A stretch of 64,000 nucleotides of DNA from a virus (lineage: Duplodnaviria; Caudoviricetes). How positions within the stretch are numbered: position 1 is the first letter of the stretch; each line of letters begins with the position of its first letter. Positions 1 through 64,000 of this stretch are shown here, in pieces. The stretch spans positions 16,927-80,926 of the IMG/VR virus record IMGVR_UViG_3300009158_002556; one strand, written 5' to 3'. Position numbers and translations under genes: made by a program. The notes under the pieces were generated by a model. That model was not told where the DNA came from. It did no database searches and was given only the letters and a program-made list of their open reading frames with translations.

Positions 1-2
1 CA

Positions 3-1043
3 TCATATGTCAAAAGAAGAGATACCAGACGTAAAGAATTTGTTTGGAAAATACCAAAAAATACTCTTATTGTTTGGGATGAAGCACAAAAACTAAAAAA
101 CGCCAAGACCAAGAATAGTGAAACTTGTATGGCCGCACTCAAAGCTGGATACAAGATGTTGTTTTGCAGTGCTACTATGGCAACCAATCCACTGGAGTTA
201 AGAACAGTGGGACAATGTATTCAGTTGTTTAAGAACAGCAAGCAATATTATGAATGGGCCTATGCACATGGAGTTGTAAGAGGTAGATTTGGCATGGAAT
301 TTACAGGCGATAAAAAATCGTTAGCCAAACTAAGCAGTGACATTTTTATAAATAGAGGTGTTCGTCTTAATCGTGATACCATACCTAACTTTCCAGAAAG
401 TCAAATTACAGCGGAATGTTATGAAATGGAAAAAGAGGATCAAGACAAAATTAATAAAGCATATGGAGAAATGCAATTGGAGTTGTTAAAAATTGAAAAA
501 CAACTCAAAAAAGACAAGGGTCAAACCCAAATGGTTGCAATGCTTCGTGCTAGACAAAAAGTTGAAATGTTTAAAGTACCTCTCATTATAGAAATGGCCG
601 AAGAAGGTATTGAGAATGGTATGAGTGTGGTTATATTCTGTAATTTTACCGAAACTATCAATGCATTATCAGATAGACTCAAGACCAAATGTATTGTCAA
701 TGGTGTTGTATCAGATAAAGATAGACAACAAGCTGTTGATGATTTTCAATCGGATAAAAGTAGAATAATACTTGTCAATATCGCAGCCGGCGGTGCAGGA
801 TTAAATTTACACGATTTAAATGGTAATTTTCCAAGATTGTCGTTAATATGTCCTTCGTACTCGGCTGTATTGATGCGACAATCCACAGGAAGAGTATGGC
901 GTGATAGTGCTAAAACAAAGAGTATACAAAAGATTGTATTCGTGGCAAATACGGTCGAAGAACAAGTCTGTAATAGTGTAAATCAGAAACTAAGCAACCT
1001 AGATCTATTAAATGATGGAGATTTGAATTATGGCAAAAACTAA
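3..1043 (+). CDS. SNF2-like superfamily 2 helicase, 5' partial
   Basis: Frame is open from base 3 (SYVKRR...LIVWDEAQKLKN, Walker B) upstream of the ORF-track start at 129; SAT motif, IAAGGAGLNL and QSTGRVWR helicase C-terminal motifs. Confidence 0.85.
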   Translation, partial: SYVKRRDTRRKEFVWKIPKNTLIVWDEAQKLKNAKTKNSETCMAALKAGYKMLFCSATMATNPLELRTVGQCIQLFKNSKQYYEWAYAHGVVRGRFGMEFTGDKKSLAKLSSDIFINRGVRLNRDTIPNFPESQITAECYEMEKEDQDKINKAYGEMQLELLKIEKQLKKDKGQTQMVAMLRARQKVEMFKVPLIIEMAEEGIENGMSVVIFCNFTETINALSDRLKTKCIVNGVVSDKDRQQAVDDFQSDKSRIILVNIAAGGAGLNLHDLNGNFPRLSLICPSYSAVLMRQSTGRVWRDSAKTKSIQKIVFVANTVEEQVCNSVNQKLSNLDLLNDGDLNYGKN

Positions 1044-1380
1044 AACAATAAAGTTTAATGTAAGTTCCGCTAATTGGAAAATGAATGTTGATATAGACCC
1101 AGACATTTTTGATGATGCATATGTAGAAGCATGTACCAGAGCTGTTGAGATGAAATCAAGTTCAATTCATATGACCGAAGAAGATTTTCTGGTTAATCCA
1201 GTTATAATGTGCAAACCAATAAAATTGTCTGATGGTAAATCCAAGTATATCAATACATACAAAGTTTTATTAAATGCCAGTATGTTTGTACGAGCCGAAA
1301 TTCTTAGGAAAATATTTGAAAGTACAACTAATGTAGACTTAGCAAAAGAACCACTATCAGCATCTTTAAAAAATGACTAA
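1030..1380 (+). CDS. hypothetical protein
   Basis: 116-aa ORF overlapping both neighbours; no motif recognised. Confidence 0.7.
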   Translation: MAKTKTIKFNVSSANWKMNVDIDPDIFDDAYVEACTRAVEMKSSSIHMTEEDFLVNPVIMCKPIKLSDGKSKYINTYKVLLNASMFVRAEILRKIFESTTNVDLAKEPLSASLKND

Positions 1381-2128
1381 CGAAAATCCATCTTACAATT
1401 TTGAATTAATTAACAAAAAATTAGCAGAACTTGATGCCTTAAAGGAAAAAATAGAAAAGTTATATAGTTTAAGTGAGATTGGTGATGATGTTAGACGAGA
1501 ACTAGATGAATACAAAGTCCTTCGTGAAAAAGGTGTAAACATTCCACATCTAGAAAAAGAGTTTGCTGATCAGATATATCCAAGTAGAGGTGGCAGAAGT
1601 AAAAAGAATAAACCAATTGTTGAGTCGGAAATTAAAGAAGCATTAGAAAAGTCTACATCAGCCAGAAAAGCAGCAAAACGATTGGGTGTTAGTTATCAAA
1701 CATTTAAAACATACGCAAAGAAGTATGGTGTACATAAAACACCAGGATGGCCACCAACCAAGAAAAACTTTGTGAACAGAGTATTGGTTGACCCCAATAA
1801 AGGTAAGTATCCAATTCAAGATGTGTTGGATGGCAAATATCCAAACTTTCCAGTACATCGATTAAAAGATAAACTGGTTAGATCCAATATCAAAAAAGCA
1901 GAATGTGAACAATGTGGTTTTCATGAACGTAGAATTACAGATGGTAAACTACCACTATTGGTAAACTTTGAAGATGGTAATAAACACAATCATGCATTGG
2001 CCAATCTAAAATTGTTGTGTTATAATTGTACATTCACCAGTGGTAAAGGATACATAAGTAGAGGGCCAAAGATATTTGACCCAGATATACTACAAGATAG
2101 TAAAAAGATTCTTAAACAAAGGTTTTAG
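1373..2128 (+). CDS. HTH plus degenerate HNH/zinc-finger protein
   Basis: N-terminal coiled coil, HTH-like SARKAAKRLGVSYQTF, C-terminal CEQC...VNFEDGNKHN...LLCYNC with HNH layout but no catalytic His. Confidence 0.65.
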   Translation: MTNENPSYNFELINKKLAELDALKEKIEKLYSLSEIGDDVRRELDEYKVLREKGVNIPHLEKEFADQIYPSRGGRSKKNKPIVESEIKEALEKSTSARKAAKRLGVSYQTFKTYAKKYGVHKTPGWPPTKKNFVNRVLVDPNKGKYPIQDVLDGKYPNFPVHRLKDKLVRSNIKKAECEQCGFHERRITDGKLPLLVNFEDGNKHNHALANLKLLCYNCTFTSGKGYISRGPKIFDPDILQDSKKILKQRF

Positions 2129-3132
2129 TTTCTTGTAATAGTAAACATACAAGGTTTTGATAAATCAAATCGTACAGATTTGTCACATTTCATCTGTGAT
2201 GTTTTAATTTCTACAAACTTTGAACAATTAAATTTGTTCCAATTTTTAGGCAAAACTTCATGTAGTGTAGTAATAGTATTACCTGAAGAATCTATAGTAG
2301 TGTATTGTATATATACAGATGTATCATCAGATCCATTATGCATAAAAAATTCGGTATTATTGTTGACGGGTGTCATTAATATACTACCATAAACTACATC
2401 GTTACGAAAACCAATATCGCCACCTGATTCACAAACACCGATATTTTCAATATGATCATATGTGGATGGTTTATCTAAATATTCACAATCGTTTTTGATT
2501 ATGTTATAAAACAATTCTTCAAATACCGGAGATAAATTACGGCCGTATAAACTATGTATGAATTTTATATAATCTTCTTCGGTTTCCATCTCTGGTATAA
2601 TCGAGTCAATGTAGTTCACATCAATTAGAAAAAAATTGGTTGTACAACCAAAGTCATCTTTGAGTATCATACACGTTTTACTTTTTTCAGTAGATCCAAA
2701 AGACTTGAATATGGTATTCATAAGATCATAATTCTTGAATACTATATCATATTCAGATCGTATCATGTGTTCATAACCATAACTTTTAAGAACCTTACAA
2801 ATCTTTTTAATATTATATAATATGGTCCAATTTGTAAATCCGTGAATATAGCTTTTACCACTTAAATTAATTTCACCAAATTCATCGTATAGTTGAAACC
2901 TCCAATTTATAGTACTACACAAACTATATTTAGATTTATCAGTGAGTAGTCTGTTTTTTGAATCATATTCGAAATACTTTATGTTTTCAAACTTATCAAA
3001 GCTAATCATTTTGTTTGAAATGACAAAAACATCGAATCCTTGTTTAATGAAATTAGTTACATTATAATCAAACCACTTTTTCTTTTCTTCACTACTAATA
3101 AACGCATCTATAAAAATTGCAGGTTTCTTCAT
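2125..3132 (-). CDS. hypothetical protein, possibly GT-A-like glycosyltransferase
   Basis: 335-aa ORF; RSEYDIVF resembles a DxD-type motif after a Rossmann-like start. Weak call. Confidence 0.4.
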   Translation of the reverse strand: MKKPAIFIDAFISSEEKKKWFDYNVTNFIKQGFDVFVISNKMISFDKFENIKYFEYDSKNRLLTDKSKYSLCSTINWRFQLYDEFGEINLSGKSYIHGFTNWTILYNIKKICKVLKSYGYEHMIRSEYDIVFKNYDLMNTIFKSFGSTEKSKTCMILKDDFGCTTNFFLIDVNYIDSIIPEMETEEDYIKFIHSLYGRNLSPVFEELFYNIIKNDCEYLDKPSTYDHIENIGVCESGGDIGFRNDVVYGSILMTPVNNNTEFFMHNGSDDTSVYIQYTTIDSSGNTITTLHEVLPKNWNKFNCSKFVEIKTSQMKCDKSVRFDLSKPCMFTITRN

Positions 3133-3176
3133 AATAAAAATAAGTATTTTGATTATTTTTTAATATTTAATTTTAA

Positions 3177-3653
3177 ATGTCTAACTTTTCTCATTTATTA
3201 TCAAAACACGGAGTGATGTCTAGTTTTAATATCGCTAGGAAAATAAAAACCAGTGATATCAATAAAATTAAGAATAACATTATTGACAAATCCGATTCAA
3301 AACCAGATATTCTTAACAAATTGATATTATTAAAACAAGAAAGTCGATTTATGGATGACATACCTGGATTGATAATAGATGTAGAAAAATCAGACATGAT
3401 GATATACTTCGACGGACTTCCGACTCATGTAAAAAAAATTCTGGTACAAATATCAAATCAATTTGCTGCAAAGTCTATTGAAAAGAAATTAAATACACCA
3501 GAAATATTGGTGGCAATTCAACTGATATTTAATCAGTTAGGCATCGAATCCCAAGACCTACGTGACTTTAATAGAATGTTTAATAATCTTCCCCCACAAG
3601 ATAATATTGATGATGAAGAGGACGATGATGATGGTGAAGACGATGAATTTTAA
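3177..3653 (+). CDS. hypothetical protein with acidic C-terminal tail
   Basis: 158-aa ORF ending DDEEDDDDGEDDEF. Confidence 0.7.
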   Translation: MSNFSHLLSKHGVMSSFNIARKIKTSDINKIKNNIIDKSDSKPDILNKLILLKQESRFMDDIPGLIIDVEKSDMMIYFDGLPTHVKKILVQISNQFAAKSIEKKLNTPEILVAIQLIFNQLGIESQDLRDFNRMFNNLPPQDNIDDEEDDDDGEDDEF

Positions 3654-4783
3654 ATATTATTTATTGTATTAACAAACCAACTAATTTGTTCTGGTGTAAC
3701 ACTATAATGTAATCCAACATACAAACCATTTTCGTTAATAATGTCTGCGTGAGGATAATCCCCATTAGCATATTTCTTAAATGCAGTTTGTTTTAATAAG
3801 TTACCACCAATAATAGGACGATATTCTATACCTTTACGTTTACAGAAGTTTTTAATCTTATCAATAGTTTCTTTATTTTTTGCAATAATTGGCAAACTAA
3901 ATAAATTGTCTTCATTCTTGACTTGAACATTATAGAAAGAGTTTTGATCCAATAATGATGTAAATATCTCGCCACAGAATTTTCTATGACTTGTATATAA
4001 AGGAACACGTTTAAAATCTAATAAACCAATATACGCATGTATATCACTATTTCTAAAATTATTCCCTATACAATAAAAATCAAATAATGGATCTACATCT
4101 GGATTTTTATATTTTTCTTGATTCTCTGGTGGTAAATGACGATACATACCATGATTACGAATCATGTTGAATAGTTCATATTCTTTTTCATCATTGGTAA
4201 ATACAAACCCACCCTCAACACTTTGTAACATATGACCAAAATAAGTGCTTGTGGTTGATGTAAAAAATGAAGCAATATTTCTACCCCTAAACTTTGTAAA
4301 GGTACTTTCACAACTATCCAACATGATTCTAACCTTATACTTGGTTTTAAGATAGTTCAATTTATCAATGTCAGGTGAAATACCTAACAATGCAGTAATA
4401 AAGATTGTTCCAACCTCCGGGTCTTTCTTGAGAATATTTTCTACTTGATCCAGATCGATTGATAGATTGTTCAATTTAACATCTACAAAAACTGGTTCAA
4501 ATCCACACTTAATAAACGGAGTGATAGATGTAGCCCAAGTTACGGCCGGAAAAATGATCTTTCGTTTAGTTTCTACTTGATCAAGATAATAAGCAAGTAA
4601 AGTATTTGCTGTTGATCCACTTGATACAAATAAGGCATATTTACTACCAACGTATTTAGCCATCTTTTGCTCAAACTTTTGAACTTGTTTTCCATATGTC
4701 CAGAAATTGTTAGTATTTAAAAAGAATCCACATATCTTAAGTCTATCCCAAAACGTAAAGTGATTTGTATTTAGCTTCCACAT
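3650..4783 (-). CDS. colD: DegT/DnrJ family PLP enzyme, ColD-type GDP-4-keto-6-deoxymannose 3-dehydratase-like
   Basis: VSSGSTAN, LDSCES and STYFGHMLQSVEGG; His sits at the position of the usual Schiff-base Lys, as in ColD; divergent from gmd. Confidence 0.7.
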   Translation of the reverse strand: MWKLNTNHFTFWDRLKICGFFLNTNNFWTYGKQVQKFEQKMAKYVGSKYALFVSSGSTANTLLAYYLDQVETKRKIIFPAVTWATSITPFIKCGFEPVFVDVKLNNLSIDLDQVENILKKDPEVGTIFITALLGISPDIDKLNYLKTKYKVRIMLDSCESTFTKFRGRNIASFFTSTTSTYFGHMLQSVEGGFVFTNDEKEYELFNMIRNHGMYRHLPPENQEKYKNPDVDPLFDFYCIGNNFRNSDIHAYIGLLDFKRVPLYTSHRKFCGEIFTSLLDQNSFYNVQVKNEDNLFSLPIIAKNKETIDKIKNFCKRKGIEYRPIIGGNLLKQTAFKKYANGDYPHADIINENGLYVGLHYSVTPEQISWFVNTINNI

Positions 4784-4884
4784 ATGATATATGTATGAAT
4801 TTTAAAGTATGATTTATAATTTTATTTCAATTAAAATAATGTTGTATTACATAGAAAAAATACGTATCTATAAAGATTAATTGT

Positions 4885-6015
4885 ATGGAAGTTTTAAACA
4901 TCAAAGACGCACAGAGTTTTATTAACAATCGCAAAGTTGTATTTATTACCGGAGTAACAGGCCAAGATGGTAGTCACTTGGTTGATTATCTATTAGAAAC
5001 CACCGACTATTTCATAATTGGTGGGGCCAGAAGACTAAGTACAAAGAATCACGAAAACATCAGTCATATAAAAAATGACAGATTCAAACTAGTTAACTTT
5101 GATCTGAGTGATGTACATAGCATAAACAAAATTGTACAAGATCTTAAACCAGATTACTTTGTCAATTTGGCAGCACAAACCTTTGTTGGTTCATCATGGG
5201 ATTTTCCAGCACAAACATGGGAATGTAATACTACTGCTATTATTCATATTCTTGAAGCTATCAGACAACATAAACCAACTTGTAGATTTTATAACGCTGG
5301 CAGCAGTGAAGAATTTGGTGATGTTGAATATATTCCGCAAGATGAAAAACATCCATCTAAACCACGTAGTCCGTATGGTGCTAGTAAATCCGCCGCGAGA
5401 CAATTAGTTAAAGTATACAGAGAAAGTTATAATCTATATGCAATTCAAGGATTATTGTTCAATCATGAAGGCACTAGAAGAGGTGAAGAGTTTGTTACAC
5501 GTAAAATTACAAAGGGAGTAGCTAGAATCAAAAAAGCTATAGTTGAAGGTAAATCATTTGATTCAATCGAATTGGGTAATGTAAAAGCCAAAAGAGATTG
5601 GAGTGATGCGGAAGATTTTGTTAAAGGTATTTGGTTAATGTTAAATCAAGAAAAATGTAGAGTTGATATGGATAGTAATATGAAAATTGAAGAATATGTG
5701 TTATCTAGTAATGAAACACATACCATTGCAGAATTTGTATGGCATGCATTTAAAGCGGCTGATATTGAAGGTGCATGGCACGGACAAGCTGAATCCGCTG
5801 AATTTAGTATTAGTACAAAAGATGCAATCAAATATGAACCAGTGTCTTCTGTATTGGTTAAAATCAATCCTAAGTTTTATAGACCTGCTGAAGTGGACTT
5901 ATTACTGGGTGATAGCACCAAAGCCAGAAAAGAATTGGGATGGAAACCAGAAACTGACTTTGAAGGACTAATAAAAAAGATGGTTATTAACGATTTAAAA
6001 CAGGTCGGACTATAA
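4885..6015 (+). CDS. gmd: GDP-mannose 4,6-dehydratase
   Basis: ITGVTGQDGS, NLAAQTFV, SPYGASK, FNHEG, FVTRKIT and RDWSDAED motifs. Confidence 0.95.
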   Translation: MEVLNIKDAQSFINNRKVVFITGVTGQDGSHLVDYLLETTDYFIIGGARRLSTKNHENISHIKNDRFKLVNFDLSDVHSINKIVQDLKPDYFVNLAAQTFVGSSWDFPAQTWECNTTAIIHILEAIRQHKPTCRFYNAGSSEEFGDVEYIPQDEKHPSKPRSPYGASKSAARQLVKVYRESYNLYAIQGLLFNHEGTRRGEEFVTRKITKGVARIKKAIVEGKSFDSIELGNVKAKRDWSDAEDFVKGIWLMLNQEKCRVDMDSNMKIEEYVLSSNETHTIAEFVWHAFKAADIEGAWHGQAESAEFSISTKDAIKYEPVSSVLVKINPKFYRPAEVDLLLGDSTKARKELGWKPETDFEGLIKKMVINDLKQVGL

Positions 6016-6024
6016 TTATACAAT

Positions 6025-7512
6025 ATGAGCGACACTTATACATTATATAATGAAACGGTAATGGATCATTTCATGAACCCAAGAAATATGGGCGATATAA
6101 AAGACGCAGATGCTACTGGTGAAGTAGGCGCCGCAGCGTGTTTTTCGGGAGACACTCTAATAGCCACGGCGGATGGTAACTTACATACTCCTATTAAAAA
6201 TCTGGTTAATAAAATAATGCCTGTTTGGAGTTTTAATATAAAAACAAATTTATTTGAAATAAAAAATGCTATTGGAGTTGTTTCTGGTGTTAAAAAAGTA
6301 TATAAATTGACTTTGAATGATGGTGGTGAAGTAATATGTACTGAAGATCATAAGTTTTTAACTCGGCCAAAAAAACAATATGTTGAAAACAAAGTATTAA
6401 CAATAGATGATTCAATTTATCCGTTTAAACGAAAAATAATTAAAAATGGATATTGGGAAATTAGAAAATCTAAACATAGAAAAGAACATATTGAAATTTA
6501 TAAATTTCATAATCCAAATCATAATACAGATGGTTATGATATACATCATATAGATGAAAATAAAAGAAATAATCGTATAAGTAATTTTCAGGGATTATTA
6601 AAGTCAGAACATATTAAATTAACTAATCCAAATTGGGATAAACCAAAGACATTTGATGTATGCATTAAAAAAGATGTTTTATTAGAAAATATAGATAAAT
6701 TTGATGATAAAAGTGAGTTGGCAAATCATTTTGGAATATATACAGATCATTTAATGTATATAATTGGATATTATGATATTGATAAAAGATTCAAAAAACT
6801 AACCACTGAAGAACAAAGAAAATTAATATCTCAAAGACAAAGTGGTAAGAATAATTGTTATCATAAAATGTCAGATGAATGGAAACAAAACTTTGCTTCC
6901 AAACCAAAAGAAAAAAACCCTAAATGGTTAGGATATTCAGATGAAGATCTATTTAAAATTGGAAATACTTTATATAAAAAACATGGGAAATTAACAGCAG
7001 ATATTTGGCGAAATAATGCTAAACAAAATAAAATTCCACAAAGTTTATCAACCAGATTTTCATCGTGGAATTATTTTATTGGTGAATGTAAAGGTTATAA
7101 TCACAATATAATAAAACGACAGTATATCGGAGAAATTGAAACTTATACACTACAAGTTGAGGATAATAACAATTATGTTGTTTTATCTCGTATAACACAT
7201 AATGTTGAAGAAGGTATTGTTGTAAAAAATTGTGGTGATATTATGAAGATCACTCTTAAAATTGATGATGCTACACAAACAGTAACTGATGCTAGATTTA
7301 AGACATTTGGGTGTGGCAGTGCGATAGCTGCTTCCAGTATGGCTACTGAATTAATAAAAGGTCGTACTATAGAAGAACTTCAGAAAAATTTTAACAATGA
7401 TGATATTGTTACTGCGTTGGGCGGCCTTCCACCAGTAAAAATCCATTGTTCAGTTTTGGCCACCGAGGCACTTAATGCCGCGTTAGAAAATTACAAAAAT
7501 AAAAATAAATAA
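6025..7512 (+). CDS. iscU: IscU/NifU-N Fe-S scaffold precursor containing an intein (131 aa after splicing)
   Basis: Exteins join to DHFMNPRNMG...GAAA-CGDIMK...ARFKTFGCGSAIA...LPPVKIHCS, with three Cys ligands and the LPPVK motif. Confidence 0.92.
   Translation: MSDTYTLYNETVMDHFMNPRNMGDIKDADATGEVGAAACFSGDTLIATADGNLHTPIKNLVNKIMPVWSFNIKTNLFEIKNAIGVVSGVKKVYKLTLNDGGEVICTEDHKFLTRPKKQYVENKVLTIDDSIYPFKRKIIKNGYWEIRKSKHRKEHIEIYKFHNPNHNTDGYDIHHIDENKRNNRISNFQGLLKSEHIKLTNPNWDKPKTFDVCIKKDVLLENIDKFDDKSELANHFGIYTDHLMYIIGYYDIDKRFKKLTTEEQRKLISQRQSGKNNCYHKMSDEWKQNFASKPKEKNPKWLGYSDEDLFKIGNTLYKKHGKLTADIWRNNAKQNKIPQSLSTRFSSWNYFIGECKGYNHNIIKRQYIGEIETYTLQVEDNNNYVVLSRITHNVEEGIVVKNCGDIMKITLKIDDATQTVTDARFKTFGCGSAIAASSMATELIKGRTIEELQKNFNNDDIVTALGGLPPVKIHCSVLATEALNAALENYKNKNK
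6139..7230 (+). mobile_element. 364-aa intein with HNH homing endonuclease
   Basis: Starts CFSGDT (Cys1), block B CTEDHKF, block F TYTLQVEDNNNY, ends VVKN before Cys+1; central HHIDENKRNNRISN HNH motif and a basic NUMOD-like segment. Confidence 0.92.
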
Positions 7513-7520
7513 ATTAAGTT

Positions 7521-7781
7521 ATGAATAAATTCGAAACACAAACACCAAAGCTAAATTTTAGCATCAAAGATACTCAACCAGTTGCATGTCATGATTGTAA
7601 GGGTCAAGTATTTGCAAATGGTATCATACTCAGAAAAGTTAGTAAAATACTAGCAGGTACTGATAAGGATGCACTTGTTCCAGTAACTATACCATATTGT
7701 GTCAATTGTTTATCTGTTCTAGAAGATTTGTTACCAGACGAATTAAAAAGTAACAATTCAAACAAAATCAGTCTTGTTTAA
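7521..7781 (+). CDS. small zinc-ribbon protein
   Basis: CHDC and CVNC pairs in 86 aa. Confidence 0.65.
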   Translation: MNKFETQTPKLNFSIKDTQPVACHDCKGQVFANGIILRKVSKILAGTDKDALVPVTIPYCVNCLSVLEDLLPDELKSNNSNKISLV

Positions 7782-8205
7782 ATCTATTAATTAGTTGTTG
7801 TACAATATCTCCATGATCGAACGCCATTTGATCATGGGGTATTTCGTTTGCATTGTGCCACTTTACTTCGGCGATTTCTCCAACTTGTGGTTTTAATGTA
7901 TGTGGGTAATTTATTGGTAATATACATCCGTATGTAACTCCAAAACCCCGTCTGATATTACTAATAGGATGCATACCAATCAATTTGAGTTGGTTTTTAA
8001 TCAAAGACACATCTACATTAGTTTCTTCCTTTAACTCTCTGATACCACCATCCAAAGGTATTTCTCCATCATTTATATGACCGCCTGGTATACACCACTT
8101 GTTTCCCTCAAAACTATTCGGAGTTCTTAATGTTAAAAGTACTTGAAGTTTTCCGTCGTTGAGTCTAAACAATAATACATCTGATGTTTTAATCTTATTT
8201 TTCAT
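7768..8205 (-). CDS. NUDIX hydrolase
   Basis: GGHINDGEIPLDGGIRELKEETN Nudix box; C-terminal AFDH. Confidence 0.92.
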   Translation of the reverse strand: MKNKIKTSDVLLFRLNDGKLQVLLTLRTPNSFEGNKWCIPGGHINDGEIPLDGGIRELKEETNVDVSLIKNQLKLIGMHPISNIRRGFGVTYGCILPINYPHTLKPQVGEIAEVKWHNANEIPHDQMAFDHGDIVQQLINRFKQD

Positions 8206-9560
8206 TTAATTCTCTTGGGAAAATGATCTAACTTTGATATAACATAATTATCGTCGTATGTAGCCCAAAATTGATTTTTATCAACATACCAGTTGTGATA
8301 TACATCCATATTGAAGGTATTAGATAGTGTATAATCTAATTTTACATCATTATGATCTAAGTACTCAATTTCCGCTCCAAACTTTCCACATATTACCTTG
8401 TTTCCAAATTTCTTGGCAGTATATGTACACAATCCAAAACCCTCACCTCTATTCAATGTGAAATACACATCTGAAAAATAATGTATGGTTTGTATCTGAA
8501 TGTCATTTAAATTATCAAAACAGAAAAATATACTAGGTGGATTTGTGTAATTTTTGATCAACAATGATATTTTATACTTCAGAGCTTCGGTCTGTGAACG
8601 ATCAAATTCTTTATAGAATGTTTTGATTAATAAACAAACATTATCATTCTTAGTAAATTTATCACAGAAAACTTTTATTAACTGGTCTATATTTTTACGT
8701 TCATTATATTGACTAATATTGTAGTATACAGTCTTACCACGAATACATTGTTCTATATAATCAGTATCTTTTATATACGACTGATTTTTATACAACAGGA
8801 ACTTATGTGTAATGTTATTTATATTATCAATAACATTCGAATTTATAGGAAATATATCATGGTACCAAACATTTATTTTTTTATTGATACCACTATTTAA
8901 AAACACATCCTCGTTGAAATAAGATGGAACTATAACTTCGTCAACTGAATTATTAATATAACTTACCCAATCACCATGTAGTTTTGTAGTTTCCCACACC
9001 GTTAAACCATATACTCTTTTACCTCTTTGTATAGTTTTTACTATAGCTGGCCACGCGTCTGGAACGTGGTGTATAATGACACAATCATAGTCTATCTTTT
9101 TATTTAAACAATCAAATACCCGTTGTTCATATTTGTTACATGGACTATATGATTGTACACCAAATCTGGAAGTATCCCACGTAACATCAAATCCATTTTC
9201 TAACAATTGATATATATAATTTCTAGCAGCATAGCTATATCCACTATGATTGTTTTGAGATATATATAGTATTTTTTTACCTTGTAAAAACGAGGTATTT
9301 TTGAACTCATATTCGAATAAAACAATATGGTTCGTCAAAGAAACAACTTTAAATTTTATATTGTTTTTAAAAAAACTTAAAGGTTTATTAAGTCCGGAAT
9401 AAAATATAAACCCGGAATTTATGCTTATTAAATCCGAATGTAATATTGTATTCGTAAATGAATCTTCCCACAAAAACAATACATCTAGGTTACTAACATC
9501 TCCCTGTACATCAATATTTATACCCACTGGATCTATATTTTTATCGGCGAATATTATCAT
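8202..9560 (-). CDS. GT4-like (GT-B) glycosyltransferase with N-terminal extension
   Basis: SGYSYAARNY, TVWET, ERKNIDQL and RGEGFGL motifs. Confidence 0.82.
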   Translation of the reverse strand: MIIFADKNIDPVGINIDVQGDVSNLDVLFLWEDSFTNTILHSDLISINSGFIFYSGLNKPLSFFKNNIKFKVVSLTNHIVLFEYEFKNTSFLQGKKILYISQNNHSGYSYAARNYIYQLLENGFDVTWDTSRFGVQSYSPCNKYEQRVFDCLNKKIDYDCVIIHHVPDAWPAIVKTIQRGKRVYGLTVWETTKLHGDWVSYINNSVDEVIVPSYFNEDVFLNSGINKKINVWYHDIFPINSNVIDNINNITHKFLLYKNQSYIKDTDYIEQCIRGKTVYYNISQYNERKNIDQLIKVFCDKFTKNDNVCLLIKTFYKEFDRSQTEALKYKISLLIKNYTNPPSIFFCFDNLNDIQIQTIHYFSDVYFTLNRGEGFGLCTYTAKKFGNKVICGKFGAEIEYLDHNDVKLDYTLSNTFNMDVYHNWYVDKNQFWATYDDNYVISKLDHFPKRIK

Positions 9561-9590
9561 AACAATTATAACACTTATAACTATATAATA

Positions 9591-9929
9591 TCAATCATGT
9601 AATATTATTTTATTAGACTTGTGTTCTGATACTACTCCAACTTTTTTCTTCAACATGCTTAGTGCTGCTTTGGGATTCATTTTACCAAAGTTAAATCCCA
9701 TAATTCCATATTGCTGACAAAACTCTTCTAGTTCTTGAACGTCTCTTGGATCATATTGTTGTACTTCCGTATTAATATAACCGCTCTCATCAGATACATT
9801 TGATTGTTTACGTCTCAACATAGCTTGATACGGATCAAAGCCATTAATAGATGGCGTAGGCGCACTCTGTTGACGCATTACCATCATAGCTTGTAAGTTG
9901 CCCATAGGCACATTCGGCCATTCATTCAT
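9591..9929 (-). CDS. hypothetical protein
   Basis: 112-aa ORF in a minus-strand run. Confidence 0.7.
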   Translation of the reverse strand: MNEWPNVPMGNLQAMMVMRQQSAPTPSINGFDPYQAMLRRKQSNVSDESGYINTEVQQYDPRDVQELEEFCQQYGIMGFNFGKMNPKAALSMLKKKVGVVSEHKSNKIILHD

Positions 9930-9932
9930 AAC

Positions 9933-11396
9933 TTAAAAATAAGTTGTAAAACCAAAGTACTCAGATAAAAATCTTTTCAAGAACTCTGAGTTTCTACCTT
10001 TTAATTCTTTACCACTAGCATATCTCTTATATTGAGACTTCATTCCATCCAAGTCATTTTTCAATGCAAATTCGGTAAATTTAGGAAATTTATTTAGTGT
10101 ACCCATATTGAATACAAAATCAATAAACATTTCTTCTTGTTGGGGAGTTAATTTAACACCACCGACCTCTTTATAAACTTGTTGTTTTGCTTTCGCCAAA
10201 TCTATCTTTAATAGAGATTCAGCTTGTGCATCTGTTATACCTTTACTAAAGTCTTCGCCTTTTTGTATTTTATGACCATATCCAATTGTATCACTGCCAC
10301 CCTCAAAACTTTTATGGGGAAACCAAAGCTTCTTTTCAACATTATATCCAACTTTGCCTTGATTCTCTACCTTCTTGATATAATCAATAAATGAACCGGC
10401 AGATCTTTGTGCTGTTTGCGTAACAGCAGGTTGATTTGTTGGATTTATCTTTGACGCGTCTACTTTACCAGACATTGCACCAAGACCAATTGCTCCAGCA
10501 GCAACCCAATCTTTCCAACCCTCTTCAAGATCGTGTGCAATTTTAACTTCGTCAAACTTTCTACCTTGTGGACCAAAATGGTCTAGATGATGATAAACAT
10601 CATCCAAATATTCACCGGCCAAGTTCAACTTAGATTTTACCCAATCTTCCAACTCAGAGTCTGGTTGCAACATCCCTTCTAATTCTTTTGCATCACTATT
10701 AATTTGCTTTAAAGCACCCATAGCCATGTTACTATCAAATTCCTTCAATAGTTGGTATGTAACTTCTTTATATATTTCTTTTACTGGTTTGCTTTTTGTA
10801 GAGTGTCCAGATTGTCTTAACTTTCTGGCCCTACAATGTGCTTTTTGACTAAAACCCTTCGGATTACTACAATTAATACGTTTCTTATAGTTCATCGACC
10901 ACTTTTCATTTATCTGATCATCAGAAGTACCAGCTTCTTTTTCATCATGATAAAACTTCAAATAGTCACGTACTGTAGCTACATAGTCACATGCGTGATT
11001 TAACTTAGCTTTAACCCAGTCTTCCAAGTTATCATTTACACTAAACATCGATTGTAGTTTTTCACTATAATCAATTATTTTGGTGATATCACTTTGAGAC
11101 ATTTCTGCATTTTCATTCATTGTATCAGAAGCCATTAACTTATCTAACGTATTATTCTTTTGTGCCTTTTTCAAGTCCTTGGTTTGTATTGGTAATAACT
11201 CAGAAGCAGAATATCTAGATTGATCACCAGTAAACACATAGTAACGTGGTAATGTAGCAATCTCCCAATCCGTTTTGATAGGATCTACTATTTTTAAGAA
11301 ATAATAGAATTTATCATTGTACATGTCGGCCGAGGGTCTTGCTTTATCGGAGAAAAACCCTAATTGTCCTGTACGTCTGATCTTGAAAAGAGGCAT
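9933..11396 (-). CDS. multidomain protein with C-terminal phage lysozyme (GH24-like) domain
   Basis: C-terminal KKVEN...DTIGYGHK...ITDAQAESLL...DFVFNMG; two internal LEDWVKxKL repeats. Confidence 0.75.
   Translation of the reverse strand: MPLFKIRRTGQLGFFSDKARPSADMYNDKFYYFLKIVDPIKTDWEIATLPRYYVFTGDQSRYSASELLPIQTKDLKKAQKNNTLDKLMASDTMNENAEMSQSDITKIIDYSEKLQSMFSVNDNLEDWVKAKLNHACDYVATVRDYLKFYHDEKEAGTSDDQINEKWSMNYKKRINCSNPKGFSQKAHCRARKLRQSGHSTKSKPVKEIYKEVTYQLLKEFDSNMAMGALKQINSDAKELEGMLQPDSELEDWVKSKLNLAGEYLDDVYHHLDHFGPQGRKFDEVKIAHDLEEGWKDWVAAGAIGLGAMSGKVDASKINPTNQPAVTQTAQRSAGSFIDYIKKVENQGKVGYNVEKKLWFPHKSFEGGSDTIGYGHKIQKGEDFSKGITDAQAESLLKIDLAKAKQQVYKEVGGVKLTPQQEEMFIDFVFNMGTLNKFPKFTEFALKNDLDGMKSQYKRYASGKELKGRNSEFLKRFLSEYFGFTTYF
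10585..11102 (-). repeat. two copies of an ~50-aa helical domain within the lysozyme-bearing protein
   Basis: MSQSDITK...LEDWVKAKLNHACDYVATVRDYL and MAMGALKQ...LEDWVKSKLNLAGEYLDDVYHHL; boundaries approximate. Confidence 0.75.
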
Positions 11397-11405
11397 ATAG
11401 ATGTA

Positions 11406-12674
11406 TTATTTCTTCTTTAATTTCTTAAGAGTCATTGCTAATCTTGCACGTTGACCAACCTTACCACCCTTCTTTGCGGCAGCTGCTAATTTACCCATAG
11501 GAATCTTTTGACTCTGTGGTACTGATAATTGCTTGTGAAGTGCGCCTTTTTTAGCTGGTTTAATCGCATTTTGAATCCACTTCTTCTTGGTTTCATCGAT
11601 TTCTTTTGATTGTTCGAAAGAAATTTCACCAATATCACCTTGAACTGATGGACCTTCAACACCAGGTGGCAATTGATCGTCATCCATATCTTGAGCAACT
11701 GGTTGTTCATCACCACCCTCAGTGTCGTTTGATGTGGCCAATTGAGCCATCAATAAATCATGAAGTTTTTGTGCGGTTTCACGATCCAAAGTCAACTTGA
11801 TATCTTGAGTCTTTGTTTCTCCACCATCAGTTGAATCACCTGGAACTTCGGTTTCCATATCGGTCATATCATTTTCTTGTTCAATTTCGTGAATTGATTC
11901 CTTGATTAAATTTTTGATAATGTTTCTTAATTGTTCTTTTTTCATAGGTTTTTTACTTTCTGCATATCCGACAAAATCATATCCACTACCATATGTGCCG
12001 GATCCTATCATCGTTCCGTCTACTGGTAATGGACTTTCCGTAACTTGATCTGTATAAGCTTCACTCATTCGCCATCCGCCGCCTTTACTTTTGTACCATT
12101 TAGCAGCCCAACCATTAGCATAAGCGCTGGGATAAATATCAAATTTAGATCTGGCTGCGGATTTGGCTCTAGCCCATAAAGCAGGATTTGTTGGTTTTGG
12201 TTTTCTTTTACCTTTACCAGATTTTCTTCTTTTCTTTTCGTCTAACATAGCTTCCTCTAAGCTATTAAAAGTTTGGCCTTCTAATTCGATGTCAATTGTT
12301 TTGTTTAAAACCGGTTCACTTCGTCTACCATCAACTTGACCATCAGAAGTTCCGTCCATCGATCCGTACATATTTCCTTTTTTTAATCCACCCATACCAA
12401 TTCTAGCAGGATCATTTAAACTAGTAGTTGGATCGCCAACACCAGAACCAGTACCTGCTTGAAATTCCTTAGCCAATCCTGCATTAACTAATTTTGTATA
12501 ATACACAGGATCTTTGGTTAAATGATCCATAGAAATTTCTTTAGCAATTTCTGGATCATTGGTGTGTTCCATTTCCACTTGTACACCAATACTAAGTTGT
12601 GTTGGATCCACTTTATAGGTTGGTGTGTTATCACCAACACCACCTGGAATCTTTTTAATTAAATTGTCAATCAT
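11406..12674 (-). CDS. mosaic protein with DUF5661-like and basic motif modules
   Basis: GVQVEMEHT...MDHLTKDPVYYTKL, PTNPALWARAK...PSAYANGW and KKWIQNAIK...RARLAMTLKK modules separated by acidic or Gly-rich linkers. Confidence 0.65.
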   Translation of the reverse strand: MIDNLIKKIPGGVGDNTPTYKVDPTQLSIGVQVEMEHTNDPEIAKEISMDHLTKDPVYYTKLVNAGLAKEFQAGTGSGVGDPTTSLNDPARIGMGGLKKGNMYGSMDGTSDGQVDGRRSEPVLNKTIDIELEGQTFNSLEEAMLDEKKRRKSGKGKRKPKPTNPALWARAKSAARSKFDIYPSAYANGWAAKWYKSKGGGWRMSEAYTDQVTESPLPVDGTMIGSGTYGSGYDFVGYAESKKPMKKEQLRNIIKNLIKESIHEIEQENDMTDMETEVPGDSTDGGETKTQDIKLTLDRETAQKLHDLLMAQLATSNDTEGGDEQPVAQDMDDDQLPPGVEGPSVQGDIGEISFEQSKEIDETKKKWIQNAIKPAKKGALHKQLSVPQSQKIPMGKLAAAAKKGGKVGQRARLAMTLKKLKKK

Positions 12675-12870
12675 TTTTCTTTAATCCTTGTTGAAATTTT
12701 TCAAATCCTTTACCACCACCATATCCATAATCAATTATCCATCTGCGACCTCTCATAGATGGACTACCAACACTTGGATCGTGGAGCTTACCATCACCTA
12801 TATAATTCCAACCACCTTTTAATGGTTCTGGTTTACGATATGTTGGTTTATCATTAGCAAAGTTACCCAT
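12667..12870 (-). CDS. hypothetical protein
   Basis: 67-aa Gly/Trp-rich ORF overlapping the next gene. Confidence 0.6.
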   Translation of the reverse strand: MGNFANDKPTYRKPEPLKGGWNYIGDGKLHDPSVGSPSMRGRRWIIDYGYGGGKGFEKFQQGLKKND

Positions 12871-12871
12871 A

Positions 12872-13378
12872 TTAATACTCTCTTCTTCGTTGTGCGTATT
12901 TTCTAGCCTTCAAAATGGTCATAATCTCCATCAATGATTCATCTTTGTCATCGGGGTATACACCCATCATATGGAGCTTACTATAGTATTTAGCATCTTT
13001 CTTTAGATTGGTAACAACCTTTTGTTTGGCAACTTGTTTATCTTTTAGTACAAGCTTCTTCATTTCGTAATCAATACCCATGATAATTTCGTCTGGGGTA
13101 ACCTTATACTTGATTTGTTCTACGTCTTTTACGTAATCCCATGGATCTTTACCACCATATGGAGCAAATGGAGAAATATTTGCTTGTGTTTGTTTGGCTG
13201 TAAGGTTAGATTTATCAACCATAGTACCAAATTTATTTGGATCTTGAGCTACATCCGGACTACTGAATGTATCCAAAACGCCTGGTTCTACAGCGCCGGC
13301 AATGGCACCACCTTGACCATAAGGTAAACCTTGCATCATTCTGTCGCCTAGATCTCCTAATTCTCGTAGTTTAGACAT
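12872..13378 (-). CDS. hypothetical protein with diverged DUF5661-like segment
   Basis: IIMGIDYEM...NLKKDAKYYSKL resembles the motif in 11406..12674. Confidence 0.55.
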   Translation of the reverse strand: MSKLRELGDLGDRMMQGLPYGQGGAIAGAVEPGVLDTFSSPDVAQDPNKFGTMVDKSNLTAKQTQANISPFAPYGGKDPWDYVKDVEQIKYKVTPDEIIMGIDYEMKKLVLKDKQVAKQKVVTNLKKDAKYYSKLHMMGVYPDDKDESLMEIMTILKARKYAQRRREY

Positions 13379-13398
13379 ATACTTATAAATATATTAGA

Positions 13399-14130
13399 AT
13401 GACAATACTATACAAAATATGTTTATACGAGGATAGATTGGAAAAACATGGGACGTGTCCTATAGCAAATTCCATTTCTGAATTAACTTTCACATGTCTA
13501 ACTTCACTTTTAACACAAATGACTACGGAAGATGAAATAATTTTCTTTTGTGATGGTGATGATTGTGTGGATAATTTAAAAATATTGTGTAAACGATACA
13601 ACATAAAATATAAACTTTTGACATTTAACTATAAAAGTGCGTCTAAAATTCATTATGAATCGACAACATACTTAAATTTAAACGAAACTCAAGAGCATAT
13701 TTATGTATGTGAAGATGATTATTTACATTTTGATGGATCATTAGTTAAAATTAAAGAATTTTTAAAAAAATATCCAAATTATTTTTGTCATCCAATAGAT
13801 TACCCAAATCTTTATGAATCGGATAATCGATTTGTTTACGAATCACAAATAGTGTTAACTGATACACATCACTGGAGATCTATAAAATCTACTACATATA
13901 CGTTTGCATTTACAAAAACACTATATAATCTACATTATAACACTTTTAAAATAATAAAAGATGATGTGTGGTTAGAACACGGAATTAATTTATTGTATGT
14001 ATTCAACAAATGTTTTAGTCCAATGCCATCATTAACAAGTCACATAACAAATAAATGTCTTCCTTATATAGTAGATACAAAAAAAGTTTATGATGAAAAT
14101 TATAACAAATTTATTCAATCAAACTTTTAA
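13399..14130 (+). CDS. putative GT-A glycosyltransferase
   Basis: IYVCEDDYLH acidic motif; glycan-gene context. Confidence 0.5.
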   Translation: MTILYKICLYEDRLEKHGTCPIANSISELTFTCLTSLLTQMTTEDEIIFFCDGDDCVDNLKILCKRYNIKYKLLTFNYKSASKIHYESTTYLNLNETQEHIYVCEDDYLHFDGSLVKIKEFLKKYPNYFCHPIDYPNLYESDNRFVYESQIVLTDTHHWRSIKSTTYTFAFTKTLYNLHYNTFKIIKDDVWLEHGINLLYVFNKCFSPMPSLTSHITNKCLPYIVDTKKVYDENYNKFIQSNF

Positions 14131-14770
14131 ACCTCTTTAGTGGGATATTACCATCACGATAAGAAAGTTGAGTAAATATAATATCGTTTGGTGTGTATGA
14201 TTTGAACGATTTATCTATATGTGTATAATAATTTATGATAAATTCTATAGAATCATTTATATCATCCATTCTGTTTATTAATTTCTGAAAAATATCTTTG
14301 TTTTTATAAGCAGTCGCGTGTGTAGACCAAGATATACTTATTTCAGAAACATATTCATTTATATAATTTGTTCTCCATCCGTGTGGTAAAAGTTTCGAAC
14401 CACAATAACCTAAATTTATATAACCCCAATCATCAGGGATATTATCCATAAACAATTTTAATTTTTTATCAAAATTTTCTTCAAAACAAATATCATCTTC
14501 AAAAATCAATACATTATTGTAATCGTGAAATAAACAATTTGCAAATATAGAATAATATGCTGATGTTAGACTTATATAAGGTTGAGTATTAATTAATTTA
14601 CCTCCCCAGAAATTTATAGTTTCATAATGAGCACAATATTTTTTATTTGTAGAGAATACAATTTCACAATCTATATTTTTCTCTTTAATAGTTTTTTTAA
14701 TATAATCATATCGATCACTTTTCACGGATGTCGTGATTATGAAAACCTTATTAAAATGATTATGTATCAT
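14111..14770 (-). CDS. GT25-like glycosyltransferase
   Basis: LIFEDDI, INLG and STHATAY motifs. Confidence 0.78.
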   Translation of the reverse strand: MIHNHFNKVFIITTSVKSDRYDYIKKTIKEKNIDCEIVFSTNKKYCAHYETINFWGGKLINTQPYISLTSAYYSIFANCLFHDYNNVLIFEDDICFEENFDKKLKLFMDNIPDDWGYINLGYCGSKLLPHGWRTNYINEYVSEISISWSTHATAYKNKDIFQKLINRMDDINDSIEFIINYYTHIDKSFKSYTPNDIIFTQLSYRDGNIPLKRFKSLIE

Positions 14771-14771
14771 A

Positions 14772-15467
14772 TTAACTTATAAAACTTTTGAAACATTCAT
14801 TTGTTTTATTAAAATTTTTGTCATTGTAATGTTCACTCAATGCACCAACGATTGATTTAGTAGGAGCAAAACATTTATCGCTTACTCTATAATACTTCAT
14901 TATTAATATAGGATCCGGGCCCCAAAATAACATATCAGGTGATTCCATATAATCACAAAAATCTTTTACATTACGTTTAGATACAGCATATGCGTGTGCT
15001 CCATATAAATCTTTTATTTTATTAGAAAACTCATTATATGGTTCAACTTGTGTCTGACTATATGTGTAATTTCTACCTAAATTTAAAACGTCCCAATCGG
15101 TTGGAATGTTATTCATAAACGATTCCAGATTATTTTGATAATTTTCTTCAAAAATAACATCATCTTCAAATATCAACATGTTATCATAATCTGAATATTC
15201 TAATTGACGTAACGCCTGCAAATGAGAAATAGTTGCACTAATTCTATATAAAGATGTATTCATGGGATCTTTAATATTATGTGCATTTATATAATTATAA
15301 TAATGATCTAACAGCGATTCGTGTAAAAACTTTGCATTTACTGCGTGTAAAAAATCAAATTTAATATTTTCTTGAGTAAAATACTTTTTGATATATTCAA
15401 TTCTATTTTTGTGTTCAGATGCGGTAATTACACATATTTTATCAAAGTATTTGTTCAAAACATTCAT
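14772..15467 (-). CDS. GT25-like glycosyltransferase (paralog of the adjacent gene)
   Basis: SHLQAL, LIFEDDV, WDVLNLG and GAHAYAVS motifs. Confidence 0.82.
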   Translation of the reverse strand: MNVLNKYFDKICVITASEHKNRIEYIKKYFTQENIKFDFLHAVNAKFLHESLLDHYYNYINAHNIKDPMNTSLYRISATISHLQALRQLEYSDYDNMLIFEDDVIFEENYQNNLESFMNNIPTDWDVLNLGRNYTYSQTQVEPYNEFSNKIKDLYGAHAYAVSKRNVKDFCDYMESPDMLFWGPDPILIMKYYRVSDKCFAPTKSIVGALSEHYNDKNFNKTNECFKSFIS

Positions 15468-15481
15468 ATCTATACATAGTT

Positions 15482-16384
15482 GTGAAATTTAAAATACTAA
15501 CATACAATAATGGAGTGGGCATAGTAACTGATGCGATTCTATTAAAAGATTTAATTTATAACAACATATCAGAACAAGTAGATGTTAAATTTGTTGGAGA
15601 ACATAGTATAGAAACTGCGGATGTCGGCATATGGATTCAAAATTATAATACAAATCTGTTGAATAATTTTAAGAAAAACATATTTTTTATAAATGAGGAG
15701 TGGGCTGGAATAAATGAATTATCAAATTTACATTTATTTGACTATGTGATATGTAAATCTAAATACGCTAAAGATTTGCTATCTCCATATCATAATGTCA
15801 TACATCTTCCTTTTATATCTAAAGATTACTATGACCCAAATATTGCACGATATAATTCGTACTTACATTTTGCTGGTAGATCAATACAAAAAAACACAGA
15901 ATTAGTATTATCTACATCAAAAAACCTAACTCTTATAGATCCATATAATAGATACAAAGTATGTGAAAATGTAAATCACATTAATGTGTATCAATCTACC
16001 AATCAACTTGTTAATTTACTTAATTCACACAATACACATATATGCTGTAGTTTGTACGAAAGTTGGGGTCATTATTTATATGAAGGACTATCTACAGGTG
16101 CTGAAATAATTTGTAGTGACATACCAGTATTCAGAGAACAATTAGATCCAGATCTCGTACATTTTATTCCTACTACAGAAAGTATTGATTTAAATTACCA
16201 ATACGATGTAGATAATATTAATAAAATTTTTCCTACTAGAAAAAGTTTTTATGTGGATGTAGACGTGTATAATACAATAAATTATTTGAATAAGAAGGGA
16301 TCATCTCAAAAAAGAAGATTTTTATTCAAACATATTGTGGATACTAACTCTAAACGATTAGTTAATTTTTTAAAAAACATATGA
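15482..16384 (+). CDS. GT4-like glycosyltransferase
   Basis: GTG start; HFAGRSIQKNT and ESWGHYLYEGLSTGAEIICSD. Confidence 0.75.
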   Translation: MKFKILTYNNGVGIVTDAILLKDLIYNNISEQVDVKFVGEHSIETADVGIWIQNYNTNLLNNFKKNIFFINEEWAGINELSNLHLFDYVICKSKYAKDLLSPYHNVIHLPFISKDYYDPNIARYNSYLHFAGRSIQKNTELVLSTSKNLTLIDPYNRYKVCENVNHINVYQSTNQLVNLLNSHNTHICCSLYESWGHYLYEGLSTGAEIICSDIPVFREQLDPDLVHFIPTTESIDLNYQYDVDNINKIFPTRKSFYVDVDVYNTINYLNKKGSSQKRRFLFKHIVDTNSKRLVNFLKNI

Positions 16385-16423
16385 TATGTTTAAACGATTG
16401 GAATTATTTTAGTTACAAATAGA

Positions 16424-17434
16424 CTACATATTTAATTTATTTTTAATAAAAGTAGAAGATATATTTTTGGTTCTTTCTATTAAATGTAATTTATCGATGT
16501 GTACTTGATAATACTTGTTAATATAATCTTCATTTTCTCTACCCGCCACAACATAATCCGCACTAATCTTATTAAGAAGATTGTCTGTCACAACTAAGTC
16601 GGCATTTTCATATACATCATCTACGTATTTACACGATTTTACTATTTCAAGTCGATCTTTATATGGTATAGTAGGTTTATTTTTATAAGTCATTACATCT
16701 TCATCATTATGAATGCCAACTATTAACTTACCAAAATTATCTTTGATTCGTTTGAACAAATTTAAATGTCCTATATGAAACATATCAAATACTCCATACG
16801 TATATGCGGTGTATTCGTCTTTTGGTACAACAACATTTTTATCAGGACTATAATTCGGTTTTTCTTCCATAAAATCTACACCATATCTAAATTGCAGATA
16901 TTGATCTAAATGTCTAGGGCATTTAAAATCTAACGTATTAAGTTCAACTGATTCTAATTCATCATAAAAGTGTTTTGGAGTATAAATGTTTGACCATGTA
17001 ATACTCTTTACAAATTTAGAATCGATATACCAAAAGTATATATCCACATGTGTCATTGTAAATTGAGGGTTGTTTTTTGGATATATACAAATATATTCGT
17101 TAGTCGAATGATGTATAATATAATAGTCTTGTGATAATCGTTCACATAACATCTCACTATTAAATTTTTCTTTTTCAAATAATATACTTATATCTAAATC
17201 ACAATCATGATTTATTATTTTTTTATTACGATATGCACCTAATAAAGTACCATAATCTAACCAATATTTTATGTTTAATTCTTGAAGAATATTTGTTACA
17301 CTTTTGAGTTCAATTACATCATATTTTCTATCACAATTGGATGAGATCATATTTTTCTCTTTAATTGTAGTTGCTAAACAAAAATCAGAATCAATTATAT
17401 TAGATTGTTCTTGATGTGATTTAAATTTACTCAT
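16424..17434 (-). CDS. licD: LicD phosphotransferase fused to TagD-like cytidylyltransferase
   Basis: N-half YWLDYGTLLGAYR...HDCDLDI (LicD); C-half GVFDMFHIGHLNL (HxGH) and RTKNISST. Confidence 0.88.
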   Translation of the reverse strand: MSKFKSHQEQSNIIDSDFCLATTIKEKNMISSNCDRKYDVIELKSVTNILQELNIKYWLDYGTLLGAYRNKKIINHDCDLDISILFEKEKFNSEMLCERLSQDYYIIHHSTNEYICIYPKNNPQFTMTHVDIYFWYIDSKFVKSITWSNIYTPKHFYDELESVELNTLDFKCPRHLDQYLQFRYGVDFMEEKPNYSPDKNVVVPKDEYTAYTYGVFDMFHIGHLNLFKRIKDNFGKLIVGIHNDEDVMTYKNKPTIPYKDRLEIVKSCKYVDDVYENADLVVTDNLLNKISADYVVAGRENEDYINKYYQVHIDKLHLIERTKNISSTFIKNKLNM

Positions 17435-18147
17435 ACATTAATTAAATTGTAAGCTTTTATATTTTTGTTATTCGACATTCTTATTGAAGAAAACCCATGC
17501 ATATTCCAGATATCATTCGTATAATTAAATCCAACCTTACCTATCTGATTGGTTCTAGATATAAGAGGAGAGATAACTTCACATTCTTTATAATATGTAT
17601 CTATAACTGCATCAAATGTTATATCCATTCTCCAAAGTTTTAAAAATATATCTTCCCAAAAATTTCGTGTAACACCCAATCCCCATCCTGATAAATAACG
17701 ACATCCATTTAATTTTAATATAACATCGTCGGTCGGAATATTATATATACCATGATCTTTTTCAAATATAAAGTGTTTATTTAGTGTACACAATAAACTA
17801 TCATTCAATAAATTATTTTGCAAACAATACATTGATAACTCATATAAATCTGGAGAACATATAATATCGTCTTCTAATAAAAATGCATAATCAAGTTTAA
17901 GTACTTCAAAACAATAATTGAATGCTACATAATGATTTAATGCTGGTTTAAATCTATAATAATTTCTAAATATAGTTTTGTTCCAATGATCAGGAATCAT
18001 ATCAACCATATTTTCAGAATTTGGTTCAACAAAAAACAAAAAGTTAATTTTATCTAAGTGATTTAGTTTATTAACATGTTGTATATATTGTTTAAAGTAT
18101 TCTACTCGTTCTTTAGAAGAATAACATAAAGGAGTAATAATATTCAT
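17431..18147 (-). CDS. putative GT-A glycosyltransferase
   Basis: FLLEDDI, SGWG and SRTNQIG resemble GT13/GT2-type motifs. Confidence 0.6.
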   Translation of the reverse strand: MNIITPLCYSSKERVEYFKQYIQHVNKLNHLDKINFLFFVEPNSENMVDMIPDHWNKTIFRNYYRFKPALNHYVAFNYCFEVLKLDYAFLLEDDIICSPDLYELSMYCLQNNLLNDSLLCTLNKHFIFEKDHGIYNIPTDDVILKLNGCRYLSGWGLGVTRNFWEDIFLKLWRMDITFDAVIDTYYKECEVISPLISRTNQIGKVGFNYTNDIWNMHGFSSIRMSNNKNIKAYNLINV

Positions 18148-19034
18148 GACATGATTACTGGTACATTTTTAATCGATTCTATAAAATTTGTAACAGGTAA
18201 CTTTATATTAACACAACTGCAATCGTTCAGTCCACTATATATGTTAATATGTTGATTCTCTACTGATACCGACATTGGAAATATAACTTCATATTTTACA
18301 GCATCTTGTAAATCAGTCTTTCTCCATTCCCATAACTTATGCAATAAAGTTTGATCAGTATATTCTTTATTTGATTCAAATATCGGTTCATAATAATAAC
18401 CTATCGGTTCATAATCGTGATTTAATAAAAGTAATCCTATAAAATACTTATATTGTAATTCTCCTGTAGTAATATAGCTGTGAAATAACAAATACTTTTT
18501 TCCAAATATTTCAAATACATTTGTACTTAATCCAGGATTACCATATTTTTCTATCCAAGGTTTCCAATTTAATTGTTTTTTAAATATAATATTTTCATTA
18601 CTATCCATTAATGTATATGGGTTCAGATGATAAATAATACTATCATTTATAAATTGCCAGTGTTTCTCAAAGTGTGCGTTTTGAGTTTTATAGTCAATAA
18701 ATGTTTTTGAATTAATATTATATTTTTTATAATGTACATTTATTACTTTAGTAAGATCAGTCTTATCCAATTTACAAACACATACACCAAATTCATAGTG
18801 GTTAATTAATCTAGCATCCTCATAAGACCAAATATAGTTATCATCTATATAGTGACTTAGTATTATACGATTCGTTGATATATCTATTATATCACTAACT
18901 AATAACTTATTTTCTATCTTCGATTGTCTACGACATATTGTTTTACCTCTATAATGACTTGGATTGAAGTAATTATAGTTGTCATCAAATTGTTTTAAAA
19001 TTTGAACTTCTAAATTTTTTAGGTCAAATATCAT
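18144..19034 (-). CDS. GH130-like five-bladed beta-propeller glycosidase/phosphorylase
   Basis: YFNPS, EDARL, EKHW and VIFPMS...IYSGLND parallel the GH130 motifs EDPR, EKNW and VVFP...YYGAAD. Confidence 0.55.
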   Translation of the reverse strand: MIFDLKNLEVQILKQFDDNYNYFNPSHYRGKTICRRQSKIENKLLVSDIIDISTNRIILSHYIDDNYIWSYEDARLINHYEFGVCVCKLDKTDLTKVINVHYKKYNINSKTFIDYKTQNAHFEKHWQFINDSIIYHLNPYTLMDSNENIIFKKQLNWKPWIEKYGNPGLSTNVFEIFGKKYLLFHSYITTGELQYKYFIGLLLLNHDYEPIGYYYEPIFESNKEYTDQTLLHKLWEWRKTDLQDAVKYEVIFPMSVSVENQHINIYSGLNDCSCVNIKLPVTNFIESIKNVPVIMS

Positions 19035-20164
19035 AAAGAAATACCAGTAATTGTCTTAAAGTTATCTATTAAATAACTAGAAACTGATTCTGATAAACTG
19101 CCATCTGGATAAATTCTACAATTTTCTTCCCAAAACTTTGTGCCTGCATCTGCAATCTTCTTAGCTTCGTCCAAGTTATTGTAGTAATAATTAAGTTTTT
19201 CTTTCAAGTCACTACAATCCAACTTATATTGTACAAAGTGTACATTGGGTGTACCTTCAAACAAATAATCAACCACATTATTTTCATTAATAAATACTAG
19301 GTTATTAAAAGCGAATGATTCGTATTGACGACGAAGTGGTTGACAATTACCTTTAGGTGATAATATAAACTTATGGTTATTTATTTCATTTAAAAATGAA
19401 ACCCGATCTATATGTGGTTTTTTTAAGTCGTTATCTAAAAAACAATCATAAAAATACTTTAAAAATGGAGCTGGATCTGTTCCAGTAACTCTGACATTAT
19501 ACGGAACTCCACTACGTGTTAAATGTAATATTGAATTAAATCTACAATCAATCGCAGGTATGCATCCTGTTATAGCACCTGAAAAATAAAAGAAAGAATC
19601 TTTTTCATCAAATGGTTTTATTTTTTCTTTTAAGATATTAACAAACTCTTCATAATTTTCATTGCTAGCTTCTATATATGTCGGTAACAACATACATTTT
19701 TCTCGTATTACTGGATGATATATTGATTTGTCTTTTTCAATCAAATTATTCATCCAACAATTTACTCTATCATGTAAATCATCATCTATTCTATGATTGA
19801 AAAAATCTGAACCATCGTCATATGATACGACAGAAAATATGTTTTTGAATTTTCTAATATAAGAATTATACTCGCTTTTTAGAGAATAATTTTTATAATT
19901 CAATACATCTGCAAACCAAATATCATAATCATTTATATTTGAAATAATTTTATCATGTGGCACTGAACTAAGTTTTGGTTCATTATCATTTAGAGTCTTA
20001 AAAACTTTAACATTTTTTAAATAATGTTCTCCTTCTATTTGTTCATGTGCTATTTTCTCATCATATAAAACATGAATTGTATGCCCTCTAGATATCAACC
20101 AATTAATTAATGTAACGGATCTTAGAGGTATTCTGGATGATTCAAAACTAAATAATATTTTCAT
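19031..20164 (-). CDS. GT-B glycosyltransferase, GT90/CAP10-like C-terminus
   Basis: FYFSGAITG, HKFILSPKGN and EAKKIADAG. Confidence 0.6.
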   Translation of the reverse strand: MKILFSFESSRIPLRSVTLINWLISRGHTIHVLYDEKIAHEQIEGEHYLKNVKVFKTLNDNEPKLSSVPHDKIISNINDYDIWFADVLNYKNYSLKSEYNSYIRKFKNIFSVVSYDDGSDFFNHRIDDDLHDRVNCWMNNLIEKDKSIYHPVIREKCMLLPTYIEASNENYEEFVNILKEKIKPFDEKDSFFYFSGAITGCIPAIDCRFNSILHLTRSGVPYNVRVTGTDPAPFLKYFYDCFLDNDLKKPHIDRVSFLNEINNHKFILSPKGNCQPLRRQYESFAFNNLVFINENNVVDYLFEGTPNVHFVQYKLDCSDLKEKLNYYYNNLDEAKKIADAGTKFWEENCRIYPDGSLSESVSSYLIDNFKTITGISL

Positions 20165-20166
20165 AG

Positions 20167-21135
20167 TTAATATTTACAACAAATAGAATTACACACATTG
20201 TATACAGGATTTAATTTAAAATCAAAATTATACTTATCTATGAAATTTTTAACAAATTGATACATTCTGAATATATTTTTTAAATCTGTCTGGTCGTGCA
20301 AATTTAAATCCAAATTATCAATTGTACTAAAAACTTCTTTGAATTCTTTTAAAAAGGTTTCGTCATTGTTAATAACACGTTCGATAAATTCAGCACTCGT
20401 ATATACATTATGTTTAATTTTAACATCCAATACTTTTTTGTATATATCTAACTCCATTACATCTTTTATTTGATCACATGTTATTAAATTATGTACTAAT
20501 GGATTCATGAACAAATGCCATACAGGACTCTGTGCCCAGTCATGAAATGATTTGAAATGATTAATTGCATATCCATAATAAGTATATTTTTCATCCATCA
20601 ATTTATATAACTCATGCGCTCCCCAGTTAGATTGAATATATTTGTCTTTTACATTTTTTATGAATCTCTTAGGAGAAAAATAGTGTTTTTTTGTTGTTAA
20701 AAATTCATACAAATCTCTAGATGCTAATGTTTCATAAAATATATCATATGCGTGTTCAGGAGTACCATTCATATGTAAATACCAAGGTAGTAGAACAACA
20801 TTTTTATTATTAAACTCACACTCAGTGACTATACGTTTCATGTTGTCTAGAAACATTTGTGTTGGAGTTTCGTCTCCATCCAACCATAAAACCCAATCAT
20901 TTTCGGGTACATCGGCAATAAGATGTCTTCTAGCACACTCAATATCAAAAAAATCAGGATGGTGTATTACATTAACATCATCCGGTAATATCGCACGCAT
21001 TTCATGATAAAATAATTCTGGTCCAGCATTTAAAACTCCAATTGTATCGAAGTGTCCTTTACATACTGAAATGGTATTATTAATTAAATTGTATCGTCTA
21101 TCAGGTCCAAGTAAAATTCTTAAATGTATTTTCAT
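20167..21135 (-). CDS. GT2-like glycosyltransferase
   Basis: DWVLWLDGDE and GAHE; resembles 35123..35770. Confidence 0.65.
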   Translation of the reverse strand: MKIHLRILLGPDRRYNLINNTISVCKGHFDTIGVLNAGPELFYHEMRAILPDDVNVIHHPDFFDIECARRHLIADVPENDWVLWLDGDETPTQMFLDNMKRIVTECEFNNKNVVLLPWYLHMNGTPEHAYDIFYETLASRDLYEFLTTKKHYFSPKRFIKNVKDKYIQSNWGAHELYKLMDEKYTYYGYAINHFKSFHDWAQSPVWHLFMNPLVHNLITCDQIKDVMELDIYKKVLDVKIKHNVYTSAEFIERVINNDETFLKEFKEVFSTIDNLDLNLHDQTDLKNIFRMYQFVKNFIDKYNFDFKLNPVYNVCNSICCKY

Positions 21136-21578
21136 TTTCTGTTCAAGTAATGTTTGTATAAATCGTGTATATAAAAGTTTCCACTTACACTTTCAATCTT
21201 AGAATAATATAAAGATTTTAATTTTATGTCAAGGTCTAGAGTAATATCTTCGAATCCAATTAGAATAAATCTTTTTTGCCAGCCTGGTTTATTTGTAGCA
21301 TGGTCAATATAGTCTATAATAGAATTTGTATATTCTATCGTTACCCATGAATAATGAAAAATAGTTGGAAATTTATTATCAAACGTCGTTGACAAATCTG
21401 ATGGTGAATTATCATATTGTATAATTTCCCAATTTCTAAATTTTAATAAATCTGTTATTTCATTGGATGATTTCCCTAATTCTAGGAAACACGCATACTC
21501 TAATTTTTTATAAATTTTATTAATTAAAAATTCTTGAATATTCATATTATTTTTTAAAAATTGTAGCATATCGTCCAT
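21132..21578 (-). CDS. hypothetical protein, possible degenerate methyltransferase fold
   Basis: FLELG resembles SAM motif I; true start is probably the second Met (MNIQEF). Confidence 0.4.
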   Translation of the reverse strand: MDDMLQFLKNNMNIQEFLINKIYKKLEYACFLELGKSSNEITDLLKFRNWEIIQYDNSPSDLSTTFDNKFPTIFHYSWVTIEYTNSIIDYIDHATNKPGWQKRFILIGFEDITLDLDIKLKSLYYSKIESVSGNFYIHDLYKHYLNRK

Positions 21579-22146
21579 AACAATCGATTGATTCTTTTTT
21601 AATATCTTGTTCTTGCCAATTATCCCCTTTAAAAAAATTATAAATTGTATCTCGCAAATTACAAGATGGTTCTACATTAAAATGTAGGTCATCTAACATA
21701 ATTGTTCCTTTACTAGACAATCTTGATACTATATTTGGCAAATACTCAATTCTTTCTTCAATACATCCTAAATCATGATATATAAAATCGTAATTGGTCA
21801 ATGCAAAATTGTTTTTTATATCATCCCAATAAAATAAATTATCACAATTTAAATTATTTTCTATTAAATAATTTTTAGTTTTTTCCAACCAAAATTTATT
21901 TGTTTCAAATGTTGTAACATTAAAAGTTTTATTTTTTAATTCTCGTCTTATAAAATAAGAAGAAATACCAGATCCGGTATCTAGTATGGAATTAATTTCC
22001 ACATTTCTTAAAAAATATATTAATAAAGCACATTGTTCAAATGAAGTTGCCATATCAGGGCTAGATATATTTGTAACATAATCCTTATATTCATTTGTTA
22101 TTTCTGTTTTAATTAAATCTAATTTATTTATATCTATACTACTCAT
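21547..22146 (-). CDS. class I SAM-dependent methyltransferase
   Basis: ILDTGSGISS, DFIYHD and IMLDD. Confidence 0.75.
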   Translation of the reverse strand: MSSIDINKLDLIKTEITNEYKDYVTNISSPDMATSFEQCALLIYFLRNVEINSILDTGSGISSYFIRRELKNKTFNVTTFETNKFWLEKTKNYLIENNLNCDNLFYWDDIKNNFALTNYDFIYHDLGCIEERIEYLPNIVSRLSSKGTIMLDDLHFNVEPSCNLRDTIYNFFKGDNWQEQDIKKESIDCYGRYATIFKK

Positions 22147-22200
22147 ATAATTCTCTAAATTGTTTTGTTGGTAATGTATTAATATTTATTTCATATTTAA

Positions 22201-22563
22201 TTAAAAAATCACATCCTCTTCTACTTTTATACCAACCAACATAACACCAAGTGAGCGTGAATCATTATTAACTTCATATGGCCGTTCTAATTTAAACTTA
22301 AAGTCAGTTTTGTCAGACATTTTAATTTTTACCACATTTAAACACTCAGTATTCAAGTCAATAGACTTATCTTCATATATCAACTTGTTTTTGATGTTTG
22401 ACATTATACTAAGTGTAATGTACTCAATATTATTGACAACTCCACTAAATTCTTGTGCGGTCCACATCCACTTAGTAAGTCGATCATTTTCAATTAAATA
22501 AACTCCATTAATCAACTTAAATTGTTTCTGTGTATTATTTATTGTATTATAATTTATCGTCAT
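22201..22563 (-). CDS. hypothetical beta-rich protein
   Basis: 120 aa; WMWT and DSRSLGV motifs as seen in glycan-associated accessory domains. Weak call. Confidence 0.5.
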   Translation of the reverse strand: MTINYNTINNTQKQFKLINGVYLIENDRLTKWMWTAQEFSGVVNNIEYITLSIMSNIKNKLIYEDKSIDLNTECLNVVKIKMSDKTDFKFKLERPYEVNNDSRSLGVMLVGIKVEEDVIF

Positions 22564-23962
22564 AACATTTTTTCATTAATTCATAAGCATGATCTAAATC
22601 AGGATATGCCCACTCTTGGTCACTAGAATAATTATTACTAAACGACTCCATTCCACTTACTTTATTTAGTTTATAGTTGACCAATCCTTTGTAATCTTTG
22701 CCAAGAAATTCAACAGGAGCACTATAACCAGTTGTTACCACCATATTTCCATGATGATATGCATCAAATATAGTTAAACCAAATCCCTCACCCTTATTCA
22801 AACTCACATAACAGTCGCAGAAACTGTGTAATGATAATATCTCTCTGTTACTTAAGTTGTTTAATATCAAGAAGATATTTTCAGATAGTTTACTAGTTAA
22901 TTTTCTTATAGTATCAATACAATATACTAAACTAGTATCATCATATGTTTTATAATGTAGTTTCAAAACAAGTTGGGTATCTGGATGTGAATCATTTAAT
23001 TTATCAAATACCTTTACCAAATCTTCTATACCCTTTCTGAAATTAAGTTCTCCAATACTATAAAAGGTATATTTGTCTGAAGGAATAATCTTACCAAAAC
23101 AATCCTTGATATTTATATCACTCTTATTAAATCTTGGTTGTGGATGCCATATATGAGGCACAACTTTAATATCAGATTTAACCCCACTATTAATAAAACA
23201 CTCTTTATTAAAATAAGAAGGTACCCACACCTCTGATGCCAGATTAATCTTATCTACCCAATCAGTTGGTAGTTTATTTGTTTCCCAAGTACAATATCCA
23301 ACATATCTACTATCATTCTTAATATATCTATCCCATATATCGGGTGTGCTATGTACAATAGTCAAATCAATATTATCTAACTTTTTGTCAACAACAGATT
23401 CAGCCAAAACATCCACGTAGTAATTATTATCGTTCTTACTATTGTCAAATTTGAGTGGTTTCCATGATATGTTAACCCCCTTCAAAACATAGTCTGCAAT
23501 ATAACCTTTTGCTGCGGATGCATATCCACATGTACCATATTGACCAATATAAAGCAATCCTTTGTCTTTAACGTTAAAGGTAGAGTTTGTAACTTTCAAA
23601 ACATCTGAAGTTGTCGTGTAAAAACTTTTAAATGGAAAATTATTATCAAAATAAACTATAGCATTATAAAAACATCCATAAGTATCATAATAACTCAACA
23701 ACTTATTGATCATCAGTGTATTGAACTTCTTTTTATCATACGTTGAGTTTATAAACATCAACAATCCACTTTTATAAGACTCAAATATCAATCGTAGTGT
23801 CATGTGTGATAAATGATCCAAGTCATCAACCACAAATATGTTTTCTTGATTATACTCTTCGGTTTCTACAGAGAATCGTTGTTCCGCTAATATAACAAAA
23901 GAATTCCCACTTTTGGCGAGAATTCTTTGGACATTGTCAGATGAATGTTTTGTTACTATCAT
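22547..23962 (-). CDS. GT4-like glycosyltransferase with N-terminal extension
   Basis: CGYASAAKGY, TWET, RKGIEDL and KGEGFGL; paralog of 8202..9560. Confidence 0.85.
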   Translation of the reverse strand: MIVTKHSSDNVQRILAKSGNSFVILAEQRFSVETEEYNQENIFVVDDLDHLSHMTLRLIFESYKSGLLMFINSTYDKKKFNTLMINKLLSYYDTYGCFYNAIVYFDNNFPFKSFYTTTSDVLKVTNSTFNVKDKGLLYIGQYGTCGYASAAKGYIADYVLKGVNISWKPLKFDNSKNDNNYYVDVLAESVVDKKLDNIDLTIVHSTPDIWDRYIKNDSRYVGYCTWETNKLPTDWVDKINLASEVWVPSYFNKECFINSGVKSDIKVVPHIWHPQPRFNKSDINIKDCFGKIIPSDKYTFYSIGELNFRKGIEDLVKVFDKLNDSHPDTQLVLKLHYKTYDDTSLVYCIDTIRKLTSKLSENIFLILNNLSNREILSLHSFCDCYVSLNKGEGFGLTIFDAYHHGNMVVTTGYSAPVEFLGKDYKGLVNYKLNKVSGMESFSNNYSSDQEWAYPDLDHAYELMKKCYDDKL

Positions 23963-24912
23963 TTACTTATAACTTTTATCAGTTTTGCGATACAAGCCAT
24001 AAACGTAATTTCTTTGTCTACAACCATCGCACTCTGATAAATACTCTCAGATACTTCTATAATAACATTTATTTGTTTATCCGAAGCAAAATCTTCAGCA
24101 CGATCATACAACTCGGTGTATAGTTCTTCAAACATCTTAATACCCGAATCGTTTACCATCTGACGAATCTCATTAAATGCTTTCGGATTATTTTTACAAT
24201 TCTTAAGAGAAATAATTAATTTATTCTTAAGATCAATATTAGCACTCTGAGTATCTACCAATTTCAAAGTATCACTGGTACTACTTTGTTGTAAGAAATT
24301 GACAATCTTACGTATATCTGGATACAAGGCCTTGGTAACACTAGCAATATCAGGCATAGTATACGTGACACTTTCATTATCCAAAATAGTTTTGACATAA
24401 ACCGCTACATCTTTCATTGCGGGTGGTTCTAGTCTAAATACTTGACTACGACTGATAAGAGGAGCAATGATCTTTTCTACATAATTACAAGTAAGAATGA
24501 ATCGGGTACTCTTACTATAGGTTTCCATCAAATTACGAAGTGATGCTTGAGAATTGGTTGACATATAATCAGCCTCATCCAAAATAACCACTTTGAGTTC
24601 ATGAAAACCCATAGAACAAGCAAATGGCTTAATCTTATCACGAACGAAGTCTACACCAGTATTGTCAGATGCGTTAACATACATGACATCACATGGAATA
24701 TTCTTTGTCAGAATCTTAGCAAGAGTAGTCTTACCAGTACCAGCACTACCATGAAATAATAGATGTGGTATGTCCTTACGTGAAATGAAATCTCTTACAA
24801 TGTCACGTAACTGATCACCACAAATATAATTGTCGATTGTATCTGGACGATACTTTTCAACCCAAAGTGAATGATCTTTCTTTTCTACAACTTCTTCTTG
24901 AAAAAAACTCAT
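23959..24912 (-). CDS. gp44: clamp loader ATPase subunit (gp44/RFC-like)
   Basis: WVEKYRP, GSAGTGKT, LNASD-like VNASD, LDEAD and SRSQ motifs. Confidence 0.93.
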   Translation of the reverse strand: MSFFQEEVVEKKDHSLWVEKYRPDTIDNYICGDQLRDIVRDFISRKDIPHLLFHGSAGTGKTTLAKILTKNIPCDVMYVNASDNTGVDFVRDKIKPFACSMGFHELKVVILDEADYMSTNSQASLRNLMETYSKSTRFILTCNYVEKIIAPLISRSQVFRLEPPAMKDVAVYVKTILDNESVTYTMPDIASVTKALYPDIRKIVNFLQQSSTSDTLKLVDTQSANIDLKNKLIISLKNCKNNPKAFNEIRQMVNDSGIKMFEELYTELYDRAEDFASDKQINVIIEVSESIYQSAMVVDKEITFMACIAKLIKVISK

Positions 24913-24918
24913 AATTTA

Positions 24919-25656
24919 TTAAGATACGTTCTTAATTTCCAACAGATAATAATTGCTATTGAATGATTCGTTATCAAACTCAACATGTGCAATACCAGAA
25001 TCACTTACCTTCAATACAGCATTCTCACAATCTGAATTACTTGTCAAAATCTCTTTTAGATACTTAGCATTATAATGTAGAATCTTACCAAGACTATCCT
25101 TACCTTCTATAGTCTTGATATCCAGGTTAATACGATTGCTGTTGGTATTACTAAATCCAAGTATCATCTTGATCTTACCATTCTTGTCCTTAGTCAATGT
25201 CAAAATATCTACATCAGTCAAAGCACTCTTAGCCTTTACGAATGTAGAAACAAACTCCTTGGTCAATGGAATTTCCAAATTAAAAACAGGCATCTTCTTC
25301 AATGTTGGAACTGGAGGAATAACACTTAGATCTGCGGTAACATATTGTACCTCAGTACCTTCACTGGTTAGTGTAATTGATGTAATCTTATCATTGGTTG
25401 TATTTGGAACAATTTCTACTTCATCTCCCAATACACCCAACATCTTCTTAAGTTTGGCAGTATCATTTACACCAAACTCAACATCTGATAGTTTTGCAGC
25501 ATCTTTCAAGGTTACAAATGCCAAGATATTCTTGTCATCGCTCGTTGATGATGTTTTGATTTGATTGTCAGCGGATACTACTGACCACTTTACGCTTTCG
25601 ATTAACCCGTTTAGGGAATACTTGTCTGTGAATGAATTAATTAGTTGTTTTTTCAT
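24919..25656 (-). CDS. gp45: sliding clamp (gp45-like)
   Basis: 245 aa, between polymerase and clamp loader; beta-rich two-domain pattern ending YYLL. Confidence 0.8.
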   Translation of the reverse strand: MKKQLINSFTDKYSLNGLIESVKWSVVSADNQIKTSSTSDDKNILAFVTLKDAAKLSDVEFGVNDTAKLKKMLGVLGDEVEIVPNTTNDKITSITLTSEGTEVQYVTADLSVIPPVPTLKKMPVFNLEIPLTKEFVSTFVKAKSALTDVDILTLTKDKNGKIKMILGFSNTNSNRINLDIKTIEGKDSLGKILHYNAKYLKEILTSNSDCENAVLKVSDSGIAHVEFDNESFNSNYYLLEIKNVS

Positions 25657-25665
25657 AACTTATCT

Positions 25666-25694
25666 AGGTTACCACACCGATCTGTTTTTGTCAA
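25666..25694 (-). promoter_or_regulatory. sigma70-type promoter for clamp and clamp loader
   Basis: TTGACA-N17-TAACCT with TGG before the -10 box. Confidence 0.7.
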
Positions 25695-26104
25695 ATTGTT
25701 TCAAAAAATTCTGATGGAACTTCACTTACATATTTTTGTTTGGTACATGTACTTAATCCGATATCAGACATTGTATACAAATCATCTGGGGAAATATAGA
25801 AATACTCAATTCTATACTCAGCATATGCTACACTTCTCATTTGATAATACACCTTTACGTTTGATGCATCGTTGGTTCTAAACTCAATGTAATATACTTT
25901 GGGATCTGATAATCTATATAATTGGTTCTTTGGTATATACAATTGATTTAAATGTATATCATCCTTGCTAAATTCTACATATGGGCCACGTTGGCCAATT
26001 ACTACACGTTGGTATTTATCAGCAATTAGTGTTGAATTCTTGGTATATAAACCAAATCTTTTTCCCTCAATAGGGATGTTCAGTAAATCTTCGTATTTTT
26101 TCAT
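25691..26104 (-). CDS. hypothetical protein
   Basis: 137-aa ORF between polymerase and clamp. Confidence 0.7.
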   Translation of the reverse strand: MKKYEDLLNIPIEGKRFGLYTKNSTLIADKYQRVVIGQRGPYVEFSKDDIHLNQLYIPKNQLYRLSDPKVYYIEFRTNDASNVKVYYQMRSVAYAEYRIEYFYISPDDLYTMSDIGLSTCTKQKYVSEVPSEFFETI

Positions 26105-26110
26105 AACAAT

Positions 26111-28771
26111 TTAAAAACTAAAAAACTCATCTAAGGTCACGTGTGATTGACTAGGATAAGACCAATTCAAAATATTGTAAAAGTCTAGTAATTTACCCTT
26201 GAGTTCTTGTTCATACATAGCATTTCTATCAACATATAGATTGATAAACTCCATAATACGATCTGGATCTGTACCATCCGCCTTCATAGCAATACATTCA
26301 CATCCAAACTCATTTTGTTTAAGATAAACCCATTTAATCTTTTGTCCATTATAAATTGGCGGAATAGCCTTATCAAGATCCCAATGATGTAATAAGTCAT
26401 TGTAAAACAAAGCAGCTTTTGCTTGTGCAGTTGTACCCTTGATATACTTGAACTTGTTACGAGTCTTTGGATTATAATCAATCTTTGATTCACCACCACT
26501 CTTGAACTTAACACTGGTATTCTTAGCTATTTCAATAACAATAGAATTAATCAAATTGTTTTCCAAGAAATTTAATATGTTTTTATCAATAGTACCCTTC
26601 TCAGTTTTTCTCAAAATATCACTCAAGAACTTTTCCATGAATTTGCGAAACTGAATTGGAAATGAAGTACGAACTACGTCAATACCCTTTACTTCCATTT
26701 CATCACATTCAATACCACCTTTGTTGATAATAAGCTGAGCATAACGTTTTTTAGCCAACCAAAAACCAGTTTTGGCAATAACTTCTTGTTTTGCGTCAAA
26801 TCGATGTTTTTGAATATTAAACATACGATCCGCCATGATATCGAAAGTTTTGTTGACATGAGATTGAACCTCGCCACAAACCTTCAAGATAGCATCAGTC
26901 ATCGACTTTTCATCGTTAATATCAGTATCTGGCATCGTCTTTTGAATGATAGGCAAAGCGCTAGCAAAACAAGAGTCGGTATCAACATAAATAACATAAT
27001 CATTATTTTCACTTTCTTCTAATACACGCTTGTAGTATTGATTAATAGCTTTATTGGCTGTCTTAATAATATCCTGACCAGTTATGGTAACAGCGCTCGC
27101 ATTATCCTTGTCATAAAATCTAAATATCGGTAAACCCAATACACCATAGATTGAATTAAGTAAAACTTTTTGTACTTTTTGACGTTGTTCATAAAACTCA
27201 TACATTTCCCATTCTTTTAAATCCGCGTGTTTCTTGGCCAATTTACGCATTTCTTTACGTTCATCGAACCACTTTACAAGAATCTCTGGAATAACTCCAT
27301 CAACATCCTTGTGATATAATACACCATTACTAGCAATACTGAGTCTAGACTCGTTTACTAACTTTTTGAATTCATCATTGTTATACACACCACCACCAAT
27401 ATGATAGTTAGAAATACGATTTTGTGTAAACATCTTTGCATTATATTGATTCAAACGTTGTTCGATATAACTATCCAATGGTGTTTGTTTCTGAGTACTA
27501 TCACTCAGATTGTTAAATTCCTCAACCAAGTCAGCTCGTCTTTCTTTTAGAAATGATTCATCAAATTCAATTTTATGAATAACAGCTACTTTAGTCTCTG
27601 GACTGATGTTAAGACTGATGATGATATTCGGATACATTGATGTAAGATCCAAGTCAAACACCCAATCGTAACGGCCAGGAACAGGAGATTTAACATACGC
27701 ACCCTCAAATCCCTCTTCTCCATCTTCTTTTTGACTTTCATATTCTTCATTACCATCTACAGGTTTATTCTTAGCTACTTGTCCTTTACGGCGTAGATAC
27801 ATAAGAATAGCACCCTCAATGAATCGTGAACTCTTTGGATAACAATCATATGGTACGTGTCCTTTGTGACAAATAGCCCTCGCTAGTTCAATAAATTGTT
27901 TCTTCTTTTCCAATGCTACAATAATCTTAACGTCGTTCAAGTTATATTCAAGATACTTGTTGATATCTTGTTTATACAAATCATCGAGACTACCACGATA
28001 GGCAATCTTTTCCATACCAACGACTTTCTTACCAATAGCTCCTAAAGCATAACTAGCCTCTTGTTTAATATTTAGCTTCTTGTATAGATCCATATAATCA
28101 ATATGTGTTACACCAGCGATTACAAGTTTTTTACTCCAATCGTTGATATAAGTCACACCAATTGGACTCATACGTTTAGCTTGTGATTGACCAATTACAC
28201 TCTTCATTCGACGATACAAATAAGGCATATCGAATTGATCACTATTCCAACCAGTTACAATAGTTGGTTGAATTTCTTCCCACTTGGTAACGAAATGAGA
28301 CAACAGACTTTCTTCATCTGTAAAACTACGAACATCAACATTGTCTTGAGAAAAATCCTGAAGTTTATTGTCTCGATCTAAAATAAATGCTGTGTATCTT
28401 TCAAGGCCACTATCATATATGGCAATTGCTGTGATTTCTTTATCAGCCGTTTCAACATTCGGAAAGCCACCTTCCGAACTAGTTTCGATATCAAGGTACA
28501 AAACCCGATGACCTACAGATAGATCATCAGTATCTTCATATGCATCTATAAGAATACGAGTTTCAATAGGAACATCAGATTCAAATAGTGATGGATCTCT
28601 TGGATTGAAGGAATAAATCTTTTCCAATTCCTCTCCAAAAATACTCTTATACTTACCACCCTCACGCTTTCTATAAGCATATGGTCTAAACACAAAGTTG
28701 GTATAACCCTGTTTATCATCCCAAAGATGACAGGTATTTGTTTTTTTATCGAAAAAGATGTTCTGATACAT
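26111..28771 (-). CDS. gp43: family B DNA polymerase (gp43-like)
   Basis: Exonuclease motifs DIETS, GWNSDQFD and YNLND; polymerase motifs DLTSMYP, KVLLNSIYG and YVDTDS. Confidence 0.97.
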   Translation of the reverse strand: MYQNIFFDKKTNTCHLWDDKQGYTNFVFRPYAYRKREGGKYKSIFGEELEKIYSFNPRDPSLFESDVPIETRILIDAYEDTDDLSVGHRVLYLDIETSSEGGFPNVETADKEITAIAIYDSGLERYTAFILDRDNKLQDFSQDNVDVRSFTDEESLLSHFVTKWEEIQPTIVTGWNSDQFDMPYLYRRMKSVIGQSQAKRMSPIGVTYINDWSKKLVIAGVTHIDYMDLYKKLNIKQEASYALGAIGKKVVGMEKIAYRGSLDDLYKQDINKYLEYNLNDVKIIVALEKKKQFIELARAICHKGHVPYDCYPKSSRFIEGAILMYLRRKGQVAKNKPVDGNEEYESQKEDGEEGFEGAYVKSPVPGRYDWVFDLDLTSMYPNIIISLNISPETKVAVIHKIEFDESFLKERRADLVEEFNNLSDSTQKQTPLDSYIEQRLNQYNAKMFTQNRISNYHIGGGVYNNDEFKKLVNESRLSIASNGVLYHKDVDGVIPEILVKWFDERKEMRKLAKKHADLKEWEMYEFYEQRQKVQKVLLNSIYGVLGLPIFRFYDKDNASAVTITGQDIIKTANKAINQYYKRVLEESENNDYVIYVDTDSCFASALPIIQKTMPDTDINDEKSMTDAILKVCGEVQSHVNKTFDIMADRMFNIQKHRFDAKQEVIAKTGFWLAKKRYAQLIINKGGIECDEMEVKGIDVVRTSFPIQFRKFMEKFLSDILRKTEKGTIDKNILNFLENNLINSIVIEIAKNTSVKFKSGGESKIDYNPKTRNKFKYIKGTTAQAKAALFYNDLLHHWDLDKAIPPIYNGQKIKWVYLKQNEFGCECIAMKADGTDPDRIMEFINLYVDRNAMYEQELKGKLLDFYNILNWSYPSQSHVTLDEFFSF

Positions 28772-28777
28772 ACCCAG

Positions 28778-29008
28778 TTATCTTACATTCAATTTGCCCA
28801 TAAGTCCATCATAAACTTGTTGATGTTCGTCTTTAACGTGAACTTTACACTGATTCAACCGATTCATTAACTTTTTGTGGTTGATTGATGTAAATAATAT
28901 GGGTTCTAATTCTATTTCTTTTAATATCGACGGATTTACTTTATTTATACAAAACCACAACATCGATAATTCGTCTTCAGTCAAAGATTTTAATTGATCT
29001 ATCGTCAT
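28778..29008 (-). CDS. hypothetical protein
   Basis: 76-aa ORF directly upstream of the polymerase. Confidence 0.65.
   Translation of the reverse strand: MTIDQLKSLTEDELSMLWFCINKVNPSILKEIELEPILFTSINHKKLMNRLNQCKVHVKDEHQQVYDGLMGKLNVR
28780..28808 (-). promoter_or_regulatory. possible sigma70-type promoter for the polymerase
   Basis: TGGACT-N17-TAAGAT; the -35 box is a weak match. Confidence 0.4.
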
Positions 29009-29021
29009 AACTTCTATATAT

Positions 29022-29648
29022 ATGACAAATAGTTTTATGAAAAATGACGAAGTTAAAAATGTTGTAGATTATTGTTTAAACAATTATATCATTGATAGAT
29101 GTTACATCCAACAAGTAAAAGAAGAATTTACTTTGTTAGCATATTTCCTGAATTCGTTTAAACCCCACAACATTCTTGAAATAGGATGTAAGGGTGGAAC
29201 ATTTTATATGTTTAACAAGTTTTCCACTGGTAAAAAAATTGGTCTGGACATCGATGATCAATATCTACAAAACATCTATTTTTATATGTATGGTGAAGAT
29301 TTTACATTTATAAAAGCTAATTCACAAACTGAAGAAACTGTTCGTTCAATTGAAAATATATGTAATCAATTTGATTTTATATTCATCGATGGAGATCATA
29401 GTTACGAAGGAGTTAAACGTGACTTTGAATTATACAAAAAGTTTTTGAGTCCAAGAGGTTATATTGGATTTCATGATATAGATCCAAACCATGTGTTCAG
29501 AGATGGCCCCGGCGGTCAAGTATACAAATTTTGGCAAGAACTTGATTATGGTAGCAAAACTGAAATACTCTGTCAACGATCCACCGCTAAATATTCAATG
29601 TATGGTCAGCAAGTTCACTATGGTGGTATTGGTTTATGGCAACCCTAA
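29022..29648 (+). CDS. SAM methyltransferase (Methyltransf_24-like)
   Basis: ILEIGC, DFIFIDGDHSYEGV and GFHD. Confidence 0.88.
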   Translation: MTNSFMKNDEVKNVVDYCLNNYIIDRCYIQQVKEEFTLLAYFLNSFKPHNILEIGCKGGTFYMFNKFSTGKKIGLDIDDQYLQNIYFYMYGEDFTFIKANSQTEETVRSIENICNQFDFIFIDGDHSYEGVKRDFELYKKFLSPRGYIGFHDIDPNHVFRDGPGGQVYKFWQELDYGSKTEILCQRSTAKYSMYGQQVHYGGIGLWQP

Positions 29649-30371
29649 CTTAACACCAAAAATATTTGATCCATAATTAATAAAGATTGTATCCTTTAAT
29701 TTACGTTGGAGGTTTTCAATCTCTTTGACGTGTACTTGTTTTTCTTCATCTTCTACTTCCTTAACACTAAATGAATTGCCAAACGTACTAACTGTACTTT
29801 CTCTAGGACTTAATGTTACATGTGGAGTAATAACTAAATAGTCTCCCTCTTTCAAATCTTTCTTCTTTTTAGACTTATTATCATACACAATAGCCTTACC
29901 TTCTACAACATATACATGGGTATACTTTTCACCAGCCTTAATGAATAGTTTGGCTTTATCATACGCAATATTTCCTACACCTGTACCAATAATACTTGTT
30001 TTATCAGATTCAGATACCACATACAATTGTCCCAATAATGAAAAGTTAAATGATGCATCTTTTACTTTAACCACGTGTGGTACATTAGATTCAACATATG
30101 TAACTACGTCACCATTAAAATAAACCGAACTACCTTCTGATTGTGTAAAAGCAATACGATGTGGTACCATATAACTAACCACACCATTTGTTTCAGTCTT
30201 TATGCTCAAACCATTGGTTAGTGAAAATGTTATGCCTGAAACACAAACCTTATCATTTAGTTTATTATCAACAACTTCTGATACTCCCACATTACCACCA
30301 AAGTCATACAACATGATATTATTTGCGAGAAGTGATAATGAACTTAATAAAATTAATAATACTTTTTTCAT
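29634..30371 (-). CDS. exported FecR-like beta-domain protein
   Basis: Signal-peptide-like MKKVLLILLSSLSLLA; THVYVVEGKAIV...LKEGD resembles the FecR domain end. Confidence 0.5.
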   Translation of the reverse strand: MKKVLLILLSSLSLLANNIMLYDFGGNVGVSEVVDNKLNDKVCVSGITFSLTNGLSIKTETNGVVSYMVPHRIAFTQSEGSSVYFNGDVVTYVESNVPHVVKVKDASFNFSLLGQLYVVSESDKTSIIGTGVGNIAYDKAKLFIKAGEKYTHVYVVEGKAIVYDNKSKKKKDLKEGDYLVITPHVTLSPRESTVSTFGNSFSVKEVEDEEKQVHVKEIENLQRKLKDTIFINYGSNIFGVKLGLP

Positions 30372-30395
30372 ATGCTAATAAATAGTTGTTATAAA

Positions 30396-30423
30396 TTGAC
30401 GAACGTTACTTATGGTATACTAT
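30396..30423 (+). promoter_or_regulatory. sigma70-type promoter
   Basis: TTGACG-N16-TACTAT; implies the nuclease start is ATG 30430. Confidence 0.55.
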
Positions 30424-31308
30424 GAATCTATGGAAGTACAAGAAATAAAAAAGAATCGAGTCAGTTTTAGTCAGTATTCAACTTATTTGAAATGTCCACA
30501 TAAATGGTATCTAGACTACGCGAAGAACTTACGCACCAGAGATGATAGTATCCACACCACCTTTGGTACCGCAATTCATCATGCGTTTCAAACATATCTG
30601 ACTTCCCTATACAATGAAGGAGTAGGTATTGCCGATTCTATGGATGTAAAGAAATTATTCTTGGACAAGTTCAATGAAGAAATCAAAAAGGTAAAAGATC
30701 TAAAAGAAGACGATGTTACCGAGTTTATATTTGATGGTCATGATATCATTGATACCTTCTGTAAGTCCGCAAATAGATTAAAACACTTTCCTACCAATGA
30801 TTATGACCTAATAGGTATTGAAATCCCTCTAGAAATCGCAATCAAAAATAATGTAAACTTCGTTGGATTCGTAGATATTATCCTCAAGGAAAAGAACAAA
30901 GAGTATTACAAGATCATCGACTTTAAAACAAGCAGTAGTGGTTGGAATAGTTACATGAAGGAAGATGAAAGCAAAATCGCTCAGCTTCATCTATACAAAT
31001 CAGTCTATAGCAAGAAGTTTAATGTTCCACTCAATAGTATTGAAGTAGAATTCTTTATTGTTAAACGTAAACTCTATGAAAATGTAAGCTACCCACAAAG
31101 CAGAATTCAAATATTCAAACCTGCATCCGGTCCTGCATCAATCAAGGAATCCATCAATAGCTTCATTGAATTCTTAAATCATAGCTTCAAAGAAGATGGT
31201 ACCTATAACTTAGAAAATCAATATATTAAGATTCCAGGCAACGCAAAAAAGAATTGTAAGTATTGTACTCATCACAAAAAACTATGTGATGGCAAAGCCA
31301 GCAAATAA
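30412..31308 (+). CDS. Cas4/AddB-like PD-(D/E)xK nuclease
   Basis: SFSQ...CP, GFVDII, IIDFKT, QLHLY and C-terminal CKYC...LC (four-Cys Fe-S pattern). Confidence 0.88.
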   Translation: MVYYESMEVQEIKKNRVSFSQYSTYLKCPHKWYLDYAKNLRTRDDSIHTTFGTAIHHAFQTYLTSLYNEGVGIADSMDVKKLFLDKFNEEIKKVKDLKEDDVTEFIFDGHDIIDTFCKSANRLKHFPTNDYDLIGIEIPLEIAIKNNVNFVGFVDIILKEKNKEYYKIIDFKTSSSGWNSYMKEDESKIAQLHLYKSVYSKKFNVPLNSIEVEFFIVKRKLYENVSYPQSRIQIFKPASGPASIKESINSFIEFLNHSFKEDGTYNLENQYIKIPGNAKKNCKYCTHHKKLCDGKASK

Positions 31309-31312
31309 AAAT

Positions 31313-31353
31313 ATCACATTTGTGAATATTTACATATGTATATATGTAAATAT
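31313..31353. repeat. two adjacent inverted repeats (putative operator)
   Basis: TCACA-tt-TGTGA followed by the perfect 12-bp inverted repeat ATATTTACATAT-gtat-ATATGTAAATAT (31326-31353). Confidence 0.7.
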
Positions 31354-31575
31354 GTTATGGACCAATTTGTTACAACAGTAAAACTAGATAATGAGTTGTA
31401 CTCACAATTCAAAGAAATCAACGTCAGAAGCAAAATATCTTTTCAAGACTTTGTAAATAAGTGTCTGGAGAGATATATTGACGATGATAACTTTAGAAAC
31501 GCAATCAGCGAAAGTGTTGTGCAAAAGTTGAGTTTCAATCGACCATTTCAACTTTCAAACCCTGAAGAAAAATAA
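31336..31575 (+). CDS. ribbon-helix-helix-like DNA-binding protein
   Basis: TTVKLDNELYSQFK...SFQDFVNKCLERY; likely start ATG 31357. Confidence 0.65.
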   Translation: MYICKYVMDQFVTTVKLDNELYSQFKEINVRSKISFQDFVNKCLERYIDDDNFRNAISESVVQKLSFNRPFQLSNPEEK

Positions 31576-32126
31576 TGAAAAAAAAGATACTATTATTAAG
31601 TGACGATTTAAGAATGCATAGTGGTGTTGCAACCATGAGTAGAGAGTTGGTATTAGGTTCTCTACATCACTATGATTGGGTACAAGTCGCAGGAGCAATT
31701 AAACACCCAGAACAAGGTAAGGTTATCGACATGAAAGAAGCATGTGATAAACTAAATGGCAGAAACGACAACTATTTGAGATTGTATCCAGCCGATGGAT
31801 ATGGTAACGAAGAATTGTTATTTCAAATAATTGCTCATGAAAAACCAGATGCTATTATGCACTTCACCGATCCTCGTTTCTGGAGTTGGTTGTATAATAT
31901 CGAACATCAGATTCGTGCCAAGATTCCACTGACATATCTAGACATTTGGGATGATCTACCATATCCAATGTGGAACAAGCCATTTTACAAGTGTTGTGAC
32001 GCATTGTTTGCAATTAGTAAACAAACAGATAATATCAATAAGTGGGTACTAGGACCAGAAAATTGTACCAGTATCTATGGTGATTTTGATAACAACGGAA
32101 ACATTATAAAGAAGGAGAACCTATAA
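31575..32126 (+). CDS. GT4-like glycosyltransferase, N-terminal half
   Basis: KILLLSDD...HSGVA, KPDAI...DP and AISKQT; ends at the GT-B domain boundary. Confidence 0.8.
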   Translation: MKKKILLLSDDLRMHSGVATMSRELVLGSLHHYDWVQVAGAIKHPEQGKVIDMKEACDKLNGRNDNYLRLYPADGYGNEELLFQIIAHEKPDAIMHFTDPRFWSWLYNIEHQIRAKIPLTYLDIWDDLPYPMWNKPFYKCCDALFAISKQTDNINKWVLGPENCTSIYGDFDNNGNIIKKENL

Positions 32127-32127
32127 T

Positions 32128-33099
32128 ATGCCAGTTAACGGAAAACATCTATTACATTTAGTACCTCATGGTATCAATAGTGACGAATTCAAACCACTTG
32201 ATAACAAGCATAAATCTATTGTTAATTTGAAGAAAGAATATTTCAAAGATAAGGACTATAGTTTCGTAATCGGTTTCAATAGCAGAAATGCTCATCGTAA
32301 ACATCCTGCGAATTTAATCCTAGCATTTAAATCGTTTTGTTCTACATTGACCAAAGAAGAAGCTGATAAATGTGCATTGTTACTTCACACAGATGAAGTT
32401 TGTGAAGCTGGTACTGATCTACCAACCACAACAAAAGCTATTGCTCCAGAATGCAATGTTATTTTTGATGATAGTCGAAAGACTCCCGAAGAAATGGTTG
32501 CTTTCTATAACATATGTGATGTTGTAGCAAATGTAAGTTCCAATGAAGGATTTGGTCTTAGTATCGCAGAATCATTGATGTGTGAAACTCCAGTTATTGC
32601 TGCCGTCACTGGCGGTCTACAAGATCAATTGGGTATTACAGATGATAATGGTAATCCAGTTGAATTCACACGTGACTTTGGTACAAATTGTACAGGAAGA
32701 TATAAGAACCATGGCAAGTGGGCTAAGCCAGTATGGACCAAGGTACACAATATGCAAGGCAGTCCTCCTACACCATATATTTTGGATGACATGACCAATT
32801 ATAGTGATATTGCAGATGCGATCATGTATTGGTACTTGGTTGGTCCAGAAAAGCGTGAAGAATGTGGTAAAGAAGGTCGTCGTTGGGCAATGAATGAAGG
32901 TGGTATTAATTCAAAGAATATGTGCGACCAATTTATCAAAGCAATGGACTTCACATTAAATAACTTTAAGCCTGTTAATAAGTTTGACTTGTTTACATTC
33001 GATGGATATAATACCAAATCATTACCAGATAATGCTTTGGGATTTGATTTACACAAAATTGATATCGACGAAATTAAAAAGGAAATAGCTACTCTATGA
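32128..33099 (+). CDS. GT4-like glycosyltransferase, C-terminal half
   Basis: VPHGINSDEFKP, SRNAHRK, NEGFGLSIAESL and TGGLQDQ. Confidence 0.85.
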   Translation: MPVNGKHLLHLVPHGINSDEFKPLDNKHKSIVNLKKEYFKDKDYSFVIGFNSRNAHRKHPANLILAFKSFCSTLTKEEADKCALLLHTDEVCEAGTDLPTTTKAIAPECNVIFDDSRKTPEEMVAFYNICDVVANVSSNEGFGLSIAESLMCETPVIAAVTGGLQDQLGITDDNGNPVEFTRDFGTNCTGRYKNHGKWAKPVWTKVHNMQGSPPTPYILDDMTNYSDIADAIMYWYLVGPEKREECGKEGRRWAMNEGGINSKNMCDQFIKAMDFTLNNFKPVNKFDLFTFDGYNTKSLPDNALGFDLHKIDIDEIKKEIATL

Positions 33100-33776
33100 A
33101 AATTCAAGTATTAAAAAACGAAGACTATCAAGGTGTAGATAATCTACCCAAAAAAGGTACAGATAGAGCTACGGGTTATGATGTAGTTGCTACAAGTGAA
33201 CCAGAAATTGTTGGTGAAACAAAAGATAATATCACATATACCAGAGTAGATTATATTCAATATAAGACTAACCTTAAACTATCTGTACAAAAAGATCGTC
33301 AATTCAGTAACTTTGGTTATACAGATATTGATCATGATGTATTAGCATTTCCACGTAGTAGTGTTAGCAAGTACAATTTAGTACTGGCTAATTGTATTGG
33401 ATTAATTGACGCAGATTATCGTGGGGAAGTATTACTTCGTTTCAAATATATCTGGCAACCAGAAGATTATAAAATTACAAAGGATAATCTTTTGGAAGGT
33501 ATCGTCAATATCAACAAAATCTACAAAAAAGGTGATAAAGTTTGTCAACTCAAAGCAACTAAAGTAGAAAATGTAGAATTTGTTTTAGTGAACGAGTTGG
33601 ATTCTACCAAGAGAGGTGATGGTGGTTTTGGAAGCACAGATACAAAGAAAGCTCCAACTGCCGAAGATGCTAGTAAACATATGAATACAATGGAAGCAAT
33701 TTATACAAAATTAGGCGGTACTAACTATGTACCAAAAAAGTATGTGGAAATAATGAAAGAAAGGAACTTACAATAA
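33096..33776 (+). CDS. dut: trimeric dUTPase
   Basis: ATGYD, PRSS, GLIDADYRGE and RGDGGFGST motifs. Confidence 0.93.
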   Translation: MKIQVLKNEDYQGVDNLPKKGTDRATGYDVVATSEPEIVGETKDNITYTRVDYIQYKTNLKLSVQKDRQFSNFGYTDIDHDVLAFPRSSVSKYNLVLANCIGLIDADYRGEVLLRFKYIWQPEDYKITKDNLLEGIVNINKIYKKGDKVCQLKATKVENVEFVLVNELDSTKRGDGGFGSTDTKKAPTAEDASKHMNTMEAIYTKLGGTNYVPKKYVEIMKERNLQ

Positions 33777-33777
33777 T

Positions 33778-35121
33778 ATGAACAAACCGTTGTGTGTAAT
33801 TCAGGCACCAGTTTTTAATCGTAGTGGTTATGGAGATTGGGCTACTACAATCGCCAAGAGTCTAATTCGTCAAGATAAATACGACTTAAAGATTCTACCA
33901 ACACGTTGGGGTAATTGTCAAACCAAGAGATTCGTAGAAGAGTTAAATGATCCAAATGATCAAGTACTATTCTCTAAGTTCCTACAAAAAGGATTGGATA
34001 AACAACCAGACTTATTTATTCAAGTTACCATTCCAAATGAATTTCAAAAGGTTGGTAAGTATAACATTGGTATGACCGCCGGTATTGAAACTACCGCTTG
34101 TGCAGGTGAGTGGATTGAAGGTGTAAATCGTATGGATCTAACCATTGGTCTATCAAATCATGTTAAGAAAACATTCCAAGATACCAAATACAAAAAGAAA
34201 TCGGAAAATGGTAAAGAAGAGCCCATCGAAGTAAACAAACCAATGGAAGTTTGTTTTTGGGGAGCCAACACAGATATCTATAAGAAAACTGACATCATTG
34301 AACCAAACGTTGATAGTGCTTTGTCCAAGATTTCAGAAAAATATGCATTTTTGTTTGTTGGTCAATGGACGCATCAAGGTTTATACAATGATCGTAAAGA
34401 TATTGGAAACCTTATCAAAACATTTTGTAATACGTTCAAGAACTTTGATGTAAATAATAGACCTTGTTTGATTCTAAAGACAAATGGTGCTGGTTACTCA
34501 ACCGTTGATCGATTTGATACACTAGAAAGAATCAATAAGATTCGTGATAGTGTAAGTCCAAATTCTCCAAGTGTTTATCTATTACATGGTGAATTGAATG
34601 ATGTTGAAATGAATAGTTTGTTCAACCATCCAAAGGTAATCAGTCACATATCATTTACCCATGGTGAAGGTTTTGGTCATCCTATGTTGTTATCAACATT
34701 AAGCGGTAAGCCACTTCTTGCTCCAAACTGGAGTGGTCATTTGGACTATTTGAATCCAGCAAATGCAAATCTATTGCCTGGTACTTTGGTTGATGTTGAT
34801 AAAAAATCAGTTAATGAGTGGATCATCAAGGAAAGTAAGTGGTTTAGAGTATCTTATTCACTCGCTGAAGATAAGATGAAGTACATTTATCAGCACAGAA
34901 ACAATGATAAAGTTATTCAAAAAGCTGAATATCTACGTGCTGAAAATGCTGAGAAGTTTAGTTTACAAGCAATGGATACCAAGTTGTGGTCTATATTGGA
35001 TAAATATGTTCCAGTATTTGCCACTGAGAATAAGTTTGTTCTACCCAAATTAAAATCAGTTGGTAGTTTAGTTGCGAATGCAACCGATAAATTAGTATTA
35101 CCAAAGTTAAAGATGCAATAA
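33778..35121 (+). CDS. GT4-like glycosyltransferase
   Basis: RSGYG, AGIET, DRKDIG, HGEGFG and NWSGHLD. Confidence 0.85.
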   Translation: MNKPLCVIQAPVFNRSGYGDWATTIAKSLIRQDKYDLKILPTRWGNCQTKRFVEELNDPNDQVLFSKFLQKGLDKQPDLFIQVTIPNEFQKVGKYNIGMTAGIETTACAGEWIEGVNRMDLTIGLSNHVKKTFQDTKYKKKSENGKEEPIEVNKPMEVCFWGANTDIYKKTDIIEPNVDSALSKISEKYAFLFVGQWTHQGLYNDRKDIGNLIKTFCNTFKNFDVNNRPCLILKTNGAGYSTVDRFDTLERINKIRDSVSPNSPSVYLLHGELNDVEMNSLFNHPKVISHISFTHGEGFGHPMLLSTLSGKPLLAPNWSGHLDYLNPANANLLPGTLVDVDKKSVNEWIIKESKWFRVSYSLAEDKMKYIYQHRNNDKVIQKAEYLRAENAEKFSLQAMDTKLWSILDKYVPVFATENKFVLPKLKSVGSLVANATDKLVLPKLKMQ

Positions 35122-35122
35122 T

Positions 35123-35770
35123 ATGTTTTTGTCATATCTAGTTACTTGTCATAACGAAACCTCTAGCTTAGATAAACTACTATCCAAGTTAGTACAAAAT
35201 AAAAAAGATAACCATGAAATTGTTCTTCTTGATGATTATTCGGATAATCCAGAGTCTTTGGAGATTATACAAAAATATAAAGAAAAAACGTCGTTCCATC
35301 AACACAAACTAGATCGTAACTATGGCGCACACAAAAACTATGGTATTGAACAATGCAAAGGTACTTGGATATTTCAGCTTGATGGAGATGAATATCCAAC
35401 AGATCTTCTTTTGGAAAATATAGATGTGGTGTTGGAATCTAATGTTGATAACGAAGTACTTTGGTTGCCAAGACTCAATTACTTTACAGGTGTTACTGAG
35501 TTAGATGTAAAGACTTGGGGTTGGAATTATCAAGATGGTATGATAAACTATCCAGATTACCAATCCCGTATCTATAGAAATCTTTCACATATTCGATATC
35601 AACGTAGACTACATGAAAAGGTTGAGGGATTTAAATCGTATACATTTGTTCCTCCACAAAAGGATTATGCAATCGTACATGAGAAAACTATTGAAAAGCA
35701 ACGTCAAACCAACTTAAACTATAACAAACTCTTCAGTGAGGACGAAAATAAAGGATATAACGTAAGATGA
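35123..35770 (+). CDS. GT2 glycosyltransferase
   Basis: TCHNE, LDDYS, WIFQLDGDE, PDYQ and LHE. Confidence 0.85.
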   Translation: MFLSYLVTCHNETSSLDKLLSKLVQNKKDNHEIVLLDDYSDNPESLEIIQKYKEKTSFHQHKLDRNYGAHKNYGIEQCKGTWIFQLDGDEYPTDLLLENIDVVLESNVDNEVLWLPRLNYFTGVTELDVKTWGWNYQDGMINYPDYQSRIYRNLSHIRYQRRLHEKVEGFKSYTFVPPQKDYAIVHEKTIEKQRQTNLNYNKLFSEDENKGYNVR

Positions 35771-36402
35771 AACACATAAACTATTTTGATTTGGGACTTT
35801 GGAAAAGAGCAGATGAATTACATTATATGGTAGATGTTATATTACCACAATTTAAAAATATTACATATACAGCATATGGAATTGAAGCGCATCCAGAGTA
35901 TGCGAATGACATAAAAAACAAGTATCGTAATAATCCTAATGTAAAAATATTTAATAAAGCAATTTCAAATAATGTTTCTAAATCTAAATTATTTATATCC
36001 GATATCAATAATGGTTTGGGAAATTCAATATTTAAAACAAAAAATAATGTTAATATAAACTCTTATGTTGAAGTAGAAACTACACCTTTTTCTGATTGGT
36101 TAAAAGAAAATGAAATAGATTTATCTAATAGTATTAATATACTAAAAGTTAATATAGAAGGCGCGGAATTATTTCTGTGGGAAGATTTTAAAAAAAATAA
36201 TTTAAGAGATAGTTTTCATATATTGTGCGGTCATCCTTCTCATGACATACATAAAGTTTCCGAATTATGTAATCGAATAGATTATTATAACTCACTTTTA
36301 GTAGAATTAAATATAAATTTAATGTACTTCTGTCATACGAATAGTCGAGTATCCACAGACAATATGACCACATCTATAACAAATTTTTTAAAAAATGAAT
36401 AA
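35767..36402 (+). CDS. FkbM-like methyltransferase
   Basis: FDLG, GIEAHP and LKVNIEGAE. Confidence 0.75.
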   Translation: MKHINYFDLGLWKRADELHYMVDVILPQFKNITYTAYGIEAHPEYANDIKNKYRNNPNVKIFNKAISNNVSKSKLFISDINNGLGNSIFKTKNNVNINSYVEVETTPFSDWLKENEIDLSNSINILKVNIEGAELFLWEDFKKNNLRDSFHILCGHPSHDIHKVSELCNRIDYYNSLLVELNINLMYFCHTNSRVSTDNMTTSITNFLKNE

Positions 36403-37177
36403 TATCATGTCGAATAAAAAAATAGCATACTGCATGGTAGGTTGCATAGGTGGTTTACAAGGTAAAAATCATCAAAAACTATCAGGATCTGAACTCGTTT
36501 TAGAAAACGTATCCAAAAGTTTTTTTAACAACGTCTATAAGGACAATATAGACGTTTTCATCCATTCTTGGGATACACACTTACACGAATCGTATTGTAA
36601 GATATATAATCCTAAAAAAATAAAGATAGAAGAACAGATAGTTTTTAATATACCAAAACACATTGATAATACTCCTCGTGCGCAGGCACATTTTAGTAGA
36701 TGGTATAGTACAAATGAAGTATATAAACTTACAGACGAATATGAAAAAGAAAACAATATAAAATACGATCTTATAGTTCTAACCAGATTAGATTTGTATT
36801 GGTTGCAAAAAGTAAATCTTTCTGAATTGAATTCGAATCTAATTAATTTAGATCAAGTCATTATGCCATATGGAATATATGGAAGTAAAGATTCAATTGA
36901 ATTAGCGGATAGATTTATCGCTTCCAATAAGAAAAATATAGAATTAGTTTCGACTTTATACAACAATATATCTGATTATATGTTACCAAATAGATGTGGT
37001 AACTGGAATGGAATTTCTAGTCATTTCTTGTTACCATATCATTTGAAAGAATTAGGATTAAGAAATAAAGTAGAGTTTCCTTATTTTTATCACGATAAAG
37101 CGGCATTAAAACCTTTGAATGAAAGTCATTTAACAATTGCGAGAGATATTTACGAAAAAACACATTTTAAAAAATAA
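36395..37177 (+). CDS. hypothetical protein, possible GT-A fold
   Basis: KIAYCMVG, DVFIHSW, YDLIVLTRLD and DRF motifs; glycan context. Confidence 0.45.
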   Translation: MNNIMSNKKIAYCMVGCIGGLQGKNHQKLSGSELVLENVSKSFFNNVYKDNIDVFIHSWDTHLHESYCKIYNPKKIKIEEQIVFNIPKHIDNTPRAQAHFSRWYSTNEVYKLTDEYEKENNIKYDLIVLTRLDLYWLQKVNLSELNSNLINLDQVIMPYGIYGSKDSIELADRFIASNKKNIELVSTLYNNISDYMLPNRCGNWNGISSHFLLPYHLKELGLRNKVEFPYFYHDKAALKPLNESHLTIARDIYEKTHFKK

Positions 37178-37180
37178 TCT

Positions 37181-39097
37181 ATGAAAACAATTTATAAACC
37201 TTGGGGAAGAGAAGAATGGTTGGAATTAAATGAAAAATATTGTTATAAACGTATTTACATTAACGCTGGATACAAGACGAGTTATCAATACCACAATTTT
37301 AAACGTGAAACCAATTATATTATTTCTGGCCAGGCAGAAATTTGGTTGGAAAATAATAACGGCGTAGTTGAAAAAACAATAATGAGCGCCGGTGAGTATT
37401 TTAACGTAACACCACCTAAAAAGCATAGAGTAATAGCTTTAACTGATATTATTCTGCAAGAAGTATCTACACCCGAAGTAGACGATGTAATTCGATTAGA
37501 AGATGATACCAATAGAAAAGATGGTAAGATTGAATCGGAACATCAAACTCCTTCTGTATTGATCCTTGCTGCTGGATTAGGTAGTCGATTGAAACATCAC
37601 ACCGAATCTAAAAATAAAGCATTGTTGCCTATTAATAACAAAGCTATCATTTCATATATAATCGACAAATTTCCTAAGAACTACGAGTTGGTAGTTGCCG
37701 TGGGTTATAAGAAGGATTCATTGATTGAATATTGTACAGTAGCACATCCCGATAGAAAGTTTACGTTTGTTCATGTAGATAAATGGGAAAATCCCAATGT
37801 AGGACCTGGTTATTCAACTTTAAAGTGTAAACAACATTTACAAAAGCCATTCTATATAATTACAGCCGATTGTTTAATCGATTCAGAACTTCCTTCTATT
37901 GACGGAAATTGGTTGGGTGTATATCCTACTAGTTATCCAGAAAAATATTCAACGATTAACGTAGATCCAAACGGAAACGTATTAGACTTTAAAAATAAAT
38001 GTAAAAATGGTTATGACCAAGCATTTATAGGATTAGCCAGTGTTTTCGATTACGAAATTTTCTGGAAAGAATTGGAAACAAATACCACTGACTATGAACT
38101 AGTATCAGCTTGGTTTAATTCTAAAAAATATTCTACACTAAAATCGAAAGAACTAAAATGGTTTGATACTGGCAATTTGGATGATATTCAAAATACAAAA
38201 TCGCATTTTAAAGACGTTCCATTGTCATTACATAAAAATATAGACGAAATTACGTATAAAATTAACAATAAATTCTTGAAGTTTAATGCAGATGTTCAGA
38301 TTACCAATAACAGATGTAATAGAGGACTAAAATTAAGATCATTGGTACCAAATAACTTAAGATCAAATAACAACTTTCTTTCATATGATTGGACAGATGG
38401 CATTACATTATATGAATACAATTCTTATAATATCTACTCTAAGTTTCTGCCATTTTTTAAGAACACAATTGATAATTCAAAAACGTGGTTAGATTCAAAT
38501 CTCATTAGTAAATTTTACGTAGATAAAACAAACGTAAGAAAAAAAATGTTTTTAAATTTGTACGGCGATGACTTTCTAAATAAAAGGTTTAATATCAACG
38601 ACGTTGAATATCCATCAATGTCTGAGTTACTAGATAAAGTAGATTTTCCATCGTTGTCCTCTAATTTACTATATTCTAATTTTCACGGAGACCTACAATT
38701 CGATAATATCATTTATAATACAAAAGATGATAAATTCACATATATTGATTGGAGAGAATCTTTTGCGGGAGATACTAATGGTGGTGATTTATATTATGAT
38801 TTAGGAAAACTGTATGGCGGATGTTTGTTACCATACAATTTGTTGAAAAATGCACACTATGTTAATTTCACAGCCGGTCATTCTTATATCAAATATGACT
38901 ATCAAATTAACGATTCTTTAAAGGAATTTACAAGTACATACGAAAATTGGTTGACTAGTAATGGCTATAATTTAAACAAGGTCAAATTGATTACAGGTTT
39001 AATCTATCTAAACATGTCTCCGCTACATGATTCAAAGTTTAATAAACTTTTATGGTTTAAATCAATTGAACTATTAAATGAATGTGTCAATAAATAA
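37181..39097 (+). CDS. cupin + nucleotidyltransferase + APH/choline-kinase-like triple fusion
   Basis: KPWGRE...SYQYH..KRET...HR (type II PMI-like cupin); ILAAGLGSR...KAL (NTP transferase); FHGDLQFDNI...IDWR...YDLGKL (kinase). Confidence 0.85.
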   Translation: MKTIYKPWGREEWLELNEKYCYKRIYINAGYKTSYQYHNFKRETNYIISGQAEIWLENNNGVVEKTIMSAGEYFNVTPPKKHRVIALTDIILQEVSTPEVDDVIRLEDDTNRKDGKIESEHQTPSVLILAAGLGSRLKHHTESKNKALLPINNKAIISYIIDKFPKNYELVVAVGYKKDSLIEYCTVAHPDRKFTFVHVDKWENPNVGPGYSTLKCKQHLQKPFYIITADCLIDSELPSIDGNWLGVYPTSYPEKYSTINVDPNGNVLDFKNKCKNGYDQAFIGLASVFDYEIFWKELETNTTDYELVSAWFNSKKYSTLKSKELKWFDTGNLDDIQNTKSHFKDVPLSLHKNIDEITYKINNKFLKFNADVQITNNRCNRGLKLRSLVPNNLRSNNNFLSYDWTDGITLYEYNSYNIYSKFLPFFKNTIDNSKTWLDSNLISKFYVDKTNVRKKMFLNLYGDDFLNKRFNINDVEYPSMSELLDKVDFPSLSSNLLYSNFHGDLQFDNIIYNTKDDKFTYIDWRESFAGDTNGGDLYYDLGKLYGGCLLPYNLLKNAHYVNFTAGHSYIKYDYQINDSLKEFTSTYENWLTSNGYNLNKVKLITGLIYLNMSPLHDSKFNKLLWFKSIELLNECVNK

Positions 39098-39731
39098 GGA
39101 TACAAAAATATATTGTAGTTTTAGCAAAACAGCCGGTAATAAAGGATGTGAATTCTTTAACAAATCATTTGCAAAATATAATATAGATGCCTTATACAAA
39201 TCGTTTTCTATTAATAATATAAACGATGCTTATAAAGCGGCACTTTGTCTTAAATTTTCAGGTTGTGCAATTGCTATGCCTTTTAAAAAACAAGCATACG
39301 AACTTGTAACATATAAAGATGAAAGTGCCGAATTAAGCAAATCTGTAAATACTATTATATTCGATCATAATACAGATACATCTATAGGGTATAATACAGA
39401 TTATTATGCTACAGACATCATTCTTAAACCTTATATAAAAACCTATAAAATTATTAACATACTAGGCAACGGCGGATTATCTACCGCCGTTCAAGCTAAA
39501 TGTCGTGATTTAGGATTTGAAGTAAATCTAATAACAAGAGAAAACTGGAATACAATTAAAGATTTAAAAGATTCGTTAATATTTAATTGTACGTCTGTTA
39601 ATAATATAGAGGTAAAACCAAACAACGTTTTTATAGATTGTATAATAGGAACCAGCACAGGCGACGAGTTTCATAAGTATCAATCACATAAACAATTTAC
39701 GTTATATACAAATCTAATATATGAAGTATAG
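39078..39731 (+). CDS. shikimate dehydrogenase (AroE)-like oxidoreductase
   Basis: MPFKK (catalytic Lys), SVNT, GYNTD (catalytic Asp) and ILGNGG. Confidence 0.78.
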   Translation: MNVSINKDTKIYCSFSKTAGNKGCEFFNKSFAKYNIDALYKSFSINNINDAYKAALCLKFSGCAIAMPFKKQAYELVTYKDESAELSKSVNTIIFDHNTDTSIGYNTDYYATDIILKPYIKTYKIINILGNGGLSTAVQAKCRDLGFEVNLITRENWNTIKDLKDSLIFNCTSVNNIEVKPNNVFIDCIIGTSTGDEFHKYQSHKQFTLYTNLIYEV

Positions 39732-40716
39732 GTATGGAATAGGAGTGATGTCCAAAAATATTGTAGACGAGTGTATAAATTATGCTAATAATTTTAATGT
39801 AAACATTGCTTTCATACCATCACGTAGACAAGTAGACAACGATGGTGGTTATGTAAACAACTGGACAACCGAAACATTTTCTTATTATGTTAAATCAAAA
39901 ACGAGTAATATAATACTTAAAAGAGATCACGGCGGTCCACATCAAGGAAAGTACGTAGATGATGGTACCATTTCATTATATAATGATTGTATATACTTTG
40001 ATTCTATACACATAGATCCTTGGAAAATTGCAAATAACTTTTATGAAGGGTGTGTATTAACCAAAGATCTTATTAAATTTTGTCACAACAAAAACAAAAA
40101 TATTTGGTTTGAAATAGGCACAGAACAATCAATATTTCACTATGAATCAGATCAACTACACGATCTTATCAGTTATTTAAAAAACAATTTGTCAAGTGGT
40201 GAGTATGAACAAATCAAGTATGGTGTAATACAGAGTGGTACGTCTTTAAAAGAAAATAAAAACACGGGGTCGTATAATAATCAAAGATTGGTTGATATGG
40301 TCTCTATATGTAAGAAGTTTGGTTTGTTGTCTAAAGAACACAACGGAGATTATCTACCGTTACAATTAATCGAAGAAAAGTTTTACTATGGATTAGATGC
40401 TATTAATATAGCACCGGAGTTTGGTCAGATAGAAACAAAAACATATCTTGATGAAGTAAGATATAGTTCGTTGTTTGAAACTTTTTTTGATATCTGTTAT
40501 TCTTCAAAGAAATGGGAAAAATGGGTTGACAAATCTTTTAATCCATTTATAAATAAAGAACGATTAATCAATATATGTGGACACTATGTGTTATCTACAG
40601 ATAGATTCGTTAACGAAATTAAAAATAAAGTGAGATACGATATAGATAATCTCATACGAGAAAACATCAGAAATAAACTAAATGAATTATACAAAACCAA
40701 AAACGATATTTTGTGA
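39721..40716 (+). CDS. GatZ/KbaZ-like TIM-barrel sugar-phosphate epimerase/aldolase-like protein
   Basis: RDHGGP, IHID, EIGTE, KEHNGDY and NIAPEFG parallel the GatZ motifs DHLGP, IHLD, VIGTE, EAHSTDY and KVGPALT. Confidence 0.65.
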   Translation: MKYRYGIGVMSKNIVDECINYANNFNVNIAFIPSRRQVDNDGGYVNNWTTETFSYYVKSKTSNIILKRDHGGPHQGKYVDDGTISLYNDCIYFDSIHIDPWKIANNFYEGCVLTKDLIKFCHNKNKNIWFEIGTEQSIFHYESDQLHDLISYLKNNLSSGEYEQIKYGVIQSGTSLKENKNTGSYNNQRLVDMVSICKKFGLLSKEHNGDYLPLQLIEEKFYYGLDAINIAPEFGQIETKTYLDEVRYSSLFETFFDICYSSKKWEKWVDKSFNPFINKERLINICGHYVLSTDRFVNEIKNKVRYDIDNLIRENIRNKLNELYKTKNDIL

Positions 40717-41047
40717 TATAGATGGTACATTAGTTAAACACTATCCTCCTGATATAAATTCCGTGCCTGACTTTGAGTTAACTTTGTTGTCTGGTACATT
40801 GGAAACGCTCAGAGAATGGGATCGTAAAGGATATAATATAATACTTGTTACAGGTAGAAGAGAGAGTATGAGACAATCAACAGAAAAACAATTAAAAAAA
40901 ATAGGTATATTTTACGACCAACTAATTATGGGTATAGGCGGCGGACAACGTGTTATAATAAATGATTTTAAACCGAACAGTGACGAACCTACGGCAGCAC
41001 ACTTTTGTTTAAAAAGAAACGATGGTATATCAAGTTTAAATTTATAA
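40682..41047 (+). CDS. small HAD-family phosphatase
   Basis: FCDIDGT, VTGR and IINDFKP. Confidence 0.85.
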   Translation: MNYTKPKTIFCDIDGTLVKHYPPDINSVPDFELTLLSGTLETLREWDRKGYNIILVTGRRESMRQSTEKQLKKIGIFYDQLIMGIGGGQRVIINDFKPNSDEPTAAHFCLKRNDGISSLNL

Positions 41048-41111
41048 AACGACATGTATATACAATTAAAAAAATCTCAGCAACCGATATAACAGTGATT
41101 TTATAAATAAT

Positions 41112-41783
41112 ATGACAAATAAAGAATTAAGAGCCAAATACGGAGACTTTACAAAACACAATTACTACACTTACCCAGATCATTTCTTTAGCCCAAAGGA
41201 TGATTTTACCCTAAACATTCCTGTTTGGAGTAGTTACTTCACCAGATTTCTTGATCAAGAGAATCTACTTTTCCTAGAAATTGGTACTGGTCATGGTAGA
41301 TCTTCAGTGTGGATGTTGGAAAATGTTTTAACTCAACCAAACTCAAGAATCATTACTGTTGATATAGAAGATGTACGTAAGTACAAAAAAGGAGACTTAT
41401 CATTTGACTTTGGCGATTCTTTATCGTTAACATTAACTCAGAATCTTCAACCTTATATTGATAAAAATAAGTGTGAGTTTTATGTCACTGACTCCAAAGA
41501 GTTTTTACGTAAATTGTATGGTGGCACCTTGGGATCTAAGTTTCTTGGTAGCGATCCTAAGAACGTATTTGACTTCATCTACCTTGATGGATGTCACGAA
41601 CCAGATTATGTTATGCATGAAGCCGCAATTAGTTTTGAATTGTTAAAGAAAGGCGGATTTATTCTATTCGATGATTATGGTTGGGGTAAATGCAGATATG
41701 GTATCGAAGCATTCTTGGAATGTTATAAGGGTAAGTACAATTTATTAATCAAGGAATGGCAAGTATTGATTGAAAAAATATGA
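41112..41783 (+). CDS. SAM methyltransferase (Methyltransf_24-like)
   Basis: FLEIGTGHGRS, DFIYLDGCH and LFDDY. Confidence 0.88.
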   Translation: MTNKELRAKYGDFTKHNYYTYPDHFFSPKDDFTLNIPVWSSYFTRFLDQENLLFLEIGTGHGRSSVWMLENVLTQPNSRIITVDIEDVRKYKKGDLSFDFGDSLSLTLTQNLQPYIDKNKCEFYVTDSKEFLRKLYGGTLGSKFLGSDPKNVFDFIYLDGCHEPDYVMHEAAISFELLKKGGFILFDDYGWGKCRYGIEAFLECYKGKYNLLIKEWQVLIEKI

Positions 41784-42610
41784 TAAATATTAATAGTTTT
41801 GACGAGTTTAAAACTCTGATGAATAATCATAAAAGTTTTACTGTAAGAAGAGGTCGTGACGGATTTGGATCCCAAATGTATGCAACTATTATAGGTTTTT
41901 GTATATCAAAACAAATTAATAAACCATATTACTATTCAAGTTTATCGCCGATATCATTGATGAATGTGTCATTGTGGGGAAACTCTACAGAGAAAGCAAA
42001 TAATGTATTAAGTAAAATAATGAAAAATCTCAACATCGATCACGTTGAGAATAATTCGGGTGGATGTTTAAGTATACAACTTCCATATGGTTGTACAAAC
42101 GAACAAACATTCTCAGATAAAACTTTATCAGATTTACATAATAGCTGGCCATTACCAAAACCATCCTATTTTGAAAGTGATCATGTTATAAGCATTCATA
42201 TTCGTAGAGGATTAGATATCATTAAAAAAGATAAACATCGATTTTCAAGATGGGTTGAAGACCCAAACTTTTATAAAGATATGGTTTATAAATTATCAAC
42301 AAAATATCCAAAATCTAAAATCCATATTTTCTGTTGGGGAGAATGTGGTTTAGAGGATATAAAAAATGATAATTTAACAATTCATAATTCGGGTGGAAAT
42401 AACTTCATAGAAGACTTTAATGCATTTGTACACTCGGATATGTTAATTGTAGCCGGAAGCACATTTAGTGTAAGTGCCGCGTTCTTTAATAAAAACACAA
42501 TATTGTGTTCCAGTAAAATTTTGAAATTTAGTTCTCTCGTAGAAGAGAAATGTTATTCATCACCATTTCCAGAAATTTGGGAACAAAATTATAATTCAAC
42601 GCTTACGTAA
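41780..42610 (+). CDS. fucosyltransferase-like (GT11/GT23) glycosyltransferase
   Basis: DGFGSQ, SIHIRRG and SDMLIVAGSTFS. Confidence 0.68.
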   Translation: MININSFDEFKTLMNNHKSFTVRRGRDGFGSQMYATIIGFCISKQINKPYYYSSLSPISLMNVSLWGNSTEKANNVLSKIMKNLNIDHVENNSGGCLSIQLPYGCTNEQTFSDKTLSDLHNSWPLPKPSYFESDHVISIHIRRGLDIIKKDKHRFSRWVEDPNFYKDMVYKLSTKYPKSKIHIFCWGECGLEDIKNDNLTIHNSGGNNFIEDFNAFVHSDMLIVAGSTFSVSAAFFNKNTILCSSKILKFSSLVEEKCYSSPFPEIWEQNYNSTLT

Positions 42611-43608
42611 TGAAAATCCAAATATTAGAACTAGAAAAACATCGTAACGAAACAACATTTAGACCTTATCTAAGTGCAATACAAACGTTTAATGAGTATG
42701 GTATTGAATTCGTAAATGAAAACCCAGACATGTATTGGGTTGGTCAAGCATCTGTTGTAAATAAAAAAGTATCTCTTCAAGAATCAATTGATAACGGATG
42801 TAAGTTTTTAGAAAATTTGGATGCTCCTTATGTGTTATTTGATGGTCAAGATTCATCATCGTTGATGGGTGTGTGGGACGTATTTAGTAAAATACCAGGC
42901 TTTAAATTAGCAAAGAATGTTGTACTAAAAAATTATTCATCTTATACCAAAAAATTTCCAAATGGCAGATGGTTTTGGGGTGAGAGTGAAACTGGATATA
43001 GTGTATCATCGGCTGACCTAGAATTATTAAATAAACGATTGGTACATAGTGGCACAAATTGGTTAAATACATTTGGTAACAAGATGGAGTTTGCCAAGAT
43101 CAATAAAAACAAAAAACATGACGTTGCGGTACTTATTGGTCTATGTCCCGAGAACTATGAATATGGTAATCGGGTGGATGAATATTACAATGGTCCTCGT
43201 AGAAAACTATTTGAAGAAGTCAAGAAACTTGATTGTAATGTAATAACCACTGAAGCTACTGGCAAATTAGATAAACAAAAATACATGCAAACTCTATATG
43301 ATAGCAAACTTTGTATATCACCATTTGGTTATGGAGAAGTAAATATCAGAGAAGTTGAATGTATTGTCGCTGGTACTCCTACTATCAAACCCAACATTGA
43401 ATGTGTAAAAAGCACTCCATTTATTTATGGTAATGGATTTACATTGGATTGTAAGTCTGATTTCTCCGATTTAAAAGATGTTGTTGAATTTGCATTGTCA
43501 AACTACGATGATAGTATCAATTTATTAAATCAGCAACGTGAAGTGTTTTATCATAAATCAACCGATAACTACATCGTTAAACATGTAATCAAAAATATAT
43601 TGTCATAA
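42610..43608 (+). CDS. GT-B glycosyltransferase-like protein
   Basis: YMQTLYDSKLCISPFGYGE..IREVE...GTPTIKP. Confidence 0.65.
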   Translation: MKIQILELEKHRNETTFRPYLSAIQTFNEYGIEFVNENPDMYWVGQASVVNKKVSLQESIDNGCKFLENLDAPYVLFDGQDSSSLMGVWDVFSKIPGFKLAKNVVLKNYSSYTKKFPNGRWFWGESETGYSVSSADLELLNKRLVHSGTNWLNTFGNKMEFAKINKNKKHDVAVLIGLCPENYEYGNRVDEYYNGPRRKLFEEVKKLDCNVITTEATGKLDKQKYMQTLYDSKLCISPFGYGEVNIREVECIVAGTPTIKPNIECVKSTPFIYGNGFTLDCKSDFSDLKDVVEFALSNYDDSINLLNQQREVFYHKSTDNYIVKHVIKNILS

Positions 43609-44621
43609 TGAAACTATCAAAAAAATATGTCATAGGTACTCACGTCATGTTCTATGAAATAGAAATGTACAAGGAGTTTGTTGATGGATTAATTAATCTA
43701 ATTGACCCAATACAAAACAAAGAAAATATTCATCTACACTTTTGTTTCAACACTTCTCAATATTTTGAAAAGATTGATACCTCAAAGATTGATGTACATC
43801 AACTATCCGATAAGTTTTATGATGGTATACAAAAACTCAAAAATATAGGTATTAATGAGAAAAATTTAGTAATTGAGTTAAAAACAGATCACGATGAGAT
43901 TTACAATGTGGCTGATTATAGAAGAGATCTTAATTACAATTATTGTAAAAAGGTTGATTATATTATGTGGGGTGAGACTGATAGTTTCTTTCCAAAGGAA
44001 GCATTCAATGTAATTGAAAGCATTGCACATTATGGATCATCTGCCAATATACACAAGTATATTATTAGCTTTGCTGATCGTAAAATGTGGGATGATTCTT
44101 GGAAAGTAACAGAACATGTTGACTACGAAAATGTTAAGTTTATTGATACACCAGATCAAGTAAATAATAAAAATTATGCCAAGTCTCAATTGAGTATAGA
44201 AGAAATGAACACGGTAAATGCAAAAACAACTGAATTTGACATTCGTACATTATCTCAACCCAAGATAGATGGTAGTTGTTTGGTATTGTCATCTGACCTA
44301 ATCAAATCAGGTGTTAATCTTCCACATAGTTTGTTGTTGTATGGTGATGATTCTAGTATTGGTGTTATTGCCAAACAAATCATGGGTGATAAGTTTATTC
44401 AGTTTGTAATAAAGAATATTCTAAAGGTTCATGCCAGAAGACATCCCAACAAACGTTTATATATTCTAAATGAAGATAACCCTAGAGGTTTTTGTGGCGA
44501 TAAAAAGGGTGTGTGGTCAAATGTATTAGATCAACACTCCAAATTTAATCTACACAATATTCTTAAATCCCAAAATAAGTTCTTTACCTTTAAAGACGTT
44601 TTTGATAAAATAAACCTATGA
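43608..44621 (+). CDS. hypothetical protein, possible GT-A fold
   Basis: YIMWGETDSF; translationally coupled within the glycan operon. Confidence 0.45.
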   Translation: MKLSKKYVIGTHVMFYEIEMYKEFVDGLINLIDPIQNKENIHLHFCFNTSQYFEKIDTSKIDVHQLSDKFYDGIQKLKNIGINEKNLVIELKTDHDEIYNVADYRRDLNYNYCKKVDYIMWGETDSFFPKEAFNVIESIAHYGSSANIHKYIISFADRKMWDDSWKVTEHVDYENVKFIDTPDQVNNKNYAKSQLSIEEMNTVNAKTTEFDIRTLSQPKIDGSCLVLSSDLIKSGVNLPHSLLLYGDDSSIGVIAKQIMGDKFIQFVIKNILKVHARRHPNKRLYILNEDNPRGFCGDKKGVWSNVLDQHSKFNLHNILKSQNKFFTFKDVFDKINL

Positions 44622-45184
44622 CTATAGACGAAATACTATCTTTGGTACCAGACAAATTTGAACACAAAACCACCACTTCAAAAAAGTTTAAGCGTGATGT
44701 TTTTACATTCTTTGATAAACCCGAGTTCAAAAACAAAACTGCTTTGGAAATTGGATCCAATTTGGGTTATACCACCTTTATTCTAAGTTACCTATTCAAC
44801 CAAGTATATGGCATCAATGAAAAAGAATTTGACAAGGCCGATGAGTTTTGTAAACAAAATGGTAGAACCAACGTCAAGTTCTTTGGTCAAGATGTATACA
44901 AATACGGGCTTCCTGTTGATACTGCCGATGTAATTATGGTGGATGCTCTCCACACCTACGATGCGGTCCAAATAGACGTATATAACGCCTTAAAGTTAAA
45001 ATCGGACGGTAAGAAGTACTTCATCTTTGACGATGTGGGCGCTTATCCAGAAATTATCAACTCACTCAATGATCTTTTTGAAAAAAATGTTATTAAGCCA
45101 ATCGTAAAGATCGGTCATAGTGATGAAGAAAAGTTCACCAGGCCATTACATGATTGGGAAGGAGTAATTTGCATCGAAGTATGA
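44618..45184 (+). CDS. SAM methyltransferase
   Basis: ALEIGSNLGYT, IMVDALHTY and IFDD. Confidence 0.8.
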   Translation: MTIDEILSLVPDKFEHKTTTSKKFKRDVFTFFDKPEFKNKTALEIGSNLGYTTFILSYLFNQVYGINEKEFDKADEFCKQNGRTNVKFFGQDVYKYGLPVDTADVIMVDALHTYDAVQIDVYNALKLKSDGKKYFIFDDVGAYPEIINSLNDLFEKNVIKPIVKIGHSDEEKFTRPLHDWEGVICIEV

Positions 45185-46131
45185 ACATTTGTTTTATCAG
45201 TCAAAATGGTCATAGTGGTAAGTTACCAAGAAACTTTGTAAACTGTCGTACAGAGTTTGCGTGGCAAATTGCTTTGAATGCCGATCACTATAACTTTCAA
45301 GAATGGTTTTTATCTAACAAAAATAAAAGTTATGATTTAATTATAGTTTTGTTACCCAAGAAACTTGAAATTGTTGACACAAATATGTTATTAGAAAGTG
45401 TCAAATCTTCTGGTAAGAAGGTAACTGTTATGCAAGAAGGACCAGCTTGGTACTATCAAGATTATAATTATGTCAACCAAGTTAATTATATTAACTTTGT
45501 GAGTGAGATGGATTTTCTACTAACTCACAATACTAGTGATATTTCATACTTCAAAGGTGTATTTAATAAACCTTCATTCAATCTACAATCTCTTATGATT
45601 GAAGATACTATCAAAGATGTACCCCGTGAAAACAACAAGATACCTATTATTGGTGGTAACTTTTGTAGTTGGTATGGTGGTATAGATAGTTACTTTGTAG
45701 CGCAAGTATTCAACAAACCCATCTTTATACCAAGTATGGGTCGTAAAATAGAAAACGAAGATCAATTTCCTAGTTTACATCATTTACCATACATGATGTG
45801 GAATGAATGGATTAAAGCACTCGCTAATTTTAATGTGGGTATACATTTGATGCGTACTCACGCAGCTGGTACTTTTGCTCTCAATTGTGCATATCTAGGT
45901 ATACCATGTATCGGATATAAAGGATTAGATACACAACAAATATTACACCCAGAGTTATCTGTGGATATTGGTGACATTGAACAATCAAAAAAGCTAGCAA
46001 ATAAACTTAAAAACGACATTTCTTTTTATAATTCGTGTTCACAACAATCTAGAGAATTATATCAAATATATTATACAGAACAAAAATGGTTAGATAATTG
46101 GAAAACAATATATGAGCAAATCAAAAACTAA
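45154..46131 (+). CDS. GT-B-like glycosyltransferase
   Basis: GTFALNCAYLGIPCIG; likely start ATG 45181 (ATGA overlap). Confidence 0.55.
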   Translation: MGRSNLHRSMNICFISQNGHSGKLPRNFVNCRTEFAWQIALNADHYNFQEWFLSNKNKSYDLIIVLLPKKLEIVDTNMLLESVKSSGKKVTVMQEGPAWYYQDYNYVNQVNYINFVSEMDFLLTHNTSDISYFKGVFNKPSFNLQSLMIEDTIKDVPRENNKIPIIGGNFCSWYGGIDSYFVAQVFNKPIFIPSMGRKIENEDQFPSLHHLPYMMWNEWIKALANFNVGIHLMRTHAAGTFALNCAYLGIPCIGYKGLDTQQILHPELSVDIGDIEQSKKLANKLKNDISFYNSCSQQSRELYQIYYTEQKWLDNWKTIYEQIKN

Positions 46132-46918
46132 AATTGGTATCGTTGGTTATGGATATGTAGGAAAAGCATTTCATACATTTTTCAAAGATCATTATGAGGT
46201 TGTAATTCGTGATCCACTTTATCCAAACTCTGTATCCAAGGAAGAAATTAATCAATGTGAATTGGGTGTGGTTTGTGTACCAACCCCATCAAATACTGAT
46301 GGTAGTTGTGATACGAGTATTGTTGAAGAATCTGTATCATGGATGACCAATCCTATCATTCTCATCAAGTCAACTATTGAAATTGGTACAACTCGTAGGT
46401 TGATTGAAAAGTATAATAAGAAGATTGTATTTAGTCCAGAGTTTGCTGGTGAGTCCAAATACTGGACTCCACAGGGTTTTACAACTGATGTTAAACAAAC
46501 CCCATTCTTTATTTTTGGTTCAGATGATAAATCAGTTGGACATAGATTGGTTGACATTTATATGCCAATCACTGGACCAAGCAAAACATATCGTGTCACA
46601 GATAGTATTAGTGCAGAAATCACCAAGTATGTAGAAAACACTTACTTCGCAATGAAGGTTGCGTTTGTAAATGAACTATATGATTTGTGTGAGAAGAGTG
46701 GTACTCATTGGAGTGAAGTACGTGATCTATGGTTGTTAGATCCAAGAACCAACAAGTCTCACACAGCTGTATTTGCTAATGAACGTGGTTTTGGTGGCAA
46801 GTGTTTACCAAAAGATACAAAGGCTATGGTTGGATATGGTGACAAACTTGGTGTGGATCTATCAATCTTGAAGACCGTATTAAAGAGTAACGAACAAATG
46901 GTAAAACAAAATGGCTAA
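46112..46918 (+). CDS. short UDP-glucose/GDP-mannose dehydrogenase family protein
   Basis: GIVGYGYVG, VCVPTP, KSTI, SPEF, KYVEN and GFGGKCLPKD; no C-terminal UDP-binding domain. Confidence 0.88.
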   Translation: MSKSKTKIGIVGYGYVGKAFHTFFKDHYEVVIRDPLYPNSVSKEEINQCELGVVCVPTPSNTDGSCDTSIVEESVSWMTNPIILIKSTIEIGTTRRLIEKYNKKIVFSPEFAGESKYWTPQGFTTDVKQTPFFIFGSDDKSVGHRLVDIYMPITGPSKTYRVTDSISAEITKYVENTYFAMKVAFVNELYDLCEKSGTHWSEVRDLWLLDPRTNKSHTAVFANERGFGGKCLPKDTKAMVGYGDKLGVDLSILKTVLKSNEQMVKQNG

Positions 46919-47672
46919 GAATTGCATATTAATGGTCGCTATTGAGGATGAATTATCCAAACATTCTCATAAAACCTATTTTGAACACACCATCAATAGT
47001 TGGCAATATTATTGTAACAAGCATAATATTGACTTCTACGTAGTTAGGATCAAGAGACCAGACGTTAAGTATAGTGTTTGGCACAAAGAATTTGTATTTG
47101 ATTATGTAGGAGATGATTATGAAAAAATCGGTGTTGTTGACTTTGATACAATGATCAAATGGGATGCTCCTAACATCTTTGATTTATACGACGATGAGTT
47201 TTGTGGTGTGTTAGACAATGTTTCGATTCAGTGGATTGATAAAAGTCTAAAGGCTTTTAGATCTTCATTTGAAGAGTTGTCTGATGTTCCTATGACACTA
47301 TCTCAATATATTAACGGCGGAGTATTATTTTTTCATAAATCACACAAACCATTTTTTGAAAAACTCAAGAACTTTTATTTAACCAACAAAGACAAAATGG
47401 ATAACTGGAGTATTCCAGGTGTTGGTAAGGAACAATCTATCTTGAACTTGTTCTTGGTCAAAGAAGACATCAAAAGAAAAACACTTCCATATTGTTGGAA
47501 TACGGTTGGTATGGTAAAGAAGGGAATGTTATGGCACAATGATAAATTGGATGATAAAACTACCTTTTTGTTTAAGTATGGGTATATTTGGCACTTCACA
47601 GGCATTCCTATTCAAGATAGAAACAATATAATCAATGATGTTTGGAAAAATATAAATCAATTCTACAAATGA
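46911..47672 (+). CDS. GT8/GT34-like glycosyltransferase
   Basis: VDFDT, YINGG, EQSILN and WHFTG. Confidence 0.72.
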   Translation: MAKNCILMVAIEDELSKHSHKTYFEHTINSWQYYCNKHNIDFYVVRIKRPDVKYSVWHKEFVFDYVGDDYEKIGVVDFDTMIKWDAPNIFDLYDDEFCGVLDNVSIQWIDKSLKAFRSSFEELSDVPMTLSQYINGGVLFFHKSHKPFFEKLKNFYLTNKDKMDNWSIPGVGKEQSILNLFLVKEDIKRKTLPYCWNTVGMVKKGMLWHNDKLDDKTTFLFKYGYIWHFTGIPIQDRNNIINDVWKNINQFYK

Positions 47673-48442
47673 AAAATATCATTTTAATACCAGCCGTTGT
47701 TTCTGCTAACAACGAAAAGAAACTTCGTAATACTCCACTGATTAACAAGATTTATGAATATAGCATAAATAGTTGGAAGCATTTTGCTAAAAAATATGAT
47801 TGTCAAGTGGTTGTATTGGATGAACCATTGATGGATACCAATGTTACTAGTTTGGCATGGCAACGTTATTATGCGTTGGACTTGTTGGAACAAAGCAATA
47901 TTAAGTATAATCAAGTATTGATAGTTGATGCTGATACTATTGTACATCCAAATTGTCCTAATTTCTTTGAATTAACCAACAACAAATATACAGGTGTACA
48001 CGATGGTGTTGTATATGAATGGGTCATTCGTAGTACCGAGTGTTATAGCAAATTACTATTTAACGATTATAAATTAGATGTGTGGAAATATATCAATGGT
48101 GGATTTCAAATATTCAATGAATCTCACAAAGGTCATTTAAACTATCTAAAAGAGTTTTATCTTGAAAATCGTGAACATATTTATCAATTAGAATCTACTA
48201 TCAAGCTTGGTACAGATCAAACCCCTATGAATTTCTTACTTCAAATGAACAACGTTGACGTAAATATTCTACCATATGAATATAATATGATGGGTTTGTT
48301 CTTGACGGATGGTTTAACTGATGATTTAATTTTTACAGATTATGGATGGGTTTACCATTTTAATGGTATTCCTGATACTAGTTATGGTACAAAGGTTGAG
48401 TACTATATGAACAAAACCTATAATAAGTTATATAAACCATGA
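47642..48442 (+). CDS. GT8/GT34-like glycosyltransferase (paralog)
   Basis: VDADT, YINGG, DQTPMN and YHFNG; likely start ATG 47669. Confidence 0.72.
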   Translation: MEKYKSILQMKNIILIPAVVSANNEKKLRNTPLINKIYEYSINSWKHFAKKYDCQVVVLDEPLMDTNVTSLAWQRYYALDLLEQSNIKYNQVLIVDADTIVHPNCPNFFELTNNKYTGVHDGVVYEWVIRSTECYSKLLFNDYKLDVWKYINGGFQIFNESHKGHLNYLKEFYLENREHIYQLESTIKLGTDQTPMNFLLQMNNVDVNILPYEYNMMGLFLTDGLTDDLIFTDYGWVYHFNGIPDTSYGTKVEYYMNKTYNKLYKP

Positions 48443-49122
48443 AATATACGATTTGCACCGTTGTTAATGACATATATTGGGATTTTTTATATTATTTTAC
48501 AAAATCGGCTCTTGAAAAGTGTAACGACATGGCCGAACTAATTGTATTATATACCGGTGAAAATTTCAAAGAAGATCCGATTTTCAATAATAACCGAGTT
48601 AAAATTGTCAAATACCATGGATCTATTACTACAAAAAATATATGGGATGAGGGATGGCAAAAAAATATTGATCTTAAAACTCAGTTCTTACGTGACTTAG
48701 CTACTAAGAAGGACAATCCTATATTTTTAATAGACGTTGATTGTTACTTTTTACATGAGTTTATTGATGTCATAGATATGACCAAAGATATAGCTGTTAC
48801 AAAACGTATACATACGTCGCCATATATAGCATCGTTCGTTGGTTTAATTAAACCAAAGGCTTGTTTAGAATTCATTGATGTTTGGAGGCACAACATGAGT
48901 AAGATACCAACTGTACCAAGAGAATCTACGGCTTTGGTTCGTACAATTCCATCAATGAAAGATAAAGTTTTAATACAAGAAATCCCAGAAACAACAATCA
49001 ATTGTATTAATTTTCAGTCAACTCCAACTGAAGCAAGAATTTTACATTTTAAATCACATAAAATTGGAGATGCTATAGAATTAGTAAAGAAAAGACTCGA
49101 AAATCTAAAATCTATTGTATAA
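48439..49122 (+). CDS. putative nucleotide-diphospho-sugar transferase (GT-A)
   Basis: LIDVDC and ILHFK. Confidence 0.55.
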   Translation: MKYTICTVVNDIYWDFLYYFTKSALEKCNDMAELIVLYTGENFKEDPIFNNNRVKIVKYHGSITTKNIWDEGWQKNIDLKTQFLRDLATKKDNPIFLIDVDCYFLHEFIDVIDMTKDIAVTKRIHTSPYIASFVGLIKPKACLEFIDVWRHNMSKIPTVPRESTALVRTIPSMKDKVLIQEIPETTINCINFQSTPTEARILHFKSHKIGDAIELVKKRLENLKSIV

Positions 49123-50441
49123 TGTGTAGTTTTTATTTTAGTAATCAATATCTAGGTAATCTTGAAGAACTCAATAAATTCTTGAAACCAAGAGGTCCAG
49201 ACTATACTAATTTGGTAGAAGTTGATGGTTATACATTGGTTCATAATCTATTGAGTTTGACGGGTGATTTTACTATTCAACCACTAAGTAAGAACAACAT
49301 ACATGTGTTGTTTAATGGAGAAATTTATAACTTCAAAGACTTTGATTCAAACGCAAAGTGTGATAGTGAAGTTATCATAGATCTGTATCAGAAGTATGGC
49401 CCAGAGTTTACCAGTAAATTAGATGGTGAATATGCTATTTTGATCTTGGATTTAAATACCAAACGAATCATTTTCTCAGCGGATACCTTTAGAACCAAAC
49501 CATTATTTTATAGTATTGAAGACAAAGCTATATCTGTTTCTACATATACTACCCCTATCTTGTTATCAAATTTTAAGAAGGCAAATAAGGTAGAAGCCAA
49601 TACAACTTATATTTATGATATTAAATCTGGTCAATTAACTACCAGAACAATTACTAACTTCAATCTTGACCAATACAAAAATAATGTAGATGATTGGATC
49701 TCAAAGTTTGATAGAGCTATTGAAAAAAGAACCAAGTTTTCTGCCGATAAGAAGTTCTTTATAGGACTTAGTAGTGGATATGATAGTGGAATTATAAGTT
49801 GTGCGTTGAATAAAACTAGTATTGACTACAAAGCATATAGCGTTGCTGCATCTGAAAATATTGATATAATCAAACAAAGATTTAATATTATCAAGAATAA
49901 AGAGTTGATTAATCTTAAAAAGTCTGAATTTGATTATCAGTCTGCAAATTTGTTTGGTATTAAATGTGAAGATTTTACCAGTCAGGATTTGGGTATTAAT
50001 ATAAGATCAGATAAAGCGTGTTATGGACTTGCTCATATTTGTACATTAGCTCAACGAGATAGTAGAAAAATATACATATCTGGTCAAGGTGCCGATGAGA
50101 TCATTTCCGACTATGGTATGAACGGCAATAAAATCTATGGTCATAGTACATTCGGTGGTGTGTTTCCATCTGATCTAAGATCCATCTTTCCGTGGAAAAA
50201 TTTCTTCAAAGGTACTCAAGAACTTTATATATCTAAAGAAGAATATGTTGCGGGATCGTTTGGTATAGAATCAAGATATCCATTCTTGGATTTGGACTTG
50301 GTTCAGGAGTATTTAAACTTATCCACCGATGTAAAAAATAAAAAGTATAAGCATGTAATCCACGAATATTTATTGAGAAATAACTTCCCATTTGAACAAA
50401 ACAAAAAAATTGGGTTTCAAGCAAATAAAAATTTACAATAG
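49122..50441 (+). CDS. AsnB-like glutamine amidotransferase
   Basis: N-terminal Cys (MCSF), RGPD, FNGEIYN, LSSGYDS, SGQGADE and RYPFLD. Confidence 0.92.
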   Translation: MCSFYFSNQYLGNLEELNKFLKPRGPDYTNLVEVDGYTLVHNLLSLTGDFTIQPLSKNNIHVLFNGEIYNFKDFDSNAKCDSEVIIDLYQKYGPEFTSKLDGEYAILILDLNTKRIIFSADTFRTKPLFYSIEDKAISVSTYTTPILLSNFKKANKVEANTTYIYDIKSGQLTTRTITNFNLDQYKNNVDDWISKFDRAIEKRTKFSADKKFFIGLSSGYDSGIISCALNKTSIDYKAYSVAASENIDIIKQRFNIIKNKELINLKKSEFDYQSANLFGIKCEDFTSQDLGINIRSDKACYGLAHICTLAQRDSRKIYISGQGADEIISDYGMNGNKIYGHSTFGGVFPSDLRSIFPWKNFFKGTQELYISKEEYVAGSFGIESRYPFLDLDLVQEYLNLSTDVKNKKYKHVIHEYLLRNNFPFEQNKKIGFQANKNLQ

Positions 50442-50443
50442 TT

Positions 50444-51274
50444 ATGTTATTATATAATAATACAATAATCGATATTTTAGATGGCGGTCTAGGTAACAAA
50501 TTCAATGGCTTGTTTCAGGGAATCTATCTACATAAAAAATTAAATAAGAATCTAGTAATTAATAATGTAAGAAATCATTCAAGCGATTTTAATCTAAAAT
50601 TATTATTTGACTTTGATTATGAATATATCGAAAATACTATAACCGAGTTGGATAATAAACTAGATCTTGGTATTCCAATTTATTTGCATAAAAATCATTT
50701 AAACTATAAAAGACGAGTTATAGTAAATAATAATAATTATGTAGACACAACATTTGTATTTTTAACAGATAGTCTCGGTGTGTCGGGTGATATTTTGAAA
50801 GAATGTTATAAGAGTATAAAAATAACACAATCTATACTGGATCAGGTTTCTAACTTTGTTAACCAATATAATATTTCAAAAGAAACTCTAAGTTTACACA
50901 TACGTGGATCTGATAGTCCTGGTAGAGATGAAAATATAAGAACATCGCTTGATTTTATATCAAAAAATAAGGATAAACGATTTTTTATTTGCACCGATGA
51001 AAAAACAATCGAAGATCAGTTGAGAGGCAATCCTAATTTAATATTTTACAACAAAACTAGTTATACAGAAAAGTATGACAAATCGGCCGGTTGGAATGGT
51101 GCTATAGTTGATAATGATAATAGAAAATGGAACTATAATGCAGCACGTAACGAACAATCTATAGTAGAAGCGTTTATTGAGATGTTAATATTATCAAAAA
51201 CTACATGTTGTAGTAATAATCGTAGTACATTTTTAGCTTGGTCTAAAAGATTTGGAGAAAGTGGATTAATATGA
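50444..51274 (+). CDS. NodZ/GT23-like fucosyltransferase-like protein
   Basis: GGLGN, LHIRGSD, FICTD, EMLILS and STF. Confidence 0.7.
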   Translation: MLLYNNTIIDILDGGLGNKFNGLFQGIYLHKKLNKNLVINNVRNHSSDFNLKLLFDFDYEYIENTITELDNKLDLGIPIYLHKNHLNYKRRVIVNNNNYVDTTFVFLTDSLGVSGDILKECYKSIKITQSILDQVSNFVNQYNISKETLSLHIRGSDSPGRDENIRTSLDFISKNKDKRFFICTDEKTIEDQLRGNPNLIFYNKTSYTEKYDKSAGWNGAIVDNDNRKWNYNAARNEQSIVEAFIEMLILSKTTCCSNNRSTFLAWSKRFGESGLI

Positions 51275-51858
51275 ATATAGAAGAATCAAGAAAACTAGAG
51301 CGAGATAAGTATGAATCTATCTACGTAGATAAAGATCAACACTATAGAAAAAGAAATGATTCCAGAGGATATGGTCGAGGACATTTTGGAAAAAACATAA
51401 TCCCACACATTTTGAGCTTAAAACCCACATCAGTTTTAGACATAGGATGTGGGTTTGGATACTTCTGTAATGATGTACAAAAGTCAGGTATTGAAAAAGT
51501 ATATGGCATGGACATTGCTTCTGTAAAAACCGGCAATGTTATCAATAATCCAAACATCCAATTTATAGATGGTGAATCACATCATATTCCTTTTGAAGAT
51601 AACTCTATTGATATAATAACATCATTTGATTGTTTAGAACACTGTTTGGAAAACGATATAGATGTAATTTTTGCAGAAATGAACCGAGTTGTTAAAAATA
51701 GATGTGTGTTTTCTATTGCATATAGACAATCAGGTGAAGATACAAAGGGGGTAATACTTCATATGACAGTTAAACCAGAAAGTTGGTGGATTGAGAAATT
51801 AAATAAACTATTCACCGTAGAGAAATCGGGTAGTTATCTGATATGTATTAAACGATGA
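51271..51858 (+). CDS. SAM methyltransferase (type 11-like)
   Basis: VLDIGCGFG, GMDI, IPFEDNSID and DCLEH. Confidence 0.88.
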   Translation: MNIEESRKLERDKYESIYVDKDQHYRKRNDSRGYGRGHFGKNIIPHILSLKPTSVLDIGCGFGYFCNDVQKSGIEKVYGMDIASVKTGNVINNPNIQFIDGESHHIPFEDNSIDIITSFDCLEHCLENDIDVIFAEMNRVVKNRCVFSIAYRQSGEDTKGVILHMTVKPESWWIEKLNKLFTVEKSGSYLICIKR

Positions 51859-53072
51859 AAATCAGTTTTATTTTACCCAGCAGAAATAATCTAAAATACT
51901 TGAAGTGGTGTTATGACGCAATTCGTTTAAATTTGAGTCACAAAGAACACGAAGTATGCGTTGCTGATGATGCTAGTAGTGATGGAACTTGGGATTGGTG
52001 TCAAGAAATGATTAAATCAGACCCATGTTTCAAAGCTATTCGTAATGATGGTCCAGAACGAAAGGGAATGACTGAATTGTACAACACATTGGTTCAAGAT
52101 GTAGCTACCAATGATGTTGTTATGATTTATCATGCCGACATGTACATTTCAAAGAACGCGGACTTGTTGATTGAAAAACATTTAAAACCACAGACCATTG
52201 TGTGTTTGACCCGTATAGAACCTCCTCTTCATCCCGGTGGACCAGAAAAGATCGTGCAAGACTTTGGTATGGAACCAGAAACCTTCAAACAAGAATCGTT
52301 TAATAAGTGGATGATTGACACAAAATTATCTCGTAAAGAAAAGATTACTGAAGGTGTGTTTGCTCCATGGGCAATTTATAAAGAAGACTTTAATAAGATA
52401 GGTGGTCACGATTTACTATTTGCTCCGACTTCCAAAGAAGATAGTGATATATTCAACAGATTTTTATTGAGTGGATATAAGTTTATTCAGTTGTGGGAAG
52501 CTTGTGTATATCACTTAACTTGCAGAGGAAGTAGATTCAATCCAACCATTACTTCAATTGGAAAAGATAGTGAAGAGTGGCAAAATCAAAATGTCAAGAG
52601 TGCTAGAAACTTCATTCGTAAGTGGGGCCACTTTGTAAAACATAATGACACTATGAAGCCAATCGTTCCAAATAGATATGACGTTGGTTTTGTAGTCATG
52701 AATATTGATGAATATAAACTACTTCTATTAGAACCTTGGTGTGATACCATTTATTCTGATGCACCATATGAACGTTATACGAATGCGGAACAAAAGAATA
52801 CACGAATTGATATTTCCAAGAAACTAAAAAGTCTTGAGGATCAACGTACAAATGATGTGTTGATTGAGTTTGATGCTACAAAATTAACCAATCAATCTTT
52901 TGAGTTTTTCAACGTGATACAATTGATGTTGGAAGATAGTGGACAGATTGGTGTCATGGAATATGACATTTTTAAAATCAAAGTTAATAAGTTAGTTGAT
53001 TATAAAAATAATCTGATTCACACAAATAATGATTGGTATAAAAAGAAACTATTGATTAAAAATGGGTTATGA
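51855..53072 (+). CDS. GT2 glycosyltransferase
   Basis: ISFILPSRN, ADDASSDGT, HADM, GGHD and EDSD. Confidence 0.88.
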   Translation: MKISFILPSRNNLKYLKWCYDAIRLNLSHKEHEVCVADDASSDGTWDWCQEMIKSDPCFKAIRNDGPERKGMTELYNTLVQDVATNDVVMIYHADMYISKNADLLIEKHLKPQTIVCLTRIEPPLHPGGPEKIVQDFGMEPETFKQESFNKWMIDTKLSRKEKITEGVFAPWAIYKEDFNKIGGHDLLFAPTSKEDSDIFNRFLLSGYKFIQLWEACVYHLTCRGSRFNPTITSIGKDSEEWQNQNVKSARNFIRKWGHFVKHNDTMKPIVPNRYDVGFVVMNIDEYKLLLLEPWCDTIYSDAPYERYTNAEQKNTRIDISKKLKSLEDQRTNDVLIEFDATKLTNQSFEFFNVIQLMLEDSGQIGVMEYDIFKIKVNKLVDYKNNLIHTNNDWYKKKLLIKNGL

Positions 53073-53719
53073 TTGGGTCAGATTTTAAAAATAGTTGGTT
53101 GGGTTGGAATAATCTTCCTGAAATAAGAGAAGGTAGGTGTACCGATGGCTGTCTAGAGTATATGTACAATATACTTAAAATTGCTTGTCCAAAAAGTATA
53201 TTAGAAATCGGTTTTAATGGAGGACACTCAGCTTGTTGTTTTTTAAATGCCAGTCCATCCGCAAAAATGTATACATTCGATATATGTAGATGGGGAATAG
53301 AAGAAAAAGCATTGTCTGTTTTAAAAGAACATTTTGATATAAATTTAATAAAAGGCGATTCTATATACAAGGTTCCAGAATTTTTGGAAAAGAACAATTT
53401 ATTATTTGACTTAATTTTTATAGATGGTTGTCATGATTATGATATTGCTTTATTAGACATTAAGAACACCATGAATTTTTTAAATAATGATGGTATTTTA
53501 ATCGTTGATGATCTACATATGGGCGGAGTTTATTCCGCAGTAACCGATTCCGGGATAGATAATATCTATAATTCTAATGTTGTGGAAATAAAAACTAACA
53601 AAACAAATACTTCTACAAAGAAATCTCAATTGTATTGTAGACCCGAATTATTAAACATAAAAAAAAATTTAGAAACTATTGTGAGACCATTTGTAATATT
53701 TAAAAAAGGAAAACTATGA
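53069..53719 (+). CDS. SAM methyltransferase (Methyltransf_24-like)
   Basis: ILEIGFNGGHS, LIFIDGCHDY and IVDD. Confidence 0.88.
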   Translation: MIGSDFKNSWLGWNNLPEIREGRCTDGCLEYMYNILKIACPKSILEIGFNGGHSACCFLNASPSAKMYTFDICRWGIEEKALSVLKEHFDINLIKGDSIYKVPEFLEKNNLLFDLIFIDGCHDYDIALLDIKNTMNFLNNDGILIVDDLHMGGVYSAVTDSGIDNIYNSNVVEIKTNKTNTSTKKSQLYCRPELLNIKKNLETIVRPFVIFKKGKL

Positions 53720-54093
53720 ACTTAGCAGATTTTAATATTCCCTTAATTTTCTGGATATCATTTATGATGGTAGTGTGGTTTGAAAGTGATATTATTCAAA
53801 CCATTGCAACTCTAACCAATACAAGAAACTTACTAAAGATAAATGAGTTTCATAAATACAAAATGGAAGTTGATGTGATGTCAAGTTATTCAGATTTTCT
53901 ATATAGTATGTACCCAAGCTACTTTACCAAGTTAATATCTTGTCCAATTTGTTTATGTTTTTGGTCAACACTAATAACATCCAATCTTTTAGTATATGGT
54001 GTTGGTTATAATCAAATCTATGGTTTGTTGATATTTTCTATTAATTATATATCTAGTTTAACTATTTATTTAATTATTAAGAAGTTGTTATGA
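53716..54093 (+). CDS. DUF1360-like membrane protein
   Basis: Hydrophobic helices and LISCPICLCFW. Confidence 0.55.
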   Translation: MNLADFNIPLIFWISFMMVVWFESDIIQTIATLTNTRNLLKINEFHKYKMEVDVMSSYSDFLYSMYPSYFTKLISCPICLCFWSTLITSNLLVYGVGYNQIYGLLIFSINYISSLTIYLIIKKLL

Positions 54094-54371
54094 CCATAAG
54101 TAGCTACCAGCAATTTTTCAATTCTATCAAAGGTAAGAATCTTCCAATAGAAGGTCAATTATCCAATTGCATTACTTTGTTAAATAATATTTGTAGTTGT
54201 AAGAAACAACAAAAGGCTAATAAATCAGAAGAATGTAATGTGTTGTACATTACATTCATCAAGACACAATCAGATGCCTATATTAATTTATTTAGAACAA
54301 TGACTATAGATGAGTTTATTGTATTTAATCATAATGCTCATCACGAAATCAAACGTATAAAATTAAGATAG
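54090..54371 (+). CDS. small Cys-containing hypothetical protein
   Basis: 93 aa with C...CSC...C; ATGA-coupled to the upstream gene. Confidence 0.6.
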   Translation: MTISSYQQFFNSIKGKNLPIEGQLSNCITLLNNICSCKKQQKANKSEECNVLYITFIKTQSDAYINLFRTMTIDEFIVFNHNAHHEIKRIKLR

Positions 54372-55052
54372 ATTACTCAGTACGTTGATTTCATACAAAG
54401 CATCAGTTACAATTTTTACAATCGTTGGATTCTTCGTAATATCTCCGCCTTGATTTGATACATCTTCCCACTCAATTTTTAGATCTGCACGTTTTCTAAC
54501 TTTTGGATCATTGACTAATTCGTGTTCGTTTGGTGCAGTCTGATAAACCTTGGTTTGTTTATTTTTGCTAAATCTCTTACCTTGAGGCATAGGAGACATT
54601 ACATACTTTGTTAAGTGAATTAACTTACCAGATTGCTTCAATTGTAACCAAGCACATTCATCTTCAATATAGTGATCATATCGTATATCAGTAACAAATG
54701 CTATATCAACTTTTGATTTACCAAGACGTTGTTCAACCTTTTGAGTCCAATATTTTCCATCACTGATTTTACGCATTACATCACCATATGCAACCAATAG
54801 TGGTCTGATAATGTTTTTCTCTTCGGTATTTTCTGTAAAAGCATCAATACCTGTTTTTGCATGAATCAAATCTTTAAGATCGCTTTTAAGCTCATAGGCC
54901 AAAGCAAATCTCTCTGTTTTAATACCATGTTGTTTTAATACTTCTTGTGCTACGGTTGTAAACAAATCTTTACCACTGCGAGCAACTCCTGATATACCAA
55001 TTAATTTCATATTATTCAAATAACTTCTCTGTTTCTTTTTCAGAATAACCAT
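54363..55052 (-). CDS. deoxynucleoside monophosphate kinase (gp1-like)
   Basis: IGISGVARSGKD, FALA..LK, RPLLVAYG and VTDIRY; likely start at MKLIG. Confidence 0.82.
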   Translation of the reverse strand: MVILKKKQRSYLNNMKLIGISGVARSGKDLFTTVAQEVLKQHGIKTERFALAYELKSDLKDLIHAKTGIDAFTENTEEKNIIRPLLVAYGDVMRKISDGKYWTQKVEQRLGKSKVDIAFVTDIRYDHYIEDECAWLQLKQSGKLIHLTKYVMSPMPQGKRFSKNKQTKVYQTAPNEHELVNDPKVRKRADLKIEWEDVSNQGGDITKNPTIVKIVTDALYEINVLSNLS

Positions 55053-55488
55053 GTGATTTGATCAACTCAATCAATTTGATTAAACCTTCTTCGTAAGAAA
55101 TAAATATGTTGTAATAATCTACAGCATCCTTGGTTCCTACATTAAAATATGTACAAAGACAATTAAGTATTGTCTCATTTACTGCCTTCTTGCTACTCTT
55201 GATATATGGATTAAATCCATAACTCTTTGGTAAAGTATTAATTAATAGTTTATAGAATTGTTTTTCAGGCAATACCTCAAAGTATTTTGATACATACGAA
55301 ATTTCCTCAATAATTGTTTTGTCCATACTAAGTACACGTAAAATCATATACTTATTAAATGTTTTTTGGTCAGATTCACTCAACGAATTATAATAATCAG
55401 GATCTTGTGTTTGTCGGATATGTTTCACATGATCAAACAAACCTTTAACCTTTATTGTTTCTTCCGTTGTTTTCTTTTTTAATTTCAT
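55012..55488 (-). CDS. gp62: clamp loader small subunit (gp62-like)
   Basis: LFDHVK...FNKYMILRVLSM...QFYKLLINTLPK...YIK pattern. Confidence 0.7.
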   Translation of the reverse strand: MKLKKKTTEETIKVKGLFDHVKHIRQTQDPDYYNSLSESDQKTFNKYMILRVLSMDKTIIEEISYVSKYFEVLPEKQFYKLLINTLPKSYGFNPYIKSSKKAVNETILNCLCTYFNVGTKDAVDYYNIFISYEEGLIKLIELIKSHGYSEKETEKLFE

Positions 55489-55705
55489 TACTACTCATTC
55501 TAACCCTACGTTTTAATTCATCAAGATCTTTTACCATCTTGATTCGTTCAGCCGCAAGAATTTCCAATATTTCAACCATATTGGTTTGCAAATCATCAAA
55601 CTTTTTTACAAGTTTGTATGTGATAACAATCGATGTAATAGAAAATGTGGTTGCTACTATTAGCAGCAACCACATAATAACATCGTTAGATGTTGTTTGG
55701 TTCAT
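55445..55705 (-). CDS. single-pass membrane protein with coiled coil
   Basis: Hydrophobic aa 9-31, then a heptad-rich charged tail. Confidence 0.6.
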   Translation of the reverse strand: MNQTTSNDVIMWLLLIVATTFSITSIVITYKLVKKFDDLQTNMVEILEILAAERIKMVKDLDELKRRVRMSSNEIKKENNGRNNKG

Positions 55706-55977
55706 TACTTGGTAGCAGACTTAGCGGAAGTAGCGGTCTTAACTGAGGTAGCAGACTTAACTGGTGCGGTCGAATTAGACATATAACCAGCATTCAAGAC
55801 CTCACGTAGTGCCTTAATCTGGCGACCATCTAGGTCAACGCGGGTCTTACCACTACGCAATGTCAAACGTGAAGCCTTCTTGGCCTTCGCTAGAGGAGTG
55901 GAGAGGTAAATTTCAACACCAGCGGTGTTATGGCCTACGAAGTTAGTCTTGTTACGAGCGTTTGTACGAGTATACAT
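55705..55977 (-). CDS. small basic protein with C-terminal KSAT repeats
   Basis: Lys/Arg-rich; tail VKSATS-VKTATS-AKSATK; A-rich leader and own promoter. Confidence 0.75.
   Translation of the reverse strand: MYTRTNARNKTNFVGHNTAGVEIYLSTPLAKAKKASRLTLRSGKTRVDLDGRQIKALREVLNAGYMSNSTAPVKSATSVKTATSAKSATK
55708..55761 (-). repeat. three 18-bp (6-aa) tandem units
   Basis: VKSATS/VKTATS/AKSATK; gtagcagactt occurs twice on the + strand. Confidence 0.75.
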
Positions 55978-56044
55978 ATTATTTTTTTCTTTCTTTTTTA
56001 TTTGTTTATTTTTTGTTTCGTTAGTGTATCACCAACTTATAATT

Positions 56045-56073
56045 ACTATACACTATTAGTTGTGTTTCGTCAA
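56045..56073 (-). promoter_or_regulatory. sigma70-type promoter
   Basis: TTGACG-N17-TATAGT followed by a long A-rich leader. Confidence 0.7.
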
Positions 56074-56085
56074 CATCTTTTTCAA

Positions 56086-57003
56086 TCAAAGTTGAAATTC
56101 TTTTTCAAACCTTTCCAAAGCATAATCCTTAGCCTTGAATTCAAATTCAAAGTCCACATCTAAATCAACATATTCAGTTGGCAACTCACGTACATAATCA
56201 CCATGCGCACGTGGGTTTTTGTTGGTAAGGTCGTTGTCGCTAAAATGGAACAATGATCGGTTGGGCCATGTTGATTTGGCAAGCATTACCGCATCTTTGG
56301 CAGACAACTTGCCTGGATTACAACGTTGGTGCAAATTATCATACGTGATTGGAATACCAGTCTTGGTATAAATAAAGTCATAAAGCTGTTGTACATTCCA
56401 ACTATTAGGCTTGTCTTCATTTTCCAAGACTAACCGTGATTTTACATTGATTGGTAAATTATTGTAGACGTTGATGAATCGATTTGCAATTTCTTGTAGG
56501 TCACCTTTGTAACAATTCATATGGATGTTTATAGGAGCATCATATGATTGTGGAAGACCAAACAAGTCCATCATAGTAGCATGTTTGGTTAATTCAATGA
56601 TAGATTTAGCAGATACACCTGGGTTACCACTAGCTGGTACAACAAATTGATCGGGGTGTGTACTGCACCGAACATTATATTTCTTGATAATATCAGATGC
56701 AATCTTGAATTCTTGAAGAACAAGAGTATAGTCTGGAAGTATATTAAGAGAAAGATTAGCTTCTGGAAGTGTAGCTAGTGGAAATAGATCGCTACTAATT
56801 CGATAATTCCAATTACGTTTACCACAAAATTCAATAATCTTACGTGTAACAATTACATTATTAAGTGTACGTTTGGATACAATAGATAATGCTTCTTTGC
56901 GTTCTAAGGCAAGAAAACGAGTTTTGGTCATGGTGTTAGCTTTAACACCTTGTTCTTGAAGTTTTAGGGAGATACAACACAATGATTTTTTCATTGTATT
57001 CAA
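56086..57003 (-). CDS. uvsE: UV damage endonuclease UvsE/UvdE
   Basis: YRISSDLFP, HPDQF, IH, LVLENED, YDNLH and HFS...RAHGDY. Confidence 0.93.
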   Translation of the reverse strand: MNTMKKSLCCISLKLQEQGVKANTMTKTRFLALERKEALSIVSKRTLNNVIVTRKIIEFCGKRNWNYRISSDLFPLATLPEANLSLNILPDYTLVLQEFKIASDIIKKYNVRCSTHPDQFVVPASGNPGVSAKSIIELTKHATMMDLFGLPQSYDAPINIHMNCYKGDLQEIANRFINVYNNLPINVKSRLVLENEDKPNSWNVQQLYDFIYTKTGIPITYDNLHQRCNPGKLSAKDAVMLAKSTWPNRSLFHFSDNDLTNKNPRAHGDYVRELPTEYVDLDVDFEFEFKAKDYALERFEKEFQL

Positions 57004-57029
57004 TGTAACATGGATTTATAAAATGTCAA
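57002..57029 (-). promoter_or_regulatory. sigma70-type promoter for uvsE
   Basis: TTGACA-N16-TACATT with TG before the -10 box; implies start at MKKS (56994). Confidence 0.55.
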
Positions 57030-57031
57030 TA

Positions 57032-57433
57032 TTAAACTGATCCACTGACAACTGATCCGGTGGCACAACAATTAATTCCGCATATTGGTGTAAAATAGCC
57101 AGTAAATGTCCAATTCTTTTCATCAGTTTTACTGGTTTTTTGCCAAGTAGCATATTTATTTACACCTTGAGATAAAATATATTCATATTGATTGGTTAAA
57201 TCTGAATATTCATCACTTAAGCTTATAAATTCACTACTATTGTTTTTTCTATAAAATATCTTATTTTTGTATTTTGTTAGTAATTCACCTTGTTCACCAG
57301 TAAAAATATCAGTTGGAGCATCATCTATTTGCGATTTACTTCTGGCGGTTTGCGCAAAATTAGCAATTTTCTGGATAAATTTTTGAAACCTATCTGAAAA
57401 TGTATAATTTGAATTGTCGTTGTTACTCGCCAT
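57032..57433 (-). CDS. hypothetical protein
   Basis: ORF-track 57032..57514; ATG 57433 preferred because it avoids overlap with the upstream gene. Confidence 0.6.
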   Translation of the reverse strand: MASNNDNSNYTFSDRFQKFIQKIANFAQTARSKSQIDDAPTDIFTGEQGELLTKYKNKIFYRKNNSSEFISLSDEYSDLTNQYEYILSQGVNKYATWQKTSKTDEKNWTFTGYFTPICGINCCATGSVVSGSV

Positions 57434-57458
57434 ATTTACTATAATAAATAGTAAATGA

Positions 57459-58637
57459 CTATCTTCCCACCTCACTAAAATAGGTATTTTTAGCAGTTTG
57501 ATAATCCATACCAATCATTTGGTTATAATAAAGAATATCATCCTTTAGTCTATTTTCAGCTTTCAAAGTCTGATATCTAGCAATTGCCTTTGCTTTCCAC
57601 CACTCCAAAATAGCCTTTTGTGTGTATAAAGGATTGAATATCAATTTACTTTCATCAATCTTACTACACAAAAAGTCTTTGGTGTTCTTATATGGACAAG
57701 CATAATATGTACCCCGTTCAAATCCATGTACATAGGTGCTTTGTTTAATACCCAACTCTGAGAAAATCATACTAATAACCCTAGCTTTTGCTCCGGTTAC
57801 AGGCCCACTTACACCTTCTCGTTGTGTCATAGCCTTTTGATATTTATCAGCTTTATTGGTTTTAATCCAATCATGCCAAACTTTATAAATAACATCATCT
57901 GGTTTAATAGACATCTTACCGGCGCTTGCACCACACTTATGCCACCATTTTAGACTATTATACATACTATAACTGCCGTAAAGGCTCGTTGTAGTGATTC
58001 CAACCAAAAGCTGGTCATATAGAGCCTGCCATGCGTTCCTGACCGTCTCTGCCGTGACTAAAGCAGCAATTAACTTACCTCCTAGGAAATTATATCCAAA
58101 AGGTTGGGTGCTCATGATACAACTACCAATGGCACTATGAGCCAATCGTTTTTTCTTCAACTTATCATCTGCAGTCCAACCAATATATTTATCTCGGTCA
58201 GTAATAGTAATAACATCACTGGACATACTAATGACTCCCAAATATCTTGGATTGTCTAGATTGCCATCTGTAATTAGAAACTTTACGAATCTACCAGGCG
58301 TTTGAGCAAACTCCATAGTATGAACAAAGGTTCTAAGCATCAACCAATCATTCTCTAGGATTTTATTGTTTACATGTACAACGGTAGGATTTAAGTCTTG
58401 GATCTCTTTGATAGTCAACGACTCATTGTGAATATCGGTTGGAGTCCAAATTTTGGCTTTGACCTGAGAGGCTCTTGAAGAGTAGTTATTTAACTCTTGT
58501 ACCTCAATCCATTTTTTGTAAAAGGTTTGTTCTTCTACACTCATGGATTTTAAAAAATCCAAGTTCTCAACCAACTTTTGTTTGTTAACATTATAATCAA
58601 ATGCTTCAATCCCGAAAAATTCTTGCAGTGCGTCCAT
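57459..58637 (-). CDS. DUF4338 / Druantia DruA-like protein
   Basis: RDKYIGW, QPFGYNFLGGKLIA and TTTSLYG..SMY motifs. Confidence 0.72.
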   Translation of the reverse strand: MDALQEFFGIEAFDYNVNKQKLVENLDFLKSMSVEEQTFYKKWIEVQELNNYSSRASQVKAKIWTPTDIHNESLTIKEIQDLNPTVVHVNNKILENDWLMLRTFVHTMEFAQTPGRFVKFLITDGNLDNPRYLGVISMSSDVITITDRDKYIGWTADDKLKKKRLAHSAIGSCIMSTQPFGYNFLGGKLIAALVTAETVRNAWQALYDQLLVGITTTSLYGSYSMYNSLKWWHKCGASAGKMSIKPDDVIYKVWHDWIKTNKADKYQKAMTQREGVSGPVTGAKARVISMIFSELGIKQSTYVHGFERGTYYACPYKNTKDFLCSKIDESKLIFNPLYTQKAILEWWKAKAIARYQTLKAENRLKDDILYYNQMIGMDYQTAKNTYFSEVGR

Positions 58638-58655
58638 ATTTATATATATCCTATC

Positions 58656-58898
58656 ATGAAGTACAAAAAAATCAATCCCAAAGAAGATACATTCTACATA
58701 TTCGAAATATCAAGTATCAAGTATGTCATTTATGATAGTGATATGAATGAACCAATTTATTATGGTAGTTGGAATATGGTTGAGGGTATCATAAAGAATA
58801 TAAAGAAACACTCCAAGAAAGCAAATATTCTTTATTATGTAAAAGATAAAAGCGGACCCCTGTTAATGAGTCCGCTTTGGTCACATAAAGGTGAATGA
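58656..58898 (+). CDS. hypothetical protein
   Basis: ORF-track 58578..58898; ATG 58656 avoids overlap with the divergent gene. Confidence 0.55.
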   Translation: MKYKKINPKEDTFYIFEISSIKYVIYDSDMNEPIYYGSWNMVEGIIKNIKKHSKKANILYYVKDKSGPLLMSPLWSHKGE

Positions 58899-59264
58899 TT
58901 AAGCAGTTACCTTTTCTGTTGAGACATTTTCAACACCAACTGGTGTTGTTTCCACAACCTTATTGTCAATCTTTACTACATTAATATTTAGTCCGTCTTT
59001 GATAAGACATCCACGATTCTTTGCTTCAAGAATATGTTGTTCAGTGATTGGTGTACAAGCAAGTACTACACGTGGACGGCCCTTACCATTATGCAAATAA
59101 CCAACCTCACCAACTTGTCCATTATCAATGGCCTTCTTGAGGCGAACTCGTAAAGTAATGTTTACGAAATCACTATTTGCGTTGTTTAGTTCTTCAATAG
59201 AAAACAGGTTGGTTGGCCATGTTACTACTAGGTTTGTCTTATTCTTACGATCTGTCTTTTTCAT
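58899..59264 (-). CDS. possible winged-helix DNA-binding protein
   Basis: FSIEEL...TLRVRLKKAI..GQV...GKGRPR. Confidence 0.5.
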   Translation of the reverse strand: MKKTDRKNKTNLVVTWPTNLFSIEELNNANSDFVNITLRVRLKKAIDNGQVGEVGYLHNGKGRPRVVLACTPITEQHILEAKNRGCLIKDGLNINVVKIDNKVVETTPVGVENVSTEKVTA

Positions 59265-59304
59265 TTTTTATCCTTGTTTTATTGTTATACTGCGATTTAA
59301 TTAA

Positions 59305-59332
59305 AGTCTACCACGATTATATCATCTGTCAA
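59305..59332 (-). promoter_or_regulatory. sigma70-type promoter
   Basis: TTGACA-N16-TAGACT with TGG before the -10 box; -35 box lies in the last codons of the VWA gene. Confidence 0.7.
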
Positions 59333-61463
59333 CACTTTCTACCATCTTTTTATTAAGAGTAGAAACAATCTGATTTAAATTGTTAAAGTTAATAAAATTA
59401 CTATCTTTACCATACATAATTTTGAACAAAGCACCATATTCAGTTGAGTTTATTGGTCCTGCATATTCGGTTACAAAATATGAAATAACCTTGTATCCTG
59501 ATGTAATAATCTTCTGCACTTGTTTACGAGTGTGTTGTGCAGCACTAGCACCAGTATATGAAACATTTGATGTTGATGTAACAATATTAAAACATGGTTC
59601 TCCATCACTAATATTGATAAAGTAGTTTTCACTATTCACATCACACTTTGGCAAATGCTTCATAATAGCTTCATAACACAATCCTTCTGGAGTAGTACCA
59701 CTAGTTAAAATATATGGAAACAAATTTCTAATCTTAGAAAACTTATCCTTACGAGAATCATAAGCCATAACTACATATGGATTTTTACCATAAGTACTAC
59801 GAATACTGATACTCACATTAATATTTTCAAGCATAGTAGCTGCCTTTGCAATAGTGGTACACAACTTGATAGTATTATTCCACTTCTGACCAGACATACT
59901 AGAACTAGCATCCAAGCTAATATGAAAATTCATGCTCTTGTACTTATGTACAGCCGTAGTGTAAAATATATTTTCTACACCCGCACCGATTTCATGTAAA
60001 ATACGCTTGTCAATCTTACCAGTTTGACGACGACTAAACTTATCTACATTAATTTCATTACGAAACTGAATTCGTTTTGCTAGCTTAACTCCCATAACAA
60101 TACCCATATTGATATGCTTTTGAAGTTCAATATCTAGATGAGCTTCAGTCTCATTTGTTGATTTAAGATGTTTAGAATAATATGAATTATACACAACCTT
60201 CTTCAGAGGAAACTCGGATGAATCAATCAACTCACGGGTTAGATTCTTCACAACAATGCACTCAACAGCACCAGTGCCACCATAGTTACGAACATAATCT
60301 TGAGCAACATCTAAGATTTCAACTTGACTCTTTTCCAAAACATCAAGCAAATTTTTTTCTTTCTTGGAAACCTTTTTCTTTACAATCTTACCATTTAAGA
60401 AATCCTTCTGTTTAGAAAAAGCCTTATCGATCTTATTCTGTTTGGTCTTGCTTACATTTGGATCCTTGCCAATATTCTTGTTTGGGTCTTCTTGACTGGT
60501 TATGGATGTAGAATTACCTCCAAAAATATCATCTGTATTAGAAGCATTTGAATTTGATGATGAATCTGATGAATCACCCATAGCAACTGGGGTTGACGAA
60601 TTGTTATTATCATCGGTGTTAGGAGTGCCATTTGGATCGGGTGTACCATCTCCATCATTATTCTGATTAGATGGACCATTTTGTTTGACATCAGATCCCT
60701 GTTTGATATTAGAAAATGCAATTTCTGCAATCTTAAATGCAAGATCATAACGACTTTTTGCAGAGTCCAAACGAACAATATTACTCAAATCGAGTAGTTT
60801 AGCAATATCATACAATCCAGGCAAAGCATTTAGATCGGTATTAACATTGGTCAAATTAATAATACGATAAGAATATGACTCAGTTGTTGGTGTACAATAT
60901 AGTTTGCTATTCAAACCATCATCGATAACCTTGCTGTTAAAGTACTTATCGTAAAGTGACTGATAATAACCACGATAACCAGGAGCAGACTTATAGATAC
61001 AATAATCGATAAATCTATCTTCAATGTAATTAAAAGTCATCTTACAAAACTCAGCAACCTCTTCCTTTGAAATGTTCAAAGGTTCAGTTAGATTGTAAAT
61101 ACTACGAGGAACATTGCTATACAGATCCTTGTATAATTGCATGTCGCTATAAACAATATGACTAGCTTCATGTAGTGCCAATCCGACAGCTACATCAAAA
61201 TTATTCTTGTTGTTTACATCACTACCGATATAAACCACTTCACCATCGGTGCAACTCACATTACGATCATTAAACATTACTGGAATAGATTTACCAGTAA
61301 GAATGGTAACGTAATTTGAAATTGCACGGCGAGCAGACGACAACCTAATGAGATCAGCAGTAGCTTGAGTATCAGATGATGATACATCTACCATATCCGA
61401 ATCATCGCTGAAATCCCAATCGATGTCATAATCTTTAAGCCAAAAGTCGCTGTAGTTACTCAT
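59322..61463 (-). CDS. HExxH + VWA domain protein (MoxR partner, CobT-like architecture)
   Basis: ALHEASH, EDRFI, an Asp/Asn/Ser-rich linker, MIDAS LDASSSMSG, GTTP and ISDGEP. Confidence 0.85.
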   Translation of the reverse strand: MSNYSDFWLKDYDIDWDFSDDSDMVDVSSSDTQATADLIRLSSARRAISNYVTILTGKSIPVMFNDRNVSCTDGEVVYIGSDVNNKNNFDVAVGLALHEASHIVYSDMQLYKDLYSNVPRSIYNLTEPLNISKEEVAEFCKMTFNYIEDRFIDYCIYKSAPGYRGYYQSLYDKYFNSKVIDDGLNSKLYCTPTTESYSYRIINLTNVNTDLNALPGLYDIAKLLDLSNIVRLDSAKSRYDLAFKIAEIAFSNIKQGSDVKQNGPSNQNNDGDGTPDPNGTPNTDDNNNSSTPVAMGDSSDSSSNSNASNTDDIFGGNSTSITSQEDPNKNIGKDPNVSKTKQNKIDKAFSKQKDFLNGKIVKKKVSKKEKNLLDVLEKSQVEILDVAQDYVRNYGGTGAVECIVVKNLTRELIDSSEFPLKKVVYNSYYSKHLKSTNETEAHLDIELQKHINMGIVMGVKLAKRIQFRNEINVDKFSRRQTGKIDKRILHEIGAGVENIFYTTAVHKYKSMNFHISLDASSSMSGQKWNNTIKLCTTIAKAATMLENINVSISIRSTYGKNPYVVMAYDSRKDKFSKIRNLFPYILTSGTTPEGLCYEAIMKHLPKCDVNSENYFINISDGEPCFNIVTSTSNVSYTGASAAQHTRKQVQKIITSGYKVISYFVTEYAGPINSTEYGALFKIMYGKDSNFINFNNLNQIVSTLNKKMVESVDR

Positions 61464-61496
61464 ACTATGTTGTCGTCTATTGTTATTGTTTATTTA

Positions 61497-62471
61497 TTAG
61501 AAAGGAGGCTGCTCAGTCTTTACAGGATCATTGAACAACGTCGCCTTTGTTTCGATCTTTACATACTTCTGTACTAGCTGACGTAGATAGGTCCGTTCAC
61601 TATCCACGCCACCATCTTCACTAAAGTTAGGATATATCGTGGTCTCGGCGATTTCAAGCAAATTAAATCCATCAACGATCAATTCTGCAATTTCCACAGT
61701 GGTACGAGTTGGAATAAAGTTGGTTAATTTGCTGTCATCTTGTTTGATCTGCTTACGGGTATGATCAGCAATTTCACAAATAGCTTTGAGAATCTCAAGA
61801 TGTGAATCATCCGTCAGTTTAAAACGACTCTTAAGTAGATTAAACTCAACGTCCTTGTCAAGAGGAGTCATTTCAATCTTGACTGGAAAACGTGAAAGTA
61901 GAGCACGATCCATTACACGGGTAGCGGTATATTCGTTACCTATGTTAGCGGTGGCGATAAAGGTAACACCTTCAGCAACCTTAACAATCTCACAATCTTC
62001 CTTTTCATCCAAACGAAGATAACGTTGTAGATCGTCTAACACAGTCATTAGAATATTTACACCATCGTGATGACTACGAGAAATTTCGTCAAGAAGAATA
62101 ATAGCATTTGGAGTACGAATAGCTTTAATGAAGGTTGACTCCTTGAATAAAGTACCAGTGTTCTTGTCGAAGTGAGTATTACCAATCAAAGCACTACGAG
62201 CATCCTGCGTAGCACCAAGATTGAAATAGAAAAACTTTTCTTCCTTATTTAGGACGTTAGCAATAGTTTGCGCAGCGAGAGTCTTGCCACATCCGGTAGG
62301 ACCAAGAAGTAGAATGTTCTTGCCACGAATAGCAGAACGTACCATGTACTTCCACTTGACATCATCCATAATCAACGAAGATGGACGAAGGTTGATACAA
62401 GTATTGAGATATGACTTGATATCAAAATCAGCTGCGGTTGTCAGGTTAGCGGTATTTTTCGAATTTTTCAT
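61497..62471 (-). CDS. MoxR-family AAA+ ATPase (CbbQ/NorQ/CobS-like)
   Basis: GPTGCGKT, LLDEISR, IATANIG and DRALLSRF. Confidence 0.92.
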   Translation of the reverse strand: MKNSKNTANLTTAADFDIKSYLNTCINLRPSSLIMDDVKWKYMVRSAIRGKNILLLGPTGCGKTLAAQTIANVLNKEEKFFYFNLGATQDARSALIGNTHFDKNTGTLFKESTFIKAIRTPNAIILLDEISRSHHDGVNILMTVLDDLQRYLRLDEKEDCEIVKVAEGVTFIATANIGNEYTATRVMDRALLSRFPVKIEMTPLDKDVEFNLLKSRFKLTDDSHLEILKAICEIADHTRKQIKQDDSKLTNFIPTRTTVEIAELIVDGFNLLEIAETTIYPNFSEDGGVDSERTYLRQLVQKYVKIETKATLFNDPVKTEQPPF

Positions 62472-62495
62472 ATTGAATGTCTCTTAACTACAATC

Positions 62496-62523
62496 AGTCT
62501 ACCACCACTTTTTTGAATGTCAA
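62496..62523 (-). promoter_or_regulatory. sigma70-type promoter for the MoxR-VWA pair
   Basis: TTGACA-N16-TAGACT with TGG; same boxes as the promoter at 59305-59332. Confidence 0.75.
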
Positions 62524-62530
62524 CGGTCCA

Positions 62531-62560
62531 AATAAAAAAACCACCAAAAAATGGTGGTTT
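62531..62560 (-). terminator. rho-independent terminator
   Basis: AAACCACCA-5 nt-TGGTGGTTT hairpin followed by a T run on the minus strand, just after the 62585..62926 stop. Confidence 0.75.
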
Positions 62561-62584
62561 GAGTTTATATTTAAAATGATACTA

Positions 62585-62926
62585 TCAATGATGATGGTGA
62601 TGATAATGATGCACTGGACGACCCCAACCACCATATACAACAACTACTGGTTGTGGTTGTACATATACTACAGGTTGAGGTTGTACTACTACAGGTTGTA
62701 CATAAACCACTGGCTGTGGTTGAACATACACTACAGGTTGTGTATAAACCACTGGTTGTGGTTGTACATATACAACTTGTGTTGGGGGATTTACAATTCG
62801 ATCAATAACGTGAATTACTGCGACTCCAGTCAATACTTTACCAACCGTAGCCCATTCTCTATCTCCAGCAAATGTTTGAGAAGCTAGAGTTGCACTCAAT
62901 GCGGCGATAGTAATTAATTTTGTCAT
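62585..62926 (-). CDS. exported Val/Pro/Gln-repeat protein with poly-His C-terminus
   Basis: Signal-peptide-like N-terminus, VVYVQPQP repeats, ends HHYHHHHH; own promoter and terminator. Confidence 0.8.
   Translation of the reverse strand: MTKLITIAALSATLASQTFAGDREWATVGKVLTGVAVIHVIDRIVNPPTQVVYVQPQPVVYTQPVVYVQPQPVVYVQPVVVQPQPVVYVQPQPVVVVYGGWGRPVHHYHHHHH
62648..62776 (-). repeat. about six tandem VVY(V/T)QP(QP) coding repeats
   Basis: Units of 18-24 bp visible in both DNA and protein. Confidence 0.85.
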
Positions 62927-62952
62927 ATTTATCCTTTTTTAGGTATACCCTT

Positions 62953-62981
62953 ATAGTATACCAAATTTAAAAAATTGTCAA
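62953..62981 (-). promoter_or_regulatory. sigma70-type promoter
   Basis: TTGACA-N17-TACTAT (or N15-TATACT), then AAAGGA before the ATG. Confidence 0.65.
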
Positions 62982-63626
62982 CTACTTCTTTTTAGCTTTA
63001 CCACCCTTGGTATATTTAATAACTAACTTCTGTAAATTCTTTGGTAGAGTTGGTGGTGTATAGCTTGGCTTTGGACTCTTGTGTTGAACTTGAGTTTCAA
63101 ACTTACCAACCGCACGCATTGGTTGATCTGGGTTATCTTTCTCATCGTTCATGTTCTTAGCCTTAATGTTCTTGACCACCTTGTTGTTCTTTTCTGGATC
63201 AACTAGATTTTGTTCTCCAGCTGCTTTATCGGCCTTCTTACCACCTTCTTTATCTTTACTATTTTCTACATTACGTTCGTAAGCAGCATCTACGTAGTTT
63301 AAATCTTTAGACGCTAAATATTCTTTTACGAATTTCTTAACATCGTCAAATTTCATGAAAAGCTTCTTGGTTCTATCAGTAGAGTCTTTAAATGCTTGTA
63401 CATCGCAAATACCATGTTCTATTGGTCTAATACTAATATGATATGGTTCACAATCACATATATTGTAATTGCCAGCATCGTCGAGTTCAATAGGTTTCTT
63501 GATTTCTTTTGATAATTCGTCGATTAAATCATTCCAAGAAGACGGAGCATTTGTATATTTTTGCTCCAATGTTTCTTTTACCAGTTTATTGACTAATTCT
63601 TTAGAAGACTTCATATTAATATACAT
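62982..63626 (-). CDS. hypothetical protein
   Basis: Charged 214-aa ORF; likely start MKSS (63614). Confidence 0.7.
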   Translation of the reverse strand: MYINMKSSKELVNKLVKETLEQKYTNAPSSWNDLIDELSKEIKKPIELDDAGNYNICDCEPYHISIRPIEHGICDVQAFKDSTDRTKKLFMKFDDVKKFVKEYLASKDLNYVDAAYERNVENSKDKEGGKKADKAAGEQNLVDPEKNNKVVKNIKAKNMNDEKDNPDQPMRAVGKFETQVQHKSPKPSYTPPTLPKNLQKLVIKYTKGGKAKKK

Positions 63627-63651
63627 ATAAATAGTATTTGATAGTCAATTA

Positions 63652-64000
63652 TTAATCTTTTTTATCATCTAATATTTCTATATGTCCAATGTACCCATGA
63701 TTATCATTTCTGGTGGCCACTGCTTTAACATTGTATATAGTACCTTCTCTATCAATCATTCTGTATATACTAACACTACTTCTTTCATCTTTAACAGATC
63801 TGGCCCATTCTTTTTCAACCATTTCCAAATCTTCACTAAAAATGCCATTTTTCCACCCATTGCCTAAGAAATAATCCACATCGTGTTTTAATAATTGACA
63901 ATATTTTTCATTTACCCACGTACATTTACCTTCAGTGTCACATTCAAATATTGGTTCCGGCCTATTATCTAACATCCATTTTTGTCGTGTACATATAGTC
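63652..64000 (-). CDS. PAS-domain protein, 5' partial
   Basis: IFECDTEGKCTWVNEKYCQLL...GNGW...IFSEDLE...YRMIDREG; the frame stays open to the window end (TICTRQKW-MLDN). Confidence 0.8.
   Translation of the reverse strand, partial: TICTRQKWMLDNRPEPIFECDTEGKCTWVNEKYCQLLKHDVDYFLGNGWKNGIFSEDLEMVEKEWARSVKDERSSVSIYRMIDREGTIYNVKAVATRNDNHGYIGHIEILDDKKD

Follow-up and report, generated by a model that had tools for sequence, protein, structure and literature searches.

Ribonucleotide reductase is a classic host of phage inteins, and the intein of Mycobacterium tuberculosis SufB (Pps1), which is fixed and chromosomal, has a LAGLIDADG-type nuclease and keeps the canonical penultimate His. To our knowledge, insertion of the SufB intein has not been reported at a cluster-ligand residue. 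It interrupts an Fe-S assembly protein, and is of class 1, with Cys1 and Cys+1 (PMC6195587, PMC8891592). PMC6195587, citing Topilina 2015, describes its splicing as highly prone to inhibition by oxidative and nitrosative stress, and also describes a cysteine toggle in the DnaBi1 intein. Inteins of phage ribonucleotide reductases are documented (PMC3653736), and inteins without the penultimate His (position G:6) are able to splice, for example Ssp DnaE (Chen, Benner and Perler 2000, cited by PMC4031507). Marine T4-like viruses are known to carry the scaffold gene iscU as an auxiliary gene, often alongside further genes related to Fe-S (Nishimura et al. 2017, PMC5332604), and the gene is accessory, being absent from many related phages (PMC5332604). 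There is no mention of inteins in that paper, neither IscU nor NifU is named in the main text of the Novikova 2015 intein survey, and no paper on an intein in either protein was found in a full-text search of about 8.4 million papers.

The window, the whole stretch of 64,000 nt analysed here, is by its gene content a T4-like phage contig. Its DNA polymerase is a T4-type family B enzyme (phrog_262, 587 bits), for which the closest cultured match is that of Microcystis phage Mel-JY01 (41%), and its other products include many sugar-modifying enzymes, a clamp-loader-like ATPase and a protein resembling a tail lysozyme. No near-identical record is present among 50,697 phage genomes, and no candidate radical-SAM client was found, as CxxxCxxC does not occur in any window ORF of at least 100 aa. 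As in the marine T4-like viruses of PMC5332604, iscU is phage-encoded; unlike theirs, it is interrupted. The interrupting element resembles the M. tuberculosis SufB intein in splitting an Fe-S assembly protein and in its class 1 residues Cys1 and Cys+1. However, the SufB protein belongs to the SUF pathway and the host protein in the window is the IscU scaffold of ISC, and the window's intein is phage-borne, polymorphic and carries an HNH nuclease. Outside IscU, its nearest relatives are the HNH_3 inteins carried by the large subunits of phage and bacterial ribonucleotide reductases (e.g. Synechococcus phage S-CBWM1). These have the same Intein_splicing plus HNH_3 architecture and are 36-44% identical, either over the helices together with the C-terminal splicing region or over the N-terminal splicing region together with the HNH motif, but they differ in host gene and insertion site.

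A scan of IMG/VR recovered 13 related loci (L001-L013). Ten of these contigs (L003-L012) carry an intein-less iscU, and the remaining three are interrupted within the window's own phage clade: L001 at the same point as the window (site a, before the first ligand Cys), L013 at a second point (site b, before the second ligand Cys) and L002 at both.

In the window, an uninterrupted ORF at 6025-7512 (+) encodes a 495-aa precursor. Its Pfam NifU_N match (PF01592; 5.4e-44, 149.8 bits) is split into two stretches, and the domains Intein_splicing (2e-11) and HNH_3 (6.9e-6) sit between them. The IscU N-extein (residues 1-38; 6025..6138, +) ends in GEVGAAA, matches NifU_N/IscU positions 5-36, and is collinear with the intein-less genes of L003-L012. 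The C-extein (residues 403-495; 7231..7509, +, with the stop codon extending to 7512) is covered by a NifU_N match at residues 400-495. PDB IscU aligns in two pieces, query 8-39 and 403-493, which meet at Cys36 of 9wfy_D, and PDB IscU/ISCU chains are 45-55% identical to the C-extein (E about 1e-30). Residue Cys+1 (C403; 7231-7233, +) is the first cluster ligand of IscU. Residues 27-126 of E. coli IscU (3lvl_A) align to query 393-494 and place C403 on C37, in agreement with the equivalence given in the preliminary description. The second ligand Cys, C430 (7312-7314, +), the LPPVK motif (residues 468-472; 7426-7440, +) and the H474-C475 ligands (7444-7449, +) follow. Thus, the features of an IscU/NifU_N scaffold (three ligand Cys, D405 and H474, corresponding to Asp39 and His105 in E. 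coli numbering, and LPPVK) are all intact. Across 40 aligned site-a homologs of the HNH type, the invariant residues of the C-extein are C403, G404, D405, C430, K472, H474 and C475. All the cluster ligands (C403, D405, C430, H474 and C475) lie together in the C-extein, which is modelled as an IscU core inside the precursor (1.5 A over about 91 columns versus human ISCU; AlphaFold2, Foldseek). Set against this arrangement, the earlier claim that the unspliced precursor cannot form a normal cluster site is a supposition.

The whole intein is 364 aa long (residues 39-402, CFSGDTLI to GIVVKN; 6139..7230, +) and is a clean insertion of 1092 nt. The ORF layout and intein boundaries thus stand as previously proposed, the latter being fixed independently by the intein-less alleles in related contigs. 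Blocks are named after PMC4031507, as are the residues usual in each. The N-terminal splicing region, with blocks A and B (6139..6474, +), contains Cys1 (C39), T106 and H109 and matches the NCBIfam model TIGR01445 intein_Nterm at residues 39-113 (6.4e-12); the block B Thr-x-x-His motif reads T106-E-D-H109. The C-terminal splicing region, with blocks F and G (7099..7230, +), matches TIGR01443 intein_Cterm; its F-block is YTLQVEDNNNYVV, and block G ends in K401-N402. Residues C39, T106, H109, N383, G397 and N402 of the intein are invariant in the 40 homologs, which extend down to 35% identity, as is C403 (+1) directly after the terminal N402. At least 90% of the same homologs share K401, and Cys is found at position 1 in 94 of 96 site-a inteins. 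The AlphaFold2 model of the precursor (input: the 40-homolog alignment; mean pLDDT 85) matches the inteins of Ssp DnaB (1mi8, 6frg) and Npu DnaB (4o1r) and DnaE inteins, with E from 6e-8 to 3e-5 (Foldseek). By these blocks and this model, the element is a class 1 intein with a HINT fold. Assignment to class 3 was ruled out, with Cys1 present and Thr, not Cys, at F:4. A conserved extra Cys as disulfide partner was also ruled out: C105, C213, C278 and C355 are not conserved, and C105 is replaced by Val, Ala or Ser in many homologs.

Three positions depart from the commonest residues. F:4 is Thr where Asp is commonest, F:13 is Asn (N382) where His is commonest, and the penultimate (G:6) His is absent, with K401 in its place. 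The ending VVKN followed by C is therefore as previously described. The penultimate His and the block-F His are common assisting residues for Asn cyclisation but are not obligatory. Because both are missing, splicing could be slow or conditional. The penultimate Lys pointed out earlier is usual for this lineage: among site-a inteins, the endings are KN/C in 77 of 96 (the slash marking the splice junction), RN/C in 7, HN/C in 11 and SN/C in 1, so that Lys or Arg, with 84 of 96, is the norm. The Lys and Asn replacements (G:6 and F:13) are common to the whole lineage, including members only 40% identical. Unlike Ssp DnaE, the lineage has a conserved Lys or Arg at G:6 and, at F:13, Asn in place of His.

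Between the splicing regions is an HNH_3 homing-endonuclease motif (Pfam PF13392) at residues 155-196 (..DIHHIDENKRNNRISN..SEH..; 6487..6612, +). Its score of 26.1 bits is just above the Pfam threshold (cut-off 24.8), and the match bears out the assignment of the nuclease to the HNH rather than the LAGLIDADG type. Among the HNH residues, H175 and N187 are invariant in the 40 homologs and H196 is kept in at least 90%. The motif is followed by a helical region (residues 206-356; 6640..7092, +) of about nine helices in the AlphaFold2 model. These helices, which lead from the nuclease motif to the strands of the C-terminal splicing region, presumably bind DNA. Over residues 206-345, the window and L001 differ with pN 0.009 and pS 0.161. 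The helical region is common to the HNH inteins of ribonucleotide reductases, and 20 aa of it are absent from the site-a intein of L002. The left half of the presumed homing site is at 6109..6138 and the right half at 7231-7260, the two being contiguous in the uninterrupted gene; we infer that this site is recognised by the HNH nuclease.

The intein-less iscU genes of L003-L012 have 129-131 codons and are 95-98% identical to the window exteins. Their junction, GEVGAAA-CGDIMKITL, is identical to the predicted ligation product. When the window is compared with these contigs by blastn, the alignments break off at 6141 and start again at 7231, and the insertion relative to the empty alleles is exactly 1092 nt. 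Over the 60 bp spanning the junction, the window differs from the empty alleles of L005-L008 by one synonymous base. Gene order is kept among the related loci, with gmd upstream of iscU. With flanking DNA that is 70-85% identical, these are related phages and do not belong to the same population. Thus, both the IscU insertions and the empty alleles that the preliminary description had proposed to look for are found in IMG/VR phage contigs.

The intein and its host gene give different pictures of relatedness. Between the window and L001, the inteins have 95% aa identity (dS 0.24, dN/dS 0.10), while the exteins have 60-65% aa identity, pS 0.68 and a dS of about 1.8 (saturated), and the neighbouring gmd has dS 1.0. 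In contrast, the window exteins and the empty alleles of L003-L005 are separated by dS 0.20-0.31. Base composition also differs: GC is 25% in the intein, 37-42% in the exteins and 34.5% in gmd, with GC3 at 12%, 25-37% and 22%, respectively. In maximum-likelihood trees, the window exteins are placed among the empty alleles (path 0.06-0.07), and the window intein is sister to the L001 intein (98/96 support). The extein tree of 133 columns has one well supported branch out of 21 inner branches; the intein/extein discordance rests mainly on the pairwise distances, as this tree is short and mostly unresolved. Judged from these distances, the intein has moved recently between phages by lateral transfer, and judged from its substitution pattern it is under purifying selection. 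Homing would be the expected source of such a pattern, in which an intein is younger than its gene, foreign in composition and purifyingly selected. The relatives also display the stages of a homing cycle: empty, full HNH form, 20-aa-deleted form (L002) and mini-inteins of 138-236 aa.

Thus, the element is very probably an active or very recently active selfish class 1 homing intein in a T4-like phage iscU, splicing to give a normal IscU. The selfish homing reading is favoured by the empty alleles, the discordant intein and extein histories and the foreign base composition; splicing, nuclease activity and the nuclease target are inferred from sequence. Under this reading, iscU would be translated as the 495-aa precursor, from which the intein would excise itself, ligating the exteins of 38 aa and 93 aa to form an IscU of 131 aa that carries all cluster ligands and the LPPVK chaperone motif. 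During co-infection, the HNH_3 nuclease would cut an intein-less iscU at the GAAA/CGD-coding site, and repair of the cut allele would copy the intein in; the lateral transfer seen between diverged iscU alleles supports such cleavage indirectly. The position at a ligand Cys may have two reasons. Inteins require Cys, Ser or Thr at +1, insertion before one of these residues being obligatory for any intein and conserved active-site residues being typical. Additionally, the invariant DNA of an active site would be a stable homing target from which the host could not delete the element imprecisely.

A census was made of the best 120 of 958 relatives of the precursor (E below 1e-3, 272-867 aa range). 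IscU inteins are found in at least 108 protein clusters of these best 120, and none is annotated as an intein. Within the best 120, 84 clusters have an intein at site a only, 18 at sites a and b, 6 at site b only (FG/C...HN/CGSAI), and 12 have no intein. Insertion before the third ligand Cys (H/C) was seen in none of the best 120 homologs. That the preliminary description knew of no IscU example agrees with the literature, in which no paper was found, but the insertion itself is not rare, being present at site a or b in at least 108 of the best 120 relatives. HNH forms (about 320-375 aa), mini-inteins (138-236 aa) and a distinct LAGLIDADG lineage (about 372-399 aa) all occur at site a. The HN/C endings at site a belong to the LAGLIDADG lineage and a few minis, and the site-b ending is always HN/C. 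With the intein alone as query, 1248 relatives were found among 1.8 billion representative proteins.

A degenerate junction pattern, G-[IVM]x3-K-N-C-G-D, was also used; it is strict and so undercounts. In IMG/VR it finds 9 true cases, one of them on a contig labelled as a giant-virus MAG. The same pattern has 21 matches in 185,579 species-representative genomes, of which 19 are chance and 2 are real, both in DPANN archaeal MAGs. In one DPANN MAG, the intein-bearing gene overlaps an upstream class-V aminotransferase (NifS/IscS-like).

An alternative to a selfish element is that the intein is kept as a conditional regulator, with redox- or metal-responsive splicing gating the release of active IscU during infection; we consider this unlikely. 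In its specific version, Zn, Fe or a nascent cluster at the precursor's metal site, or a Cys1-Cys+1 disulfide, would block transesterification. In its favour, there is a cysteine at both position 1 and position +1, the latter being the ligand equivalent to C37, and D405, C430, H474 and C475 are in the same extein, folded as an IscU core in the AlphaFold2 precursor. However, thiol and metal sensitivity is a general property of inteins with Cys1 and Cys+1 and by itself no sign of adaptive use, and no extra Cys of the intein is conserved. The stress-sensitive SufB intein and the DnaBi1 cysteine toggle are precedents, as described in passages of PMC6195587. Nuclease-less mini-inteins persist at site a in many lineages with their splicing residues conserved, which counts for a regulator, but the minis are expected to persist under neutrality too, since nothing short of a precise deletion repairs the host gene. 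Another intein family is inserted in front of the second ligand Cys, although any intein has to be placed before a conserved Cys.

The distribution of the intein argues against a regulatory role. Its presence or absence varies among close relatives, and the closest exteins to those of the window are intein-less. Since these closest extein relatives are empty alleles, the phage lineage does well without the intein, which is not fixed in the lineage, contrary to what is expected of a domesticated regulator. The signs of recent lateral transfer and the foreign composition also count against it, and a lytic cycle allows a reversible switch little time. The iron/redox switch suggested in the preliminary description is without support from the sequence, which offers only what such a switch would require: Cys1, and a Cys+1 that doubles as a metal ligand. 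A related idea, to which we assign little probability, is that the scaffold gates itself: the inteins at sites a and b both have a cluster-ligand Cys as +1 nucleophile, and splicing would be held back when Zn, Fe or a nascent cluster fills the metal site or when the site is oxidised. If true, the virus would be able to adjust its scaffold supply post-translationally, by feedback, while the infection proceeds.

A dead intein, which has lost splicing and left the phage iscU inactivated and heading for loss, would fit the non-canonical block-F and penultimate positions and the accessory nature of iscU, which is missing from many related phages (PMC5332604), but is highly improbable given that the 495-codon frame is open, the intein dN/dS is 0.10, the catalytic positions are invariant, the Lys/Asn replacements are lineage-wide, and the IscU ligands and LPPVK are intact.

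With a selfish homing intein as the preferred reading, IscU, the central ISC scaffold, joins the list of intein host proteins. What is new here is the phage setting, the HNH lineage with penultimate Lys, the second site in the same phage clade, and direct evidence for lateral intein transfer with matching empty alleles. The IscU inteins have two insertion points, each directly before a cluster-ligand Cys, and form a mainly viral system. For annotation, they explain the 280-850-aa 'NifU-like' proteins in metagenomes. If the whole lineage splices without either assisting His, the role of the conserved Lys becomes testable, and as the +1 nucleophile is also a metal ligand, these inteins lend themselves to a clean test of conditional splicing, an idea under debate. 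The natural empty, full-length, partly deleted and mini forms together make up a compact homing-cycle system in uncultured phages.

Two insertion points for inteins are found in phage IscU: site a, immediately before the first ligand Cys (GAAA/CGD, where the slash marks the junction), which is occupied in the window, and site b, before the second. In the sister phage L002 (IMGVR_UViG_3300044957_000346), iscU (L002:5941-8433) carries, immediately 5' of the second ligand Cys codon, a second intein of 333 aa that is unrelated to the first (junctions KTFG/CLGGNSP...MSHN/CGSAI). An intein at site b is likewise present in iscU of another related phage locus, L013, and in 24 of the 120 best homologs of the precursor, all 24 of which have the HN/C ending. 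No nuclease domain is named by Pfam in the 333-aa intein, and in P0078, a database protein relative, Pfam gives Hint matches only, and these are weak. The site a intein of L002 is 344 aa long, lacking 20 residues relative to the window (GIYTDHLMYIIGYYDIDKRF in the window). The gap falls in a helical, presumed DNA-binding region and the HNH motif is intact; this loss may be an initial step of nuclease decay.

Site a is also occupied in DPANN archaeal MAGs. IscU with a 321-aa HNH_3 intein, ending in Lys-Asn as in the window, is found in a Nanoarchaeota MAG (JADFNI010000009.1, L029:3408-6358) and a Woesearchaeota MAG (L033). The L029 host protein has a BFD-like [2Fe-2S] domain at its C-terminus, and its gene is overlapped by an upstream class-V aminotransferase gene (NifS/IscS-like). 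A 309-aa IscU with a site a mini-intein (..GIIIKN/CGDVM) is found in L043 (IMGVR_UViG_GVMAG-M-3300009149-34_000001; also L038), a contig that bears a giant-virus MAG label. In P0049 (NCBI: ISU1, Symbiodinium microadriaticum, 523 aa), three tandem segments (56-178, 253-343 and 401-516) align to spliced IscU; this protein is a threefold IscU repeat and has no intein.

Immediately 3' of iscU in the window is an 86-aa ORF (7521-7781, + strand) with no match in Pfam or PHROG, whose two Cys pairs (CHDC ... CVNC) resemble a zinc ribbon. Its DNA is conserved beside iscU in related contigs, with blastn reaching window positions 7709-7748 (L003-L008, phage loci with intein-less iscU). Elsewhere, a 392-aa ORF (57459-58637, - strand) matches DruA (Druantia defence protein A; Pfam 6.5e-22), which is unexpected for a phage contig. 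Just 5' of iscU, a head-to-head gene pair (3650-6015) encodes a DegT-type PLP enzyme and a GDP-mannose 4,6-dehydratase. Glycosyltransferases and sugar-nucleotide enzymes are numerous throughout the window, suggesting a large phage-encoded glycan pathway.

Follow-up and report, generated by a model that had tools for sequence, protein, structure and literature searches.

A large, soluble glycan-synthesis system of a T4-type phage combines a conserved glycosyltransferase core with hypervariable islands and possibly modifies an acceptor of the phage itself

Soluble enzymes that add, make and methylate sugars take up about 35 kb of the genome of a large uncultured T4-type phage, which raises the question of what molecule receives the glycan that they would build. 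The enzyme block spans 13.4-54.4 kb of the window, i.e., the 64,000-nt stretch of viral DNA analysed here, in which we designate genes by their lower coordinate. An earlier note described the system at 13399-53719 and proposed virion glycosylation as its role. Most of the sugar genes do lie in that range, but it also includes a replisome block and a dUTPase gene, and further sugar genes are present to the left of it.

The sugar genes are interleaved with those of the clamp loader, family-B DNA polymerase (PolB) and nuclease of a T4-type replisome. The replisome block (23959-31308, mixed strands), which is outside the glycan machinery and is kept in all 34 IMG/VR relatives, encodes by Pfam a clamp-loader ATPase, two conserved ORFs, PolB, a methyltransferase (29022-29648, plus strand), a membrane-anchored cupin (29634-30371, minus) and a PD-(D/E)XK nuclease (30412-31308, plus). 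The dUTPase gene (33096-33776, plus; Pfam dUTPase E 2e-12, phrog_135 E 1.9e-28) is a lineage-specific insertion in the cassette and is missing from the equivalent position in Flavobacterium phage immuto and Microcystis phage Mel-JY01. Because the sugar block is syntenic in the 34 relatives as well as in a 303-kb relative bearing a gp23 capsid gene, it is phage DNA, and misassembly of host DNA, named earlier as a possible refutation, is excluded.

Ten glycosyltransferases (GTs) of the block are firmly assigned, nine by Pfam matches at or above the cut-off (14111 and 14772 of GT25; 15482, 22547 and 32128 of GT1; 19031 of GT90; 35123 and 51855 of GT2; 41780 of GT11) and one, 33778, by a PHROG glycosyltransferase match. 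About six others are probable: 43608, 45154, three with Pfam GT matches below the cut-off (13399, 17431, 47642) and 46911, a paralogue of 47642. Since the remaining candidates, 42610 and 20167, give weak hints only, the count of about 20 GTs in the earlier note is an upper estimate. Among the seven SAM methyltransferases that it listed, six are firm by Pfam (29022, 35767, 41112, 44618, 51271, 53069), while 21547 is weak. Pfam and PDB matches confirm the amidotransferase (49122), the LicD-cytidylyltransferase fusion (16424) and the NDP-sugar enzymes, and the set further includes an NTP-transferase fusion (37181), a UGDH-like protein (46112) and a HAD phosphatase (40682). The coupling of the genes is also apparent, with overlaps or gaps of at most 5 nt at 26 of 28 junctions of the plus-strand run (30412-54371) and at 8 of 12 in the minus-strand run.

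The system is organised in two layers, a conserved GT core and hypervariable islands around it. Most of the core (31575/32128, 33778, 35123, 43608, 45154, 46911/47642 and 51855, all on the plus strand) is common to the window, immuto and Mel-JY01. Its start is abutted by a 79-aa ORF from the ORF listing (31336-31575, plus), possibly encoding a ribbon-helix-helix regulator. The first core enzyme is a GT-B protein split into an N-terminal (31575-32126) and a C-terminal half (32128-33099; Pfam Glycos_transf_1 E 1e-12 and phrog_2170); a single fused immuto GT of 481 aa matches both (56% and 42% identity), and the Mel-JY01 counterpart is likewise split. In GT-B enzymes, the acceptor is generally bound by the half corresponding to 31575, which ranks first in conservation among the region's genes in relatives and is conserved above the donor half in every comparison. 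The next two core GTs are a GT-B enzyme (33778-35121; phrog_2170 E 6.5e-10), 41% identical to immuto gp180 and 57-94% to its homologues in relatives, and a GT2 enzyme of GT-A type (35123-35770; Pfam Glycos_transf_2 E 1.9e-14), 36% identical in immuto.

The product of 43608-44621 has no sequence-family match and is probably a GT-A-fold glycosyltransferase, as its AF2 model (pLDDT 78) has only GT-A proteins as top Foldseek matches in the PDB (COLGALT1, RmlT, PcManGT, TarP and Mnn9, E ~2e-7); its ESM Atlas neighbours are viral, and the gene is kept in marine cassette contigs. The 45154-46131 product is a probable GT1-like GT-B enzyme, with viral "Glycosyl transferase family 1" proteins as the nearest ESM Atlas clusters, a weak profile match to BshA (5d00) and 44-61% identity to homologues in G001 and marine contigs, where the hallmark GT2 gene follows downstream within a few kb at most; in the window, four genes separate the two. 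The paralogous GT8-like ORFs 46911-47672 and 47642-48442 (30% identity over 218 aa; Pfam Glyco_transf_8 E 7e-4 for the latter, below the cut-off) are of a type found in one to three copies in marine cassette contigs. The hallmark GT2 (51855-53072; Pfam Glycos_transf_2 E 2.4e-13; AF2 pLDDT 87, GT-A fold) is the last core GT, 45% identical to immuto gp169. Its metagenome homologues number more than 7,800, with identities of at least 54% throughout the top 120; among 185,579 GTDB species genomes it occurs in only 11 MAG contigs, nine of which contain more cassette genes.

Results of our analysis indicate that the core families are found essentially only in phage DNA, and their ESM Atlas clusters are 93-100% viral. 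Between the window and Mel-JY01, the core transferases (53% and 36% for the split halves, 41% for 33778 and 34% for 35123) are conserved at a level similar to that of the replisome (PolB 41%, clamp loader 39%, nuclease 37%), with PolBs of T4-like cyanophages below 30%. According to host records, the cassette is shared by phages isolated on bacteria of different phyla, Flavobacterium and Microcystis; all have gp23-type capsids.

The islands differ in content even at 94% PolB identity and range from 3.4 to 28 kb across relatives, which is expected of an exposed, selected glycan. The left island (13399-23962) begins with a weak GT2-like ORF (13399-14130, plus; Pfam Glycos_transf_2 E 0.007; 79% identical to its L017 homologue), a tandem pair of GT25 paralogues (14111-14770 and 14772-15467, minus; Glyco_transf_25 E 5.5e-9 and 1.8e-15; 33% identical) and a GT1/GT4-type gene (15482-16384, plus; Glycos_transf_1 E 5.4e-6, at the cut-off; 47% identical in G001). 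The fusion 16424-17434 (minus) joins a LicD/FKRP-like phosphotransferase (LicD E 2e-8) to a cytidylyltransferase (CTP_transf_like E 2.6e-23) and matches ethanolamine-phosphate cytidylyltransferase (3elb, E 2.6e-25), CCT, TagD and FKRP (6kaj, E 2e-6); it would make a CDP-alcohol and then transfer the phospho-alcohol. The remaining genes of this island, all on the minus strand, are a weak GT-A-like ORF with some similarity to 14772 (17431-18147; GNT-I E 0.002, GT25 E 0.004, both below the cut-off), a conserved ORF with neither Pfam nor PHROG match (18144-19034; homologues of 50-65% in relatives and G001), a GT90-family gene (19031-20164; Glyco_transf_90 E 3.5e-7) and three ORFs (20167-21135, 21132-21578 and 21547-22146), the first of which has a 47-aa stretch in common with 35123 and the last a Methyltransf_24 match below the cut-off (E 0.004). 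Directly downstream of the clamp loader are a small conserved ORF (22201-22563) and a GT1/GT4 gene (22547-23962; Glycos_transf_1 E 5.5e-11), 59-94% identical in many relatives.

Further left are a ColD-like, PLP-dependent GDP-4-keto-6-deoxymannose 3-dehydratase (3650-4783, minus; DegT_DnrJ_EryC1 E 5e-53), whose best PDB match is ColD/WbdK (2gms, E 3e-47) with a His aligned to the catalytic His188, a GDP-mannose 4,6-dehydratase, Gmd (4885-6015, plus; GDP_Man_Dehyd E 1.6e-102; 71% identical in G001), and a GT-B (GT1/GT4-type) gene (8202-9560, minus; Glycos_transf_1 E 4.6e-6) paralogous to 22547 (32% over 406 aa). The latter lies at the downstream end of a minus-strand run that includes a lysozyme-bearing gene (9933-11396).

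On the plus strand, a 5.3-kb insertion (35767-41047; Pfam), missing in most relatives, encodes an FkbM methyltransferase (35767), a DUF7796 protein (36395), a cupin-NTP-transferase fusion (37181) whose second domain resembles LicC (1jyk), a shikimate-DH-like protein (39078), an ORF of no assigned function (39721) and the HAD phosphatase (40682); most relatives have a methyltransferase gene 5 nt after the 35123 counterpart. There follow Methyltransf_24 enzymes (41112-41783, E 1.1e-13; 44618-45184, E 6e-6), a GT11 fucosyltransferase-family gene (41780-42610, E 5.5e-6; present in L003 and L004, missing from L001 and L002), an ORF without assigned function (42610-43608; very weak Exostosin_GT47 match, E 0.11; homologues of 38-94% in relatives) and a short, 268-aa UDP-glucose/GDP-mannose dehydrogenase-like protein (46112-46918; UDPG_MGDP_dh central domain E 1e-23, N domain E 4e-10), equal in length and 81% identical to its G001 counterpart. 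Four genes between 48439 and 51858 have no homologue in G001: 48439 and 50444, both of no assigned function, an AsnB-type glutamine amidotransferase gene (49122-50441; GATase_7 E 1.6e-16, Asn_synthase E 1.8e-10) and a Methyltransf_11 gene (51271-51858, E 1.8e-17). After the hallmark GT2 gene, which closes the cassette, come a Methyltransf_24/O-methyltransferase gene (53069-53719, E 3.3e-13), a 125-aa protein gene (53716-54093) and a coupled 93-aa ORF (54090-54371). The 125-aa product has a CPIC motif and three hydrophobic stretches, and no other protein of the plus-strand run is a membrane protein; a 48% homologue of this product occurs at the equivalent position in G001, and no counterpart was found in immuto or Mel-JY01.

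In a Kyte-Doolittle scan, all GTs and methyltransferases lacked transmembrane segments, and the membrane candidates of the block were limited to the cupin 29634 and the 125-aa protein. Pfam detected neither a flippase nor Wzy nor a priming transferase, and no ABC exporter is present in the block; likewise, no Bac_transf, Glycos_transf_4, Wzx, Wzy/ligase or ABC-2 permease was found in G001, and no Bac_transf or Wzx in immuto and Mel-JY01. The earlier note pointed to the missing anchors, flippase, Wzy and priming transferase, but its step from there to a cytoplasmic protein acceptor is weak. Bacterial LPS-core/LOS and O-antigen transferases (GT25, GT8, GT11, GT4 and LicD types) are soluble or peripheral as well and use lipid acceptors and MsbA/Wzx export supplied by the host, so the absence of anchor and flippase genes does not discriminate. 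Phage enzymes might remodel host LOS/LPS, and the island families GT25, GT8, GT11 and LicD, together with a colitose-type sugar, are a typical outer-core set. We nevertheless regard this reading as less likely than a phage-own acceptor: a lipid-linked route (priming transferase, flippase, polymerase) is not encoded, and the phage-only core is conserved at replisome level across phages whose hosts belong to different phyla.

Bulk glycosylation of phage DNA is unlikely, since immuto, a cassette-bearing isolate, has DNA composed of dA, dC, dT and fdPreQ1 only, with no glycosylated major nucleoside (PMC10516641); moreover, a ThyA homologue in a relative retains the dUMP-type Asn.

What stands of the earlier interpretation is a large, soluble, phage-encoded system, and conservation provides independent evidence leaning towards an acceptor of the phage. 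We tentatively propose, as a reading that falls somewhat short of probable, a phage-autonomous cytoplasmic assembly line in which the core GTs would build an invariant core oligosaccharide, one sugar at a time, from nucleotide sugars, on a phage-supplied acceptor, most likely a virion protein of the T4-type particle. What the data show directly is the gene families and their solubility, the coupling, the pattern of conservation and the lack of genes for lipid carriers or export; the acceptor, the identity of every sugar and the order of steps are what we infer here. Several points count against the proposal: in fold, 51855 and 43608 resemble GTs acting on polysaccharide, teichoic acid or protein to an equal degree, the core is located in the replication module, away from the capsid and tail genes, and the islands have the outer-core-like family set named above. 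No protein-specific initiating transferase was recognised, and promoter motifs gave no indication of when the genes are expressed. Precedents come from chloroviruses, which encode Gmd, soluble GTs and a sugar methyltransferase domain that act on their capsid glycan (PMC7019647), and from mycobacteriophages, with glycans on capsid and tail tube according to work cited in PMC12619734.

The strain-variable islands (13399-23962 and 35767-51858) and the 3650-9560 genes would decorate this core. They may supply GDP-6-deoxy- and 3,6-dideoxyhexose through Gmd and the ColD-like enzyme, an NDP-sugar or polyol of unspecified type and possibly a uronic acid, and would add extra transferases (GT25, GT90, GT11, GT4), O-methylation, amidation and, through the LicD-cytidylyltransferase fusion, a phospho-alcohol substituent; the enzyme families suggest a methylated, amidated, phosphodiester-containing glycan. 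With a conserved core and variable islands, related phages would therefore share a core glycan but differ in what decorates its outer part.

The glycan-synthesis genes of the window lie in part of the genome of a large T4-type phage. Pfam searches identified a family-B DNA polymerase (PolB, 26111-28771) and two clamp-loader components, an ATPase (23959-24912) and an A subunit (55012-55488). Further Pfam matches are to dNMP kinase, dUTPase, UvdE endonuclease and PD-(D/E)XK nuclease, and a phage lysozyme domain forms the end of a 487-aa protein. The PolB shares 41% identity with its counterpart in Microcystis phage Mel-JY01 and less than 30% with those of T4-like cyanophages. The IMG/VR database contains 34 related contigs, in which PolB identities range from 94% down to 43%. 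As a proxy for the genome beyond the window we used the IMG/VR relative G001 (303,564 bp, 89% complete according to CheckV, 69% PolB identity), which carries a gp23-type major capsid gene and has a G+C content of 0.41 (~0.31 in the window). Other genes of the window include a DruA-like (Druantia defence) phage gene (57459-58637, minus strand; Pfam E 6.5e-22), a NifU/IscU-type scaffold gene (6025-7512, plus strand) into which an intein containing an HNH endonuclease is inserted (Pfam), a MoxR-type AAA ATPase gene (61497-62471, minus strand) just upstream of a same-strand 713-aa ORF with no family match (the pair spans 59322-62471, minus strand), and, at the window edge, a gene of a PAS-domain protein (63652-63999, minus strand). 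Matches to the T4 late-promoter motif TATAAATA numbered 15 against 18 expected, and their placement was uninformative; in the 28-42 kb region, the scores of a scan for sigma-70 promoters and terminators were below those of shuffled sequences.

The G+C content of the left glycan island (13399-23962) is 0.26 and thus below that of the flanking phage genes (0.33-0.36), as might be expected if host polysaccharide genes had been joined to phage DNA by misassembly, an outcome for which the earlier note had allowed. However, independently assembled contigs of many samples, and the genomes of two isolates, repeat the same junctions and gene order, the order is shared by G001, and the glycan gene 22547 (genes are designated here by the start coordinates of their ORFs) overlaps the clamp-loader gene 23959 by 4 nt. 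We consider such an artefact excluded for all practical purposes, and the low G+C content to be a property of the island and not a sign of chimerism.

The glycosyltransferase (GT) content of the region, previously put at about 20, is better regarded as 10 firm and about 6 probable enzymes, with 20 as an upper estimate. Two GT25, three GT1/GT4, one GT90, two GT2 and one GT11 proteins score at or above the Pfam cut-off, as does the GT1/GT4-type 8202, which lies outside the range covered by the earlier note, and 33778 is a glycosyltransferase according to PHROGs. The predicted structure of 43608 (pLDDT 78) matched solely GT-A transferases in Foldseek, 45154 is GT1-like by its ESM Atlas features, with a weak profile match to BshA, the Pfam matches of 13399, 17431 and 47642 are below the cut-off, and 47642 has a paralogue in 46911. 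Searches of the PDB gave no match for the profile of 43608 or the sequence of 33778, and only generic GT2 matches for the sequence of 51855. A resemblance of 51855 to ppGalNAc-T enzymes was dropped as evidence, because the fold cannot separate protein, polysaccharide and teichoic-acid transferases.

Six of the seven methyltransferases proposed from the sequence are firm and one is weak. The expected amidotransferase is of the AsnB type, and the LicD domain is fused to a cytidylyltransferase that is closest to ethanolamine-phosphate, choline-phosphate and glycerol-phosphate cytidylyltransferases. The NDP-sugar enzymes comprise a fusion of cupin and NTP-transferase and a short protein similar to UDP-glucose/GDP-mannose dehydrogenases (UGDH-like), accompanied by a HAD phosphatase; Gmd and a DegT-family enzyme are encoded farther to the left than the earlier reading had extended. 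The best PDB match of the DegT-family enzyme, ColD, and the alignment of its active-site residue with ColD His188 point to a putative colitose-type 3,6-dideoxyhexose branch; no ColC-type reductase was seen alongside it. These assignments (Gmd, the ColD-like enzyme, NTP-transferases, the UGDH-like protein and CmcI/FkbM-type methyltransferases) are at the family level. The UGDH-like protein (46112-46918, plus strand) is short (268 aa), with no C-terminal nucleotide-sugar-binding domain matched by Pfam; it is probably functional rather than truncated, since an equally short form, 81% identical, is encoded by G001. The searches assigned no function to the ORFs 18144, 20167, 21132, 39721, 42610, 48439 and 50444.

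The plus-strand run (30412-54371) is translationally coupled, as had been noticed, with 26 of its 28 junctions being 5 nt or shorter or overlapping. According to a Kyte-Doolittle hydropathy scan of all ORFs, none of the GTs and methyltransferases contains a membrane segment. The last two genes of the run (53716-54371, plus strand) encode a 125-aa protein that has a CPIC motif and three hydrophobic segments and, from a coupled ORF, a 93-aa Cys-containing protein. The former has a 48% identical homologue at the equivalent position of G001 and none in Flavobacterium phage immuto or Mel-JY01; it was considered as a GtrA-like flippase and rejected in view of this distribution and of the lack of any Pfam or PHROG family match. 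Near the other end of the run, a 79-aa ORF (31336-31575, plus strand) ends exactly where the split GT-B gene starts; its product, of ribbon-helix-helix appearance by eye, may be a dedicated regulator of the GT genes.

Comparison with the relatives separates a conserved core from variable islands. The genes of the clamp loader, PolB, cupin 29634, nuclease 30412, the split GT-B 31575/32128, dUTPase, GT-B 33778 and GT2 35123 are found in nearly every relative, and their identities track that of PolB. The genes of 43608, 45154, the UGDH-like protein, the GT8-like pair 46911/47642 and the hallmark GT2 51855 are retained in G001 at 45-81% identity, and marine contigs keep them in the same relative order. 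The cupin-like gene (29634-30371, minus strand), located between the PolB and nuclease genes and encoding a protein with an N-terminal hydrophobic anchor, occurs in nearly all relatives (27-92% identity) and is absent from immuto and Mel-JY01. On the left, the lysozyme-bearing gene run (gene 12872) and the clamp loader are 10.6 kb apart in the window; this distance is 3.4-7.3 kb in relatives and ~28 kb in G001. In the right island (35767-51858), a 5.3-kb module (35767-41047) is absent from most relatives, where a methyltransferase gene follows the GT2 gene after 5 nt, and even phages whose PolB proteins are 94% identical differ in single genes such as the GT11 gene 41780.

Among 50,697 phage records, homologues of 33778 (41% identity) were found in only two kinds of isolates, vB_FspM_immuto and Mel-JY01, both of which have gp23-type capsid genes. 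They share the gene order of PD-(D/E)XK nuclease, GT-B (split or not), a second GT-B, GT2, and methyltransferase and sugar genes, and their core genes are 34-56% identical to those of the window. The ordered set that extends from the nuclease to the hallmark GT2 of about 400 aa, referred to below as the cassette, is present in the window; the cassette of immuto ends with a GT2 of ~400 aa that is 45% identical to 51855, while the closing GT2 of Mel-JY01 matches 51855 weakly (24%). The cassettes of the two isolates are shorter than that of the window (about 8-11 kb), contain few variable-island genes, and have neither the dUTPase insertion nor a gene of the small membrane protein. The polymerase of immuto, in contrast to that of the window, belongs to family A, and immuto-like phages belong to a group in which the main polymerase has been exchanged between families A, B and C (PMC11348598).

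The first GT-B of the cassette is informative as regards the acceptor. Its N-terminal (31575) and C-terminal (32128) halves both match a single 481-aa GT of immuto; the gene is split here (31575-33099) and in Mel-JY01, and fused in immuto (10556-11998 of its record, L053). In every comparison the N-terminal half is better conserved than the C-terminal, donor half (56 vs. 42% identity with immuto, 53 vs. 36% with Mel-JY01). GT-B enzymes generally bind the acceptor by their N-terminal half, and the donor half is usually the better conserved one; 31575 would accordingly be the acceptor-binding half.

Metagenomes contain thousands of homologues of the 51855 family, the best 120 of which are 54-86% identical to it. 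Of 185,579 species-representative genomes, the hallmark GT2 was found on 11 contigs of metagenome-assembled genomes (MAGs) only (L055-L065, from GTDB), 9 of which carry further cassette genes. The labels of these MAGs include Pelagibacter, Nitrosopelagicus, Flavobacteriales and Melainabacteria, and the contigs are probably mis-binned phage contigs that contaminate these bins. A literature search found no paper describing this cassette.

DNA is the first acceptor to consider, since the core belongs to the replication module and has a nuclease gene next to it. Core GTs could glycosylate a modified base, as in T4 glucosyl-hmC or in the products of MT/5mYOX-GT clusters. The location of the core beside the PD-(D/E)XK nuclease gene is common to all three phage lineages, genes of dUTPase and dNMP kinase are close by, and a Mel-JY01 gene annotated as encoding a hypothetical protein (PP395634.1, 80500-81378), immediately upstream of the nuclease gene and the GT cassette, encodes a member of the C5-cytosine DNA methylase family (E 1.4e-38). 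The cassette also shares with phage DNA glycosylation systems (T4 alpha/beta-GT; MT/5mYOX-GT, Pyle et al.) soluble GTs related to those of LPS or teichoic acid synthesis and encoded near replication genes; DNA GTs of such origin add up to trisaccharides, the largest DNA glycans known (bioRxiv 10.1101/2023.12.21.572611). Yet such mono- to trisaccharides would require far fewer enzymes than are present here (at least 15 GTs, six O-methyltransferase-type enzymes and several sugar pathways), and no enzyme that would activate a base was found in the window. Pfam matched neither a hydroxymethylase nor a C5-methylase or TET-like protein there (the Tet_JBP search gave no match anywhere, not even in controls), the C5-methylase was seen only in Mel-JY01, and the thymidylate-synthase homologue of G001 keeps the dUMP-type Asn and has a true thymidylate synthase as its best match. 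Moreover, LC-UV-MS/MS of the DNA of the cassette-bearing immuto revealed canonical dA, dC and dT, with fdPreQ1 instead of dG (PMC10516641), and thus unglycosylated major nucleosides, although a rare site-specific modification would escape the UV trace. We therefore regard DNA as an improbable acceptor.

The main rival is the host envelope. In this case, soluble GTs working at the inner membrane face would add sugars to the host lipid A-core (LOS-type), or to O-antigen or capsule intermediates linked to undecaprenyl, and the product would be exported by the MsbA, Wzx or Lpt machinery of the host, e.g., to exclude superinfecting phages or to prevent re-adsorption of progeny. The GT25, GT8-like, GT11 and GT4 enzymes, the LicD-cytidylyltransferase and the colitose-type pathway match LOS/LPS outer-core toolkits, GTs are clustered with NDP-sugar synthesis genes as in lipid-linked glycan loci, and a conserved small membrane protein is encoded at the operon end. 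LOS/LPS-core transferases are themselves soluble and anchorless, acting on a lipid A-core that is later flipped by host MsbA. Consequently, the absence of anchors and export genes, from which a cytoplasmic acceptor had been deduced in the earlier note, is borne out by our scan but does not speak against the envelope, as host machinery could be used. No window ORF matched a priming polyprenyl-phosphate GT (WbaP/PglC or WecA type) in Pfam, and the hydropathy scan of the window found no multi-pass membrane protein that could be a flippase, exporter, polymerase or ligase. Bac_transf is missing from G001, immuto and Mel-JY01, Polysacc_synt from the same three, and Glycos_transf_4, Wzy_C and ABC2_membrane from G001, the multi-pass proteins of which match no polysaccharide-export family. 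Nor was a gtrABC-type set for serotype conversion (GtrA flippase, membrane-anchored GtrB, polytopic GtrC) recognized, GT2 51855 having no transmembrane segment, the protein encoded by 53716 matching no Pfam or PHROG family, and no polytopic GT being encoded.

Cyanomyovirus clusters likewise belong to T4-type phages and combine many GTs with NDP-sugar enzymes. The 22-24 'cell-wall/LPS' genes of P-SSM2, S-SCSM1 and S-SCSM2R have been read as serving envelope remodelling, and S-SCSM2R, with 13 GTs and 22 such genes, was described as possibly the richest of the marine phages (PMC12801897). The GT count of the window equals or exceeds those of such clusters. However, tblastn searches with three GTs (33778, 51855 and 22547) against the 50,697 phage records found no cyanomyovirus homologue, and we therefore consider the cassette separate. 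The core GTs are also conserved at the level of the replisome across recorded Bacteroidota and Cyanobacteria hosts, the LPS of which differ, and the core families are virtually missing from cellular genomes. In addition, about 35 kb would be costly to a phage with a short lytic cycle. Remodelling of host glycans thus remains a serious explanation, though to our judgement a rather unlikely one.

A different product, or several unrelated systems, seems still less plausible. The enzymes could make a free or lipid-bound oligosaccharide, a glycolipid, or a small-molecule glycoside or compatible solute of the virocell, or they could form several modules, each with a target of its own, that have nothing in common but two insertion hot spots. 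The block does consist of three physical segments with replisome genes between them, islands are gained and lost independently among relatives, and the module 37181-41047 looks like a self-contained pathway of an activated sugar or polyol. On the other hand, the tight coupling from the core via the right island to the hallmark GT2, and the core order kept in marine and freshwater contigs, suggest one pathway, at least for the plus-strand run.

We tentatively favour the glycosylation, in the cytoplasm, of a phage protein, probably a virion-associated one; the nature of the acceptor and of the sugars, and the sequence of steps in this pathway, are all inferred. The core is phage-only, its conservation equals that of the replisome even though the recorded hosts of these phages belong to different phyla, and the putative acceptor-binding half of its split GT-B is better conserved than the donor half, which together fit an invariant, phage-carried acceptor. 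A gp23-type virion is what the cassette-bearing phages share. GTs with no anchor in the hydropathy scan, together with own nucleotide-sugar synthesis and sugar-modifying enzymes (at the family level), are what autonomous virion glycosylation would call for. Possibly, a broad aquatic clade of phages with T4-type capsids, from fresh and marine waters and with hosts in several phyla, uses a phage-only cassette of about seven conserved GTs to build in the cytoplasm a common core glycan on virion proteins, to which hypervariable islands would add methylated, deoxy, amidated and phospho-substituted sugars, as a phage counterpart of the chlorovirus and mimivirus systems. The phage studied here would be among the most elaborate examples.

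The combination of a conserved core and hypervariable decoration resembles chlorovirus capsid glycans (PMC7019647). With PBCV-1 and Megavirinae, the phage system also shares soluble GTs devoid of signal peptides and anchors, own nucleotide-sugar enzymes including Gmd, and sugar methylation. PBCV-1 encodes at least 8 GTs, of which A064R comprises two rhamnosyltransferase domains and a methyltransferase (PMC7019647). Chloroviruses and Megavirinae are, however, eukaryotic giant viruses of another capsid lineage, and the sole sequence or fold link between them is a low-ranked Foldseek match of 43608 to Mimivirus R699. In the case of mycobacteriophages, siphoviruses of Actinobacteria, few GTs are reportedly encoded, beside structural genes, in contrast to at least 15 GTs with sugar pathways here and a core in a T4-type replication module. 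As far as the work of Freeman et al. 2023 is cited in PMC12619734, these phages use their own GTs to place glycans on capsid and tail-tube subunits. Matches of 22547 to Streptomyces phage GTs are weak and C-terminal (25-28%). Both the mycobacteriophage and the giant-virus systems are functional analogues of the one described here and not its relatives.

The finding of a large glycan-synthesis system is real, and the system belongs to the phage-encoded glycan gene clusters. The hallmark GT2 of the 51855 family provides a marker for surveying it in metagenomes, and as immuto is in culture on Flavobacterium sp. LMO8, the question of the target is directly testable. If the host surface is remodelled instead of the virion, the system would be among the largest known phage investments in host takeover. 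If virions are coated, complex self-made glycans would be common in abundant aquatic phages, beyond giant eukaryotic viruses and a few mycobacteriophages, and would bear on particle stability, losses to grazing and adsorption, host range and antigenic diversification.

Follow-up and report, generated by a model that had tools for sequence, protein, structure and literature searches.

What would a T4-like phage do with four overlapping genes whose products look like enzymes that rebuild and activate a sugar? The genes lie in a 64,000-nucleotide stretch of viral DNA (IMG/VR record IMGVR_UViG_3300009158_002556), and this whole stretch is called the window here. A first-pass annotation had placed them at positions 37181-41047 and suggested that they might make a new nucleotide-sugar donor. 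The four ORFs are found exactly there, all on the plus strand and overlapping by 20, 11 and 35 bases (Table 1). The cassette is a real, conserved and uncharacterised variant of the isomerase-kinase-phosphatase-nucleotidyltransferase logic, and we think it fairly probable that it makes a nucleotide-activated rare sugar, from a common sugar phosphate, for the large glycosyltransferase island of the phage.

The cassette and its setting

The source phage is T4-like; its own DNA was found in freshwater and lake runs, and its relatives are marine. Glycosyltransferase and methyltransferase genes surround the four genes in the window. Three lake metatranscriptome libraries contain short contigs that are 99-100% identical to the cassette genes; these contigs cover the genes partially and may represent carried-over DNA. 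One low-depth contig from an RNA library joins position 35728 to 41105, with only 31 letters on one side, and it is not relied on here.

Whether the DUF7796-like protein encoded ahead of the four genes belongs to the cassette is uncertain. Its match to PF25072 (25.9 bits) is slightly below the cut-off, a sequence search for solved relatives returned none that was useful, and its matches in an atlas look-up were all unnamed viral clusters. In 34 of 98 cassettes a homologue is encoded within 7 kb of the barrel gene, and a related strain keeps the four cassette genes without it. The protein is a candidate transferase for the cassette product.

Table 1. Positions in the window of the cassette genes, the domains of the triple fusion and the neighbouring gene
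Feature	Position	Strand	Basis
DUF7796-like protein, candidate cassette neighbour	36395..37177	+	weak PF25072 match
Cupin + nucleotidyltransferase + APH-fold kinase triple fusion, 638 aa	37181..39097	+	Pfam, HMMs, model/Foldseek
PMI-type cupin domain, putative sugar-phosphate aldose-ketose isomerase	~37181-37519	+	PF01050, HMM limits
Nucleotidyltransferase domain	~37544-38215	+	PF00483, PF12804, HMM limits
APH-fold sugar kinase domain (putative)	~38222-39091	+	HMM limits, model, Foldseek
SdhL-type (AroE-like) NAD(P)-dependent dehydrogenase, putative, short form, 217 aa	39078..39731	+	PF08501, HI0607 match
GatZ/KbaZ-like class II aldolase-fold TIM barrel, short form, 331 aa	39721..40716	+	AlphaFold/Foldseek
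Small capless HAD phosphatase (predicted), DxDGT motif, 121 aa	40682..41047	+	Pfam HAD families

The enzymes

The fusion of cupin, nucleotidyltransferase and kinase in the first gene, as annotated earlier, is borne out by Pfam, the kinase model and Foldseek. Pfam places a PF01050 cupin at aa 2-108 and an NTP_transferase at 126-340; the domain limits in Table 1 were set by HMMs built for this analysis. A sequence search for solved relatives of the cupin gave no informative one. Among solved structures, LicC (1jyk, E 3.5e-6) is the closest to the nucleotidyltransferase; sugar-1-P transferases match equally weakly, and the match to HddC is also weak. The kinase-domain profile gave only weak, catalytic-loop matches to solved structures and, therefore, the fold was predicted. 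The model of the C-terminal 290 aa (pLDDT 92; Foldseek E 8e-6) has a fold of the APH / 5-methylthioribose-kinase / choline-kinase type, with matches to APH(2''), MtnK and choline/ethanolamine kinases. H155-G156-D157..N162 and D176 (the HGD..N and D-W-R motifs) are invariant in the alignment, and bacterial homologues of the kinase exceed the Pfam APH cut-off.

The second gene had been annotated as an AroE-like dehydrogenase with its catalytic Lys and Asp intact, which agrees with the alignment: K70 and D108 are invariant, as are S14, N91, GxG and Q202/Q206. Its best solved relative is the SdhL protein HI0607 of H. influenzae (1npy, E 6e-21), with which it shares the INKDT N-terminus, the catalytic Lys/Asp and the glycine-rich loop; however, HI0607 has 271 aa and another gene context. 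We know of no physiological substrate of SdhL. The protein matches PF08501 (46.6 bits), but it scores far under every shikimate-dehydrogenase equivalog cut-off (111.3 bits against 306 for PRK12550, the best NCBIfam model, and 62.5 against 200.2 for TIGR00507). It keeps the catalytic dyad and substrate-domain motifs of AroE, but lacks a complete Rossmann domain and a shikimate gene context. No further shikimate-pathway gene occurs among the roughly 60 ORFs scanned, of 80 in the window with at least 100 aa. These scores and this context agree with the earlier suggestion that AroE is probably repurposed. The short length does not come from a C-terminal truncation: alignment with full-length cassette homologues places two internal deletions of ~20 and ~26 residues in the Rossmann (nucleotide-binding) domain.

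The barrel encoded by the third gene has no Pfam match even at E 1, including PF08013, and a sequence search of solved structures returned nothing useful. The top Foldseek matches of its AlphaFold model (pLDDT 93.9) are the GatZ-family structures 3txv and 2fiq (E 2e-16 to 3e-14; TM 0.69-0.80 normalised to the query), followed by class II FBP/TBP aldolases, and so, the earlier description as GatZ-like holds. It is ~30% identical to PF08013-positive proteins, and a Listeria homologue at 29% matches PF08013. D69, H70, E135 and H207 are invariant in the family and align with the catalytic D87 and the metal ligands H88, E171 and H257 of E. coli GatZ (19% identity). However, C20, E44 and K279 of GatZ are replaced by G8, I32 and N229 in the barrel and in all cassette homologues. 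According to PMC11907403, these three second-shell residues are a signature that distinguishes GatZ/KbaZ, reported as F6P/T6P C4 epimerases, from aldolases. The barrel is also ~90 residues shorter than GatZ/KbaZ and is tied to activation enzymes rather than to a PTS or a GatY aldolase. The protein is a putative metal-dependent retro-aldol enzyme that would act as an aldolase or epimerise a ketose phosphate at C4. The epimerase role that had been raised earlier is in keeping with the retained catalytic residues, but since the three signature positions differ, fructose-6-P/tagatose-6-P epimerisation would be only one possibility among others, and at 19% identity the barrel may act on something other than a hexulose 6-phosphate.

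The fourth gene product matches several Pfam HAD families, as expected from its annotation as a HAD phosphatase. The best of its solved relatives is Pnkp1 (E 1e-7), among PNKP-type phosphatase domains; matches to GmhB structures are weak (E 0.11-0.13), and 1xpj matches at E 0.41. Its gene lies beside that of the barrel in most cassettes. Presumably this small HAD removes the non-anomeric phosphate.

Two forms of a widespread cassette

A census through the barrel, made by an alignment-based scan, gathered 166 loci (a single-protein scan of viral contigs had found four). The barrel and the kinase occur together in 98 of them, nearly always accompanied by a nucleotidyltransferase, a cupin and a HAD; the HAD is present in 85 of the 98. 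These cassettes span uncultivated viruses and at least eight prokaryotic lineages, including Bdellovibrionota, Planctomycetota, Verrucomicrobiota, CPR bacteria and archaea. The four-gene set thus recurs across viruses and many phyla, and therefore, the objection that the genes do not co-occur elsewhere fails; their co-occurrence is far beyond chance, and this is not a chance neighbourhood. The barrel family alone yielded 4870 clusters of metagenome proteins, and the triple fusion yielded hundreds.

The redox step had been described as part of the module, and the dehydrogenase is indeed linked to it. However, it is an optional accessory and not part of the core: 33 of the 98 loci have the AroE-like gene, the viral ones always with the triple fusion, and 65 lack it and have a separate cupin. 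For example, loci L100 and L109 have nearly identical barrels, and only one of the two has the AroE-like gene. Other fusions also tie the steps together, namely HAD+cupin in L118, L145 and L149 and barrel+nucleotidyltransferase+kinase in L118.

Trees, made with FastTree only, display an interesting pattern. In the nucleotidyltransferase-kinase tree, a branch with 98% support has AroE-bearing loci in 27 of 28 rows on one side and none in the 59 rows on the other; the AroE label changes twice, compared to a mean of 23 after shuffling. The cupin tree is split in the same way. The barrel and HAD trees are not, and require 20-21 and 14 changes, respectively. This difference would imply that the dehydrogenase probably alters the sugar before it is activated. 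The co-variation could instead come from block recombination of adjacent genes rather than from function; the cupin, nucleotidyltransferase-kinase and AroE-like genes form the left half of the cassette and the barrel and HAD genes the right half.

What the cassette may make

The first-pass annotation found no described pathway with this set of enzymes, and neither did we: a literature search on the combined enzyme set, DUF7796 and HY126 found no paper that describes the cassette, and the GatZ-like and SdhL-like steps are in no described pathway that we found. The annotation had compared the logic to NDP-heptose biosynthesis (GmhA, HddA or HldE, GmhB, HddC or HldC), with other folds. That comparison stands as far as it goes. 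The four-step logic, the HAD phosphatase and, in our proposal, the bisphosphate intermediate are common to both; the heptose isomerase is a SIS protein rather than a cupin, its kinase is GHMP or PfkB rather than APH, and the route has neither an aldolase-fold step nor a dehydrogenase step. A closer precedent, however, is a phage pathway. As summarised in PMC13326640 (He et al., Nat Chem Biol 2026), HY126/RB69-like phages use an isomerase, AfhE and AfhF to make UDP-arabinofuranose via a 1,5-bisphosphate, AfhE being a fusion of a nucleotidyltransferase and an APH-kinase and AfhF a small HAD. The genes reported for RB69 are gp55 (arabinose-5-P isomerase), gp53:52 (AfhE) and gp51 (AfhF). This pathway of T4-like phages and the cassette share a single protein in which a nucleotidyltransferase precedes an APH-fold kinase, a phosphatase of ~120-130 aa alongside, a ketose-phosphate isomerase, and the logic of isomerising, phosphorylating C1, stripping the other phosphate and activating. 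The likeness is one of architecture and not of sequence: BLASTP of the cassette proteins against those of RB69 gave nothing significant (gp53, E 0.72; gp52, E 0.014, in the catalytic loop only; gp51, no alignment). The arabinofuranose isomerase is a SIS domain and not a PF01050 PMI-type cupin, that pathway has neither a GatZ-like barrel nor an SdhL-like dehydrogenase, and the cassette, unlike it, is widespread in cellular genomes. The LicC/LicA CDP-choline module has the same domain order, a nucleotidyltransferase followed by a choline-kinase-fold kinase, and LicC and LicA are fused as LicCA in some bacteria. However, the constant partners here (the PMI-type cupin, the aldolase-fold barrel and the HAD) serve no choline activation.

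From the folds, catalytic residues, linkage, fusions and co-variation, we infer substrates, an order of steps, a nucleotide and a product. The GatZ-like barrel would reshape a common ketose phosphate by a metal-dependent retro-aldol/aldol reaction, for example by epimerising C4 of fructose-6-P to give a tagatose-series sugar. The SdhL-like dehydrogenase would then use NAD(P)(H) to alter a single hydroxyl or keto centre, and the PMI-type cupin would convert the ketose phosphate to an aldose phosphate. The APH-fold kinase would phosphorylate the anomeric position, the small HAD would take off the original phosphate and the nucleotidyltransferase would form the NDP-sugar. One point against this explanation is that a plain isomerase-kinase-phosphatase-transferase scheme offers no evident slot for a dehydrogenase.

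Another order of steps, which we consider rather unlikely, would have no bisphosphate: the barrel and the HAD would release a free rare sugar, the cupin would isomerise it, the kinase would act directly on its anomeric hydroxyl and the nucleotidyltransferase would activate it. The barrel and HAD genes are mostly adjacent and move freely between the two forms of the cassette, HAD+cupin fusions occur, and APH-fold sugar kinases such as 5-methylthioribose kinase (MtnK, among the best fold matches) take unphosphorylated sugars. In E. coli, GatZ/KbaZ with a phosphatase (HxpA with GatZ) yields free tagatose (PMC11907403). However, the closest family to the cupin is PF01050, with sugar phosphates as the substrates of its known members, the HAD is capless, a class that includes the bisphosphate phosphatase GmhB, and the sole demonstrated route with a nucleotidyltransferase-kinase and a HAD reportedly passes through a bisphosphate. 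It is more doubtful still that the SdhL-like enzyme makes an alditol phosphate and the LicC-like nucleotidyltransferase a CDP-alditol (compare CDP-ribitol and CDP-glucitol) for a phosphodiester-linked polyol decoration. LicC, the best solved relative, activates a phospho-alcohol, the AroE-linked nucleotidyltransferase-kinases form their own clade, and in E. coli ST648 sdhL is sorbose-induced and lies directly upstream of the L-sorbose operon, whose route is ketose-to-alditol-phosphate (PMC12817954). Yet a CDP-alditol route requires no kinase and no phosphatase, two thirds of the cassettes have no dehydrogenase and still keep the cupin, kinase, HAD and transferase, and, as indicated above, the nucleotidyltransferase matches sugar-1-P transferases equally weakly. 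The LicD-family transferase of the window (16424-17434), moreover, is fused to a cytidylyltransferase of its own.

The activated sugar might also be attached to a modified base in the phage's own DNA, the fate of arabinose in RB69-type phages. This is reportedly the only demonstrated use of a nucleotidyltransferase-kinase and HAD module in T4-like phages; the RB69 module adjoins the DNA polymerase gene; here the polymerase gene is ~8 kb upstream, and the glycosyltransferase run of the window contains a dUTPase-domain gene. We regard this as improbable, however. The cassette is also found in bacterial and archaeal glycan loci, one of them adjoining an acyltransferase, and many cellular copies are outside any phage context; the very large set of transferases and methyltransferases in the window fits a complex glycan, and no thymidylate-synthase-like base-modifying gene was seen among the scanned ORFs. 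Metagenome pipelines label these proteins shikimate dehydrogenase and fructose/tagatose bisphosphate aldolase, which would make them unrelated auxiliary metabolic genes, a true shikimate dehydrogenase and an enzyme of tagatose/galactitol catabolism. This is hardly credible given the equivalog scores, the deletions in the Rossmann domain and the lack of a second shikimate gene among the scanned ORFs noted above, a barrel without GatY-type partner or PTS context, and the tight overlapping linkage to activation enzymes that is kept across phyla.

If the cassette does supply a nucleotide-activated rare sugar, the product may possibly be a new nucleotide sugar, such as an NDP-hexose of the tagatose/talose series or a mutase-free hexofuranose, with the SdhL-like enzyme acting as a sugar-phosphate oxidoreductase and the phages coating their virions with it. 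In that case, the SdhL-like enzyme would derive a second rare donor from what the AroE-less cassette makes, and abundant freshwater and marine phages would use both donors for the virion coat. The two natural forms are a built-in experiment, and a comparison of the L100 and L109 products would isolate the dehydrogenase step.

The cassette is abundant, and its carriers range from ultra-small bacteria and archaea through predatory bacteria and planctomycetes to large aquatic phages. Knowing what it makes would enlarge the textbook set of nucleotide-sugar pathways, would assign a physiological role to a branch of the GatZ-like family and possibly to the SdhL class, and would show what the large glycan islands of phages place on the surface or the DNA.

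The cassette and its genomic setting

The overlapping genes that the first-pass annotation placed at 37181-41047 match four open reading frames on the plus strand, and successive frames overlap by 20, 11 and 35 bases. They are surrounded by a run of glycosyltransferase and methyltransferase genes. The window has a G+C content of about 30% and its genes include a family B DNA polymerase, a clamp-loader ATPase, a phage lysozyme and an intein-split NifU/IscU; therefore, it belongs to a large T4-like phage. Between 74 and 91% of its sampled words recur in runs of at least 15 freshwater studies dated 2017-2025, which marks the phage as a freshwater one even if many of its relatives are marine.

Genes of the window discussed in the text
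Feature	Position	Strand	Remarks
DegT/DnrJ-type aminotransferase-fold gene	3650-4783	-	head to head with GDP-mannose 4,6-dehydratase
GDP-mannose 4,6-dehydratase	4885-6015	+	head to head with DegT/DnrJ-type gene
LicD-family and cytidylyltransferase-like (PF01467) domains	16424-17434	-	one protein
Partial dUTPase domain	33096-33776	+	226 aa; within glycosyltransferase run
Cupin + nucleotidyltransferase + kinase fusion	37181-39097	+	ORF, 638 aa
SdhL-class (AroE-like) dehydrogenase	39078-39731	+	ORF, 217 aa
GatZ-like barrel	39721-40716	+	ORF, 331 aa
Capless HAD phosphatase	40682-41047	+	ORF, 121 aa
UDP-glucose/GDP-mannose dehydrogenase-like	46112-46918	+	268 aa; part of N-terminal and central domain, without C-terminal domain

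The DegT/DnrJ-type gene and the dehydratase form a second nucleotide-sugar pathway in this phage, and the LicD-family protein looks like an enzyme that activates and transfers a phospho-alcohol by itself, independently of the cassette. The dUTPase-domain gene is flanked by a GT4 gene and an unknown 447-aa gene. The UDP-glucose/GDP-mannose dehydrogenase-like gene, whose flanking frames have no family match, may be split or reduced.

The glycan island differs gene by gene among strains. In DNA of a different freshwater sample, for example, a contig runs straight from 35769 to 37158, which indicates a related strain without the FkbM methyltransferase and the DUF7796-like gene just upstream of the cassette; it also joins across 41776-42611, where a GT11-like gene is missing. 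That strain keeps the four cassette genes. Three lake metatranscriptome libraries from different studies contain short contigs of 99-100% identity that fall within the fusion, at the junction of AroE and barrel, and within the barrel; these are compatible with transcription and also with DNA carry-over.

Predicted activities of the four proteins

The fusion protein contains a PF01050 mannose-6-phosphate-isomerase-type cupin (residues 2-108) and a nucleotidyltransferase (126-340) whose closest solved relative is LicC (E 3.5e-6). Its C-terminal 290 residues reach an E value of only 0.038 against Pfam APH, and bacterial homologues exceed the APH cut-off. An HGD..N catalytic loop and a D-W-R metal motif are invariant in an alignment of 27 kinase domains, and the predicted structure of the domain (pLDDT 92) is nearest to aminoglycoside 2''-phosphotransferases, 5-methylthioribose kinase and choline/ethanolamine kinases. 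These results bear out the three-part composition proposed in the first-pass annotation. The phosphatase, a HAD protein as proposed there, is capless; its nearest relatives are PNKP-type phosphatase domains, and its similarity to GmhB and 1xpj is only weak.

The dehydrogenase is nearest to HI0607 of the SdhL class of shikimate-dehydrogenase homologues (E 6e-21). It scores well under all of the NCBIfam shikimate-dehydrogenase cut-offs; a genuine shikimate function is thus very unlikely, and the suggestion that an AroE-like enzyme was probably repurposed is supported. Alignment with full-length cassette homologues places two deletions inside the Rossmann domain, which rules out a C-terminal truncation, and indicates that S14, K70, N91, D108, the glycine loop and Q202/Q206 are kept, including the catalytic Lys and Asp reported earlier as intact. 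The short form is a coherent metagenome family with proteins of about 205-220 aa.

The barrel has no match in a Pfam search. Among solved structures, its model (pLDDT 93.9) is most similar to 3txv and 2fiq of the GatZ family and, after these, to class II aldolases. It is 19% identical to E. coli GatZ and retains the catalytic Asp-His, Glu and His (D87/H88/E171/H257) as D69/H70/E135/H207, in agreement with the GatZ-like label. The positions of C20, E44 and K279, said to mark GatZ/KbaZ (PMC11907403), are occupied by G, I and N. The phage barrel is also 50-55% identical to one at L012:8001-8978 and at about 18 other marine Flavobacteriaceae loci (L007-L022, L028, L029), where it stands alone on the chromosome next to succinate dehydrogenase genes and lacks a neighbouring kinase, transferase or cupin.

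Distribution and two forms of the cassette

With the barrel as bait, 166 loci were gathered from viral contigs, prokaryotic genomes and two phage records, and their components were scored with purpose-built HMMs. The barrel and kinase occur together in 98 loci, nearly always with the transferase, cupin and HAD, so the set recurs in viruses and in several prokaryotic lineages. The viral sources are uncultivated viruses, whose contigs reach 299 kb and which include one giant-virus bin; the cellular ones are Bdellovibrionota, Planctomycetota, Verrucomicrobiota, Myxococcota, Legionellales, candidate-phyla-radiation bacteria and archaea. In 63 further loci the barrel lacks the other cassette genes; some of these are from streamlined marine Flavobacteriaceae, and others, in catabolic settings, are GatZ-like genes of enteric bacteria or Firmicutes.

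The cassette is more than a neighbourhood. Cupin, transferase and kinase are fused in some loci, HAD and cupin or barrel, transferase and kinase in others; for example, viral locus L118 has an 874-aa barrel-nucleotidyltransferase-kinase protein, and HAD-cupin proteins of 237-260 aa occur in L118, L145 and L149. This variety among loci in what is fused is independent evidence of joint action by the enzymes. In L001 (Marine virus AG-345-E15, MH319741), a GHMP kinase lies downstream of the cassette together with another cupin and another nucleotidyltransferase (11756-13306), as if they were a second activation module.

Two forms exist. The AroE-less form (65 of the 98, including L001) has a separate cupin of 114-120 aa and a transferase-kinase of about 515 aa. 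The other 33 bear the AroE-like gene, and in complete viral examples, including the window's, the cupin is always joined to the transferase-kinase (about 638 aa). All trees were quick FastTree trees. A branch with 98% support in the transferase-kinase tree separates 27 AroE-linked rows and one other from 59 rows, none of them AroE-linked, and the AroE label changes twice compared with a shuffled mean of 23. The cupin tree has the same split. However, the label changes 14 times in the HAD tree and 20-21 times in the barrel tree, at least 12-13 of the latter forced by well-supported branches; L100 and L109, one of each form, have near-identical barrels. We read this as meaning that the barrel and HAD reactions are probably common to both forms, and that the dehydrogenase would alter a sugar that the isomerase, kinase and transferase must then accept. 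Block recombination alone could yield the same pattern, because the co-varying genes are also physically adjacent.

Proposed chemistry and alternatives

The nearest demonstrated chemistry is the phage UDP-D-arabinofuranose route. In the work of He et al. 2026, as related in PMC13326640, it starts with an arabinose-5-P isomerase; the APH-type kinase of AfhE, fused to a nucleotidyltransferase, forms a 1,5-bisphosphate, the small HAD AfhF takes off the 5-phosphate and the AfhE transferase domain then forms the UDP-sugar. The architecture is shared with the cassette, but direct comparison with the RB69 counterparts gave no significant sequence similarity. This analogy suggests an order in which the barrel would re-shape a ketose phosphate by a retro-aldol reaction, followed by the putative dehydrogenase, cupin isomerase, anomeric kinase, HAD phosphatase and transferase. 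If the barrel has the activity of GatZ, the product may reasonably be guessed to be a tagatose- or talose-series hexose; with its divergent second shell, the barrel could also act on pentulose or heptulose phosphates. The likeness to NDP-heptose pathways was correctly perceived: heptose and arabinofuranose activation share this general logic. What the cassette newly adds is a cupin isomerase, together with a GatZ-like step and, optionally, an SdhL-like one.

A salvage-type order with a free sugar intermediate is a less probable alternative, which agrees with the pairing of barrel and HAD. The LicC-like transferase hints at a CDP-alditol product, as does an sdhL gene adjoining the sorbose operon of E. 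coli ST648 (PMC12817954); however, such a product would not explain why AroE-less cassettes retain all of the other enzymes, and the window's LicD transferase carries its own fused cytidylyltransferase. Transfer of the sugar to DNA, as in RB69, is possible, but the occurrence of the cassette in cellular genomes and the very large number of transferases in the window speak against it.

The first-pass annotation could not match this enzyme set to a described pathway, and a literature search gave no paper on it. New here are the two-form structure of the cassette and its co-variation pattern, the residue-level GatZ comparison, the internal-deletion reading of the short dehydrogenase and the freshwater origin of the phage.
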